DNA of 64,000 nucleotides from Lingula anatina (taxonomy: Eukaryota; Animalia; Brachiopoda). The stretch spans positions 8,866,001 through 8,930,000 of the forward strand of contig CM120646.1 in the NCBI GenBank assembly GCA_051362555.1. The letters run 5' to 3'. Of this stretch, positions 1-64,000 are shown in pieces (position 1 is the stretch's first letter; the number at the start of each line of letters is the position of its first letter). A program made the position numbers and the translations under genes. The notes under the pieces are model-generated. The model ran no database searches, was not told where the DNA came from, and worked only from the letters and a program-made list of their open reading frames with translations.

Positions 1-253
1 ACCCATCCCCCTTCGGTTTCTGAAAAATATATATCACACCAATATTCCCCTCTTGAAATTAGAATTTTGACTAGCTACATCATAGTTCTCAACCATACCA
101 AAGGGCACTGTTTGCTCTCCAAAACTCCCAAAATTTTTCAGGGCCCTTGAGCAGGTCTTGAACCCCACACTAAGGGGGCGACGGTCGGCTTCGCATCCGA
201 GGCCTGTCATTCTGGATCCCCCCCCCCTTCAAATAATCCTGGATCCGCCCCTG
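1..253. mobile_element. Truncated non-autonomous DNA transposon (hAT-like MITE), right part
   Basis: Ends in CCTGGATCCGCCCCTG and is clearly similar along its length to 59872-60128 (CCTCxTGAAATTAGAATTTTGACTAGCT ... TTCAAATAAxCCTGGATCCGCCCCT). Confidence 0.55.
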
Positions 254-559
254 CCCATCATGTAATGATGATTAGGATACCTTGATATTCATTTGCTTCC
301 ACAAATTAAGTAAATTGTCAAATGTCAAAGAAGGGAGGAAATTTACTTTGGAAGTGATTTTTAAACTTTCGTTTTCACATTCTGTATTGTGAGCAACTTG
401 TCGTTCAATTCGAGAATGTGAAATTTCAGTTTTTGGGTAAATGCTGTTTCATGATATTAAAAGTTTGAGAAAAAACTTGTTTTCATTGTTGTCTGATCCG
501 TGGTAGGCGCCAGGACCCAATACACAGATACTGGGCCCTTATTAGCTAGTGAGTAACAG

Positions 560-1322
560 GAGTGCAACAGACCGTGGAACGCACTCGTACATGACATGCT
601 TGTACGTCGAATACAGCACGGCTGTGGTTTAAAACTTCTTATTAAACTAGTTTTGGCAAAACTGAGAAGTTAGGTTTAATTAGTTCAGGATACCTTTCTG
701 ACAGTTTAACAATTGCCAGTGATGATTTAGAATACCTTGAGAATTTAAAGGCAACAGTTACCCTTCTGTCCAAGTTAGGTATTATTATAAATGATGACAA
801 ATCATTATTGAACCCAAGAATCAAGTTAAAATTTTTGGGAAATGTTATTGATTTCAACAAAATGATAGTAACAATGCCAAGTGATAGGCAGGAGTAAATA
901 ATTTCTGCATGCAAAGAGCTGTCTAATACTTCAGAGGCACCCATAATAAATAAGGCAGGTTGCTAGAGTCATTGGATTGCTAGTAGCCAGTTTTTGGATT
1001 ATGGCAAGCTGTACTGTAGAAAATAAGAAAGAGCAAAGATTAAGACTTTACGAGATTCTAAGAGTAACTTTGATGTACCCATGATTATATCAGACAGTAT
1101 GAGGTCAGATTTAAATGGATGGATTGGAAACTTGAAATCCCAGCATAGGGTTATTGCTAGACCAAATCCCTCATAGAGACTTGAAATACAGACGCCTCCA
1201 CCTTAGGTTTGGGTGCAAGGTATAAGTACAAAGATATTAGAGGTAGATGGACAGATGTAGAAAGTAAATTGCCAATTAATGTGTTAGAATTAATGGCCAT
1301 TTTAAATGCACTTAACTCCATA
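560..1322 (+). mobile_element. Degenerate DIRS-type retroelement RT/RNase H fragment
   Basis: Hand translation across stops and frameshifts gives GYLSDSL (decayed YLDD), LLSKLGIIINDDKSLLNP, KFLGNVID, VARVIGLLVAS, TDAS, GRW and INVLELMAILNAL, in DIRS RT-RNaseH order. Confidence 0.8.
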
Positions 1323-1559
1323 GGTATCGGTTAACGCTGACTGATAAAGTTCTGCTGGGCCCAATTAATTCTGTGACCTAGCCTTGAAAAGCCAGGTCAC
1401 CTCAGTAAATTGGCCATAATTTATTTGTTTGCCTTTATTACCCATACAAAGTATACATTTTTAAAAAGCCAAGACTTCAAGCTGAAAGAAAATAGAATTA
1501 CATTTAAATTCAACATGCAGTATCAAGATGGTGGAAAAGAGCTTTCTACAGTCAGCCAG

Positions 1560-1739
1560 CTGAACGATCTGACGTGGCTTGAGCATGGCCAGTGTGATCT
1601 CATGCCCACCTTTATTGAATCGACATGCTGTAGTGAAAACACTGCTGTGCCCACCAAAATGAAGCACGATGCCAGATACGTTACAGAACTACAGACCTTT
1701 AATAATGCAGGTTTGGACACTGTGCTTGGATTTTTTTAA
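1560..1739 (+). mobile_element. Decayed P2X7-C-terminal/Nanor-like Cys-rich domain, probably a Kolobok-type transposon remnant
   Basis: WLEHGQCDLMPTFIESTCCSE...YVTELQTFNNAGLDTVL resembles the WCxCGxCxxMPTxxExxCCxE...CITxHxxFxxxCLxxxVL pattern, with several Cys lost. Confidence 0.45.
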
Positions 1740-2340
1740 CTTCAGAGCCAAATTTTACGTTTTGCAGCATCCGCAGGTAGTACAAAATAGCAGACATCTT
1801 TCTTATCGTAACCTACATTACGGCACCCGAGTGCAACAAAGCGTTAACCTTGCGGCATTTTGTTTCACTGACACCTGAATGTTTAGTCTTCTATCTATAT
1901 ACTATTACTACAGCTGTTGAAAGCTACTACGCAGGTTTCGTCACTAGAAACTGATCAATCAGGATTTTCTCATCTAAATCTCCTCTTTCCTCTCTAAAAC
2001 TTAAAAAGAACAATTTTTGATGTCAATTTATAGTTTTTGTACTGTAAAAAAAGCAGTGAACGTTCTGTGTTCTTAGAGCTCAGATAACACTACTGCAGTG
2101 TCACACATAAACAACATGGGCCGCACAGTTTGTGAAGACTAATGAAGGAGCATGTGACAGCTTATAAGGCTTCCATAGAATTCAACGGTGATCTTGAATT
2201 GAAATTAGACAGCATGATTTTTCATAAGATATGTGGGAGCCCCAGATATAGACTGCTTTGCATCTAGAATAAATGCTATGGTCCGAGTGGGAATGTTAAT
2301 GCATGATACATGCTAGCCACTTCACTGTATCAGTCTCTTC

Positions 2341-3182
2341 TCAGGGGCAGATTGAGGTCGTCTTCTGGGTCTTCCAGAAGATGGTCATATTTTCAACTTT
2401 ACATGATGGGTATCTAATTTCTTCTGTTGGAAGACAGTCAGAAAAGGAGGATGGATCAGCAAAGATAATATGGAAGACTCTTAGAAAATACCTCTGGATC
2501 CATGCTTTGTCTTCTGTGGCAGGGAACACAAAGATTTTTTTGCTAGAACCTTCAGTGCATAAGAAACTGACTTCCACTTTGCCATCTTCAGTCTCATGGG
2601 TGACCTGACCTTAGAATTGCTTTACTCCTTTCCTGGCTGCAAATTCCACAATGACAAAATTTCCCTGGTGAAGCTGAGCTGTGCCTTGACTGACATAGTC
2701 ATTGTGTGGATGTGCAGGCAGATCAAATTCCACAGTCATGTGAACAAGTTTAGCATCTGAAGGGGGTGGCTGGTACTGAGAATTGGTTGACACAAGAACA
2801 TGTCCACGGGGCTAGGGCTGAAGCTGGGGGAAGTGTTGAATTTTGGAACAGATGGACAGTTTTCCCAATGACTGCTGAGGGCGCTGTAGCTTCTACAATA
2901 TCTGCTGCAGACAGGTACATTACATTGACATTGGGGCACAATTCTTTGCCAGCCAAATAAAATTGAAATTGATTTGACTGGTGGCTCCGTCTGACAAGTA
3001 ATGGACTTTGCTGAATGATTGCTGATGTTGGAGGTCTTCGAGAATGGCCTTATTACAAGCGAAGAGGAAGACAGACTGTTATGGTGCATATCATCAGATA
3101 CCACAACATATGGGCGGAGCTGGAGGTCTCCTTTAGACTGTTCTAAACCATGCACATGCAGTGAACAGAGTGACCTGCTCAC
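2341..3182 (-). mobile_element. Frameshifted DNA-transposase remnant (CMC/Chapaev-3 or Sola2-like; superfamily uncertain)
   Basis: Overlapping minus-strand pieces read YVVVSDDMHH, HYLSDGATSQ, PNVNVMYLS, GNFVIVEF and VEVSFL...FVFPATEDKAW, in collinear order. Confidence 0.4.
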
Positions 3183-4392
3183 AACTCGATGAGGTCTGTC
3201 TTAAATGATAAATATATGAGGTCTGTCTTAAATGATAAATATATGTGATATCATATATTATATTTATTTTATGTCAACACCAAATCACTGATAGTCAAGC
3301 TAGCTAATAATCAGTAATGGTTAATGAATTACCCAGTAATTAAGAGTTGCAAAAGAAAAAATAGAAATGCAACACAACAGAACACTAGAAAATGATTCAT
3401 TTTAAGATGAAAACCTTGTGTTTCACATCTGTCAGAAAATGTCCCCTCAGAGATAGAAAATGTCCCATCAGAGATAATGATAAAATGTGGCAATAAATTC
3501 ACTGTATCTGTTTTAATTTTCTAATTTTTAGCTATAATCATTACTAATCATTATTTAAAAGAGGATTTTAAGTTTCATTGATACAACTTAACAGATGTGG
3601 AAAATTTGAAAACATTTCAAAGTCAAATATCTCTAATGGGATACACCACTCCTAGTGCTAAATAATTTTTTTACTCAAAATAAGTGATAGGTGGCCGTTT
3701 TCTATGTTAAACTATTACTTCTGATTAGTTTAACATATTTGGATGATAAAAACTAGAAAAAACAACCTAATATCTGACTCAGGCCAATATGACCATGTGT
3801 CCCATCAGAGATGAAATTTTTTCTCCTTATGTTGACATAGGACAAAACACTTTGAAAAGTGCCCTGCGTGCTCAACCAGATCTCAGTTTAGCCCTCCCTC
3901 TGACAGATTACATATTCCGAATCAGCTTGAAAACTCGCTGGACATAAGGACGATACAGGATTTTTTTTATCGGACTGAGATTTAACTTGTCAGGCATGTC
4001 TGATGGTCTAATCCCTTTAGTAAAGTCTGTAAGTGTCTGCGTCTTTTGCATAATGACACAAAAATTTTTTTTCTGAAGCATATGCCCGTGGTCATATTGC
4101 CTCCATGCCGTGTTATTTCTGAATTAGAATTATGTGTGAGTATACTATCCATGTTCACAGTGAATTAGAAACAGATTTTTACTTAAAACTTACTCCATTC
4201 ATTTGAGAAGTAAATGTTACTAAGGTTAAGTCCATGAGTGGGGTTTCAAAATATATCTTATTATTGATTTTTGAATGTTTATTATAAGTATTATTTATTG
4301 CTGCATGGCAAACATGCTAACATTGGAGGGGACATCCATTTCTTCAGAAGTCACTGTTTGATACACCACCAGTTTTTTTCCCCCAATTTCAG

Positions 4393-4500
4393 GAGAAAAA
4401 GGCAGTGCTTCAAAGAGTGGGAAATCTCTCCACTACCAAGGTTCACCTTTCCACAGAATTGTCAAAGATTTTATGATCCAATCTGGAGATTTTGTCAATG
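4393..4500 (+). CDS. PPIG: PPIG exon ([36 protein letters not shown])
   Basis: tttcag acceptor, GTAAGT donor; carries the catalytic Arg in FHRIV. Confidence 0.95.
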
Positions 4501-7500
4501 GTAAGTATATTTTTATGTACAAACACAATACGTGGAAAACTGTTTTATCTTTTGGCTTAAAACCAACAGAACTGATGAATATTCATGAAGCACAGGTCAT
4601 GTTAACAAATCAGCATGATCAGGCCATATATCAAAAGTTATGCTGTCTATTCGCTTTTTTCAGCATATGTACAAAACTGATAACATAATAAGTGGAAAAC
4701 TGCTTTTCCTTTTGGCTTGAAACTTACAGAACTGATGAATGTGCATAAAATACAGGTCAAGTTCCAAAATAGCGTGATTGGGCCATTTTTTTCAAAAGTT
4801 TTTTTTTTTTTTCAGCATATATGCAACAATGATAACATGTTAAATGGAAAACCATTTTACTATTCAGCTTGAAATTTACAGAACCGATGCATATTTAAAA
4901 AATGGAAGTGGAGTTTGAAAATCAGCATGATCAGGCCATTTTTTCAAAAGTTATACTGTTATATATATGCAACACAGGAATACCAATAGGCCTATAGTCT
5001 TGAAAATTGTGCTCCAAATATTATATCAGAAATGTCAAACTATCATGAAGTGTAATATATTTTTCAGTCAGCAAAAGAAAAGATGATTGTTTTCTCTTAC
5101 ACCAAGTACTTGAGAAAAATGAAACATTTTGACAATTGTTCTAGGGAACAAGTAGTATTTGCCATGACACAAAACTCCTTGAGTTACAGTTTAAAGATTT
5201 ATAAAAGCATCCTGACGCCATGTCTAATTTATCATGACTGAACCACTACAAAATTTATCGGAATGCGGTATAAAAATTAAAATAAGATGACCTGGAACAT
5301 ACATTACCTTTTATTTTTGGAACATACGTTACCGTTTAGGGCTCTTTGCATAATGTAAAAGACATGGTAAAAATTAAAATTTGAATTTAAATTGAGACAA
5401 GCATTGATTTTTGTTCTATACACATTTATTTTTTAAAAAATTGAATACAACTTTGAATTCATTCATTTTTATTTTTTTTTTTGACACTTCAGCATGTGAA
5501 ATGCACCTCTACATTGGGTTTGGGTGAAAAGTGTACTTTTGACATTTTCGTCATCTTAACAAAATTGTTACTTGATTATATGAAAAAGATGGTAAATTTG
5601 TTATCATGTATTGTGCAGGGATGGATCTAGGCAGCACCATTAGCCCCTATTTTTAAAGAATGTCCCACAAGAAACACTTAACTGCGCCCACAATGTCCCC
5701 CTTAAATCAAGTGACATCAATTTAGCAAGTCGTGTCCAAATTATGTGTTCAAAAATTGACCTGATTTATGCTCTCGCCAATATTGTGTTTATAGAACAGC
5801 AAACACCATCTGACTCTCGCGCTTTCAGACACCCTGAATCGTCTACCATGATTGGTTGAATTGAGCGTTTGACGTCATTCTTTGTTGTTATTGACCAATC
5901 AAAATGACAGTATCTCTCAAATCATCTAGCAGAGTGACATTGCTTGGAAAGTGCATCTCTTGACAGCATGGGGGACAGCCTAGAATCTGAGTTTGAAGAA
6001 CTGCAAAAAGCAAAAAGAAAGTGAAAATTCCAACAAGAATAATTAAACAAATATACCTGGATAGAGTTAGAAGATGGCAAGAAATTTTGCGCTGTTTGTA
6101 GGAAGGGTACTTTCAGAAATGCACTCACCAAGGGTGCGACTAATTTCAAAATGTCAACTCTCACAAGACATGCAGAATCACCATAAACAAGCCATAATCG
6201 CGAATGCAGTGAGCAATATGAGACACGTGTTGGAAAGGCAGTTGTCAAACAAAGACAGGCCCTGGTGGCTGCATTAAAAACCATATATTTTTGGCCAAGC
6301 AGAAATGCAAGAGTCCATTGCAGCTGTAATCAAATCAGACATTGATGCGACACTTAGTGACGTGGATTTTATCAGTGTCGTGGTAGAGGAGTCTACTGAC
6401 ATAACTGAGCACAAAACGCTCAATTTATGCCAGGTGTGCATCAGAAGTAAACAAGGTCTCAGACTTATGCTAACTGTAAAGTACCGTTGTCAGAATGATA
6501 CTTCAGCTCGGGAGCCACTGAGCCTCCGTTAAGTGGACTTTAAACAAACCGGAAGTATGATTATTTAAATTGGCCAAAATTTTAAGTATTTACAGGGTGT
6601 CAGAAACTGTGGGATATCTCAGCTTAGAAGGCACCCAAAGTATCAAAATATGTATTTTCATTTTAAGAAATAAATATTACATCTGACAGTATCCGCATTT
6701 AGTTGATGTACAACTGATTTTCACTCAAATCAAGAGTTTACTTGTTTTTTTTTATGTACAGACACAGATGTGTCTGTACATATTGCCATCGCCTGCTTCT
6801 GTCGTCGTCGTCGTCGTCGTTGCCGTGCACTTTCAGCGTTGACACGATAAGTGGAAGACAGTTTTACTTTTTGGCTTTATATTTATAGAGCTGATGAATA
6901 TTCATAAAACGCAGGTCAAGTTCGAAAAATCAGCATGATTGGGCCATTATTGTAGAAGTTATGCTATTTTTTCACTTTTCAGCATACATGCAACACCGTT
7001 AACACATTTCAAGGAAAACCGATAGGCTTGTTGTCATGAAACTCACAGGAGTAATCAATCTTACTAAACGCATGTCAAGTTCGAAAATAGGCATGTTCGG
7101 GCCACTATTTTAGTAGTTATGTTTTTTTTTCTTTTTTCAGCATATATGCAACACTGTAAACACAATACAAGAAAAATAGATAGGCCAATTGTCATTAAAC
7201 TCACAGGAGTGGTCAATCTTACTAAAACGCAGGTTGAGTTTAAAAATCAGCATAATCAGGCCATTTTTTTAAAGAAATGCCGTTTTTTCACATTTCCTCA
7301 GATTCAATTCTTAGGCATGTTAACAGTCTCATAATTATGTACAGACACAGATGTATCTGTACATATTGCCATCACCTGCGTCTGTCATCGCCATCGCCGA
7401 TGCCGATGCTGGCGCGGTGCACTTTCCTTGTAAACATGATTAGTGGAGGGCAGTTTTACTTTTGGGCTTTATATTTACAGAGCTGATGAATATTCATAAA

Positions 7501-10500
7501 ACGCAGGTCAAGTTCGAAAATCAGCATGATCGGGCCATTATTGTAGAAGTCATGCTTTTTTTCACTTTTCAGCATATTTCACATATTGGCATTTTCAAGG
7601 TGTGACTTTGAAGTTCTACATGCTTGGAGACCCATGCTAGTCACATTTTCTGAAAATCCATGATACGTATATTTTATTATTAAAAATTGACGGTCATTAT
7701 GCTGTTAACCAATACGTAATATTGCATCAGAATAGAAGAAAAAAATTATGGGTGCTGCTGCCATTATGACCATTATGGGAAAACCATGTTACTTATAATT
7801 GCCAAATGTTCAAAAAAGAAATGCAGGACTAAAATGCAGCCTGGGTTGGAAAAGTAGTCTAATTGGCTTCTTTTTCTGGAAGTTAAACATTTTCAAAGTG
7901 TGAACTTGAACTCCCATGGGCCGAAAGCCTTATGCTTGTTACACATTTTACTTACATTGGTATTATCTGTTGAGCATAATTAAAATTTGATGTTGAATTT
8001 GCAGTTTAACACAATGTACTTTTGCATCAGAATTGACAGTAGCCTATTTTGTGCATAGTTATTTCCTGCTTTTTGTCTGTACATTTGATGGCTTTGCTGC
8101 CTTGTCTAGTTTTATGTTTTCCTTTTTAATTTTTTTCTCAAACACTGGCATTTGTGACCTATTTTCTGCATCTTTATTTTCTGTTTTTTGTCTATACATT
8201 TGACAGCTTTGCTGCCTTGTTTTTGTTTTCCATATGAATGTACTTACTCCAGCTCCAGCTGCTGGTAAAGTACCTGGAGGCAATATCGCCTCTCTGATTC
8301 TCTAGTTGTAAAAGTGAATTTTGACGTTTTCTGCATCTTAACAATTGTATAAATTTCTTATATAAAATGCTGGTAAATCTGTTATCGTGTATTGTGTCAT
8401 AACGTGTCAAAAATGAAAATAAACTCACATCGGTGCAGTTTGTCAGATTCAATCCCTCACTATGTTCAGAATCTCAGAATGGAGCAAATTAGACATTTAA
8501 ATTGTTTTATTGATATTTATCCCATCTTAATAAAATTTTAGTTTATCATTTAAAAATGAAATTAAATTGTGTATTATGTAATAAGTGATAAAAATGAAAA
8601 TAATACATTTCAGTACTTGTGTACATATTGGCATTTTTAAAGTGTTACTTTGAATTTCCATGGGCCTGAAGCCCTTTGTTAGTCACATTTTGTAGATAAC
8701 TATGTCCTCTGCAGTCCATAATTTAAAATTGGTGATAAGAAGCTGTTAAGTGTTATGTAACATTGCATCAAAATTGATAAAAATATTTTGTGTACTGCCA
8801 CTACAAACGCTCTAAAAGGAAAACTATGTTACTTATTATTTTGTAACTTTTATGAATGAGGGCAAATCAACTTCAATGCATTATTTTTCTTGGTTGTTGT
8901 CTGTACATTTGACAGCTTTGCTGCCCTGTTTTACAAAGGCACTGGTAACTTCTGCCATGACACCATGTATTTTGAATCTCGTGTCATTGTTTGCGAAAAT
9001 AAATGTCAATTACCACCTGTGAGTGATTGATTTTCGCACATGTGCACAGAAAAAACATGCAAAGTGAAAAAACATTTCAATATAAATGTTTAAACTGTTG
9101 TTTCACAATCAATTTCCATTGTAATGTCTACACTATACGCTTGCCTCTGAACGGTATAACCTAAAGCGCCCCAACACATGCAAACGGATCTCATCTAAGG
9201 ATGAAATTCTTATTACAAGAAAGAATTAAAAATTTATAGTTATTATTTTATTAAATATTGTGTAATATCACATGAAAAATGAAAAAATGGGGCTGTATCA
9301 TCATTAAACACCCTGAGCTTAAAAAATTACTCGAAAAAAATTCTTCTTTATAAGATACCATTGCTGTTTCTAGTTACCCTTGACCAGATTAATTAGGCCA
9401 CTTTAATTTAAAGCCTGCACTCAATGACTTATTGAATAATTGAGCTAATAAATGTGAAAGAGTCGAGACATGATTTGTTGAAATGTGGACCAGTCAAAGA
9501 TTATGGAGATATATTGTGCTATACCAATAAAAAATCTCATTGGACAAAAATGTTCTAGACTTTTATCCAATCGGTGTTTTTACCAAACTCTGGTGAAAAA
9601 TCTTGAGAACGTGGATTCGATAAGCTGAATAAACTAGGTCAAATGATTCTGGTCAGAGGTAACTCGATATATGGTTCATATATATATGGTTCACCATTTT
9701 AGCTGCTTACATGTCATTCTATCAGTTTTATCTTTTTTTCTGTACATGAGGCAGGTGTGATTCCTTGTATTGTAATTGGTATGGATCGTTTCTTTGTCAA
9801 CTGATGTTTGCTCTTATGTTTTAGGCAATGGAACTGGAGGGGAGTCTATCTATGGAGGGACCTTTCCTGGTAATATGTCTTATCTTTAAAGAAGGTTTTG
9901 AAAATTTGAATTGAAAAATCATATGATTAAAGATACAAAGTCATAATTTTTGCCACAAACCCTACAAAATGCCACCGTATATAATGAAGAGAAATACCAA
10001 ACGACATTTTAATGGGTCGTAAATCTTATTGGCTTTTAGCATCGGTCTATTGCCCCTGCTTTGAGTTGAATAAAGCCAAGTTGTGTCCTCAACCAATGAC
10101 AATAATTGTATAAAATTGAATTATAATTGACAAAAAATGTATTTTGGATCATTATTTCCTGCCTTGTGTCCGTGCATTTGATGGTTTTGCTGCCTTGTTA
10201 GATGTTTTATTAGCTGATATAGTGAAGAGGGCTGATAAACTTGTCTCTTTCATTTATCCATTATATATGTTTTTCTTTAAAAAATGTTAAGAAGACCCTT
10301 TCATTGAATGCCATTAACAGGCCTGGACATAGTATTTTTCCTAAATGTTTGATGACAAGATATGCAAATAACAAACAGTTTATATACAGTGAGATGAGTT
10401 TGAACCATTCTTAAATCTCAGCTTTGTATTATCTGTAGTGTCTTGTCCAAAAGACATTCATGAGGTGTTATGTATATGTTCAGACAGAGTTGTGCTATTT

Positions 10501-12318
10501 CAATAAGTATGTTGCAATGCACAATGGTGAAAATAAAATGTGAAATACTCTAAAACTAACATGGATATGCCCATGGTCACTACTGAACTTGAATAGGAAG
10601 TCATATATTGGCATCTTAACTGTGACCTTGAATTTCACCTACTTTTCCAAAGCAATTGCTTTATTTTTATGTACAGACACAGATGTGTGTGTATACATAT
10701 AGCTGTCACCTGCATCTGTCGTCGCCGTCTGCATCATCGTCGCTGTGCACTTTCACCGATAACACGATAAGTGGAAAACTGTTTTACGGGTACCTTTTGT
10801 CTTAAAACTTAGGATGAATATTCGTAATATGCAGGTCGCGTTTTAAAATCAGCTTGATCAGACCATTTATTCAAAAGTTATGTTGTTTTTTCACTTTTTT
10901 CAGCATATATGCAATAGCGATAACACAATAAGTAGAAAAATGTACCTTTGGGCTTTAAACTTACGAAACTGATGAATATTCAGAATATTCAGGATGAGCT
11001 TGAAAATCAGCATGATCGGGCCATTTTGTTAAAATATATGCTGTTTTTTCGCTTGTTACAGCATATATGCCACACTGATAACACGATAAGTGGAAAATCC
11101 TTTTACTTTTAGCTTTAAACTTACAGAACTGATGTACATTCATAAAATACAGGTTGAGTTAAAAAATCAGCTTGATCAGACCATTTTAACAAAAGTTATA
11201 CTGTTTTTTCCTTTTTTCAGCATATAAATGCAACATTGATAACACATTTCAAGGAAAACTGATAGGCCTATTGTCTTGCAACTCACAGGAGTGATCAATC
11301 TTACTAATATACAAATTAAGTTCAAAAGTAAGCTTGATCGATTAAGTTATACTGAAGTAATGCCTTTCTTTGTATGTATCAAGTTTTTTCCTCAGATTTT
11401 TAAAATTCTTACCCATGTTAACAGTCTGATCATTGACCTAATTAGGTATGTAAAAGTGTTCTTTTGACATTTTCTGCATCTTAACAATATTGTTATGTGA
11501 TTATTTAAAAATGACGGTAAACCTGTTATCGTATATTGTATAATAAAGTATCAAAAATGGAATGAACTCATATCATTGCATTTTGTCAGATTCAACTGTG
11601 AACTTGAACTCTCATGGGCCTGAAGCTTTATGCTTTTACTTTCATCAGTATTATCTGTTGTGCATAATTAAAATTTGTTGACTCTGCAGTTAAGCATGTA
11701 TTATTGCATCAGAATCCTATTTTGTGCATTATTATTTTCTGCTTTTTGTCTGTACATTAGGCAGCTTTGCTGCCTTGTTTTGTTTTCCAAACGAAACTGC
11801 AGCTGGTGGCACAATACCCGGAGGCAGTATCGCCTCTCTGATCCTTAAGTTGATTTTAAGAGATAATTCCATGCAGTACAATTATTTGGCATGGTACAAT
11901 TATGGATTTTTGGACATTTTTCCACATGGTGCAATTATTCAGACTGTGCAGTGATTAATGTTTGGACAATTTCCACATTACAATTATTTGGACAGTTCAG
12001 TTATTTGAAACTTGATAGTAATTGTAGAATGCATTTATCTTTTTCAGATGAAAATTTCATCATCAAGCATGACCGTCCCTTTCTTCTGTCCATGGCAAAC
12101 CGTGGTAAAGATACCAATGGATCGCAATTCTTTATGTGAGTATTTGAAAATGTAATCTTAAACCAAAAAGGCTATTTTTCCCTTAGAAGAAATATCTCGT
12201 ATTGTAATTGAAGGTGTACATTATCTCATCGTTTTAGAAATTAAAATACTTAAGTGCTGTAATACTGTAAAGTGAGTTTGTTTGTCTGTTTGCAATATTA
12301 TGCAAAAGTTTTGGACGA

Positions 12319-12363
<45 letters not shown>

Positions 12364-15300
12364 TTCGGTAAAATTTTCAAATGGAAACTATATATATATA
12401 TAACTATTAGCATATAACTATTTGCATAGCTTATCCTCAAATTTGTAACTTGAAGGAATTCATGTAAATTGAAAAGAACCATTGAAAATGTAACATGTAA
12501 TAAGTGTTATTAGTACCACCAGCGTGTACGCTGGCGGTACTCATGGTTTTAGTCCCGATCCATCTCGTACAGCTCCGCCGGCTCCTGCGGCTCCGCAGGA
12601 TGACGTGGGATACAAGTCACTGTTACCGCTTCTCCTCCTAGACCGCAAGGACCTGTATCCTCATCTCTTGGATTTAGGTCACATATAATCTCAACTTGAA
12701 CCCCCAGGTTTTTTTGTCTCAGTTGCTGCATTGGCCTGGTTGTGATGCTCGTTGAAACGCACCCTTGTCAAAATTTTTGAAAATTCAATGCTAAATATCT
12801 CCCAAACTGATGGAATTATGGGAAAAATTTCTACAGATGGCTGACCGAAAGTCATATGTGGAGATTTTAAATATGCCCTTGGATTTGACCCTTGACCTTT
12901 ATTTCAAGGTCAAATGGGCCAAAATTAAAAAAAAAAAAACGAAATTTTTTACGAAAAAAAATTATTTGCGCTGATATTCAGAAACCACACAGACCTAACC
13001 AATAATATTATTGGAAAATGTTACCCTTCGGGTCATCTTTCATCACCGTGAATTTGGGGTCAATCGGTGCATTTTGACAGGAGTAGCGGCCATAAATTAC
13101 CGAAACTGAAAACTGTCTCTAATTCGGGAACCGTTAATGCTAGAGACCCATTTTGTAAAGCATGTAAAGCCCAACACTGCTTGTGGTCTCTGTTTTTTTG
13201 TATTCCATACGGTTTTCGAATTATGCTGTAGCAAAAAGTATATTGTGGTGGTGAAGGCAAAATGTGCAGTACGGTAATGTATAATAAATTTTGAACCCCG
13301 GGTAAATAAAACATAAGGCTTGGCGAGGCAGACAATTTCTGGTGAAAAATGACATCTGGCCCCGTATGCACAAAACATCTTAAGTTGAGAATTCCCCAAA
13401 TATCTCCTCAACTTTAAGGTACCTCATTGGGTCTCTTAAGTGGAAATTTTGTCCTTAGATTCAGTGACTGTACAACACAGTGGCATTCATTTGCGCTAGT
13501 CAAAGCTGTACAGCAACATTATTTCTCTATAGCTCTTATTATTGCTGTTTATCGTGAAGAAGTGGATGAACTGGAAAGGGCAGTCGCAAGACCAAGAATA
13601 TTTCGGGACTGCGAAAATCCTTCATAGAGAGTTCCACTGGGTATTTACGTTACCTGTGAGTCACTTTCTATTTCCCAAGATGCATGAAATGTTGATAATA
13701 TTTAGCGTAATCCACGACGAACTCCATTCCTGTGACCCCCTCCCCCAAAATGGGACCGTCTTCATTAACATGTGGTTTGCGCTATGCTGGAGCAGACCAG
13801 ATAAAACCAGTCTCTCATTTCTGCATGTGCTCAATTCTCACGTCAAATTATAAATGCACCTGTTTTGTGAAAATTATGGCAAGTAAATGCTTTTTTTACG
13901 TTCGGGTTGTATCAGTGGGGTTTTCAATATGCACCGTGGTTTGTGCACAGCGAGAGTATATAAGTAAGAAAATCGGAAGAATGCCAGCAAAATACTGTAT
14001 GTCTATCGGCACAGGTATTTTGCCTTTTCTCAATATGTTTTTATATGACATGCTTTTTAAATAAAATACTTAATAGTAATTTGAAGTTACACTGATTTCC
14101 GTTTGAGTACCAGTTGGTATTCTTCGATACGGGTGATTGAATTTTCTTCGGAAGTACGTACGTCTATGCCTCGACGCTGAGCAAGCCTTGCGGGTTGAAA
14201 ACAACTGATCTCAGACTGGTAAAAAATTTCAATTCGGTTGATTTCAGTTGTCATATTAAAATTCAAATAGGGCGTACGTAGATCACATAACTAGTTTAAG
14301 TCCACTAAAGCTACCAGTTTCAAATATAAGTGACAGGCCTTTGTTTACAACACCTGTCTCCGGGGAAATACTCGTCCCACTTGTGAAGCGCATCATGAAA
14401 GTGATCGTAGGTGAGGGAAATATATAATTAAAAATTATAATTGTCGTCTTTTTTAATGTTAAGTAATGTTAGCACATATTGTACACAGCAAAATAAGATC
14501 TCCGGAGGATAAAACATGCCTGAAACACATGTTAGGCGAAAATTGCAGCTTATCTTGCGTAACACTTCCGGTAAAATGCAATACTTCTGGAAAGATGGAC
14601 ATTTGGGAGATGCCCCTAACAATCCGACGATATCAAAGGTTTCCATTTGCTGTATTTTAATCAATTCGACCAAACTGACATTTCCATGAAATTAATTAAT
14701 TAATCTTGGTCGAATTGTTTGGCATATTACCGTATACAATTAACATAGGTATTTAATATGTGCATACGTAGGGTCAATAGTGAAATTAATAATTAAAATT
14801 AATATTAATATTATGAATTACATGCCACAATTTTTCATCACAGATAACACTTGAAATATGTAAGTCTATGACATGTAAATGGCCATAGTCATGAAATAAG
14901 TATATGCTGGGCTTATTTCTTTTTTAGGGCCCATGAAAAAATCATCCCCCGCCGCATTACTTTTTCTGCTCACATAAAAAAATTATAATGTAAATTTACC
15001 CCATCAAATGTGCACCTCATGCACAAAAACAGACTCTCCCTGTACTAAGAGTGCCTCTCACTGCAATTTATGTTACTAGCTTTGCTCATGGTACGTTCCA
15101 TGTTTTAGTGTATGTAATGACGGTCCTGAGGGCATCGTTGGTTAAATTCAATGTGTTTTTGTATGAGCAAAAAGTACGCCCTACTGAATCACTTCTTGTA
15201 GGTGACAATGATGGTAAACTAATATTTTTTATGGCCGATAGGGGAGATGGGTGCACATGTATCAGCCAATAGAGATAAAACCTTTTGATTAAAATGTAAT

Positions 15301-18300
15301 TATGTCACTGGATTATTATTATTAGTGTTGGGTCTGGGGATTGGATGACATGCCTCTTTTTCTGTCAGAGTATGAAGAATACTAGGCCTACACAAGAAGT
15401 TACAACTTCTTGGCCTACACAATTGATATCTCAACTCTTCTAATAATAACTGATAAGCCTATCATATCCAAGTAAAGGATTCCTTCAAACATGGATTCCC
15501 CCAGGAATTCCCCAGTGTGAGCTATTGTAACAGGTAATTCTGTTGGTCAATGCACAGGCTAAACATAGCTAAACACATAAGAGAAATCCTACAGAGTTGA
15601 GGAAATTCCTATTATTTGAGAAAATTCTTGGCTTAGGAAATTCTTAAGGTACTTTGTGCATACCACTTAAGGGGTTTCCTCAGCTAAGAATTTTCTTATG
15701 AAGTTAAGGAGAATTTTTAACTTAAGATAAGGATTTTTTGTGCATGCGGGGCCTGAAACTTCTGAGCACCTCCCATTTCAAGAATTTCAACCAAATTGAC
15801 CTTTTCTTTATTTTAATTAATTTTTCTGTAGGAAATTTATGGCACATTATTGTAACTCCAAAATTGTAACATTAAGTCCCTTAAATCTCTAAAACTGGCA
15901 GAGATGGGTCCATAGTTACTATTAAAGTTGAATAGGAAATCACATACTGGCAATTTACTGTGACCTTAAAATTGACCTTTGACCTACTTTTCACCATGAA
16001 CTGAATTTTGCTAATTTCTTTCCCTTTTATCTCCAAAACTGGCAGAGATAGGTCCATAGTTACTATTGAACTTGAATAGGAAGTCATATACTGGCAATCT
16101 AAGTGTGACCCTGAAATTGACCTTTGACCTACTTTTCATCATGAATTGAACTTTGCAAATTTTTGTCATATACTGGCAATCTAAGTGTGACCTTAAAATT
16201 GACCTTTGACCTACTTTTTACCATAAACTGAACTTTGCAAATTTTTGTTCCCTTTTATCTCCAACACTGGCAAAGATACGCATAGTTACTTTTGAATTTG
16301 AATAGAAAGCCATTAGAGGCAATTTACTATGACCTTAAAATTGACCTTTGACCTACTTTTCACCATGAACTGAACTTTGCAAATTTTCGTTCCCTTTTAT
16401 CACCAAAACTGGCAGAGATAGGTCCATAGTTACTAGTAAAGTTGAATAGGAAGTCATATACCGGCACTTCACTGTGATCTTAAAATTGACCTTTGACCTA
16501 CTTTTTACCATGAACTGAACTTTGCAAATTTTCGTTCCCTTTTATCTCCAATACTGGCAAAGATACACCCATAGTTACTATTGAATTTGAATAGAAAGTC
16601 ATTACAGGCAATTTACTGTGACCTTAAAATTGACCTTTGAGCTACTTTCCATCATGAATTGAACTTTGCAAATTTTGGTTCCCTTTTATCTCCAAAACTG
16701 GCAGAGATAGGTCCATAGTTACTATTGAACTTGAATAGGAAGTCATATACTGGCAATTTACTGTGACCTTAAAATTTACCTTTGACCTACTTTTTGCCAT
16801 AAACTGAACTTTGCAAATTTTCGTTCCTTTTTATCTCCAATACTGGCAAAGATACGCCCATAGTTACTATTGAATTTGAGTAGGAAGTAATACACTGGCA
16901 ATCTGTGACCTTGAAATTAATCTTTGACCAACTTTTTTATGATGAACTGCTTTTTGCATGTTTTCTGGCCTTTAAATCTGCAAAATTGGCAAAGAAATGC
17001 CCATGGTTACTTTTGAACTTGAATAGAAATTCATATACTATGATATTGAAATTGACCTTTGACCTACTTTTTCACCATGAACTGAGCTTTGCATATTTTC
17101 TTGCCCCTCATATCTTCAAAACTAGCAGAGATGTGCCTGTTGTTGCCCCTAGGTTTTCTCTTTTGTCAGCATATATGCACCACTGACAACACATTTCAAG
17201 GGAAACCAATAGGCCTTTTGTCTACAGAATTGCAGGAGTGATCAATGGTAGGAAAATGCAAGACAATTCGAAAATCTGCTTGATTGTTCCATTTTTAGTT
17301 ATTTTATTTATTTATTTATTTTTTTGCATATTTTGAAAACTCTTGTTGATTGTATTTTATAGAGCTTGTCAAGCACAAGACTGGTGGTGGTGTCCCCTTT
17401 TTTTTTTTTGGGGGGGGGGGGTCCATACGAATGCGCTTACTCCAGCTGGTGGTACAATATCTGGAGGCGGTATCGCCTCTCTGATCCTCTAGTTTTTAGT
17501 TTAGATTTACATATTTTTGTATATGTACTTGGTTTGTTCTCTTCCAATGTGTTGTTTCCATTACTTTCCAATAGATTGACAAAGCCTGCTCCTCATTTAG
17601 ATGGGTAAGTTCATTTGTCCAACCATTAATTATTTTTAATCTGATTATCATTGGTGTAATCTATGATCAGTTGGTAACTGTAAAGTATTGTAGCAAGTGA
17701 GTGAAACAATTAGTGAGACACAGATACTGTTACTGACACCTGTGTCATTTATTATCTTGGGCAAGTAAACTTTAAAGTTAAGGCAAAACAAGCTCTATCA
17801 AGGCTCTCTCTCCCTATTGTTGCAGACCATGTAATTTTTTGCTATTAAGAAAGAGAATTTTTAAGAGCATAGTGCTCGCACACCAAAGGCAGCAATGTAT
17901 TTTCCCCCCATACACCTTTATTATATACAGAAACTATGTCTGTATATATTTTGATCTCTGTGGCTATGTTGTCACTTTTGCTGATGCCAATTCCGTCAGA
18001 TACTCAGGTCCCTATCAATCAATCAATCAATCACATCAACTGCAGTCGACCATTGACATAATCAGTTAAGCAATAGCATACATAGATATGGTAATGTGCC
18101 AAGCATTTCAATGGGCCCAGTCAATCCAACCAAAAAATTATATTATTAAATTAATTTTCTGGGCTCAAACATTTAGTCCATACATCAAAATCATGTGACA
18201 GAATTTTTTTTCTTGTGTAGATTGTTCGACCGCATCCTTGGCAAGACTCGATAAATTTTCAAGCCAATGAAATAGATGCTGCATGCCTCGGCCCTTTGTC

Positions 18301-21300
18301 AATTATTGACTTTTGTTGTCTTTTCAATAGCTCTCGTCCCCGATGACAATAAAAGTGCTTATAGACATACAATTTTTATGTACAGACACAGATGTGTCTG
18401 TACATATTGCCATCACCTGCGTCTGTCGCTGCCGATGCCGGCGCCGTGCACTTTCCTTGTAAACACGATAAGTGGAGGGCAGTTTTACTTTTTGGCTTTA
18501 TATTTACAGAGCTGATGAATATTCATAAAACGCAGGTCAAGTTCGAAAATCAGCATGATCCGGCCATTATTGTAGAAGTTATGCTGTTTTTTTCACTTTT
18601 TAGCATATATGCAACACTGTAAACACATTTAAAGGTAAATTAATAGGCCCGTTGTCATGAAACTTACAGGAGTACTCAATCTTACTAAAATGCAGGTCAA
18701 GTTCGAAAATCGGCAAGATCGGGCCACTATTTTAGTACTTATGCTGTTTTTTTATTTTCAGCATATATGCAACACTGTAAAAACAATATAAGAAAAACAT
18801 ATAGACCAATTGTCATTAAACTCACAGGAGTGGTCAATCTTACTAAAATGCAGGTTGAGTTCGAAAATCGGCATAATCGGGCCATTATTTTAGAAGTTAT
18901 GCTGTTTTTTCACATTTCCTCAGATTCAATTCTAAGGCATGTTAACAGTCTCATTATTTAACTAATAAGATACGTAAAAGTGTTTGTTTGATATATCCTG
19001 CATCTTTACAACATTGTTAGTTGATTATGTAAAAATGATGGTAAACTTGTTATCATGTATTGTATAATAGAGTTTCAAAAATGGAAATAAACTCATATCA
19101 TTTCAGTTTGTCAGATTGAATCATTCACTATGTTCAGAATCTCAGAATGGAGGAAATTGGACATTTAACACTATTCTATTGATATTTTTCCCATCTCATC
19201 AATTTTCTTAGTTGATCATATAAAAATGGCAGTAAACTGTTAATTTTGTTTTATGTTAAAAAATTGTTAAAAATGGGAAAACACCCATTTCAGAACAGTG
19301 CTGTCTTGTTTACATTTTGGCATTTTCAAGGTGTGACTTTGAAGTTCCATGGGCCTGAACACCTTTGCTAGTCACATTTTCTGAATATCCATGATACTAA
19401 TATTTTATTATTAAAAATTGATGGTCATTATGCTGTTAAACATAATGTAATATTGCATCAAAATTTGAAGAAACCCCTATTTTGGGCACTGCTTCCATGA
19501 TGACCATTTAAGGAAAACCATGTCACTTACTGTTCTCAAACTTACAGGAAAGAAACACAGGACTAAAATACAGCTTCAGTAAGCAATGCAGTCTTTTTGG
19601 TAAATTTTTTCTGGCAATTAAACAGTTTTTTTTTTTTTTTTTTTTGTGAAAATTTAACTTTTCACATATTGGCATTTTCAAGGTGTGACTTAGAACCTCC
19701 ACGGGCTTGAAGACCCATGCTATCCATTATACATATATTTTATTATTAAAAGTTGATGGTCATTTTGCTGTTAAGCATTATGTAATATTGCATTAAAATA
19801 GAAGAAAACACAATTTTTGGTGCTGCTGCCATGCTGACCATTATGGGAAAACCATGTTACTTATGATTATCAAACTTTCAAAAAAGAAACACAGGACTTA
19901 AATGCAGCCTGAGTTGGAAAAGCAGTCTAATTGGCTATTTTTCTGGAAGTTATACATTTTAGTGAAATATTCATTTTTATTGTGTTGGCATTTTCATTGT
20001 GGGACTCAGAGCTCCCATGGACATAAAGCCATATGGTAACCAAATTTTCTACATGTCCATGCTATTTAAAGTCAATAATCAAAAATTGGTGATAATTATT
20101 CTGTAACTTATTATGTAATGTTACATCAAAATTGTCAAAAATGCACTGGTACTACAAACATTTTGAAAAGAAAACTGTGTTACTTATTATTATTATTATT
20201 ATTTTTCCTCTTAACACACATTTTAATGTATCCCACACTGTTGTAGGGTCTGCTTCATACTTCAACTCACATACTTCTTGAATTTTGGCTTTGATTAAGT
20301 TGACTTTAGATTCTTTGTGAAACACTCCTAGTCGACTGCAGCATAGTTGACCTAGCTAGGTCACTCAGCTGGAGCTAGTCAACTACGGATTTAAGATTCT
20401 TTGTGAAAAGGGGGCCAGGTCTCAGGTCTAAAAACAAACTGACAAAGTTTTAAGAGAAGGTGGTAGCTGACATAATTATGTAGAATTGAATATTTTCAGG
20501 GAATTTCAGGATCATGTAACTCAACAAAAAACAAAGGAAATTGGGATGCAATGTAGCATGATGCTTTGATGCAGCACAAGGAAATTAGAGTAAAGTGTGT
20601 GTGTCAGTATAGCAATGGAATGATGTATATGTTTAATTGTAGGAAACATGTGGTTTTTGGCCATGTAATCAGAGGACAGGATGTTGTAATAGCTATTGAG
20701 AACCAGAAGACAGATGAAAATAATCGTCCTATCAATGAGGTTAAGATAACCAGCTGTGGAGAGCTTATTTTGCAGATTAAACAAAAAGGTAAGATTTTTG
20801 AAAAGAGAGCTTATTTGATTTGTAGATTGTATGACGAAGGAGGTGAACAAAAGTTTTCATAACTTGAAAATAATATTATATTCTTCTAAATATTTCCTGA
20901 CCTGTTTACAAGGTGCCAAATAAAGGTAACAGAGTAAACAGAGAGAGAGAGATAATCTCCGCTTCAATTACACAAACATGCTGAAACTGTCGGTCCGATC
21001 AGTCATGACTGGCAAAATTTTTCTGGACCAATAAAAAATCTGACTTGGTTGGTCCAAAATTCTAAACATAGATTGTGGCAGTGCCACAGCATGTAACAGC
21101 TATGTGAAGTCTTGTTTTAAATTTCTGAATTTTGAAAACCTTCCCTTTGTATGTTCAGACACAGATGTATCTGTATATACAGCTGTCGCCTGTGTTTGTT
21201 GTTGTCATTGTTGTTGCCTTGCACTTTCAGTGTTATACAAATAAGATGAAAAACGTTTTACTTTTTGTGTTCAACTTACAGAACTGAAATCAAAAGTTGT

Positions 21301-24300
21301 TTTATTTTATTATTTTTTTTTTAGCATATTTTATCCATTGTCATACAAATTGGAAATCTTTCTATTCACTGTATTGCATCGGAATTCTCAAAATGACCTA
21401 TATTGTGCATCAGTATAGTCTTTACATTTGACACCACTGCAACCTTGTTTCATTATCAGTACCTAATGTTATATAACAATGTCTTCTGAAATATACAGAA
21501 GACACTGCAGTTTATACATTACTGGAAATATTTGAAACTTAATTATCTAATTCTATATTGAACAATTATATTGGTTCATCATGAAATGAGAATGCACAGT
21601 GTGCATGCACGTCAGTAGCACAAGGCGGGAAGTGCGTGGTTAGCAAGAATTTTCTTGCATGTATGTATTTTGACATTTTTGTCAATACATATTGGTGTAT
21701 TCTGTTCTTTTTTGGCAATACATCTTTTTTCCAACATGTTGGAGAAAAATGAGCTGGCGAAGTTCACCCTGAGCTTCAGAGCTTACTTGACACTAACCTT
21801 TTCACTGTAGCCGATCTTCATCGTGTCAAGTAACCTCTGACGAAAATAGTTTGACCTAGTTTATATAAGCCAATCAAATCCATGTTTCAAAATTTTTCAC
21901 CAAAGTTTGGTGAAAACGCTGATTGGTTGACCGTCAATCGGCAATCCTCGGCTAATTCCGCAAGCTCCATACTAACAACATAGTTATTGTCGAGTGCGGA
22001 GACATCCGAGTAGTTCCGAGTGTATTACCGTACACAAAGAAAGCAAGGCGAGTGACTACGAAAAAGAATGTGTTAAGTTATCTCTTGATTCTTTGCAAAA
22101 TATGAGTAAATCAGAATTGAAACCATAGGGTCTAGCAGTTTGAGGCCCTGCATCATTATCTACTGAGAGACGATGTAATTTGCGTGCTGCCCACAGGTTA
22201 CGGCAAGTCCCTGATATTCAGCCTTATCTTTGATTGGTCCGGATTTGAACAAAGCGCGCTTTGACTCGTTCGCGTTCATTGGCTAGATCGTTTAATGAGT
22301 CATTGAGTGCGGGCTTTTAAATTTGATTGGCGGGCGGCGGAGGCAATCGAATCTGGTCAGAGGTTACTTGACACGATGAAGATAGGCTACAGTGAAGAGG
22401 TTAGTGTCAAGTTAGCTCTGAAGCTCAGGGTGGCGAAGTTAGACTTGGAAAAATAAACAAGTGGCTAAAAGTAGTGAGAAATCTGCTGGCGCTGAAGACC
22501 ACTAGTGTTGCTGCGAAAATCGCAACAAACCAAGAATCGAAGATTCTAGAATACTTGCAAAGTCTGAATGAAAAACAGACATCTAACGATGCCAAATTGG
22601 ACATGTTATCTTCTAGGAAAACTGATACAGAGGAAACGGGAATGATGAATACTAATGTACAACAATAGCCAGGCATTATTATGTAAAGCCAGCGTGCAAA
22701 AGACTGAAATCTTTACAGCGACCTCTTGAGAATGAGGTCAATCATCAGAGCAATTTTGCAGATATGGCCTAGTGTTTTATGAATGAGGACTTTGTGGGTA
22801 CTCCATCGGAGGAAACTTTAGCAGCAGACATTAGTGTCATACGCCGACTCCGAGCCTGATTCAAGATCAGAAAAATCAAGTTCGGCTGTTTTATTAGCTG
22901 CTTGAGTGATTAGTGTGGAGCTTTTCACCAGAGACGAACCCACTATCTGCAGCATTTTGTCTGTGTGCTTATTGTACCACCAGCGTTAGCGCTGGCGGTA
23001 CACATGGTTTCGGTCCCGTCCGGATCGTTCCGCCGGCTCCGCCGGCTCCGTTGGCTCCGCCGGCTCCGCCGGCTCCGCCGGACGGCTACCGTTACCGCTT
23101 CTCCTCCTAGACGGTAAGGGCCCCCGTACCCATCTCATGGATTTAGGTCACCTATAATCTCAACTCGTTCCACGTAAAATTTGGGCTTTGTCGGTATTGG
23201 GGTCTGGGTGTGGCACTCATTGCAATGCACCCTTGTCTAAAAATGGCAAAATTAAATGCTAATTATCTACCCTACGGAAGGAGTTATGGGAAAAATTTCT
23301 ATAGACGGCTTTCCAAAAGTCATATGTGTAGATTTCAAATATACCCTTGGATTTGACCTTTGACCTTTACTTCAAGGTCAAATGGGCCAAAATTTTCAAA
23401 AAAATGAAATTTTTTACGAAAAAAATTTTTTTTGCCCTGTTATTCAGACACCACACAGACTTAACCAATAATATTATTGGAAGGTGTTACCCTTCAGGTC
23501 ATCTTTCATCTCCATGAATTTGGGGTCAATCGGTGCATTTTCACGGGAGTAGCAGCCATAAGATACCGAAACTGAAAACTGTCTCTAATTCGGGAACCGT
23601 TAATGCTAGAGACCCATTCTTTTTTGCATTTTGTAGAGCATGTAAAGCCCAACACTGGAGGTGGTCTCGGTTTTTTTGTATTCCATACGGTTTTCGAGTT
23701 ACGCTGTATCAAAAAGTACATATTGGTGGTAAAAGCAAAATGTGCGGTACGGTAATGGATAATAAATTTTGAACTCTGGAAAAATAAAACATAAGGCTTG
23801 GCAAAGCAGACAACTTGTGTTCAAAAATGACATTATTTCATCAAATTTGAACTTCTGACACTTCAGAGCACCTCCTATTTCAAGAATTTTGACCAAAATG
23901 ACATTTTCTTTATTTTAATTAATTTTTTCTGTACGAAATTTAAGGCACATTATGGTAACTCCAAAATTATAACATTTAGTCCCTTATATCTCCAAAACTG
24001 GCAGAGATAGGTCCATAGTTACTATTGAAGTTGAATAAGAAGTCATATACTGGCAATCTTACTATGACCTTGAAAGTGACCTTTGACCTACTTTTCACCA
24101 TGAACTGAACTTTGCAAATTTTGCTTCCCTTTTATCTCCAAAACTGGCAGAGATAGGTCCATAGTTACTATTGAAGTTGAATAGGAAGTCATATACTGGC
24201 AATCTTACTATGACCTTGAAAGTGACCTTTGACCTACTTTTCACCATGAACTGAACTTTGCAAATTTTTCTTCCCTTTTATCTCCAAAACTGGCAGAGAT

Positions 24301-27300
24301 AGGTCCATAGTTACTATTGAACTTGAATAGGAAGTCATATACTGGCAATCTAAATGTGACCTTAAAATTGACCTTTGACCTACTTTTCACCATAAACTGA
24401 ACTTTGCAAAATTTGCTTCCCTTTTATCTCCAAAACTGGCAGAGATAGGTCCATAGTTACTATTGAACTTGAATAGGAAGTCATATACTGGCAATCTAAA
24501 TGTGACCTTAAAATTGACCTTTGACCTACTTTACACCATGAACTGAATTTTGCAAATTTTGCTTTCCTTTTATCTCCAAAACTGGCTGAGATAGGTCCGT
24601 AGTTACTATTGAACTTGAATAGGAAGTCATATACTGGCAATCTAAATGTGACCTCAAAATTGACCTTTGACCTACTTTTCACCATAAACTGAACTTTGCA
24701 AATTTTGCTTCCCTTTTATCTCCAAAACTGGCAGAGATAGGTCCATAGTTACTATTGAACTTGAATAGGAAGTCATATACTGGCAATCTAAATGTGACCT
24801 TGAAATTGACCTTTGACCTACTTTTCACCATGAACTGAATTTTGCAAATTTTGCTTTCCTTTTATCTCCAAAACTGGCAGAGATAGGTCCATAGTTACTA
24901 TTGAACTTGAAAAGGAAGTCATATACTGGCAATCTAAATGTGACCTTAAAATTGACCTTTGACCTACTTTACACCATAAACTGAATTTTGCAAATTTTGC
25001 TTCCCTTTTATCTCCAAAACTGGCAGAGATAGGTCCATAGTTACTATTGAACTTGAATAGGAAGTCATATACTGGCAATCTAAATGTGACCTTGAAATTG
25101 ACCTTTGACCTACTTTTCACCATGAACTGAACTTTGCAAATTTTGCTTTCCTTTTATCTCCAAAACTGGCAGAGATAGGTCCATAGTTACTATTGAACTT
25201 GAAAAGGAAGTCATATACTGGCAATCTAAATGTGACCTTAAAATTGACCTTTGACCTACTTTACACCATAAACTGAATTTTGCAAATTTTGCTTTCCTTT
25301 TATCTCCAAAACTGGCTGAGATAGGTCCGTAGTTACTATTGAACTTGAATGGAAAGTCATATACTGGCAATCTAAATGTGACCTTGAAATTGACCTTTGA
25401 CCTACTTTTTATCATGAACTGAACTCTGCTAATTTCTTTCTCTTTTAACTTCAAACTTGACAGAGATAGGTCCATAGTTACTCTTGAACTTGAATAGGAA
25501 GTCATATACTGGCAATTTACTGTGACCTTGAAATTGACCCTTGACCTACCTTACGAAGAACTTAAATTTGATTGTACCATATATATTTTTTTGCAATAGT
25601 TTAAAAATTCTTGTTGATTGCATTTTTACAGCTTGTCAAGCACAAAACTGGTGGCTATGTCCCTTATTTTGTGTATGTGGGGGTCTATACGAATGCGCTT
25701 GCTCCAGCTGGTGGTACAATATTCGGAGGCGGTATCGCCTCTCTGATCCTCTAGTTTGTGGTGCGTATATAACTGCCAAATCATCTTATTGCTAGGGCCC
25801 CGTGGTGAGTGCCTGGCAATTCTCTGGTCTCGAAATACTCTCAGCCGTCTCCTTCAATTATATGCAAAGATGCATTGGCCATCTGTTTGGAGATGTTGCC
25901 TCTTAAACATCTAGAGTGTTGGAATACTCAGCCAAAATAAAGAATAAAATTCAAGGCAGATAAGACGTTTATAAAGGAACCTGTAAACCCAGTAAAAACA
26001 ATACACTGGGCAAGCCAACTATGCTGGAAAACAGCAAGGCAGGTACACTGAAAAGTTCTCAGGGTATCAGACGACCCATGGCAGTGAGCCTAAGGGAATT
26101 TGGCGCAATGACTCAAAATAAATAGGGTAAATATACTGCCCTTATGTCATAAATTGGGAGTTAGGTTGAAATACTTCTCCTCTCAATGGGAAACAAATAT
26201 GCATGACAAAAAATATTTCTGGCATTGTGAAACATTGTCATTGGTTTTAATGAAAATGCTCTGCTTATGAAACATTGAGTGGCAATTACATAATGTTTCA
26301 TTCACCAAGGTATGTGAATATTACAGTTGATTTATTTGCAACAAGAATATGCAAGAAGGTAGAACAATTTTGTTCTCGAACACCACATCCTGGTGACACA
26401 TTTAATGATGTTTTCAGTTTAAGTAGAAAAAATTTTGACTTTAATTGTTTTTCCTCTATTCAGCCTCATGAGGTGGCTGCAGAAAATAAAAACAGTCAAA
26501 ACAAGAGTTGTTATGATGGTACATTTGTGGACAAAAATATGGTGGCCAATGTGTAGTTGTTAATGCAGATGCTGGTCAAAACTTTGATTTTACCACTTGG
26601 GGAAAAATCTTGATGCTGCAGTATTTAGAAAAGGTTCATTCTCTGTCCATTAAAAATGACTTTGCAATTTGCAAGTTATCAGGAAGTATTAGAGACTGGG
26701 GGTTTCAGAACTATCAAACAACATTTTTATGGCATTGAGAGCAAAGGCTAATTGCTAAATGTCAGTACAAGTCATATTTATCAAAGTGATTTCATGTCTG
26801 TTGCGAGCAAAGTATTAATCTGTTTTGTATTTCCGTGAATGATTTTACGGAGTTTTTAGCTGATCTGTATAACAAGGGTCGTGGATATAGTTCCTTGAAT
26901 GCAGCCAGGAGTGCTCTGTCACCACTTGGAATTTTGCTGGAACGTTATTTGGCATGATTGCACCTACAAGTGATTTGTTATATGAAAGATGTATTTAATC
27001 TACACCCACATATACTAGTAGATATACCTGTGTGGGATGTTGATCAAGTTTAATGTTACTTAAATATCTCCTTTACCTAATATTAGTCTGAAAGACTTGA
27101 TTTGGAAACTTACTATGCTTATTGCATTAGTAAATGTTGCCAGAATTCAAAATGTGCACTTGTTAACTGTTAAGAATTTTTTTAAGTTGATATCTAAATG
27201 TTTTCTGTTTTGACGGTTTACTTACACAAGCAGAGTAGACAGAAAGAACTGTCTAAAGTTCGTTTTAAAGCTTATCTTCCTGATAAGAGACTTCGTGTTT

Positions 27301-28029
27301 ACATTGTCACGAAGGAAATATACTTAAAACTTACTAATATGTTGAGACACTTTAAAGGAAGCAGGTTGTCAATAAGTTTCAGAAAACCACATAAAGCAGT
27401 GTCAAAGACACTATTGCATGGTGGATCAAAGTGGTCTTAATAAGATCAGGAATAGATACTGTGAAGGGTGATGCTCATAGTGTGAGTGCAGCATCAGCCT
27501 CTAAGGTTATAATGAAATAGGCTGGTTGGTCAAATTAGAATATGTTCCATAACAAAGAAATAGTTGAAAATGACGTAGTGAAAGTTGCACTTATATTAGG
27601 TAAGTGAACTTTAGTCAGTTTATTTATAAACTGTTTATGTGTTTGATGAATAACCAATAAAGTCTTTCTTTATGAATTTAAACATGAGTTCATGTTTCAT
27701 TTTGCATGATATATGCCTTAAAGTCTCATTTCATGATGAACCAATATAATTGTTCGATATAGAATTAAAAAATTAAACGAAACTTACCCGTAAGTTGATG
27801 TTTGATTGTAATTCTATGAGACAACTATGGGTGAGGAGATGAAATGCCTCTCCCACCCTTCCTTATTACATAAACTTATGATAATAGTGATGTGGATTAT
27901 TATCAAAAAATGAAGTTTAATAAAAACTTCTGAAGAAATCATGCAGAAATGCTTCAAAACCTGACGCGCATGCGCACTGTGCATTCTCATTTCAATTTTC
28001 AGTTTTTCGCCAATTTTCAGCATATCTGT

Positions 28030-28081
<52 letters not shown>

Positions 28082-31000
28082 TTATGAAAATAGTAATTAA
28101 AATATATACATATAAGAAAATAGTAATGATGCAGGGACAGAAAATTGTGAAATCATGATGGTTTCTGTCAGAAAAATGTTTGATATCAGAATGTCTCTTC
28201 TGATATCAAATCATGACAAATAACATACCATATGTAGATATGGATGTATGCCTTAGTCTTGAGTGGCAGGTCACCAGACATATGACTAAGGCCTGACAGA
28301 AATATTTTATTGTGTGAAAGTGTTGAAAGCACTATAATTTACTCTTGTAGCCAAGAAGAAAAAAGATACCAAATCTTCAGAATCTGAATATGCAAGTAGT
28401 TCCAGTGAATCAGGAAGTGAATCTGAGGATGATCAGAAAAATATAGAAAGAAAAAAAAAGGACAAAAAGAAAAAAGCAAAGAAGAGGAGAAAAGAAAAAA
28501 AGAAAATTAAGAAGTAAGTTTTTCTTTCAATTTTTAGTTATACTAAATGTGTGTGTTTCCGTGTAAGCATATATTAAAATGTTTTTTTCCCAAGGATTTT
28601 GTTATAACCAATAATTGTTCATTTAACCATTTGGTAGGGGTTTTTTTTCCACTTAGATAATGCAGAAATAAAAAATATGTTCTGGAATAATGTTGATGAC
28701 ACAGAAGCATATTTGGAATTAGAACTGTTCACTTGCAAACATATCTTCCTCAACACAGCTATCATCACCATTTTCCTGCCTATTTAATCACAACAATGAA
28801 TTCTAAAACTTGATGCTAGCTAAGGCTTAGTTCTGATTTTATGAGTAAAGAGGCAGAATAATGCCCTTCTTTAAGGGAGCATCAGGAAAATGGACTCACA
28901 TATTCTAAACAAAAAGATCTAAAACCAAGTACAGGCGCCAGGCTGTAATTCAAACCCTAGACTGTGTTCCCATAACCTTATCATACTAGCAGGGTCAATC
29001 TGTCTCAGTGGGGATCCTCACTAAGGTGCAGACAATCTAATCAGCTTAATTGTCTGGCAAACCAACATGAACAACATCGTGGACCACAAAGTTTTCCCAA
29101 CTTTACCCAAGTACTTTTAAGTTGTGAGGGGCTGTGCCGGACATTTAAGCCGCTTAATCTGAATGCAATTTAGTGAGATTTCCAGAGGAGTCAGATTGAT
29201 ATAGCTAGTATGATATGTTTATGGGAATGGCCTCCTAGTTGTCAATAATATCATTTTATCTACAGACACAGATGTGTTTGTACATATAGCCATCACCTGC
29301 ATCTGTCATTGTCGTTGCCATCATCGTCTTTTCTGCTCTCATCCTCATTATCTAGATTTTTTTTTTTTGCTTTTTGTCTGTATACTTTCCAGCTTTGCTG
29401 TGTTGATTCCATGTCCACTTAATGACGTTTGAGGAGTACCTTGCTCCATTAATTGTTTAAATTTTGCCATCAGTGCTGAAAGAGAAATGCCAGAAAGCCA
29501 GATTTTTTCCACTGTAAGACCAGAGGAGATTCCAGATGTCCCAGTATCCAGATTTCTGTTCAGAGGCAGCCCACCCAAAGAAGGTGACAGGTAATAGGAA
29601 CCCTGTAGATGTATTTTGTGAACAAAAGAACTTAAAGTGAAAAATTAAGCCCTAGTTTTACTTTGAACCTCTTGAAAAGGTCTTCGGGGGTGTTATGTCA
29701 CAACAGCTTTGACCTTTCATAAACCTTCAGTATTTTGCCTATCTGCAACTCCCAATTTTTTATTTAATTGATTAAACCGATTACCATAATAGTTCAGTAC
29801 TCTGAAGTTCCAAATAACTGATAGTATTGTTATTTTAGAAAAAGTGAAATACAGAAATATATATGTATTTATGTATGTAAAAAAAAACAGAATACAGAAA
29901 TATACAAAAAAATATACAATGTATGTAGCGTTATGATTATGTAAATAATGTAGGTATTTTGATAGTCACGTTTTCTAGATATCTTTGTTACCTGCAGTAC
30001 ATAATTTACAAAAAAAATATACAATGTATGTAGAGTTATGATTATGTAAATAATGTAGGTATTTTGATAGTCACGTTTTCTAGATATCTTTGTTACCTGC
30101 AGTGCATAATTTTAAAATTGGTGTAGCCACTGCTGATCTAAGGTATCTGATTTCATTTACTTTGGTACTTTATTCATATTTTTTTAAATGTAGAGTTACA
30201 ATTAAGATATGAGGCTTGTGACTTTCTGTATTTACTTTTTTCCAAACTGTAGGAAGTCTTTTCAATTGGGCAAAGGCAGTAGTCCACAAAGAATTCCTTA
30301 TCCTCATCAAATCATCACTCATTCTGGGCGGAAGATCAAAGGAAGGGGGTTTCTGGTAGGTGATTGTTGGTAAGAAGTATTTCAGAATCATTTAAAGAGT
30401 AAAAATACTGTTCTGTTGGATGCTGATACAGATATCTAATTATGTCAAGTCAGTATATCTATTTCTGTTGAGTCAGTTTTCCTTTTTCTTCACAAAGGAT
30501 TGAATGATTTTGAAGGCATCTGCAATGACAGTCAACTTTGAATAGAAATGGGGAGGTTAAGTAAGTTTTGACGTTGCACTGTTTTACAAGGAAAAATTTA
30601 AGTTAAAACTAAAATCTTGAAGCTTGGTTACCTGGGAATTCTACTTTTTTCTATTTTTAAGCGTTATCGCTCAAAATCACGCTCAAAAAGCCGTGACAGA
30701 AGCATCACCCCACCTCATTGGAAGAGAGCTTCACAAAGACTGACCACTCTGGAAGACCTAAAAAGGGCAAGGGAGATAAGTAGCAGAGAACAACAAAGAG
30801 AAGAGAAATGGAAAAAAGGAGACTTAATGGGAGATGGCATGCAGCTGCCTTACCAAAGCAGCAGGAGGGGTGGAACACCAAAATGTGGTCAGGGCAAAGA
30901 TGAACAGCTAGGAAGCGTAGACAGTCTTAAGGACAGGTTTCAGAAGAGAGATGAAATAAGTGAGGAGGAAACAAGGTGTCTATACATTTTTATATTTCAT

Positions 31001-34000
31001 TTGCCTGCATGCCTTGTCGGAGCAAGAGCAACACTAGTACTGTTGCATATTTCTTGCTACTCTGGTAACTGTAGAGCAGTGTTGCAATTTTGCTTTTTAC
31101 TCTTAGGGAGAACTCTTTTTAAGTATATACACAGTGTCTGTCATATAGCCAACACATATCTGTTGCTGACATTGTTTCACTGTTAACAAAATAAATGGAA
31201 AATACAAACTTCGCATATCCTCAAACTAAGTAGATTGCTTCATATTACTGCCCTGAGTGTCAGAGTCACTGTGAAATGGGCTTCAACAATGGCTCTGAAG
31301 AACAGCGACAGTGTACGATTTCGCGAACAGAGTCCACTGCAAATATGAAAATTGCCTTCTTGTCTAGCTCGGATCGCAAATGATCTGCTGGCGATATTAC
31401 TCGCATGATCCTCTGCTAAAGATATGAAAATTGCCTTGTCATCCCAATGGGATCGCAAACGATCTCCATGTATGAGCTAGGTAATCGTTAAATGGTCTTA
31501 AATGGCGCAATGGACATGAATAGAAGTGACAGGTACATTTCCCTTTGAGATAATATCTTGATTTTTTTCATTGTGTCTTCCTCATTTAGGACAGCCATTG
31601 ATAATAATAACAGCACTACAACTGACAAAGAGACGCGGCCTGTGACTTCTATTTACTGGCTTGAAAATGTACCTTGAGCCAGGTAATAGTAATGAAACTA
31701 AAGACAAATGGCCAACGTTCCCGCAGTTGAGAATGGAAATTCACATCTAAACCATCTATACTGTTAGTAGCCACTCGCAGGGGCACACTATTGTTCCTAT
31801 CTTCTATTGAGAGTGTTATCCTGATCTTATTATTGTTTGAGCTGGACAACGCGACCATATTAGGTGACAAGCTTTTCAGAAATTTTCAAGAGGCTCTTTT
31901 TCAAGCTCGTTGAAATTTTCAAAGTGAAAAAAATTACATCGGCAGAAAATCGTCTTCCGACAAAATTTACAAGACCGATGAAATTTTCAAGTTTTTACCG
32001 TAGTTAGTGTGCAGTCAGCGTTGTGCGTTTACAATCCATGTTACAGTAGGGTGTGAAATCGCAAGCAAGATTATGCAAGATTTAAGTAGGGCTGTTGGTG
32101 TTTCCACTCCATATAGTGGCAAACTCCTGGAGCTGGTATACCCCATTGTCTCACCTCACACATTCCCCTATTGTGAGGAGAGGTCTTCCCCATTGCTAAT
32201 GGAAGTATCCCCCATTGTAATTCCATGACCACTTAACTTTAAATCTGATTACTTTTGATTTTAAAAGCAGGGCCAGTCAACAGAAAGACCATTTGTATAA
32301 TGATTAAGACCATGTAAGATTGTTTGTGATCTGAAATAGCAAATTGGGACCATTTCAAGTCCACTAATGTTAGTGTTTGTATAGTTGCAGGTTTAATTTT
32401 CTAGCTGATATATTGGTTATTTGTTATTGTTTTCTAGTAACCACAAAGAAAAGAAGCACAAGAAACACAAAAAGACAGAAAAGTAAGCACCTTTTACTAC
32501 GTATCTTATGATTTAATTTACTTATTTTGGATAACAAGTTATTTTCTCAATTTGAAACACATGTATTGCCTTATTCTTCTCAGCTGATGATTTCATGTCA
32601 TCAGCGATGTAAGTTTTCTTACTGTCATTGTTTTTTAAATATTGATTTTTGAGTCATATTTACTGTTATAAATTAATTTTATTTACCAATTTTGATTAAT
32701 TCTAAATATTGATATACATGTATGATAAATCTTTGACATGCATGGTTCTTGTCTCAGGTCTAACAACAACAAGCTCAAGATAAAGCACAGCATAGAGATG
32801 CATCCGACAGTTTCAAGGTCATCTTCAAAAGAGAGAATTTTGTCAAGAAAATCAAGGGCCCCTTTAAAAGAGAAATCTAGGTCAAGGAGATCAAGGTCCC
32901 CTTCAAAAGAGAGATTTAGGTCAAGGAAATCAAGGTCCTCTTCAAAAGAGAGACCTAGATCAAAAAAATTAAGGTCACCTTCAGAAGCGAGATCTAGGTC
33001 AAGGAGGTCAAGGTCACCTTCAGAAGAGAGATCTTGGTCAAGGAAGTCAAGGTCACCTTCAGAAGAGAGATCTAGGTCAAGGAAGTCGAGGTCACCTTCA
33101 GAAGAGAGAGCTAGGTCAAGGAAGTCGAGGTCACCTTCAGAAGAGAGATCTAGGTCAAGGAAGTTGAGGTCACCTTCAGAAGAGATATCTAGGTCAAGGA
33201 AGGCGAGGTCACCTTCAGAAGAGAGATCTAGGTCAAGGAAGTCGAGGTCATCTTCAAAAAAAAAAAAAAGATCTTGGTCAAGGAAACCAAGGGCACATTC
33301 AGAAGAGAGTTCAGTTATATCAAGCTCAGGTGATGGCTCTACTCTAGCTAGCTAGATTTCGTGGTCAGTTATTGCTTTCCTGTACGTTTGGCACTGGAAA
33401 TCTTTTTTTTTTTTTTTTCAAAATCAAATGTTAATTATCTTTTTTTATATGGGAAGTATATTTTTAACTGATATTTTTTGGGGTGGGTTTTGGCTAGGTT
33501 ATCTTGAATGTATGATTTCAAGGATCCCAGACCTACTGTTCCTACTTTTTGGGTAGGACCCTCCTACTTTGAAAGAAAATGTCCTACTTTTCCTGCTTTT
33601 AAATGAATTCATTTGAAAGTTTTGTCATTTTGAACACTTTCTCTGCATGCTTCTCTTTTCTTCTCCTTCTCTTCTCCTTTCTCTTTTTCTTCCCTTTTTC
33701 ATTTGTGTTTGGAGTTTTTCTTTTGTCTTTTTCAAACTTTGTGCGCTTGGACTACCTTGTATCTAGGTTAAATTACAATAGAACATCCAGAGCCCGGTTT
33801 CATCACAACATAGTAGTATTATAGTACTATTTATTCATATGTAAATTGGGAGAAGTCCCAGAATTCCACATGCGACACAGAATTTACATAGTGGTGATTT
33901 CCCTGCCAAATTTCTTTTTAGAAACTTCCAGACTTAAATCAAATTATATCAGTGTTGCAGGAATGGCAATATTAGATAAAGTATTTTATTCATTGGAAAG

Positions 34001-37000
34001 AAGTGTAACCAAGTTTTAAAGGATATTATCAATTTCAAAAGGATTAAATAACTTTATTCATGGCGTCATCTCCTTGATTAAGTTTAAATCAGTCATATGG
34101 CAACTGGCTGTGCGAAGGAAGCTATTTGTATAGAGAATATTTGTATTGTCATCACAGATCATCAGAGTAAGTGTGCTCAGTCAAACCTGGATTGTCCATG
34201 CTGTCTTAAGAGACTCCAGATCTCTCAGTCAGACAAATAAATGTAAAGATCAGTCAGTTTGTAGTTGATATCTGGAAAACATATCATAGCCACTGTGTCA
34301 CTTGCTGTCACTAGTGGCCCCTGTGACAGAATTGGTGAAAAAACCCAGATGGAAAAAATGCTCTTAAAAACCTTTAATTTGATCTTTAGTTTCTCAACTT
34401 ACTCATTGAAGGTATGCTCTGGTATTCATGAAAAAACAGATAAAGTTTTGAAAAATATTCTCTTTTATACAATATTATTATCTAAGTCAATAAGAGGCAC
34501 TTTAAAAATTAGTGGTGATTATGCTGTAAATAATTTAGATTTTGTTGCATCAAAACTGACAAAAACCCCATTTTGTGCAGTTACATGTAAACACAACAAA
34601 ATTTTTGTGACTTTTTTCATTTTTACACTTGAGCAATTTTAGTGTGTGACACAGATTATGACTGCATCTGTTTTGCAGGATAAGATGTGGTAAAAGATGG
34701 AGCAGATATTCCAGAGGCAGCTCCAGAAGGTTTGTAAGTTAACATAAAAATTCCAATGGGCATGGCTAAATCTTTGTTGTAAATACATTAAGTTGGAAAT
34801 GCCCTTTCCATTTAAATTCTTGCTTTGGCATATGCAGTTATTAAATATTATTGTACCATGGCTCTGGTGGTACATATGGTGTCAGTCCAGACCCATCTCA
34901 TCTGCCATATCTGCCAACATTTCACCATTACCGCTTCTCCTAAACTACAAAGGCCTGTGTACCCATATTTTGGATTTAGGTCACACATAATCTCAACTCG
35001 TACCACATAAATTTTGGGCTCTGTCGCTGAACTGGTCTAGGAATGGCAGTCCTCACAGTGCACCCTTGTCCAAAATTTGCAAAATTAAATGCTAAATATC
35101 TCGCAATTATGGGAAAAAATTACTACAGATGGCTGAGCAAAAGTCATGTGGAGACTTCAAATTTGCCCTTGGATTTTACCTTTGATGCTTATGTCAAGGT
35201 CAAACAGGCCAAAATTTTTTGCAAAAAAAAGTTTGTGCTGATTTTCAGAACCTACACAGACATAACCTATAATATTATGGGCAGGTGTTACACTTTGGTT
35301 TGTCTTGGGGTCAACAGGTGCATTGTCAGTAGCCATTAGATGCCGAAACTGAGTACTGTCTTATTTTGGAACCTTAAATGCAGGTTGCTTTTGAAAATCA
35401 TCAGTGTCTGTACATAAAAATTACACCAAATATTGTTTGGAAAATTCTGATGCATTGTTGACATAAAGGTCAAAGGCAAAATCCAAGAGCATATTTTAAG
35501 TCTTCGTCATCGTCGTCATTGCCTTGCACTTTCACTGATAACTCGATAAGTGGAACACCATTTAACCTTTTGACTTGAAACTTGCAGAACTGATGAATGT
35601 TCATAATACACAAGTCAAGTTTGAAAATCAGCATCATCGGGCCATTTTTATGGAAGTTATGCTGTTTTATTCACTTTTTTTTAGCATTTATGCAACACCG
35701 AAAACATAACAGGTGGAAAACCGTTTTAACTTTTGGCTTGAAACTTACAGAAAGGATGATAATTCATAATACACAGGTCAAGTTCAAAAATCAGCTTGTA
35801 TGCCATTTTTATGGAATTTTTGCTGTTTTTTCAACTTTTTCAGCATTTATGCAACACTGATAACCGTTTTTCCTTTTGGATTGAAACTTAAAGAACTGAT
35901 GAATATTCATAATACACAGGTCAAGTTTGAAAATTGGCATAATCAGGCCATTTTTATGAAAGTTATGTCGTTTTGTCACTTTTTTCAGCTAATATGCAAC
36001 GCCTATAACACATTTCAAGGAAAATCGATTGGCCAATTGTCTTGAAATTCACAGGAGTAATCAGTGTTACTAAAATACAGAAAATAAGCTTGATTGGTTA
36101 AGTTATGCCTTTTTATATAAGTGCTAGTCACATTTGGGTGGTTAGTTTGTAATTTTCCCCTAGCTTATCACTAGCTAAGTTCAGAGCTATAAAGTCACTT
36201 GCCTAATTAAGTTTCAAGTGGCCATTTAATGAGATAACATAAAATTCACTTGTCAGATTTTTAAGTTTACATTGACGGGTATCTATTTTATTCTGTTGGA
36301 AGACCATCAAAAATGGGGGATTGATCAACAAAGATAACTTGGAATACTGCCAGAAGATATCTCTGGATCCGCTCCTGTTATTGACCATGTTAGCTGTTTT
36401 GCATGATTTAAATTTATTTTTGATTGACTGTGCTATTATAAGCATTATTTATTATTGCATTAAAATTGAAAAAATGACCTATTTTCTGCATCTTAATTCG
36501 AAAAACAAGCTTGATCAGTCCAGTTTTAATTAATTTTTTATTATACATAAGTGGTTTTTCCTTAGATTTAATTGTTAGTCAGTTTCATTATTGAACTAAT
36601 TAGATTGATAAAAGTTTTTTTTTTTCATTTTGTGCATCTTAATAATATAATAGTATTGTTAGTTGATTATATAAAAATGAAGATAAACTTGTTATTGTGT
36701 ATTGTGTAATAAAGTATCAAAAATGGAAATAAACTGATATCATCACAGTTTGTCAGATTGAATCATTCACTATGTTCAGAATTTCAGAATAGAACAAATA
36801 GGACATTTAAATTTTATCTATTGATTTTTTTCTTTTCTCAACAATTTTGTTAGTGGATCATATAAAAATGACTGTAAATTGATTATTTTGTTTTATGTAA
36901 AAATGTGTTATAAATGAAAATAAATTCATTTCAGTACGGGTACCTTTGTTTACATTTTGGTGTTTTCAAGGTGTGACTTTGAAGCTCCATAGTCCTTGAA

Positions 37001-40000
37001 GACATTTACTAGTCATATTTTCTTAATATCCGTGTAACCTGCAGTGCATAGTTTTAAGATTGGTGGTGTTAATGATTGTAATTTTGCATCAAAATGGAAG
37101 GAAACCCTATTTTGAGCACTGTCGCCATATAGCGAACATTATTGGAAAACCATTTCACTTATTCTTCTGAAATTTATAGGAAAGAAACATAGGACTAAAA
37201 TCCATGTTCAGTTGGTAAATTAATCGATTGGTTAATTCTTCTGGAAGTTATACAGGTTTCTGTGAAAATTTAATTTTTCACATATTTTGTTTGAAAATTT
37301 TAATAACTGGTTGATTCTCCCCTTTAATATATAACTAAATAGTCATGATCTGATTAACTACAATTAGTGATGTGATCAGTACTGTAATATACATGTACTG
37401 GTGTCAGTGTCTGCCTTCGAAAGACATTTCAAGTTAAAAGCAATAGTCAGTGCTACGTACTTTTCAAGCTACAAACAAAAGACAGTACTAATTAATTTTC
37501 AAGTTACTTTGATATATTCTTAGAAATGCAATGCAATTTAGAATTTAATTTCTATGGCATACTCAAAAATATAAAAGCCGCATTTTGGATGGAATGTGCA
37601 GCAGTAACTGCAGTTTTATTACACTATGGGTTAATTCTAGTGGAGAGTTGAACATATAAGCCATCACACTTTTTGGGAAGATTCTATCCTCTCATCATGA
37701 GATTACCCATAATCCCAAAATTAGTTCATTTGACTAATGAGATGCAGTGACCTACAAATGTGCAGTGCAGCTACTTACAAGTCAGGGATTGACAAGGTTT
37801 ACAGAAGTCTGGTAAGTTGTAAATTTCAGTTTAATATTCATAGGTATGTAAGGGGAGGAAATTTTACTGCTCTTGAAAACAATTTAAGAGCAAATATATA
37901 ACAAAAAGTCTTAATCAACAGTTTAAAACATTATACATAACATCAGATGCTGAAGATAATCATGATGTTAAATCTGAATCCCAAAGCTTTATCTGATACT
38001 GTGTAGTAACTTTTGGAATTGTGCATCAACATTGCTGATCAGAAAATGGAGAAAAATTAAACTTATTGAGGAGAATTTGCCCTTAATGGATTTATAGGGC
38101 GGAATGGGTTTTATGATGTTGAAAGTAGCCTGTGGTTATCGTAAGGGGTCAAGCTTCATTCTATGTCACAGTAATTGGTGATATTACTGGTAGCATTATA
38201 ATATATTTCTTGAGTCACCTTAGTTTCTTCTCAACAGTGGTGATGGGGAAAGGCCAAGGTTTATGTTTTTGATACACCGGGGTATTAACATGAATGCTGG
38301 ATTAAGTAGTCTTTATTTATTCATCGGGTATATATCATATTCTTCCTCTGTTTCTTCCAGCTCACAGTTGAAGCAAAGAAGCCACCCAGTGTGCCATTAG
38401 AATGTAAGTATTGTTTTATATTATCTAAGTACCAGAAATATGCATTTTATCTAGATAGCTACTAGTACTAAAGAAGTTTAGTACATAGAAAAAATAATAC
38501 TTGTAGATAGGTGGAAACCTTATTGTAGGCAATATGTGGGTAGATTATTTTGAGACAGCAGCTTTTTATGACATTATTTTATTTATATAAAACCATTGTT
38601 TGTTTTCCTGAAAACTAAAAAGCCCATGTCTACTCTAGGGTAGCCCTAACACTCACCAATTTAGCCAAATGCTACAACTGACTTAAATTGGCTAAACAAA
38701 AAGGGCTTGATTTGGCTAATTTTAGTCAAATTAAAACCATTTGGATAACAAATTGACAAAAAAAGTGGTGATTTGGCTAAGCGAAAAAAATTGCTAGCAC
38801 TACCGCAGCTACTTATTGGTTTTTTTCTATTAGAAAAATGTCAAAGTAAGTTTGATGCTGTAGAATGGACCCCTAAAGCTTAGTTACTGAACTGCTTGAG
38901 CTAATTTTCAATTGATGACCTTTCTTAGAGTTTCGAATGACCTTGTATATGACAGATGTAGAGTACTATGAAATTTATTTAGGTATCAAATACTTTTCTT
39001 TTACTCAGATACTAAGGTTGAGCTGTTCATTGGTAAATACTTGTACTGATTCAGTTTTAAATAGGCTCTCTGGGCTCTTATAGTCAAATTTTCAAGAGAT
39101 TTACATAATATTACACATGTTCGTGTAAAAAAATTCCCAGGTACACATTTTCTTTAATGATTCAACATGCTCTGCACCTGTATAGCATTTACAGAGTATG
39201 AGGGTGGCTAACTGTGCAGAATGATTATTTCAAACAATCTTTCTTAGGTTTATATTGAGTCTCAATTTTTTACAGCAAGCCTGTAGTATATTCAGGCTAG
39301 AATGTAGACTTTTACAGTTTTGAAGACAATAAGTAGTTCATTTACGGTATACATGTAAAAACATGCTTGCTGCAGAAATGGGGGCCAGATCAGTGTTGGA
39401 CTTATTTTAATAGTTCTCACATGTGCTTCTCACAACAGGACACCCCAGATTTCTATCCCTTAATTAATGCCACATTTCTTTATTGGAGAGAAATTGCCTC
39501 TCATGTATTCACTGGACAGAATGGGTTTTATGGTTTTGAACAGCTGTGATATAAAAAGCAGTATTGTTAAGTGTACTTTGCTCCAAAGGACGTCAATTTT
39601 TGTTCTGTATCACAGTTATTGGTGATGTTACTGGTAATATTTTAATAAAGTTAAAGACATCTCTTTACTTTAAGTTTCTTCTCAATAATGTTGCTGATAA
39701 AAAATAAAGCAGTAGGATTTGGCTTAAAAACATCGTCTTTCCTTATTCATTGGGTATATGTCATATTCTTCCTCTGTTTCTTCCAGCTGACAGCTGAAGT
39801 GTAAGAAGCCACCCAGTTGAAGTTAGTCAGCATAATCAGTGTGCCAATAGAATGTAAGTATTTATTTAGATATTGTCATTTAGGTCTCAGGATCATTTAA
39901 GTACCAGAAATGTGCATTTGATTTAGATAGCTACTAGACACTAAGTACAAAGAAAAGGTTATATATATATATATATATACGATGCTTTATGATAGGCAAA

Positions 40001-41036
40001 ATGTGGGTAGTTTATTTTGAGACGGGGAAGGTCTTTATGGCATTATCTTATATAATACTGTTGTAAATTTTTCTAAAATCTTAAAAGTCTGTGTCCACTG
40101 ATTGGTTTCTCCATGTGTTAGAAAAGTCTCAAAATAAGTTTTTCACTGTTTTAGTCCATGACTGCTTGTTAACATTTAATAGTTGCTTGAATATTTTTAT
40201 ATTCATCTAGTAGGCCTTTTCATAAATACAATGCAGTAGTACACACATCCACTGTTTATTCCTCTCAAAATAAGTGTAAACATAAATGAAAAAATGTATA
40301 GCATTTACAGAGTATGAGGGTAGGTAACTGTGCAGAATGATTATTTCAAACAATATTTCTTAGGTTTATATTGAGTCTCCATTTTTACAACAAGCCCATA
40401 GTATATGGTATTCAAGCTAGAATGTAAACTAAGCAGATTTGTAGATGATAACTAGTTCAACTGTGTAAAAATGTGTAATTGATAGACGCTTGTTGCAGAA
40501 ATAGGGAATCAGTGTTTTGCTGATTTAACTTGTCATCCAGATCATCATCTTTTGGGCTGAGAAAATCTTTTTTTTACCCCTTTGGAAACAGAATGAGTTT
40601 CTAATACAGGGTAGTAGCATTCTTATAACTTTACTGTGCCTTTAAATGTAGTACACATTGATTTGAGAGTGTCATTATTAAAGGTAACCATCAACACCAC
40701 ACTTCAGCAACTTTTAGAAGAGATTAGTTCATTTTCCCTGTCCCCATATTAAGAGGTATGTTTGATTAATAAAGGGATTAAGCTTAATTGCTTTCAAGCA
40801 GACAGTCAGTCTATCCCACCCAGCTGTAAGTTGACTTAACTTGTGTATATTCCCTTTGAAGATTTATTATAATGTCTAAATTCATCATCCATACAAGGGA
40901 TGAACAATTTAAATATTTATTAATGGAAGGATTTTATTTAAATAAATTGTGAAAGTAGCTTTTTGTATGTGATGTACAACAAACAAGTGGTTGAAAAGTG
41001 TTATTCATTCTGTATAACTTCAGTGAGGTAAATTTG

Positions 41037-41088
<52 letters not shown>

Positions 41089-44000
41089 AACATGTTAAAA
41101 CATGGAATTTTTAACCATGTCAAGGTTTAACCAAGGGTAAAGGGTAAATATGATGATATGATATGAAAGTGATATTCGTTAATAGTGAAAATGATATAAA
41201 GTGACAATTAAAATTGTCAACCACACTTGAAACACCACATATATGCTTTATTTATTCATACTTTCTGCACCAGACTGAGCTGGTGAAAATGTACATAGAT
41301 AAGGTAATAGCAGCAATAATAATAATAATGATAATAGTAATAGTAAAATACATAGATAAATAGCACCAAAATTACATATATAGGAATGTACCAATTTTTC
41401 TACTATGTGAACTTAATTTTCGTATTTATAGTAATTATTGATGGACATCATGAAGTGAAAGACGTAGCACAGTTTCTTTTGTTAAAAGCAAGGTTAAGGA
41501 ATTTGGCCAAGGAGATAATCACTGTTTCGTTTGGATTGTTCATTATAAAGTGGAATTTATCTTTGTTGTTTAAATGTGCAAAGCATGTGTGTCTGCTATG
41601 TATTATTTTAAAGAGTTCTTTTCTGTGATCTGTATACAGAGGGCAGGTAATTAAGAAGTGCTCTTCATCCTCTATAACTCAAGAGTGGCAGATTTGGCAT
41701 ATTCTATATTCGACTGGTGTTGGTTTACCCTTGACGTGGCGACCTGGTTCTATGTGCAAATTGTGGCTGCTGATTCTGAATTTGGTTAGGGTTTGACGTT
41801 TTTCTTAATCTTGTATTATATCAAGGTATTTTTCTTTCTCAAAATGAAGTTTGAAAGTTTTATACCTTCTCAATTTGACATTTTCTTGTGATATTCTACT
41901 ATGCCAAAGTTGTATACTACTGTCTCCAAGTCTAACACTAAAAATTTCCATGAAGTTTTTGTCTACTTTCTGTTTGAGCCATATGTCTCCAAACCCATTT
42001 TCTACAAGAATTTTCTTTACTCCTTCACTCCATGACATACTATGGCGTGTGTTGTGAAGGTTAGTATTTGACAGAAGATCAAAGTGTTTTAGTTCATGCA
42101 AGTATGCCCATTTTAGTAGAACACCATCATCTAAGTGTAAAATTTTGACCCAGTATTTGATTACTTGTATTTGGATTTTTGTGTAGCTTGGTAGGTACCC
42201 AAGTTCTCATCGGACAGCATAATTACAAGACTTACAATGCACCCCTAAAAGCTGCTTGCAAAATTGAAGATGTATTTTTTCTATTGGCGATTTATCATTA
42301 AATGGAGTGAAACCCCATATTTCTGCTCCATATGTTGCAACTGGGGAAATCAGTGTGTCATAAAGCTTTTCTTTTACGGAGGTGGGAATGGTACTAGCTA
42401 GAGGAAGATTGCGCTTGAGACTAAAAAAGGCCTTTTGTGCTCTGTCATGTAGATTTTGTTGTGCAGGGGCTAGCGAGCCGGATCTTGTGAAGAGGAGACC
42501 AAGGTATATGTAGCTTGTTGCTACTGTTACCAACTGGTTATGGAAATAAAAATTTTCTGTATTAACCCTAGTGTGACCATGTATTTTTCCCTTACTATTA
42601 AAAACAACAACTTTTGTCTTTTTTACGTAAACAGATAACATCCATCTGTCACAGTATTCTTCCAAACATTTTAAACTGTACTGAAGGCCTGAGGCGCTTT
42701 CCGAAAACAAAACTAGATCGTCGGCATAGAAAAGACCAGTAACAGGTTTTCCATCAAGTGATGGAGCTTTGCTTTGGGATTCATCTATAAGTCTAAGTAT
42801 GTCATCAATGTATATATTAAAAAGGAAGGGGCTCAGTGTATCTCCTTGCTTAACTCCTCTAAATGTTGGGAAAGAATCTGTCAGTCCATGAGTAGTTTTG
42901 ACACATGCGGTGGAGTTTTCGTATATTAATTTTATGTTATTGTAGAATTTTCCACCTACATCTAGATTAAGCAGTTTGAAAAGCAGACCATTCCTCCAGA
43001 CACAGTCAAAGGCCTTACTGAAATCCACAAAACATGTATACAACCGTTTTTTTGACCTTGAGAATTTTGTTATCAGGGATTTTAGTATAAATAGATTATT
43101 TGAGGTATTGTAGCCATCCCTGAATCCAGCCTGGTTAGCTATGGGAACATTCTTTTCTGTACAGAAAGCTTTCAGTCTGTTCAAGAGAAGGGAATTGTAA
43201 AGTTTGCTGACACAACTTGAGATGGAAATACCACGATAATTGTCAACCACACTAGGATCATATAAATATATACATAAAGTTTGTGTTAAATTTCTATTAC
43301 AGTTGAGTCCTGAGTATTTCCTAAGGCATAAATATTGAAATGATTTTTTTTCTGCAACTGACTCATTAGAGAGAAGTTGTGTATCTGCCAAAAGTGTAAA
43401 TGTACTTTTCATTCTTTCTATGAACTTGGGTGTTGAATTCAGATATGCCTACATAACCACATACACCAATGCATGTTCAGTTACAGAGTTACAAAAGTAC
43501 TAAAAATATGTTTTACTCACATACAATAAGTTATCTCATGGTTGTAAATGTGTAGCTGATTCCCATTCAGTTTGTAAGAGCTATGAAGCAAGAGATTCTT
43601 TTTCTATTATTTTATAGGTTAAATAGGGGAATCTAACGTAAGACTAACAGTTATCAAAGGTACCAAGTTCCTTTATTTTTTGCTTTGTTCTGTAATGAAT
43701 CTGTGTGGAAGCTAGTAGTAATTAGATTAATTTAATCTTAGCTAATTAAGATCATAGGTATTTTGTTTGAAAAAAGTCAACCTGGTACAGATATTCTGTA
43801 AAAAGAGAAGAAATGTTATCATTGCACTTCTCTTCAGTAGCCATGGCTTCCTAATTTCACTGGTTTTCTGACAACTTGATTAAAGCATATCAATACATTA
43901 TATAAAGAGTAAAACAGTAAAGAGTTTAAAGCTAGGCTGAGCAAGTTTGAACATGTTCCAAAAGTGCTATTTTCTCGTGCAAAATTTCCTCAAATTTTTA

Positions 44001-47000
44001 CTAATGATACAATCCTTAGATAATAGTGTTTTTGAGTGTATCTGTTGTCATAAATTACATCCCAGTCTAATAACTGAGCTTTGACATCTTAAGACAAATG
44101 AATGTGTCTTATTTAAACTTGTTACCATGCTCAACATTAACTCTGCAGCTATCTCCATGTTGTAAGTAAAGTCCAGATCATTCTAATCATGTCCAGTTGT
44201 ATTTTCTGTAATGTCAGGAAGATGGGCACAGCAATTTTTATGGTTTTTAAAACATTCACTATTAAATTGTTCTTATTCTTTTAAAATGGTATAAAACATT
44301 GAATCTAAGTGCAGGGTACAGGTTTACCAAGCGCTTGTACTATGAGAAAGATACTTTTTTCCCCCCATGAAAATTTCATTTGGCAAGAAAACCTTACATA
44401 TACGGATGAATATTTTATGTTGATTTTTAGTGATGCTTAAGTTCAGCTCCCAGTAGCAGTTACAAAGCACTACTTGAGGCTTTCAACCTCATCAACTTGG
44501 CAGTAAATAATAATATACTTCATTTAGAATAGTGATAAGTTAAGATGCATTTGGATTAAAGGGATAATAACTCTTTGTATGAGATCTATATTTCACAATA
44601 AAAACATTGTAAACAACTCATAGAAATATGATATATTTTGTTTTACCACAAAAATGAAGTTATAGCTATTATTCTGATATCCGAGCTTGTCATTGGACCT
44701 TGTGATCTCCATAGATGGCTATACTCTGTAATAATCTCTTTAAAAGATTATTGAAAAAAAAACTTTTTAGAAGAAAAAAAACCAACAGGGACTAACTTTG
44801 AATGTAGAAATGAATTCATTAACCATTGGTAATTATGGGGGAATTGTTGTTTGCTCAAGTCTGGGAAAATCCATTTTTTGGCCAAAACAAATAGTTATTA
44901 TCCTTTAAATGTTTTACCAAAAACCAACTGAATGCAACCATATAGTTTCAGATACTTAAAGCAATACCAAAAGACATTTTATATTACCCATAAATAATGT
45001 GTGAATGGTGTCTTTTGCCTGTTTTCTAAGCCATATATAAACAGGACTGATAAGTAGCCTAGATAAGTAGGCCAAATTTACCACCAACAAATAAAAAAGG
45101 TACATTTTAACATTTTAAGTGTTTTTTATGGGTGATAGGTGATTAATTTGGTCTGTCTTTTGCCATGTTGACTTACCTTCACTAAATACAAGTAACTAGT
45201 AGAATTGGTTTACATGGGTTACTGGGAATTCACTCTCCACTGATTCTCAATTAACATGTACCTTTATGTTTTTTTCAGTTCACTTCTTCTTAGTCATGGT
45301 AGTTTGTGGAAGGACTCTTATCATACAGTTGCACTCAAAAAAAAATACTGTTTACCACTCTTTCATTTTCTATTAGATTTTATCCCTTTTAACCAGCTTG
45401 TTATATTCTTGGCAATAAATATAGTATTTTTATTCTTTTCTAGATGCCTCGCTTGAAAAAACAAAGTTTGACTACAAGAAGGGCACTACAGAAGAAAAAG
45501 ACCAAAGAAAGTAGACAGAGGGTGGCTGAGGCAAACAGGCCTCTTACTGTGTCTGCTTCGGCAGCCACGCCCACTTCGGTGGGAACTGTGTTGTCTGTGG
45601 CTACTTCGGTAGCCACGCCCACCTCGGTGGGAACTGTGTTGTCTGTGGCTACTTCAGTAGCCACGCCCACCTCGGTGGGAACTGTGTTGCCTGTGGCTAC
45701 TTCGGTAGCCACGCCCACCTCGGTGGGAACTGAGTTGACAGAGTTTACTGAGTTGACAGAGTTTACTGAGAATACTGAGTTTACTGAGATTACTGAGACA
45801 ACTGAGATTACAATTGATTCAGATGATACTGTTCATGCAGCTCATAAAGATGCTACAGTTGATACAGATGTTACAGATGCTACAGTTGATACAGCTGTTA
45901 CCGATGCTACAGTTGATAAAGATGTTACAGTTGACACAGCTTATCCTGAAATGCCTGTCAGTTTGAGTGCCACTATTGCTGCAGATCCTTCAAGTAAGTT
46001 TATGAAATATTCAGATCCTATTGCACCATCAGATATGTCAGCCTTACTCATTAAGTCAAAGATGCCAGTCAACCCAAAGCTCTCAGCAGTACCCCACAAA
46101 TTAAAGAAAAAATCAGTTCCTTCTGAAATTCCAAAAAATGATCCCAATATAATGATTTTAAAAACATCTCTAAAACCTTCGGAAAAGAAAGTTCATGTCA
46201 GAAAACTTGATACAAGATTTAGAAAAAATTCAAAAACGGGTTTAATTGACAAAGATGCCAATTCATTTCAGTACAGAAAAGTACCTTTGACAAAACACAC
46301 TGGTAATTCCATTACCTCTGATTCCATCTCTTCCTTTTTTGATAAAACAAATTTGCACAAACCCCACATGAAAATGCTACATGATGAAATGAAGAAGCAG
46401 TTAAAATGGACAGAAGACAAACAACAAAGCAAAACTGACACAGTGAGAAAAACTCTCTTGGATAGTTCACTTATGGAAAGCAGTGGCACTGACAGAAATG
46501 TTTTGAAAAGAAAGAAGAATAAAATCAGAATGCGACTTCTTAGGTCTGATCCTAAATACAGGAAAACGGAACAAGAATCTCAGAGACTAAAGCGTTCTCA
46601 TTCTGATGTGAAGTCCAATATTCTAAAGCAAAAGCAGTTGAAAAGGTCTGATCCTCATTACAGGGAAACTGAACAAGAAGCCCAGAGACTAAAGCGTTCT
46701 CAGTTTCATATGAAGACCAATATTCTAAAGCACAAGCAGTTGAAAAGGTCTGATCCTGATTATAAATGTACTGAGAAAAACCAAAAAAGATTAAAAAGAA
46801 CTGATCCTAAGTACAGGGAAAATGAACAAGAAGCCCAGAGACTTAAACGTTCTCAGTCTGCTGTGAAGAATAATATTGTAAAGCATAAGCAGTTGAAAAG
46901 ATCTGCTCCTCATTACAGGAAAACTGAACAAGAAGCCCAGAGACTGAAGCGTTCTCAGTCGGATGTAAAGGCCAATATTGTAAAGCACAAGCAGTTAAAA

Positions 47001-50000
47001 AGGTCTGATCCTCAGTACAGGAAAACTGAACAAGAAGCTCAGAGACTGAAGCGTTCTCAGTCAGATGTAAAGGCCAATATTGTAAAGCACAAGCAGTTGA
47101 AAAGATCTGATCCTCAGTATAGGAAAACTGAACAAGAAAATCAAAGACAAAAACGTTCTCAGTCTGATGTGAAGAACAAAATTCTAAAGCATAAACGGTT
47201 GAAAAGATCTAATCCTGATTACAAAGTTACTGAGAAATACCATAAAAGGTTTAAAAGATCTGATCCCAATTTCAGAATATGTGAAAGGAAGAGTGATGCA
47301 GTTTCTAAGCGTAATAAGAGACAGAAAATCAATACTTCTCTTCAAGAATTGATACAACAGTTCCACAAAAAAGTTGCTGAAGGTTGTACTTACACATGCT
47401 GTGTATGTCAACAACTCTGGTACAGACATTCTGTCATAAATAGAGAGCCTATTTTGAATATACAGAATAATGCAGTTAATCAATGCAGAGAAGCTGGTGA
47501 TTTATTCAACAGTAATTGGATGTGTCAAACATGCGCTTCTCATTTGAAAAAGAACAAAATACCTCCATGTGCTATTGTGAATAGCATGTCATTTCCAGAA
47601 AAACCCAGTTTCTTGGATTTAAAACCTTTAGAGTGGAGATTAACTAGCCCAAGGTTAGTTTTCATGAAGCTTCATCAAGCTCCACGTGGAAAACAATACA
47701 AATTAGAAGGGAATGTTGTAAACATACCAGCAGATGTAACATCCACTGTAACAAAGTTACCAAGAACTGAGACCGACAGTTCAACAATTAAAGTTCAACT
47801 GAAAAGAAATGTGAAATTTAAGAGTTATGCATATGCTCAGAATGTAAGGCCAAACAAAGTACTTGAAGCAGCAAATTGGTTAACTGCTAATGGAAAACTG
47901 TATCAAGAAAAAGGAATAACTGTAGACCCAACATGGAAATTAGAAGATAATCCCTGCAGCTCTAGCACATTAGAACAAACGGAAAAGGGGCATACAACTG
48001 TGAATAACTTGAATGAGGAACAAATACATAACTTACTAAAAGAATTTGTTTGTGTTGAGTGCCCTTCTGATTGTAGAAATATCCAATTTTCTGAAGAAGG
48101 GCACCTTATGGATCAGGATGGTGATTTTGCAGATGAATTCTTTGTCATTTTAGACAAGCCATATAAATATGACCCATCTGTTAATGTTGACAAATTTGTG
48201 GCTACTATTCAAAGTGAAAGAAAAATCAATGGTACCTCACAACACCCTCATGTTTTAGAAGTACCTGCATTCAAATCACAAACCAGAGGCAGATCAAGAT
48301 ATCGCATGAAGACAAATAGAATCAGAGATTCTAGTAGAGTAGGAATTGAAAAACTCCTTGCTTATAAGCGTCACCATGTACTTAGAAAATACAAGCATTT
48401 GAAACTAAGTTATTATGGCTTGTTCAAAAGAAAAAAACAAGGTAAAACATGGTACTCAAGATACTTCAGGACTGTAAAAAAAATTCGACACAGAGTAAGA
48501 TATGTTTCACACTTACAAAAAGAGTTATCATACATACAGCAACGACATTTATTACCTCAGTTTTGTGAATCTGAAAATGAGGTACAACATATACAGACTG
48601 ACGATACTTTATTTTATTTTATGCCTGTAGATGCCCTGTGGCAAGAGAAAATGACTGACGAACTAAATTTACAATTGAAGCGTCCTCACAATTGGCCTGA
48701 TACTAATCATAATATTCTCTTGACAAAACCTAGCCAGTTAAAAAAAGTTATTGGAGATGGAAATTGTTTTTTTCGAAGTTTGTCTTTTGCCATTACTGGT
48801 TGTGACACATTGTACAGTGACGATCACATTATACTTAGAAACAGAATCACCAGTCATATGAAGCAGCTTGAGTATGCTTTTTCAAGTAGTATGTTAGGTG
48901 ATAATGACAGGACATCAGCAAATTATGTAAGAAGAACAGGCATGAATAATGTAAATGTTTGGGGTACTGAAACAGAAATACTTGCTGCAGCACATTTACT
49001 ACAAACTGACATCTATGTCTACTGCAAGCCTGCCAGCTCTTGGAAATGGTTAAAGTATTCAGCTAAATTTCTTGATCAGAACAATCATTCACATGAGACA
49101 GCCATTTACCTGCAAAACACTAATTCTGATCACTATGACGTAGTGCAAAATGTATGCGACTTATCATTACCTGCTAATGGCATAAGCAAGAACTTACTGC
49201 AAAAGGAGGAGGTGACACGGGCTAATTCAGGTAGAGATAAATACTCACAGTCAAATGATACTGAAGATTGGGATGAAATTGATGACAAAGAAATGAAACC
49301 TGGTATAAGAGATACAATGTTAACAGGCAGAGACTTCTTGGAAGACACAGAGAGAGAGAAAATTTACTCTTTTGCACCTGGTCAAGAGGGTCAGCCGCTC
49401 AGCATATTTAGAGATGAACACTGTGAAGAACTGGCTTTTCCAGAAATATTTCTTGGCAATGCACGGCCTGCAAATAAAAGCAGACTTGTTCCCGTACACT
49501 ACAGTGACATCTGCAAGTCTGAATTAAGACGCAATGACAGAAGAGCATCAATGTGTGTTGACAACATATTTTTTAAGGCAAAAAAATTGCAGATGAAAAG
49601 ATTGATTGGGTCAACTGCTCTTGCTGTAAGAAAACATAAAACAAATGGAAAGAAACTCACTGCAGGAGATTTTAAACAGTCTGGAGCTGTTGAGAAACTT
49701 TTACATTTTGATGAAGGTTATACATTCTTAAGAGGAGTTCGTGGTTCCCCCCCATATTTTGAGAAAGCAAAGAAAGATTTATTTGCAATGATACGCCAGC
49801 TAGGATCAGCAACTTTTTTCTGCAGTTTTTCTTCTGCTGAAACAAAATGGAATCATTTACTCAGAACTCTGGGTAAATTGGTAGATAATAAAGATTATTC
49901 AGATGCACAGCTAGAACAACTCAGTTGGGATGAAAGATGTCGCTTGATTCAGAGTGATCCTATTACTTGTGCACGACATTTTGATTATCAAGTGCAGTGT

Positions 50001-53000
50001 TTGATACATCATTTTCTGTGCCACAAGGTAGCACCATTAGGTAAAATACAAGATTTTTTCTACCGTGTAGAATTTCAACATAGAGGTAGTCCACATATTC
50101 ACATGCTTCTTTGGATAGAAAATGCACCTATATACGGTGTCAATTCTAATGAAGAAATTATACAATTTGTTGATAACACAATTTGCTGTAGCAATCCAAA
50201 TGAAGATGATCCATTAAAAGAACTTGTATCTTATCAGACACATAAACATACAAGGACATGTATAAAAAATTTGAAAAAATCTTGTAGATTCCATTTTCCT
50301 CAGCCTCCAATGAAACAAAGTGTAATTTTGACACCCCTTGATGATGCCTCTCAGAAGAAAGAATATGCAAAAATTTGGAAGCAAATTCATAATATTATAA
50401 ATGACAGAGATTTCACAGGCATTAGTCTCACATTTGAAGATTTTTTAAATAAAGTGCAAGTCTCAGAAAAAGATTATATCTTGGCAGTGAGATCTACAAT
50501 CAAGACTGATACATTGTTCCTAAAAAGACTCCCAAGTGAAATTTGGATAAACAATTATTCCAGGTCATGTTTACAAGCATGGAGAGCAAATATGGATATT
50601 CAGTTTGTTTTAGACATATATGCTTGTGCAACATATATTGTAAATTACATTTCCAAAGGACAAAGAGGCATGTCTGATTTACTTTATCAAGCTTGCAAAG
50701 AAGCTAGAGAAGGTAACAGTGACATAAAACAGCAAGTCCGTCACATTGGAAACAAATTTCTTAACAATGTTGAAATTTCTGCTCAAGAAGCTGCTTACAT
50801 CACTTTACAATTACCCATGAGAAGAGCATCTCGTTCATTTGTATTCATTAACACCACACCCCCTGAAGACAGAGTACGATTGCTTAAACCTCTGGAAGAA
50901 ATAAAAGAATTAGAAGATGAATCTGACAATATTGAGTCTAGCAATCTCTTGAAACGTTACAGCAAACGCTTACCTTCTTTAGACAATGTTTCCCTTGCAG
51001 ATTTTGCTGCATATTATGACAACAATTTAAATGTTATGAGTAGAAGCAAGAAGAAATCTTCTAGGTTATTAGATACAGATGGCATGCCCTTGGAGAAGCA
51101 CGACCTTGATAATTATGAGGATGATATTCAAGACATTCCACATGAAACAGACATTATAAAACGAAAAAAAGCAAAAATTATTCGCAGTGTTTGGTTCAGT
51201 AAGAGTTTATATCCTGAAAAACATTACCGTGAGCTTTTGATGTTGTATATTCCATGGAGAAATGAAGAATCTGACATTTTACAAAATTTCGAAAGTTATG
51301 AACAGAGATGTACACATTTGGAGAATGAGATTTGGGAACAACAGAGATTGTATTCTCCATCTCAAGATGAATTGCAAAGAGCAATGACAGATCTTAATAA
51401 CATGGATAGTGAGGATGATGATATGTGGGCCACTGTTGCACCAAATACTGAGTGTCAAAATGAAGCTGATCAATGTGAACCAAGTGATGTGGTGCAGTCT
51501 TCTGATGGTCTGTCTTATGATTTAGCAGAAGATTTGGGTATACATGTATCTGCCAAAAGTTGCACTGAAGAAGAAATTGTCAATAAAGAGATGTCTGATA
51601 TCAGTTACTTTCAAATGATTAGAAACATGAACAAACAACAGTTGGAGTTTTTCCATCATGTTTTACATTTAATCAAGTCCAATTCTGATCCGTTTCATAT
51701 ATTCCTGTCTGGAGGTGCTGGTGTAGGGAAATCATTTGTCACCCGTGCTCTATATCAGGGTATTTTGAAGCATTTGTCAAGTTTACCTGGTGAAGACTTT
51801 CGGACAATTAGAGTTGCTTTGGTTGCTCCTACAGGAAAAGCTGCTTATAATATTGGTGGCCATACAATTCACAGTTTACTGAAAATTCCAGCAAATCAAA
51901 GTTTCAAATACAAAAGACTCAGTCCTGATGTGCTAAATAGTTTCAGGTGCAAACTTGGATCACTTAAAGTTCTCTTTATTGACGAGGTTTCAATGGTTGG
52001 GAGTAAAATGTTAAGTTTCATCAATGAACGGCTCAAAGAACTGAAAAACAATGACAGACTGTTCGGAGGTGTTAGCATTGTGGCTATAGGTGACCTTTTT
52101 CAACTGAAGCCTGTGTTTGATAACTGGATATTTGAAAATCCTGACAATGACTATTGTCCATTAGCTACTAATCTGTGGCAGAAACATTTTTACATGTATG
52201 AACTGACCCAGATCATGCGTCAAAAAGACAGTAAAGAGTTTGCAGAAATTTTAAATAGGCTTAGAGAAGGAAATCATACAGACAAAGATATAAAAATTCT
52301 CAGTGAACGTCAAGTTGATAAATCAAAAACTAACCGACAACCATTACTTCATGTTTTCCAAACAAATGCACTGGTTGAACATTTCAATCATGCAAATTAT
52401 CAAAATGCAAAAGGAGAAAAATTTCAAATTGCAGCCACTGATACAATCACTGGGCCTGTACCAAAACATTTAGAAAACAATATCAGAAAGCAAATTCCAT
52501 TTGATCATAAAAAAACCATGAATTTACGAAGGATTCTGCATATTGCAGTTGGAGAAAGAACAGAAATTGTCCTGAATGTTGACACAGAAGATGGCATTAC
52601 TAATGGTGCACCAAGTGTTATTAAACTGGTAGATTTAGACAGACAAATAATTTGGGTACAATTTGATGCAGAGGACATTGGCAAAAATGCCAGAAGAATG
52701 AACAAACCGTTATACAGTAGCATTATTTCAAAAACATGGACACCTATCTTTCCTGTAAAAAGACAATTTCACCTGGGAAAAACAGGACAATATCAAGTCG
52801 TGAGAAAACAATTTCCACTACAGTTGTCTGCTGCAAAGACAATACACAGATGCCAAGGTGACACATTGAAAGAATTAGCTGTAGATCTCAGTGGTAGAAA
52901 AAATGAACACATGCATTATGTTGCACTAAGTCGTGTAGAAAAATTAGAAGGATTACATATTTTGGAATTAAATGCTGGTAAAATATGCATTTCTGAAAAA

Positions 53001-56000
53001 GTTAAACAAGAAATGAAACGTTTAAGACAAGAAGCACAACTTGTAAAATCCGTATCATTTCTATACGAACAACCAGATGACCACTTTAAAATAATTCATT
53101 GGAATTGCCGTTCTCTTCACAAATACATAGAAGATATCAGAAAGAGTTATGATGTAGAGGAAGCAGATATATGTGCTTTCACAGAAACCAGATTTGCCTC
53201 TAAAGACTTAAATGCTAAATACCAAATAAAAGGTAAATATCTACACCGAAATGATAGTTCTCTCTATAGACAGCATGGTACTGCTATCTACAGTCGCCAT
53301 AGATATGCAAAGAATTTTCCAAAAAATTACAATTCCTCCGGCATTGAGATAACTGTAACACAATTGGAACAATTTCCTGCCTTTGTCATCATCACAATTT
53401 ACAGTCCTCCTCATGGTAAAATGCAAGTTCTTCTTGAGACATTGAAGAATATTATTGGGGCTATTGATAAGGCAAACAAATGCATTATTGTAGGTGACTT
53501 TAATGTAAACTGGCTCCATGAAAAAAATGCAAGTGCCCTCAGAAAAATGATGTGTCATGACCTTCTGTTTAAGCAGTGTGTCACAACTCCAACTACCATT
53601 TATGACTCGGCCTTAGATCTTGTCTTTACAAACTTTGATCATGCAGATCTTAAAATAACAGTTTTGCCTACTTATTTTGGTGATCACTTTCCAGTCTGTA
53701 TGTCATTTCCCAAAAATTGCCTTTAAATATATAGAGGAATTGCTCCAGAGTTTTTTCAAACCTTAGTACTTCCAACAACATCTGTTTAAGACACATACAT
53801 AGCTAAACACATATATTATGCAAAAGTTTCATAGAACAATACTACAAAGAAAGCACATTAACAAAACCATAAAAATTAAACCCTTCTTTTAAAAAAGTTA
53901 CATTTATTTCTACCAATTCATGTGGAGAAACAATGCCACACCCATTTAAGTTTTGAAGAGTCATAATCCAACATATCACTCAATTCATTTGAAAAGCAGT
54001 TGATATGACACATCATCAACCAACAAATTATTCCAGTATAAATATTTTCATATTTCCTTTATTAAGCTACACTTATTAACCCTTTCACAAGAAATAGTAA
54101 CTAGCACTTCATCAAATTGGCATTTCTAACTCTTAATTACCTGTCTTCATCTGTCTTCATTTTTTTTTGTAAGTTACAGTTAGTCATACATTTTCACACA
54201 TTATTGTACTTTTCTTCACTTTTATGAAATTATACATAATATATTGCTAAATATATATTTATAACTATCATATTTTAGACAGATGATGAAGGCAAGGACA
54301 TTATCATCGTATCAGATAGAGTTGTTGTTCAAGAAGAAATGTGTCTTATCACAAGTGACTTAAAGGATGACATGAAGATGGAGAAAAGCATGGCTGAATT
54401 GTTATTTGATACCATAAAAAGTTGGTAAGGTATATACATGTACTTAAATTTACATGTATCATCCTGACCTACCCTTATTCCTCATGCTCCTCATCAGTAA
54501 CAGAGTTTACCAACAATGCCATCACAGTTTGGAAATTAAGTGGACTATGAAGAAATATACTGTGTATTTAATGTCTCTAAACATAAAGAATTTGATGGCA
54601 CATAGTTTGTTAAAATAGTTCTGTTCAGAAGGTTAGTGTAAACATGTTAAATTTCAAGAGCAGTACTACTAATTTCATGCATTAAGTTATGAACAATTTG
54701 ATGTATAGCAGTTGTAAGATAGGGTAAGTTTTAGCCAGTTTGGAGACTAAATATGAGTAGATTTTTTTTATTAATAGAATCTTTATTTAGTGCTATTTTG
54801 TACTGTTACATTCAATAAGGTAACTTCATTAAGATTTCCAGTAAAAAATTCTTAATAATACAGTAAAGATGGCCAGCTACATCTGTGTGTTAAACTAAGG
54901 TATTTGATTGGTACAAATAGTTATTTATTTTCTAGTCGGTCAAAGAGTGTAATAAAAATGTGTCACAATTTGGATATAATAGGCCCATGAAGAAAATATG
55001 TTGTCTGTTTAACACATCTAAAATTAAAGAATTTGATGGCACATAGCTTGTTAAAATTGTTCTGTTGAGAAGTTTAGTGTAAACATGTTTTCTAATTTAA
55101 AGGATTGCACAACTAACCATTTGCACCAGGTTAAGTATATAAGTGTAGAAAATGAAGTTCTTTGTAAAATAGGAGTTTTAGCCAACTTACTAGACCCGTA
55201 CTATGATGATATAATTTAGTTTTTATTATTAGAACTCTGAACTTATTCTCCCCTTTGCACTGATACAATGTCTTGTTTAACAAAGTAACTTCATGAAAAT
55301 TTCCAGCATGATTTTTTTTATAATACAGTAAAGATCATCATCTTCATCTGTGGGTTAGACTAATGTCTTTAATTGGTGCAAAAATTGTTGATATCTTTCC
55401 TTCTTAAGAGTTTTGTAAGAAGTTTCAGGTCTTTTGTTTGTCTCAGTGTTTATGTAGTATTGTAAGTGAATAAAACTTGTGCAACAAGTCAGTTCTTTGT
55501 TCATGTGTCTCTTAGTTGTCTCCTACATCTGTCCATATCATCATCATCCAGCACTTTCATTGATAACATGTTAAGTGACAAACTTTTTTACCTTTTGTCT
55601 TTAAGCTTGCAAAAACGGTGAATATTCATTAAATACTGGACAACATCAAAAGTCAGTTTCATCAAGTTGTTTTTGTTAAAGAGAGGCATTTCTTGTGAAA
55701 TATTTCATTTTCCACATATTAAAGGCGTAACTTTGCAATTCCATATGCCTGAAGACCTTTGCTTTGTAAGTGTGAACTTGAACTCTCATGGGCCTGAAGC
55801 CTTATGCTTTTACTTTCATCGGTATTACATGTTGTGCATAATTAAAACTTGATGTTGACTTTGCACTGAAGTGTAATGTATTACTGCATCAGAATTAACA
55901 GTATCCTATTTTGGGCATGATTATTTTCTGCTTTTTGTCTGTACATTTGACAGCTTTGCTGCCTTGTTTTTTTTGTCAGTACTTTTGACAGCTTTGCTGC

Positions 56001-56338
56001 CTTGTTCCTGAGTAATGTCTGAACATTTGTCAGCTTTGCTGCCTTGTTTCCTGTATTGTGTCTGCATATTTGCCAGCTTTGGTAGTTTTTTTTTTTTTTT
56101 TTTTTTTTTTACCATACAAATGCTCTTACTCCAGCTGGTGGTACAATACTCAGAGGCAGTATCGCCTTTCTGATCCTTTAGTTTTGTATTATTTAAGACC
56201 ACATCTTGTTTGATATAAATGAGTAAGTGAATTCATTGTAGCAGTGGATCCTTATCCAGGAACGGGATCAAGAGAAGGGAGGCATCAAAGCCAAGATCAG
56301 AGAGGAGCAGTAGTTATAGCATTTCCTCCTCATCCTGA
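4393..56338 (+). CDS. PPIG: Peptidyl-prolyl cis-trans isomerase G / NKTR-like SR-cyclophilin gene, 5'-truncated, spliced
   Basis: Phase-compatible GT-AG exons: 4393-4500, 9825-9869, 12048-12135, 17575-17604, 20643-20788, 28351-28513, 29474-29590, 30253-30355, 30662-30975, 32438-32482, (32758-33355/33363), 34679-34729, 56242-56338. They give a cyclophilin domain with PHLDG, the PPIG/NKTR motifs [18 protein letters not shown] and TPPHW, and an RS tail. Confidence 0.9.
4512..5005 (+). mobile_element. Helentron-derived non-autonomous fragment (family B) with ~150-bp tandem units
   Basis: About three AAGTGGAAAAC...CAGGTCAAGTTC...CAGCATATATGCAACA units, shared with copies at 6752, 10667, 18376 and 35500. 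Confidence 0.7.
5968..6430 (+). mobile_element. hAT transposase remnant (ZNF862-like TTF Zn finger plus start of catalytic domain)
   Basis: Frameshifted reading gives [45 protein letters not shown] and [13 protein letters not shown]. Confidence 0.7.
6752..8307 (+). mobile_element. Non-autonomous Helentron (HINE/DINE-like) mosaic: family-B 5' end with family-A 3' end
   Basis: 5' hairpin TGTACAGACA-cagatg-TGTCTGTACA, (GTC)n microsatellite, ~150-bp units, a second 5' hairpin at 7337, and 3' GAGGCaatatcGCCTC hairpin ending CTAGTT. Confidence 0.75.
9309..9668 (-). mobile_element. Decayed inverted copy of the MITE at 21765-22432
   Basis: Starts CACCCTGAGCTT; 9565-9665 is the reverse complement of about 21830-21930. 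Confidence 0.55.
9825..9869 (+). CDS. PPIG: PPIG exon ([15 protein letters not shown])
   Basis: ttttag acceptor, GTAATA donor; canonical cyclophilin motif. Confidence 0.95.
10667..11851 (+). mobile_element. Non-autonomous Helentron mosaic (family-B 5' end, family-A 3' end)
   Basis: TTATGTACAGACACAGATG start, ~150-bp units, and GCTGGTGGCACAATA...GAGGCagtatcGCCTC end. Confidence 0.72.
12048..12135 (+). CDS. PPIG: PPIG exon ([29 protein letters not shown])
   Basis: ttttcag acceptor, GTGAGT donor. Confidence 0.95.
13359..15752. mobile_element. PIF/Harbinger-like non-autonomous element nested in Helentron copy 1
   Basis: TIRs GCCCCGTATGCACAAAA / TTTTGTGCATGCGGGGC with CTG on both flanks (3-bp CWG TSD); absent at the homologous site of copy 2. 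Confidence 0.75.
15880..17140. repeat. 146-bp tandem satellite inside Helentron copy 1 (~8 diverged units)
   Basis: Unit CTCCAAAACTGGCAGAGATAGGTCCATAGTTACTATTGAACTTGAATAGGAAGTC...TGACCTTTGACCTAC. Confidence 0.92.
17575..17604 (+). CDS. PPIG: PPIG 30-nt exon ([10 protein letters not shown])
   Basis: caatag acceptor, GTAAGT donor; His at the CypA W121 position, as in PPIG/NKTR. Confidence 0.93.
18376..20190 (+). mobile_element. Non-autonomous Helentron, family B
   Basis: Perfect 5' hairpin TGTACAGACA/TGTCTGTACA, ~150-bp units, body shared with 7560-7900, 8310-8830 and 36600-37290. Confidence 0.75.
20643..20788 (+). CDS. PPIG: PPIG exon ([15 protein letters not shown]...[14 protein letters not shown])
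   Basis: tgtag acceptor, GTAAGA donor; end of the cyclophilin domain. Confidence 0.95.
21765..22432. mobile_element. MITE with ~77-bp TIRs and 8-bp TSD (hAT- or P-superfamily)
   Basis: CACCCTGAGCTTCAGAGC... / ...GCTCTGAAGCTCAGGGTG; GCGAAGTT at both 21757-21764 and 22433-22440. Confidence 0.9.
22969..25756 (+). mobile_element. Non-autonomous Helentron, family A, copy 2 (young)
   Basis: Perfect subTIRs TATTGTACCACCAGC / GCTGGTGGTACAATA, 5' and 3' hairpins, (CCGGCTCCG)n, homogeneous satellite, CTAG end; inserted in a T-run of the DIRS element. Confidence 0.92.
23980..25550. repeat. 146-bp tandem satellite (~11 near-identical units)
   Basis: Units recur at a 146-bp period; they explain the repeated minus-strand pseudo-ORFs. 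Confidence 0.95.
26760..27560 (+). pseudogene. DIRS tyrosine recombinase remnant
   Basis: [79 protein letters not shown] and AGWS, broken by stops and frameshifts. Confidence 0.85.
28351..28513 (+). CDS. PPIG: PPIG exon, Ser/Glu- and Lys-rich segment
   Basis: cttgtag acceptor, GTAAGT donor; open in the expected phase ([13 protein letters not shown]...[13 protein letters not shown]). Confidence 0.88.
29474..29590 (+). CDS. PPIG: PPIG exon ([19 protein letters not shown])
   Basis: catcag acceptor, GTAATA donor; conserved PPIG/NKTR motif. Confidence 0.9.
29906..30112. repeat. Two-copy ~104-bp tandem duplication
   Basis: AAAAAAATATACAATGTATGTAG...CTGCAGTxCATAATTT occurs twice, nearly identical. 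Confidence 0.85.
30253..30355 (+). CDS. PPIG: PPIG exon (…[14 protein letters not shown])
   Basis: ctgtag acceptor, GTAGGT donor; conserved SGRKIKGRG. Confidence 0.9.
30662..30975 (+). CDS. PPIG: PPIG exon ([22 protein letters not shown]…)
   Basis: ttttaag acceptor; conserved TPPHW. The donor GTGTCT at 30976 is weak but phase-compatible. Confidence 0.85.
32438..32482 (+). CDS. PPIG: PPIG exon ([14 protein letters not shown])
   Basis: tttctag acceptor, GTAAGC donor; phase 2-2. Confidence 0.85.
32758..33355 (+). CDS. PPIG: PPIG RS-domain exon ending in TAG
   Basis: gtctcag acceptor in phase 2; about 13 copies of [13 protein letters not shown]; stop at 33353-33355. Confidence 0.8.
32815..33310 (+). 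repeat. 39-bp coding minisatellite (13-aa RS repeat)
   Basis: AGATCTAGGTCAAGGAAGTCGAGGTCACCTTCAGAAGAG unit with a 39-bp period. Confidence 0.9.
34679..34729 (+). CDS. PPIG: PPIG exon ([16 protein letters not shown])
   Basis: ttttgcag acceptor, GTTTGT donor; open only in phase 2; R/S-rich. Confidence 0.7.
38100..40520. repeat. Diverged two-copy tandem duplication (~38100-39400 and ~39520-40520)
   Basis: Shared blocks such as TCTTCCTCTGTTTCTTCCAGCT...AATGTAAGTA and TATAGCATTTACAGAGTATGAGGGT. Confidence 0.8.
41400..43265 (-). mobile_element. 5'-truncated, decayed non-LTR retrotransposon (LINE ORF2: RT plus C-terminal Zn knuckle; RTE-X/CR1-group-like)
   Basis: [26 protein letters not shown] and YADD, then [13 protein letters not shown] and CQIC...[10 protein letters not shown] in the same frame. 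In-frame stops at 42207, 41805 and about 41680. Confidence 0.92.
45444..53726 (+). CDS. Helentron RepHel transposase, 2760 aa: repeats - Zn finger - OTU protease - HUH Rep - Pif1 helicase - APE endonuclease
   Basis: Zn finger CCVC...CQTC (47397-47535). [25 protein letters not shown] (48753-49145). Rep [15 protein letters not shown] (50070) and YIVNYISK. Helicase GGAGVGKS (51711), APTGKAA, DEVSM, GDLFQL, TIHRCQG, YVALSRV. Endonuclease WNCRSL, TET, GDFN, LDLVF, GDH (53090-53726). Confidence 0.96.
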   Translation: MPRLKKQSLTTRRALQKKKTKESRQRVAEANRPLTVSASAATPTSVGTVLSVATSVATPTSVGTVLSVATSVATPTSVGTVLPVATSVATPTSVGTELTEFTELTEFTENTEFTEITETTEITIDSDDTVHAAHKDATVDTDVTDATVDTAVTDATVDKDVTVDTAYPEMPVSLSATIAADPSSKFMKYSDPIAPSDMSALLIKSKMPVNPKLSAVPHKLKKKSVPSEIPKNDPNIMILKTSLKPSEKKVHVRKLDTRFRKNSKTGLIDKDANSFQYRKVPLTKHTGNSITSDSISSFFDKTNLHKPHMKMLHDEMKKQLKWTEDKQQSKTDTVRKTLLDSSLMESSGTDRNVLKRKKNKIRMRLLRSDPKYRKTEQESQRLKRSHSDVKSNILKQKQLKRSDPHYRETEQEAQRLKRSQFHMKTNILKHKQLKRSDPDYKCTEKNQKRLKRTDPKYRENEQEAQRLKRSQSAVKNNIVKHKQLKRSAPHYRKTEQEAQRLKRSQSDVKANIVKHKQLKRSDPQYRKTEQEAQRLKRSQSDVKANIVKHKQLKRSDPQYRKTEQENQRQKRSQSDVKNKILKHKRLKRSNPDYKVTEKYHKRFKRSDPNFRICERKSDAVSKRNKRQKINTSLQELIQQFHKKVAEGCTYTCCVCQQLWYRHSVINREPILNIQNNAVNQCREAGDLFNSNWMCQTCASHLKKNKIPPCAIVNSMSFPEKPSFLDLKPLEWRLTSPRLVFMKLHQAPRGKQYKLEGNVVNIPADVTSTVTKLPRTETDSSTIKVQLKRNVKFKSYAYAQNVRPNKVLEAANWLTANGKLYQEKGITVDPTWKLEDNPCSSSTLEQTEKGHTTVNNLNEEQIHNLLKEFVCVECPSDCRNIQFSEEGHLMDQDGDFADEFFVILDKPYKYDPSVNVDKFVATIQSERKINGTSQHPHVLEVPAFKSQTRGRSRYRMKTNRIRDSSRVGIEKLLAYKRHHVLRKYKHLKLSYYGLFKRKKQGKTWYSRYFRTVKKIRHRVRYVSHLQKELSYIQQRHLLPQFCESENEVQHIQTDDTLFYFMPVDALWQEKMTDELNLQLKRPHNWPDTNHNILLTKPSQLKKVIGDGNCFFRSLSFAITGCDTLYSDDHIILRNRITSHMKQLEYAFSSSMLGDNDRTSANYVRRTGMNNVNVWGTETEILAAAHLLQTDIYVYCKPASSWKWLKYSAKFLDQNNHSHETAIYLQNTNSDHYDVVQNVCDLSLPANGISKNLLQKEEVTRANSGRDKYSQSNDTEDWDEIDDKEMKPGIRDTMLTGRDFLEDTEREKIYSFAPGQEGQPLSIFRDEHCEELAFPEIFLGNARPANKSRLVPVHYSDICKSELRRNDRRASMCVDNIFFKAKKLQMKRLIGSTALAVRKHKTNGKKLTAGDFKQSGAVEKLLHFDEGYTFLRGVRGSPPYFEKAKKDLFAMIRQLGSATFFCSFSSAETKWNHLLRTLGKLVDNKDYSDAQLEQLSWDERCRLIQSDPITCARHFDYQVQCLIHHFLCHKVAPLGKIQDFFYRVEFQHRGSPHIHMLLWIENAPIYGVNSNEEIIQFVDNTICCSNPNEDDPLKELVSYQTHKHTRTCIKNLKKSCRFHFPQPPMKQSVILTPLDDASQKKEYAKIWKQIHNIINDRDFTGISLTFEDFLNKVQVSEKDYILAVRSTIKTDTLFLKRLPSEIWINNYSRSCLQAWRANMDIQFVLDIYACATYIVNYISKGQRGMSDLLYQACKEAREGNSDIKQQVRHIGNKFLNNVEISAQEAAYITLQLPMRRASRSFVFINTTPPEDRVRLLKPLEEIKELEDESDNIESSNLLKRYSKRLPSLDNVSLADFAAYYDNNLNVMSRSKKKSSRLLDTDGMPLEKHDLDNYEDDIQDIPHETDIIKRKKAKIIRSVWFSKSLYPEKHYRELLMLYIPWRNEESDILQNFESYEQRCTHLENEIWEQQRLYSPSQDELQRAMTDLNNMDSEDDDMWATVAPNTECQNEADQCEPSDVVQSSDGLSYDLAEDLGIHVSAKSCTEEEIVNKEMSDISYFQMIRNMNKQQLEFFHHVLHLIKSNSDPFHIFLSGGAGVGKSFVTRALYQGILKHLSSLPGEDFRTIRVALVAPTGKAAYNIGGHTIHSLLKIPANQSFKYKRLSPDVLNSFRCKLGSLKVLFIDEVSMVGSKMLSFINERLKELKNNDRLFGGVSIVAIGDLFQLKPVFDNWIFENPDNDYCPLATNLWQKHFYMYELTQIMRQKDSKEFAEILNRLREGNHTDKDIKILSERQVDKSKTNRQPLLHVFQTNALVEHFNHANYQNAKGEKFQIAATDTITGPVPKHLENNIRKQIPFDHKKTMNLRRILHIAVGERTEIVLNVDTEDGITNGAPSVIKLVDLDRQIIWVQFDAEDIGKNARRMNKPLYSSIISKTWTPIFPVKRQFHLGKTGQYQVVRKQFPLQLSAAKTIHRCQGDTLKELAVDLSGRKNEHMHYVALSRVEKLEGLHILELNAGKICISEKVKQEMKRLRQEAQLVKSVSFLYEQPDDHFKIIHWNCRSLHKYIEDIRKSYDVEEADICAFTETRFASKDLNAKYQIKGKYLHRNDSSLYRQHGTAIYSRHRYAKNFPKNYNSSGIEITVTQLEQFPAFVIITIYSPPHGKMQVLLETLKNIIGAIDKANKCIIVGDFNVNWLHEKNASALRKMMCHDLLFKQCVTTPTTIYDSALDLVFTNFDHADLKITVLPTYFGDHFPVCMSFPKNCL
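45553..45731 (+). repeat. 48-bp coding tandem repeat ([16 protein letters not shown]) built from short hairpins
   Basis: GCCACGCCCAC at 45564, 45612, 45660 and 45708. Confidence 0.9.
46530..47275 (+). repeat. Basic ~40-aa (120-bp) coding repeats, [25 protein letters not shown]
   Basis: About six units visible in both DNA and protein. Confidence 0.9.
54545..55385. repeat. Diverged two-copy ~430-bp tandem duplication
   Basis: AAAGAATTTGATGGCACATAGxTTGTTAAAAT and TAATACAGTAAAGAT...CATCTGTG each occur twice in the same order. Confidence 0.7.
56242..56338 (+). CDS. PPIG: PPIG terminal coding exon ([32 protein letters not shown])
   Basis: cattgtag acceptor in phase 2 continuing 34729; R/S-rich; AATAAA downstream at 56776. 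Confidence 0.7.
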
Positions 56339-58520
56339 GAACAAGAGTGCTTGCTTGAAGATAACCATGAGGACTATTGCTTCAGATTAAACACAAAAAT
56401 CAATCTTAAAACTTATTTTGAAGATTCTTCACTGCTTTTGTCATACACACCCTAGTATTACACGTTTTGTGTATTTATTGTTCTTCATTTTTGTCGTGGA
56501 TTATGAAATGACTGATTTAGTAACAATTCCATTGCCTTAGAGGCATGTAACAAGTGTTCATTAGATACATTTGTGCAGGAAGTGACAAATTGGGCATTTT
56601 AATATATAATCTTTTTCCTGTATATTTTTATATCAATTTAACAGTTGTCTTAAAGTCCTTTAATATTCAATTCACTAGTTATAGACCGTTTCTGTATGGG
56701 GAAAGAGAGATATAAATAGAGCACAATTTGTTCTTCTCTAGAGTTCATGAAATATTGATGCCTGTAGGTGGTTGAAATAAAAGAACGTGAATATATTTAT
56801 ATTATTATTTGTATTATATTTGTATTATATTAGGTCTTGCTTTGTCATAATGTCATAGTTGAAAGACAGTGTATCATTTAACTTTCAAGTTGTAAAGTGC
56901 TTCATTTTTTAAATGACCCTAATTTGCAGTTTTGCCATCTGCATATTTTATAACAGTAAGACCGTATTCCCATTTGTATTCCTCATGATAATGTGTTCAC
57001 AAATAAGTGATCCTAAACCATTTACAAGATTTAGAGGAAAATAAGATTGTTCCATGTTAACTGTTAACTTTGTCAATTTTACTGTCAGCATGTACATGTG
57101 CTCCACATCAACAAATAAATACAGCTGCAATTGATATGAATTACAATTTTCTTGAAGGATAGGGAATTCTAAATGGCATAACATTCTGGTCTCAAAACCA
57201 AGGGTGACAGGATATGAAATCTTGAGAGAAAAGCTGATTTTTAAAAATTTATTAATACCTGACTGTTGAAGCTTCAACATGATGGACCCCATGGAAGCTT
57301 ATAAAAGATTCAGTCACTTGGTATGTCTGGTAGAAAAAACTTGTGGTAAATTTTCATGTAAAGAATGCTATAAATATATAACATTATTTCATGAGACTAA
57401 AAAAATTTACTGTTGAACATTTTATAAAGGCATGTATTATTATGCATACAATTTCAAAAATAAACATTTCATATATTATTTGATATTTTCTGATGAAAAT
57501 ACATCTGTGTAGTCTTTTGTTAATAATCATAAGTGGAAATGTTTCATTCTGTACACAAAATGAAAAAGCAGAAACGAAGCATTAGGTCACACAGTGACCC
57601 TGCTTAGTGTGTATTATGAGACTGAACACTCCTCACCAATAAATCACTATTTGTATCAGTCCATTATAACAGCTGTGCTTCATTTATTGAACGGTTTTTG
57701 ACATTTCGTTGGTGTCAAACACTTCAAATATCAGTATTTGTAATTGTCATATACCTTTTAAATTAAAAAAAATCTTGATTAGCATCACAATGAAATAAAA
57801 TTACATTATGTACCTGTATAATTGTGTAATGACGTCTTTACTTTGTACGGCAATCGAACTTTTAGTACAGTTTGAGACTAAAATTGTACTCCCAGACACG
57901 CAAATATTGCGTTGTGTTTGCTAAGGCTTCGAGTTAGCAAGTGGGTGCAATAGCCACCGCAAATAGCAATCAATCGTTATGCTTGAGTGTGGTGGCAATT
58001 CGCGATGCTTACGTGTTAAAGAGCCCATGATGTTGTTATCAAAGAAACTAGAGCTGTATCAATGTGCAACTCATACTGTTAAATGGCTTGGCTCAGATCT
58101 CACTGCCAGAAACCACAAACTATATTTAGAAATTTATCTGATCCTATGCCCATCATCTGTGGTGTGTCTGGAGGATCCATCCTAGGTAAACTCGTGCTCA
58201 TTGTCTTGATAAATGATCTCCCATTCAAACAACTTCTGAACAAAATCAAAAACTAAACTGTGATATGAAATACAATATAAATAAAAATGGTCACCAATGT
58301 CAAAAAAAGTTTTATTACTACGAAATAAAAACATGAACATTTACCTGAGAACAGTAAGAAGCTATTAGTGATTTTTTATCTTATGAGCTCTGAAAAGACC
58401 TAGGGGATAGCACAGTATGTCAGGCACAGGGGTACGTCCCTACTAATCGGGTGACCGAGTTTCGTTAGTATCATGTGAAAGCACGGTGTCCTTTCTGTGT
58501 CCTGTAATACGCCCCCATTT

Positions 58521-58809
58521 CAGGCCTACCAAACTACCAGACTCGGCACCGAATGATCCTGAATTCACCGGTAGATCGATCAGATCGCATTAAACAGTAT
58601 CAGACGCTACACCGCTCTTGCCTAGTACGCGATGTCATAGTGACGATTCTCAGCGGGGTTGAAAAACATTGCATCACCACTCAAAATTTGTTCAGGGTAT
58701 GATACTGTGTAATGCGATCTGACACACACCTTGAAAACGGGTAGTGTGGTCTGATCTACCGGTGAATTCGGGATCATTCGGTGCCGAGTCTGGTAGTTGG
58801 GTAGGCCTG
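58521..58809. mobile_element. MITE with ~57-bp TIRs
   Basis: CAGGCCTACCAAACTACCAGACTCGGCACCGAATGATCC... and its reverse complement; CATTT on both flanks. Confidence 0.85.
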
Positions 58810-59459
58810 CATTTGAGAGTAAAAAAAAATTACATGCCGACAACAAGCCGCTGATTGGGAATTTATTTTGCAACCAAAGCGATGCATGTGCCTCCTTTCT
58901 GTGACCACACGTTGCCAGGATACAGAAAGAAAACCATCCAGTATAAAGGAGGTTTTCGACAGAAGTCAGATTATGTGTGGTTGCACTTTTGAAAATCAGC
59001 TCTCTTTGTGTTATTGCTCTTTATATAACAACCTGTTGCTTAAATGACTACATCTATTACGATGTGGATAGGGGGAAGAAAAACATCCATGATACGAAAA
59101 TCGCAAAAGAAGGAGCAATGATTTTTGTATCATTATGCAGCTGAAGGATAATTCTAAAGAAATCAGTAAAGTAAGTTTTGTAATATTGCATGACCTATAA
59201 TTAAATGAGGTAAAATTTGAGGCGTTTTTTGAAAAAATAAAGATTTTTTTAAATGTAAGTCAAGATTAATAGTAAATGGTTATGCCTGATAACTTCTGCC
59301 CTCATAAAAGGTATTTGGTGAGATTTTATTATTCATATCTAGCAAACATTTTAAATGGTGAGCATTTTCTTCCCCATTCCCCATTATTCATAAATTGAAG
59401 CAAACACCCCCTGCGGCATTTTTTTTTTTTTTTTTTTTTTTTTTTGGGGGGGGGGGGGG

Positions 59460-59800
59460 GCGGACAAAATCAGGCATAAACATGGGAAACAGGTTCCAGT
59501 GAATGGGCACCTAGAATCCTGTGCTACAGTAAAAATTCAAATTTCCCCTTCTATCACAATTATTGAGGTGTAGAAGCTAATAGTAGGACTTGAGAAGAAC
59601 AATTTATTAAAATATTTGAGTCAAAATTGAATGTGATGTAAGTGCACTCAATCTTATTATTTATCCAAATGTGATTGTCAATTAAGTCACAACTATGACA
59701 TGACAATTCACAGCTATGATGTCATAATCACATCCAAATAAACCCTGAAGAGGCCCAGTAGGGCCGAAAGATCTCGCAACAAATTTTCAGTGTTTTTTCT
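59460..59800 (+). mobile_element. Penelope-like element 3' remnant (end of GIY-YIG region plus pLTR/UTR)
   Basis: Decayed QVPVNGHLESCA...FPFY...EEQFIKIFESKLN followed by a hammerhead core. Confidence 0.6.
59741..59780 (+). ncRNA. Minimal type-I hammerhead ribozyme motif
   Basis: CTGAAGA - GGCCC agta GGGCC - GAAA - GATC TC. Stem III is the palindrome AGATCT; stem I is poorly paired. Confidence 0.6.
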
Positions 59801-59871
59801 ATAAATATAAATTACTACACACAAAAGGAATTTTAAAAATTCAACTATATATATATATATTTATATACACA

Positions 59872-60128
59872 CAGATTTGGAGGGGGTCTGGGGGTCCTGA
59901 CCCCCCCTTCGATTTCTGAAAAAGGTCACATGAATGGTCCCCTCCTGAAATTAGAATTTTGACTAGCTGAATCATAGATCTAAACCGTAGCAAATGGCAC
60001 TGTTTGCCCTCTGAAAAACTAAATTTTCGGGGGGCCTTCAGCGGGCCCTGAACCCCACGCGAAGGGGGGGGGGAGGGACGGCTTGGCATCCTCGGACCCC
60101 ACCTTCAAATAAGCCTGGATCCGCCCCT
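59872..60128. mobile_element. hAT-like MITE, same family as 1-253
   Basis: Shared body and GGATCCGCCCCT end. Confidence 0.6.
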
Positions 60129-60156
60129 AATATATATATTATATATATATATATAT

Positions 60157-60288
60157 TAATCCCGAAATTAAGTTATTTTGTATAGTTTACGTGTATGAGA
60201 GATCATACTTTGCACCGAAGATGAAAATGGAAACGATGGTAATGTACAACAACCCGATTTCGTCACCCATCAAAATTTGAGACGAAGG

Positions 60289-60291
<3 letters not shown>
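60157..60291. repeat. 135-bp dispersed repeat, copy 1 (copy 2 at 62597-62730)
   Basis: Near-identical AATCCCGAAATTAA...TTTGAGACGAAGGTAA; followed by (TA)n here and (TG)n at copy 2. Confidence 0.85.
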
Positions 60292-60348
<57 letters not shown>

Positions 60349-60577
60349 CATAGACATCAATAATTCAACATGGCACCGATCATCATGTGAGCACGCTTTC
60401 CGCTTAGAATATGCATCGTATTTTGCTTTATATTAATAAATAAAAAATGTAACATTGAGCAGATACAAAGATTAGGGAAGAAAACACTTAACTTCACTTA
60501 GCTCATTTATTTTTTCTCATTTAATATTCACGTGACCGGAATATTACGTAATCTCCACTATTTACGCTAAGTCCCTG

Positions 60578-62419
60578 TGTACCATGAAAATCTGACTCCC
60601 CTAAAATGTGACTCCCCAGTCAGATTTTCATAATGAAAATCTGACTCCCCAGTCAGATTTTCATTATGAAAATCTGACTCCCCCGTTGAAATGTTGACTC
60701 CCCCCCAAAAAAACATTCATTAATCTCATTTTATTTGAGTAAATGACTATGATTTTGTAGTATGCATAATGGATGATACATTGGCACTTTTTTGTAGTTT
60801 GCAGGTGAAAATTTTCATAAAAAAAAAGAAAAATTAAAAATGTGCACATAATGAAAATGTGGTTCCCCTATGAAAATTTGACTCCCCTACAAAAAAACAT
60901 TCATTAATCTCTAATTAATTTAGTATATGACTGTGATCTTGTAGTATGTAAAATGGTTGATACATTGGCACATTTTTTTGTAGTTTGCAGTGAGAATTTT
61001 AATGAACAAATAAGAAAATTAAAAATGAGCACATAATGAAAATCTGACTCCCCCATGAAAATTTGACTCCCCCTCCACAAAACTTCATAAAACTTATTTT
61101 ATTTTGAGTATATGTCTGTGATCTTGTATTATGTAAAATGATTGATACATTGGCACATTTTTTGTAGTTTGCAGTGAAAATTTTAATGAAAAAATGAGAA
61201 AATTAAAAATGTGCACATAATGAAAATGTAGTGTTTTGACATGGGAGTGCAAAACCTACAAGGATAAAGATGGATACTTGTTTTAAAAATATTGACCAAA
61301 ATTTTCATCATCAAACTTTCAAATAATGACAAAATATCCATCTCTATGCAAACTATGTGGAAAACAGTGGTATGGTGACTGAATATAAAATAGGTCCTTT
61401 TCTCAATGGGAGTCCAAATCTCATGGGTGTAAAAATAAAGATTTTCATGATTTCCTTTTCATGCTTTCACTATTTTATCGTCAAACCTTTAAATATTTCC
61501 AATATATTTTTCATAAAGTATCCTAAAAGAAAAGGTGTTGAAATGATCATCAAATATTAAATAACTTTTTCATAGGGGAGACAATAGGCGATTAAGTGGA
61601 CATTTTTAATTTTCTTATTTTTTCATGAAAATTTTCACCTGCAAATTACAAAAAAGCGCCAATGTATCCTCCATTTCACATACTACAAGATCACAGTCAC
61701 ATACTCAAAATAAAATAAGATTTATGAAGTTTTGTGGAGGGGCAGTCATATTTTCATGGGGGAGTCAGATTTTCATTATTTGCTCATTTTTAATTTTCTT
61801 ACTTTTTCACATAATTTTTCACCTGCAAACTACAAAAAATGTGCCAATCTATCCTCCTTTTCACATACTACAAGATCACAGTCATATACTCAAAATAAAA
61901 TAAGATTTATAAAGTTTTATGATGGGGGAGTCAAATTTTCATGGGGGAGTCAGATTTTCATTATGTGCACATTTTTATTTTTCTTATTTTTTCATTTGAG
62001 TTTTCACTGCAAACTACAAAAAATGTGCCAATGTATCCTCCATTTTACATACTACAAGATTACAGTCATATACCCAAAATAAAATAAGATTTATGAAGTT
62101 TTATGATGGGGGAGTCAAATTTTCACGGGGGAGTCAGATTTTCATTATGTGCACATTTTTATCTTTCTTATTTTTTCATTTGAATTTTCACTGCAAACTA
62201 CAAAAAAATGTGCCAATCTATCCTCCTTTTTACATACTACAAGATCACAGTCATATACTCAAATAAAATAAGATGTATGAAGTTTTGTGGAGGGGGAGTC
62301 AAATTATCATGGGGGGAGTCAGATTTTCATCATGAAAATCTGACTGGGGAGTCACATTTTCATAATGAAAATCTGACTGGGGAGTCACATTTTCATGGGA
62401 GTCAGATTTTCATGTTACA
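60578..62419. mobile_element. Foldback non-autonomous transposon with TGT...ACA ends and 4-bp TSD (Ginger-like)
   Basis: TGTACCATGAAAATCTGACTCCC / GGGAGTCAGATTTTCATGTTACA; CCTG on both flanks; arms made of inverted ~175-bp tandem units. Confidence 0.85.
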
Positions 62420-62730
62420 CCTGGGCCGAATCTGAATGGAGAAATGAAATTACACGCTAGCTGTGTTTTCGGTGTCTCGCGTGTCTGAAGGAAACGAAAC
62501 AGAATTGGGTCATAACATCTGTGATTGCACGCTCAGATGACAGGATTTCCTTATACATTGTTGTTTTATGAAAAGCAGAGTGTATTTCAGGTATTTAAAT
62601 CCCGAAATTAAACGATTTGTATAGTTCACGTGTATGAGAGATCATACTTTGTACCGAAGATGAAAATGGAAACGATGGTAATGCACAACAACCCGTTTTC
62701 GTCACCCATCAAAATTTGAGACGAAGGTAA

Positions 62731-62763
<33 letters not shown>

Positions 62764-63446
62764 TCTCTGGGATGACCAAAACATGCAGTCCTTTTAGGAG
62801 AGCTTTCTTTTCCATAATATACAGCTTCAAAACAGACTGGTATGTTTGTGTCCCAGTGTTTTGCGCTGTTTTCGTGTCATTTTAGGCGTAGAATTAAAAA
62901 AGTTTAAAATAAACAGCAATGTTTGAAAACATAAAATTGTTTGTTATTATAAGACGAATCCATCCCCTTTCACATGAAAGCACCCCCATTGTAATCCAAC
63001 ACTTATGAATATTTTGACAGACTTTCAAAGATGATCACCAACTAATCGTGTATCGTAGACGTGCAGATATGTATGTATGTACAGTATGTATATTTATTTA
63101 CATTTTTAACAGATGTTTATTTGTGTAGTTTTATTAATCACATAAGGGCCATTGGGGAGATAAAATTTTTATTTACCCTTGTTTTACCTTGAATTAAAAA
63201 GTTTAATAAATAACAATAATAAATATATACCAAATGTTGTTTCACAAATTTAACCGTTTGAGACTTAAGTGAAAGCATACTTTGAATATGTGGATTTTCC
63301 ATTTACGCATATGTATCTTCCAATGAGCTAAATGCGGGAAAACAGAGTTGTAGCTGGTCATAGTTTTTCATGTCTATTTTCAGACAAAATTTTGAGAAAC
63401 TACAATTGTTAATGAAGTACATATGAATGAGAATTTTGGCTAGATT

Positions 63447-63605
63447 TCATTTTCTCTTTTTGGCACCTTTTCTGCCATTTTTTGCACTTTTGGGGTTTTT
63501 AGCTGTGCTTGCACTGCGTTTCCTTGTCGAATTATCGCCGTTCTTATCGGCAAGGGGCCAGGCGTGACCTGGCATGTATTCTACCCTTTGGCCTTGGCAT
63601 TTAGA
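63447..63605 (-). CDS. Terminal exon of an uncharacterised convergent gene (SKCQGQRVEY...GRKGAKKRK*)
   Basis: Minus-strand acceptor cattctttttcag; 53 codons to TGA; in frame with exon 63856-63960; AATAAA downstream on the minus strand (~63130-63170). Confidence 0.8.
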   Translation of the reverse strand, partial: SKCQGQRVEYMPGHAWPLADKNGDNSTRKRSASTAKNPKSAKNGRKGAKKRK

Positions 63606-63855
63606 CTGAAAAAGAATGTTCCTGTTTTTAAAGGTTGTGAAATTGATTAAGTGATCTGAAAGAGAAGCAAAGCTTATAACTGACTAATGAAAATGTCACA
63701 CTTTGGGTCCAGTTCACATAACACCCAGGGAATATTTAACAGCAGTTCGGTTGGAAATAAATCCAAGGAAAATTCTCATTTATGCATTATGTAAGTTATG
63801 GCTTTTTAAATCTTTCTTTTCCCGTGATCATATTAGGGGGAAAAGATTAACATAC

Positions 63856-63960
63856 TTGAAAACATTGTCTACACTTCGTTGCTTCTTTCATCTCTCCGCT
63901 GAATTCACCTTTTAGGCACTCACGACAGTATCTTGTACCGCACCATTTGCACATGTAAGT
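63856..63960 (-). CDS. Internal Cys-rich exon of the same gene (TYMCKWCGTRYCRECLKGEFSGEMKEATKCRQCFQ)
   Basis: tttttcaatttccag acceptor, GTATGT donor; 105 nt, phase 0-0; three CxxC pairs. Confidence 0.85.
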
Positions 63961-64000
63961 CTGGAAATTGAAAAACAATTAATGTGATAGCAATGTTTAT

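What the first reader, a model, noticed from the sequence alone, without database searches (positions are those of the whole stretch)
34848..56183. A ~21.3 kb Helentron fills 99% of the last PPIG intron and shares termini with satellite-carrying satellites of itself in upstream introns
Seen: the intron is 34730-56241. Family-A 5' homology starts 118 bp after the donor, and the family-A 3' subTIR/hairpin ends 58 bp before the acceptor, with an intact RepHel-EN ORF between. The same ends bound non-coding copies at 12507-17494 and 22969-25756. Known: Helentrons insert in TT without TSD and mobilise HINE/DINE-type partners. Inferred: an unusually long autonomous driver and its non-autonomous partners sit in one host gene, and the pre-insertion intron was about 176 bp.
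Basis: partly seen in the sequence, partly recalled or inferred. Interest (0 to 1): 0.85.

Follow-up and report, generated by a model that had tools for sequence, protein, structure and literature searches.

The report
Large Helentron transposon inside brachiopod gene
An intact transposase gene of a known rolling-circle transposon group (Helentron) lies between worn ends 21 kb apart, with four other transposon pieces nested inside, in what is likely the last intron of a brachiopod cyclophilin gene; it is likely one element and likely a relative, not the direct parent, of the satellite-carrying copies nearby, so it is a useful example of a known kind.

Summary
The coordinates hold. A Helentron 5' end (34848), an unbroken 2760-aa DUF6570-OTU-Rep-helicase-endonuclease ORF (45444-53726) and a 3' end (56183) lie in the 3' part of PPIG of Lingula anatina or a very close relative. 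Four corrections follow. (1) About 4.9 of the 21.3 kb are nested pieces: a LINE fragment, a TTAA MITE and two copies of a second Helentron-type family (B) with its own ends. (2) Both terminal hairpins are weakened, and the 5' module is only about 70% like the satellite copies: same family, not their parent. (3) The intron is inferred; the RefSeq protein stops at 33355 and no junction read was seen. (4) No empty site appeared in two DNA runs, so the 176-bp intron is untested. Contigs of sibling copies tie the ORF to about 41212-55517; the link to 34848 rests on parsimony. The length lies within the Repbase range. Two extras: the 146-bp satellite derives from the family's own 5' module, and the nested LINE has 3 stops while the longer ORF has none. 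The scan reported a similar 26.7-kb Helentron in another genome. New member of a known kind.

The parts
4389..33355 (+). PPIG (cyclophilin G) coding exons found in the window, ending at the stop used by the RefSeq protein
   Evidence: tblastn of L. anatina XP_023931354.1 (P0123): colinear exon hits at 89-100% identity, last SR-repeat exon 75% with gaps
34679..34733 (+).
   Evidence: Sequence only; not in P0123; splicing 33329 to 34679 would give a stop at once, so the big intron may lie in the 3' UTR (inference)
34848..35400 (+). Family-A 5' end and 5' module; terminal hairpin degenerate, 10 of 15 bases match the 3' subTIR
35400..37286 (+). Family-B copy without a 3' end: its 5' subTIR lies inverted at about 35398-35421, then GTC microsatellite, 158-bp repeats and about 340-bp repeats
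38148..40516 (+). Old internal duplication (38148-38634 / 39592-40099 and 39179-39397 / 40295-40516) whose best-kept part looks like a short exon with splice signals; predicted 5' leader exons
   Evidence: exon reading is inference
41228..43253 (-). Nested 5'-truncated LINE fragment (RT domain), 3 premature stops, flanked by a 16-bp direct repeat (41212-41227, 43238-43253)
   Evidence: RVT_1 E 1e-33; LINE-less joint 41237-43259 in contigs of X1 and X6, short side 26 bases
44556..44908 (.). Nested very-high-copy MITE with TTAA on both sides (Kolobok-like; label recalled)
   Evidence: inverted arms 24 nt, 88%; loose ends of many flanks at 44556 and summed contig depth about 229,000
45444..53726 (+). 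Intact 2760-aa Helentron transposase ORF: N-terminal repeats, DUF6570, OTU protease, Rep (HUH), PIF1 helicase, AP endonuclease; ATG directly after a splice-acceptor-like pyrimidine tract and AG
54284..54427 (+). Exon-like 47-codon open stretch, no homolog found
55478..56085 (+). Decayed whole family-B copy: 5' part, one repeat unit, 3' module ending at about 55968, then 38-bp repeats of the B 3' end
   Evidence: (score 137 against a maximum of 62 in 300 shuffles); many-flank loose ends at 55968-55969
56112..56183 (+). Family-A 3' end: subTIR, palindrome with mismatches, AG-TT
   Evidence: junction held by single-locus contigs in X1 (56132-57500, 0 differences) and X6 (56159-56952)
56242..58100 (+). 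Transcribed region, likely the PPIG terminal exon or 3' UTR (right limit approximate)
   Evidence: mean depth of minus-mate reads in three bins from 56275: 11.3, 4.8, 3.5 (X12) and 4.2, 3.9, 0.4 (X15); sense inferred from the usual stranded protocol
12507..17494 (+). Non-coding family-A copy (HINE) with 146-bp repeats
22969..25756 (+). Non-coding family-A copy (HINE) with 146-bp repeats
7332..8307 (+). Composite copy: family-B 5' end, B 3' end, then family-A 3' end
10662..11851 (+). Composite copy: family-B 5' end, B 3' end, then family-A 3' end

Best explanation
A Helentron (HLE2) transposase ORF lies intact between a family-A 5' end and a family-A 3' end 21.3 kb apart, and these likely bound one element that likely entered a T-rich spot of the last PPIG intron by rolling-circle copying, carrying older nested pieces with it. 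Shown: the domains and catalytic motifs, the ends, the nested LINE, MITE and two family-B copies, and sibling copies in the species. From the family's known biology: Rep nicks at one end, the helicase peels off a single strand, synthesis stops at the 3' palindrome, and the copy goes into TT without a target duplication. Inferred: the 10.6-kb 5' part is an intron-rich leader spliced onto the acceptor before the ATG; the lineage kept moving, and so kept its ORF under selection, after the LINE fragment had begun to decay; a family-B copy lodged just inside the 3' end gave rise, by end bypass, to the short B-start/A-end copies at 7332 and 10662. This copy has weakened hairpins and almost no RNA, so it is likely immobile now, while a closer-knit set of siblings 6-9% away would supply transposase to family-A non-coding copies.
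For: Only one A-type 5' end and one A-type 3' end lie in the interval (profile search), and no stronger terminal-type hairpin turned up. Rep motif 2 is the Helentron form; Walker A, OTU and endonuclease motifs are present. Summed contig depth in X1 and X6 is 390-1350 over the ORF bins, about 320 at 43528-44134 and 130-360 at 53847-55667, against 76-106 in the single-copy bin at 56275 (a rough measure). Variant contigs in both runs join 41237 to 43259 and 55479 to 55517, so siblings share the interior from about 41212 into the right-hand B copy (short sides 26-30 bases). Of 27 listed ORF differences 12 are silent, 15 change a residue, none is a stop; about 25% silent is expected at random (P = 0.02). 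Last 60 bp match the two A copies at 52 and 53 of 60.
Against: No read or contig evidence covers 34848-41100, so the left end is linked by parsimony only. B-start/A-end composites exist on their own twice in this window, so 55478-56183 could be a third one. The 5' hairpin is broken and the 5' module is about 70% like the A copies, which are 81.5% like each other. No empty site was seen. The 27 differences come from the 40 best-supported of 1280 rows, not a random sample. The two bridging joints have short sides, which the tool flags as weak.
Confidence: 0.58

Rival explanations
1. The span is a pile of separate insertions: an old family-A/B remnant on the left (34848-37286) and a younger ORF-bearing element whose own 5' end is lost or lies between 37287 and 41212.
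For: Left modules are 70-76% like other copies while the ORF is intact. Family-B places occur 10 times in the window, so clustering is common. Clusters of Helitrons next to one another are known (PMC4067079, passage of section 15).
Against: No second terminus was found in the interior. A lone A 5' end and a lone A 3' end would have to fall in order and orientation around the ORF.
Confidence: 0.2
2. The ORF is the transposase of family B (about 35400-55968), which inserted into a short family-A copy; the A ends are a host shell, and the two satellite copies are not its partners.
For: B sequence lines both inner sides of the span and B copies look like a deletion that joins them. B is extremely high-copy. 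The big element shares about 2.4 kb with B and about 0.6 kb with the A copies.
Against: The right-hand B piece is a whole decayed copy with its own 5' part at 55478, and the left B subTIR is inverted. Two separate B insertions explain this without a B driver. Neither end type was found in 70 related loci of other animals, so they do not decide it.
Confidence: 0.12
3. The insertion is old and fixed, and the host keeps the ORF by selection (domestication), read through the acceptor before the ATG.
For: 3 stops in about 590 LINE codons against 0 in 2760 ORF codons (Fisher P = 0.005). Both hairpins are weakened. The right junction is in both DNA runs, once on a haplotype with 5 changes and 4 gap letters in 790 bp. 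The window's own version appears at about single-locus depth in X1.
Against: RNA depth over the ORF is at most 1.3 in two runs (about 6% of each read), and the listed reads carry sibling variants. Selection during transposition explains the same pattern. X1 may be the source sample. The PPIG donors at 33329 and 34729 would not join the ORF in frame (sequence).
Confidence: 0.1

Closest known systems
Helentron / Helitron2 / HLE2 with OTU and AP endonuclease (PMC4067079; PMC11417382; PMC6431247)
   Same: One ORF with Rep, PIF1 helicase, C-terminal endonuclease, OTU, DUF6570; G-S-P in Rep motif 2; subTIR, 5' inverted repeat, 3' palindrome, T-rich flanks. 429 relatives in the first search, the best 50-52% identical, from corals, echinoderms, hemichordates and molluscs where named.
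   Different: 5' end lies 15.2 kb before Rep motif 2 (Repbase: 75% under 5.3 kb, maximum 27.5 kb); no RPA gene found; two nested layers of ends from two families.
Cg_HINE, Pearl, DTC84, MgE of bivalves and DINE-1 of Drosophila (PMC7492417; PMC4067079)
   Same: Non-coding copies with subTIR, inverted repeat, central 140-180-bp tandem repeats, 3' palindrome, TT target.
   Different: Host is a brachiopod; a coding element with the same 3' subTIR is in hand, which the oyster study could not find; the 146-bp repeat matches the family's own 5' module.
HINE-Helentron partner pairs of mite, Culex and Drosophila (PMC4067079)
   Same: Shared subTIR and last 60 bp define one family and subfamily.
   Different: Those partners are simple deletion derivatives at 84-99.9% identity; here the match outside the last 74 bp is about 70%.

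Membership tests
Helentron (HLE2) | Rep motif 2 with S between G and P, preceded by F/Y-x-R | tested here: met
   [15 protein letters not shown] at residues 1539-1553; criterion from PMC4067079 section 7
Helentron (HLE2) | PIF1 helicase fused after Rep | tested here: met
   PF14214 E 5e-25, PF05970 E 4e-23
Helentron (HLE2) | C-terminal AP endonuclease; DUF6570 marker; OTU | tested here: met
   PF03372 E 4e-11, PF20209 E 6e-17, PF02338 E 6e-11
Helentron (HLE2) | subTIR pair of 11 bp or more at the two ends | tested here: inconclusive
   3' subTIR perfect; the 5' copy matches only its first 10 bases, against 15 of 15 at 22970
Helentron (HLE2) | 3' palindrome after the subTIR | tested here: met
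   present but weakened, -4.0 against -7.1 and -8.0 kcal/mol in the A copies
Helentron (HLE2) | Insertion at TT without target duplication | tested here: inconclusive
   TT at both ends and no repeat in the flanks; no empty site available
Helentron (HLE2) | Placement in the HLE2 clade of a Rep/helicase tree | not tested
   no tree built
Same family as the copies at 12507 and 22969 | 11 bp identical subTIR and 80% over the last 60 bp (PMC4067079) | tested here: met
   3' subTIR identical; 52 and 53 of 60
Direct autonomous parent of those copies | Partner is a deletion derivative at 84% identity or more | tested here: not met
   about 70% over the 5' module; 146-bp array and most of the A 3' module absent from the big copy
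One mobile 21.3-kb unit | Other copies share both boundaries, or an empty site exists | tested here: inconclusive
   no genome held; contigs link 41212-55517 only; right junction filled in 2 of 2 DNA runs
Last intron of PPIG | Spliced junction from about 34730 to 56241 | tested here: inconclusive
   RNA downstream of 56242; RefSeq protein ends at 33355; no junction row listed

The most novel reading that the evidence does not exclude
A Helentron with worn ends has been immobilised and fixed in the PPIG gene of Lingula, and the host keeps its whole Rep-helicase-endonuclease-protease protein intact and reads it by splicing onto the acceptor before the ATG: a domesticated Helentron transposase.
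Probability: 0.1. Interest if true: 0.75.

Novelty: new member of a known kind. Interest (0 to 1): 0.36.

Why it matters
The oyster study could not link any coding Helentron to satellite-carrying HINEs and left open whether their repeats are captured or home-made (PMC7492417, discussion). This locus offers a coding element of the same terminal family and a 146-bp repeat that matches the family's own 5' module. It also shows how ends of two families become joined into new short elements. The intact ORF gives a template for studying a Helentron enzyme. None of this changes the known picture of the group; only the domestication reading would.

Tried and rejected
No whole genome is held, so copy boundaries could not be aligned. 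The search for related loci with the single protein found nothing; with alignment A1 it gave 70 loci from other animals, and none of the 70 held A- or B-type ends at E below 1. 318 six-frame fragments of the non-coding parts gave one weak hit (E 0.005) in those loci, taken as chance. The 47-aa exon-like stretch had no hit in the Atlas or among 1.84 billion representatives. No RNA holder was listed for 27500-36500; this is no evidence on expression. A PPIG-transposase fusion was rejected: donors at 33329 and 34729 do not meet the ATG in frame. An internal second terminus was sought and not found. The T47 run at 41040 was first taken as the LINE tail; the direct repeat and the contig joint put the LINE end near 41228-41238 instead. 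No earlier finding exists for this genome.

Full report
Host gene. Cyclophilin exons run along the + strand. A search with one exon returned 1 protein among 91 candidates, PPIG of Lingula anatina, 97% identical. That RefSeq protein maps colinearly from 4389 to 33352 and ends at the stop at 33353-33355. The two exons that flank the finding are therefore not in it. Sequence after 33355 looks intronic, with a donor at 33330. Splicing it to the acceptor at 34678 gives a stop at once, so the big intron may be in the 3' UTR. A serine/arginine-rich frame also runs across 34679-34729 and 56242-56338, but it needs another upstream phase. The donor may be 34730 or 34734. RNA of two runs covers 56275 onward on one strand (mean depth 11.3 in X12, 4.2 in X15 in the first bin) while the ORF is near zero. 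PPIG is the only evident upstream source, so a long last intron is likely but its limits are not shown.

The ORF. 45444-53726 is one stop-free frame of 2760 aa with DUF6570, OTU, Helitron Rep, PIF1 and AP endonuclease domains. Catalytic-type motifs are in place (motif labels recalled except Rep motif 2). Motif 2 reads RGSPHIH, the Helentron form (PMC4067079 section 7). The first search found 429 relatives among 3515 candidates, the best 50-52% identical. Two L. anatina RefSeq fragments are 82% and 71% identical, so the family has older branches in the species. The ATG follows a pyrimidine tract and AG, which suggests a spliced leader (inference).

Family-A ends. Profile searches found 3 A-type 5' ends (12507, 22969, 34848) and 5 A-type 3' ends (8307, 11851, 17494, 25756, 56183) in the window; the profiles were built from these copies and found no further end. 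The big copy matches the two satellite copies over about 550 bp at 70-71% and over the last 74 bp at 88-89%; those two match each other at 81.5% over 876 bp. By the published rule it is the same family and subfamily (52 and 53 of the last 60 bases), but published partners match at 84-99.9%. Its 5' hairpin folds at -4.8 against -11.4 and -12.3 kcal/mol, its 3' palindrome at -4.0 against -7.1 and -8.0.

Family B, not in the finding. A second non-coding family has its own perfect 5' hairpin, a GTC microsatellite, 158-bp repeats, about 340-bp repeats and its own 3' end. One copy without a 3' end lies at 35400-37286, its subTIR inverted (23 of 24 bases). A whole decayed copy lies at 55478-55968 (score 137; best of 300 shuffles 62), followed by 38-bp repeats of its end and then the A end. 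Many-flank loose ends at 55968-55969 and summed depth near 200,000 show that B is very abundant. The copies at 7332-8307 and 10662-11851 start at a B end and finish at an A end with the same junction order. They are the closer structural relatives of the big element's right end, and also the reason that this end could be a separate insertion.

Other nested pieces. A 5'-truncated LINE fragment (RVT_1) lies between 16-bp direct repeats; one contig each in X1 and X6 joins 41237 to 43259 without it (depth 54 and 162; short side 26). A TTAA-flanked MITE lies at 44556-44908. The four pieces sum to 4,875 bp and leave about 16.5 kb. In Repbase 75% of autonomous elements are under 12,338 nt, the longest element is 39,893 nt and the 5'-end-to-Rep distance reaches 27,501 nt (PMC11417382). 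The element is long, not out of range.

One element or several. Reads and contigs were laid on 41100-59300 only (4 runs: X12, X15, X1, X6). Summed contig depth was 76-106 in the single-copy bin, 390-1350 over the ORF bins, about 320 at 43528-44134 and 130-360 at 53847-55667; the tool warns that this is no true copy number. X1 holds long contigs 6-9% different at depth about 700 (48 of 527, 41 of 591, 39 of 620 letters), which suggests several near-identical siblings, and contigs with 0 differences at depth 103-138, the window's own version. Variant joints at 41237/43259 and 55479/55517 in both runs show sibling sequence spanning from about 41212 into the right B copy; their short sides make them weak. 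The right junction is held by contigs in both runs (X1 56132-57500, 0 differences; X6 56159-56952) and no empty-site row was listed, but only 24 of 1439 loose ends and 15 of 145 joints were shown, and X1 may be the source sample. The stretch 34848-41100 has no read evidence. I put one A-type element at 0.58, separate insertions at 0.2, a B-type driver in an A shell at 0.12.

Age puzzle. The LINE frame has 3 premature stops in about 590 codons, the ORF none in 2760 (Fisher P = 0.005); at one stop all covering contigs read a sense codon (42209). At 2% neutral decay an ORF of this size would stay stop-free with P = 0.0006. Of the 27 ORF differences among the 40 rows shown of 1280, 12 are silent, 15 replace a residue and none makes a stop (P = 0.02 against random). 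The ORF was thus under selection after the LINE began to decay: most simply because the lineage kept moving with its passenger, less likely because the host keeps it (0.1). RNA depth on the ORF is at most 1.3 with about 6% of each run read.

Satellite origin. The 146-bp unit aligns with positions 265-397 of the A 5' module. Two units scored 62 and 68 against the modules at 22969 and 12507, reached by 0 of 500 shuffles each, and 43 against the big copy, reached by 1 of 500. This favours an origin from the element's own sequence, one of two scenarios left open in PMC7492417.

Literature. PMC4067079: passages and sections 7 and 10. PMC7492417: passages and the first part of the discussion. PMC11417382 and PMC6431247: passages. 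PMC13121700, a L. anatina genome paper: passages; 'Helitron' has 0 occurrences in its main text. No supplements were read; Repbase entries or that paper's repeat library may already hold this family. 'Helentron' with 'brachiopod' gave 0 papers; 'Lingula anatina' with 'Helitron' gave 7, and none of the 6 listed is on this subject by title; 'Helitron', 'domesticated', 'RepHel' gave 6, none reporting a case by title or abstract start.

Verdict. Real, and a Helentron beyond doubt; a composite of nested pieces that is probably one element; a family relative of the satellite copies, not shown to drive them. New member of a known kind, interest 0.36.

Noticed in passing
window 4500-56200: All 10 family-B places and all 3 family-A 5' ends found lie on the PPIG sense strand, although T runs outnumber A runs only 1.1-1.5 times there. 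Unexplained orientation bias.
   Followed up: partly
window 23980-25549 and 16165-17132 against 35051-35225: The 146-bp satellite unit is homologous to part of the family-A 5' module, pointing to a home-made repeat.
   Followed up: yes
window 35396-35503: A 100-bp inversion holds the family-B 5' subTIR and a second copy of part of the A 5' module; possibly a template-switch scar.
   Followed up: partly
window 54284-54427: Exon-like 47-codon stretch with acceptor and donor inside the element, downstream of the ORF; no homolog found.
   Followed up: partly
window 54494-54917 / 54936-55382: Old tandem duplication of about 440 bp, 70% alike, in the element's 3' part.
   Followed up: no
window 45547-45939 and 46542-47266: The transposase N-terminus holds in-frame tandem repeats of 48, 9-27 and 51/102 bp; sibling contigs differ in their number.
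   Followed up: no
window 25900-27600: Decayed frames that resemble a tyrosine-recombinase (DIRS-like) retrotransposon just after the 22969 copy; label recalled from the translation.
   Followed up: no
window 60662-62334: Two arrays of a 184-bp repeat that appear to face each other, downstream of the gene.
   Followed up: no
window 34158-34166: A 9-nt stretch between a CAG acceptor and a GTAAGT donor could be a PPIG micro-exon.
   Followed up: no
window 58600-59300: Another very-high-copy repeat by contig depth.
   Followed up: no

What the first reader, a model, noticed from the sequence alone, without database searches (positions are those of the whole stretch)
41400..53726. 8.3-kb transposase ORF is pristine while the LINE nested in the same element is decayed
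Seen: no stop or frameshift in 2760 codons and all catalytic motifs present. The LINE inside the element has at least 3 in-frame stops in about 1.9 kb, and the element ends are degenerate (5' hairpin partly deleted, TTAG instead of CTAG). Inferred: either the ORF is under purifying selection at this locus (a domesticated nested gene), or an active master lineage carries dead LINE and older repeats as cargo.
Basis: partly seen in the sequence, partly recalled or inferred. Interest (0 to 1): 0.72.

Follow-up and report, generated by a model that had tools for sequence, protein, structure and literature searches.

The report
Intact Helentron with one-copy retroelement passenger
An unbroken 8.3-kb rolling-circle transposon (Helentron) gene has several related copies in the same animal species, and the broken retroelement beside it is missing from some related versions, so this is likely an ordinary transposon lineage carrying a dead passenger rather than a gene tamed by the host.

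Summary
Observation confirmed: 45444-53726 is an unbroken 2760-codon Helentron (HLE2) transposase (DUF6570, OTU, Rep, PIF1, AP endonuclease). A 5'-truncated LINE at about 41239-43259 (-) has three premature stops. The contrast exceeds equal neutral decay (p about 0.004, post hoc). The ORF is not unique: contigs 6-9% different, without gaps, lie 5-7 times deeper than window-identical ones. Non-coding DNA on both sides of the LINE also has several versions, and LINE-free joints occur in 3 of 4 DNA runs, so the LINE is not family-wide cargo. Window-type letters were seen in two runs of one study and not in two others; RNA over the ORF is about 0.1-1 RPKM in three libraries. Domestication is unlikely (~0.07). 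Best reading: a low-copy autonomous Helentron whose sublineage acquired a LINE, probably in an intron, while transposition kept the ORF under selection. The 'degenerate ends' exist but may belong to short independent HINEs. The scan has noted an intact Helentron in another genome (e1-9961036) and a one-copy nested-cargo case in this genome (e1-10624423). New member of a known kind.

The parts
45444..53726 (+). Helentron (HLE2) transposase ORF, 2760 aa, unbroken
45547..47266 (+). N-terminal low-complexity repeats and 34-aa (102-nt) basic repeats; relatives show in-frame net deletions of 63 and 87 nt here
47550..47930 (+). DUF6570 (HLE2 marker), preceded by two CxxC motifs
48753..49133 (+). OTU-like cysteine protease domain
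49686..50650 (+). HUH Rep endonuclease (motif 2 RGSPHIH, motif 3 YIVNY)
51627..52930 (+). PIF1-family helicase
53097..53696 (+). AP-type endonuclease, C-terminal
45428..45443 (+). pyrimidine tract plus AG directly before the ATG: splice-acceptor-like, so the 5' interior is likely an intron (no spliced read seen)
   Evidence: sequence; one search shows no such joint among the rows listed
41239..43259 (-). 5'-truncated LINE (RT plus C-terminal region), three premature stops at 42209, 41807, 41681; 6 letters (CATATA) fit both sides of the empty-site joint
44556..44909 (.). high-copy MITE with terminal inverted repeats, TTAA at both edges
37935..54400 (.). stretch for which several diverged versions (6-12%) exist in the DNA runs: minimal extent of the repeated unit
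34849..35381 (+). 5' arm of a HINE family (subTIR TATTGTACC..., hairpin shortened); candidate 5' end, link to ORF not shown
35500..37290 (+). copy of a second HINE family with 158-nt central repeats, 5' hairpin missing
55513..56181 (+). decayed composite HINE (second-family body, then first-family 3' subTIR, hairpin and TTAG); candidate 3' end, link to ORF not shown
4449..33355 (+). neighbouring host gene: cyclophilin-domain exons and RS-rich exons (PPIG-like; name recalled), upstream of the element

Best explanation
This is an intact Helentron transposase gene with several related copies in the species, and the LINE beside it likely entered one sublineage as a passenger that decayed while continued transposition likely kept the gene under selection. 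Shown: domain order, intact frame, related ORFs 6-9% different without frame breaks, LINE-free versions of the flanking DNA, neutral-looking changes in the LINE. From established knowledge of Helitron-like elements: Rep nicks one end, the helicase peels off one strand up to a 3' hairpin, and everything between the ends is copied, so insertions in non-coding parts travel along. Inferred: the LINE and the MITE sit in an intron before the ATG exon, so they do not stop transposase production; only copies with a working ORF leave descendants, which removes stops from the ORF but not from passengers; this copy is a fairly recent, probably polymorphic product of that sublineage.
For: Domains and diagnostic motifs. 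Related ORF contigs at depth 670-750 against 98-138 for window-identical ones; 151 differences and 0 gaps in 2089 nt; in-frame deletions of net 63 and 87 nt. Non-coding relatives on both sides of the LINE, 409 differences in 4928 nt, gaps in 16 of 16 pieces (at least 6.8 gap events expected in the coding pieces, P(0)=0.001). LINE-free joints: 41237>43259 in X1, X3, X5; 41243>43279 and 40723>43817 (side 82) in X3. The 42209 stop letter is carried only at depth 46 (X1) and 97 (X2), by none of the X3 and X5 contigs laid; 6 of 23 listed LINE differences are synonymous, the neutral share. All three stops falling in the LINE has p=0.004 under equal decay. Acceptor-like sequence before the ATG.
Against: No near-identical sibling carrying the LINE was seen: window-identical contigs are about as deep as the host flank contig (88-110 against 111 in X1), which suggests one locus. 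The candidate ends are degenerate, which fits poorly with recent movement of a 21-kb unit. Substitution rates in coding (7.2%) and non-coding (8.3%) pieces are similar, and 8 of 13 listed ORF differences change the residue, so selection on substitutions is not shown. The LINE's 5' part has a relative only 3 of 303 letters different, so the LINE may be young and the contrast partly chance. Physical linkage of related ORFs to related flanks is not shown (short contigs); contig depth is not a copy number; the intron is unverified.
Confidence: 0.5

Rival explanations
1. Both parts are young and neutral: the LINE inserted into this very copy recently, and three stops against none is luck, or the stops came from an already defective LINE template; we look at this copy because its ORF happens to be open.
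For: LINE 5' part only 3 of 251-303 letters from a relative, which rejects 4.5% decay there (P=0.0006); no frameshift in the LINE; the stops cluster in the 3' 760 nt; no LINE-bearing sibling seen; 13 departures at conserved columns of the transposase could include post-insertion drift.
Against: No single age fits well: at 0.74% divergence P(>=3 LINE stops)=0.013 and P(0 ORF stops)=0.08; the 42209 stop was seen only at window-type depth, not in deeper LINE contigs. The other two stops were not among the rows shown.
Confidence: 0.25
2. A mosaic: an old LINE-containing copy (or a segmental duplication of several kb) had its ORF refreshed by gene conversion or template switching from an active relative, or a younger ORF-bearing element sits inside older repeated DNA; the HINE ends at 34.8 and 56.2 kb are unrelated neighbours.
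For: Degenerate candidate ends; the composite HINE type at 55.5-56.2 kb moves alone, since a copy at 7335-8307 interrupts another HINE; no matching inverted pair plus hairpin stood out nearer the ORF.
Against: No donor close to the window's ORF was seen: the deep relatives are 6-9% away; related versions run without a break from 38.9 to 44.5 kb, at 45344 and at 54317.
Confidence: 0.17
3. Domestication: the copy is immobile (ends decayed), has sat here long enough for the LINE to decay, and the host keeps the Rep-helicase-endonuclease protein.
For: Open 2760-codon frame beside decayed neighbours (p=0.004); degenerate ends; single-locus-like depth in X1 and X2; acceptor before the ATG, 12 kb downstream of a same-strand host gene.
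Against: Several related ORFs in the same run; at 39114, 39158, 39159, 39658, 39669, 39794, 40880 and 42209 none of the X3 or X5 contigs laid has the window's letter, and their 16 longest pieces are all 6% or more different; word shares of 0.13-0.29 in 8 of 10 holders fit relatives alone; ORF RNA about 0.1, 0.2 and 1.1 RPKM, listed reads mostly with relative-type letters, no splice joint listed. Caveats: contigs drop variants, the RNA is from other individuals and unknown tissues, no positive-control gene lay in the stretch, and X3/X5 might hold diverged alleles of the same locus.
Confidence: 0.07

Closest known systems
Helentron (Thomas, Vadnagara and Pritham 2014, PMC4067079; passages read) = HLE2 with endonuclease (Li et al. 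2024, PMC11417382; passages read)
   Same: Rep-helicase with fused C-terminal AP endonuclease, OTU, DUF6570, S in RGSPHxH and FYR before motif 2; HINE-type partners with subTIRs, 3' hairpin and central repeats in the same window
   Different: Own ends not established; no RPA gene noticed; long (about 8-10 kb) non-coding 5' part with nested elements; ATG behind an acceptor-like site
Unnamed Helentron-type proteins of corals, sea cucumbers, an acorn worm and bivalves
   Same: Same Pfam set, 1500-3000 aa, open frames are common (468 hits among 6481 candidates)
   Different: Only 39-53% identical over the region searched; no non-coding similarity to 72 related loci
Paramecium Helitrons (PMC13085455; abstract and passages read)
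   Same: [quoted passage not shown]
   Different: A separate clade, telomeric; their inherited insertions are IESs inside the ORF, not a LINE upstream
Helraiser (PDB 7LCC, HLE1)
   Same: PIF1-type helicase region matches (E 6e-14); rolling-circle mechanism (recalled, and PMC6431247 passage)
   Different: HLE1: TC...CTRR ends, A|T target, no endonuclease
Cg_HINE elements of the Pacific oyster (PMC7492417; passages read)
   Same: Layout of the short repeats at 34.8-37.3 and 55.5-56.2 kb: 5' subTIR plus inverted repeat, microsatellite, central repeats, 3' subTIR, hairpin
   Different: Different sequences; link to an autonomous partner unresolved there as here

Membership tests
Helentron / HLE2 | Rep plus PIF1 helicase with AP endonuclease fused at the C-terminus | tested here: met
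Helentron / HLE2 | Rep motif 2 signature: S in RGSPHxH and F/Y-x-R just before (PMC4067079) | tested here: met
   [15 protein letters not shown]
Helentron / HLE2 | DUF6570 and OTU upstream of Rep (PMC11417382) | tested here: met
Helentron / HLE2 | Short subterminal inverted repeats and 3' stem-loop at the element's own ends | tested here: inconclusive
   a matching pair exists at 34849 and 56134-56181 (5' copy partly deleted) but its link to the ORF is not shown
Helentron / HLE2 | Insertion between T and T without target duplication, shown by an empty site | not testable with these tools
   no genome held; the 21.3-kb span exceeds one lay
Helentron / HLE2 | Several interspersed copies | tested here: inconclusive
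   several related versions shown; their places in the genome are unknown
Canonical Helitron / HLE1 | L in RGLPHxH, no endonuclease, TC...CTRR ends | tested here: not met
Domesticated transposase gene | Single copy, set apart from a mobile family | tested here: not met
   related ORFs 6-9% different, 5-7 times deeper
Domesticated transposase gene | Fixed at the same locus in all individuals | tested here: inconclusive
   window-type letters in X1 and X2, none listed in X3 and X5; contigs drop variants and no edge was bridged in those runs
Domesticated transposase gene | Expressed as a host transcript | tested here: inconclusive
   about 0.1-1.1 RPKM in 3 libraries of other individuals, no joint listed
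Domesticated transposase gene | Synteny and dN/dS below 1 between sister species | not testable with these tools
   no related genome available; closest database proteins 53%, 67-70% in the Rep core
LINE as family-wide cargo | Related copies hold the LINE at the same site with the same stops | tested here: not met
   LINE-free joints in 3 of 4 runs; 42209 stop only at window-type depth

The most novel reading that the evidence does not exclude
An immobilised Helentron whose complete Rep-helicase-OTU-endonuclease gene is kept by host selection at this locus (possibly spliced to upstream exons behind the cyclophilin-RS gene), with diverged LINE-free alleles in other populations: a domesticated rolling-circle transposase in an animal.
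Probability: 0.07. Interest if true: 0.75.

Novelty: new member of a known kind. Interest (0 to 1): 0.22.

Why it matters
As it most likely stands it matters little: intact Helentron ORFs are common in marine invertebrates and purifying selection on them is known (PMC13085455). It is a tidy within-element control, a passenger decaying beside a selected ORF, and a candidate autonomous partner for the HINEs of this genome. If the domestication reading held it would be notable: my searches (listings only) turned up no demonstrated host gene derived from a Helitron-type transposase, only a hypothesis in Paramecium; those searches cover an open-access library only, and one search was uninformative.

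Tried and rejected
No whole genome is held, so copies and empty host sites could not be counted. Two protein searches found no same-species relative (best 53% and 67-70%), so no dN/dS could be computed; the 13 ORF differences listed (5 synonymous) cannot separate neutral from selected (p=0.34). No RNA holder was listed (no evidence). Runs of organism B hold 0.00 of the words (no proof of absence). The poly-T at 41040-41086 as the LINE's poly-A tail: rejected, about 20 contigs per run leave for unrelated flanks at 41251. The 16-nt repeat 41212/43238 as target duplication: not adopted, the right copy is LINE coding sequence and the joint falls at 41237>43259. An exon chain joining the host gene across the ORF (34680, 38368, 39794, 54284): splice-like motifs only, near-zero RNA at 37935-38601, no joint among 15 of 200 listed; the 48-aa peptide at 54282 had no Atlas hit. 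A downstream hammerhead (lead e1-9961036): none in window 33-60 kb (one chance-level snoRNA match, E 0.26) or in 13 of 72 related loci (one tRNA only). A scan for alternative inverted ends plus hairpin gave nothing convincing. Non-coding similarity to 72 metagenome loci: none. The conserved-column test is confounded by phylogeny; the LINE gave 2 of 53. Supplements were not read; the Rep alignment of PMC4067079 (its Figure S3) was not seen.
Full report
Observation. The ORF is real: window 45444-53726 (+), 2760 codons, unbroken. Pfam gives DUF6570 (aa 703-829), OTU (1104-1230), Helitron_like_N (1415-1556), PIF1 (2062-2282) and an AP-type endonuclease (2552-2751), and the catalytic motifs match the majority of 60 homologues (the OTU columns were mostly gaps in that alignment and rest and the sequence). 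The Rep signature FYR...RGSPHIH is the Helentron one (PMC4067079, passage); DUF6570 marks HLE2 (PMC11417382, passage). Relatives with the same domain set and open frames are common: 468 hits among 6481 candidates, best 50-53% identical, named ones from corals, sea cucumbers, an acorn worm and bivalves. The LINE is a 5'-truncated copy on the minus strand in one frame with three premature stops (42209, 41807, 41681), at columns where homologues have residues. Weighted by opportunity for stop gain, all three stops landing in the LINE has p=0.004; this is post hoc.

Copies of the ORF. No genome is held, so I used sequencing runs (10 holders, word share 0.13-0.53). In run X1, 4 of the 8 pieces listed are window-identical (0-1 differences, depth 98-138, one reaching from host DNA across 34849) and 4 are ORF pieces 6-9% different at depth 670-750, with 151 differences and no gap in 2089 nt. 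Two joints at depth 552 delete a net 63 and 87 nt, both in frame, from the N-terminal repeats. Contig depth is not a copy number, but a deeper, frame-preserving sister subfamily is plain. The frame has therefore been kept in both lineages since they split.

Is the LINE cargo? Laying 38900-44540 on four DNA runs from three studies shows several versions of the non-coding DNA on both sides of the LINE. Of 32 pieces listed, 8 are window-identical flank pieces (X1 and X2 only), 6 are LINE pieces, 2 repeat X1's relatives in X2; the other 16 differ at 409 of 4928 letters and all 16 have gaps (the likeness cut-off was 82 here and 90). LINE-free joints appear: 41237>43259 in X1, X3 and X5, 41243>43279 in X3, and 40723>43817 in X3. 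The first has a short side of only 26 letters, 16 of which also match the LINE's own 5' end, so alone it is ambiguous; the last has 82 letters on its short side. The stop letter at 42209 is carried at depth 46 of 639 in X1 and 97 of 1081 in X2, and by no contig laid in X3 or X5. Of 23 listed differences in the LINE's coding part, 6 are synonymous, the neutral share (40 of 403 rows were shown). So the LINE came in after this lineage split from LINE-free relatives and has changed like neutral DNA. Its age is uncertain: its 5' part has a relative only 3 of 303 letters away.

Is it domesticated? At eight listed places none of the X3 or X5 contigs has the window's letter, and their 16 longest pieces are all 6% or more different. 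Word shares of 0.13-0.29 in 8 of 10 holders are what relatives at 6-9% plus a common MITE would give. Three RNA libraries of the same species label (6, 6 and 25% of each run read) give mean depths of 0.19, 0.25 and 1.83 over the ORF, about 0.1, 0.2 and 1.1 RPKM, the listed reads mostly carry relative-type letters, and no splice joint is among the 15 of 200 joints shown. Against my reading: window-identical contigs are about as deep as the host flank, so no near-identical sibling is visible; contigs drop variants; the RNA is from other individuals; X3 and X5 could hold diverged alleles of the same locus; coding and non-coding substitution rates are similar (7.2 and 8.3%) and 8 of 13 listed ORF differences are non-synonymous; the protein departs at 13 of 331 near-invariant columns.

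Ends. The 5' end at 34849 has lost part of its hairpin and the 3' end at 56181 reads TTAG. They bracket all the DNA that has related versions (at least 37.9-54.4 kb), so a 21.3-kb element is possible. But 55513-56181 is a decayed copy of a composite HINE that moves alone: a copy at 7335-8307 interrupts another HINE. CTRR defines HLE1, not HLE2. The ends are unresolved.

Mechanism. From established knowledge (PMC6431247 and PMC4067079, passages read): Rep nicks, the helicase displaces one strand to a hairpin terminator, and all DNA between the ends is copied; the endonuclease may nick the T-rich target (the authors' hypothesis). Here the ATG follows a pyrimidine tract and AG, so the 5' interior with the LINE and a TTAA-flanked MITE (44556-44909) is likely an intron, where insertions do no harm to the transposase. 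Copies with working ORFs leave the descendants, so stops are purged from the ORF and not from passengers. I give this 0.5; young-and-lucky 0.25; mosaic or segmental duplication 0.17; domestication 0.07.

Comparison and verdict. It works like, and by protein features is, a Helentron/HLE2; the terminal features were inconclusive. Long Helitron ORFs under purifying selection are in print (PMC13085455, abstract and passages), as are polymorphic Helitron insertions (PMC12001565, passages). An earlier unchecked note calls this genome a brachiopod's; I did not test that. The clade name of the LINE (RTEX-like) and the name PPIG-like for the neighbouring cyclophilin-RS gene are recalled, not from a call. 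New member of a known kind; interest 0.22.

Noticed in passing
window 41212-41227 and 43238-43253: The LINE's truncated 5' end (coding sequence) is identical over 16 nt to target DNA just outside its 3' end; it may have guided annealing and truncation during insertion.
   Followed up: partly
window 44556-44909: Very high-copy MITE with terminal inverted repeats and TTAA at both edges (Kolobok-like termini; name recalled).
   Followed up: partly
window 7335-8307, 10660-11851, 55513-56181: Composite HINE with the 5' end of one family and the 3' end of another behind its own 3' end: looks like terminator bypass fixed as a new mobile unit; the 7335 copy interrupts another HINE.
   Followed up: partly
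window 4449-33355 (+): Host gene with cyclophilin-domain exons and RS-rich exons, including an 11-copy 39-nt RS repeat at 32813-33256.
   Followed up: partly
window 38148-38634 / 39592-40099, 39179-39397 / 40295-40516, 54494-54917 / 54936-55382: Old internal duplications (68-80% alike); the first pair includes an exon-like piece with acceptor and donor motifs (38368-38404, 39794-39854).
   Followed up: partly
window 54284-54428: Exon-like 48-codon piece behind the ORF, with a few RNA reads of relative type in X16 and X19; no Atlas hit.
   Followed up: partly
window 60577-62420: Foldback element: two inverted arrays of a 184-nt unit.
   Followed up: no
window 58521-58809: 57-nt inverted repeat pair, 96% complementary, MITE-like.
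   Followed up: no
LINE family in run X19: The LINE family is transcribed at depth about 14-28 over 41270-43270 from other copies, more than the Helentron ORF.
   Followed up: no
L036, L047: Related coral-metagenome Helentron loci whose longest open frame is a different 1381-aa ORF beside a partial transposase match: probably another nested element.
   Followed up: no
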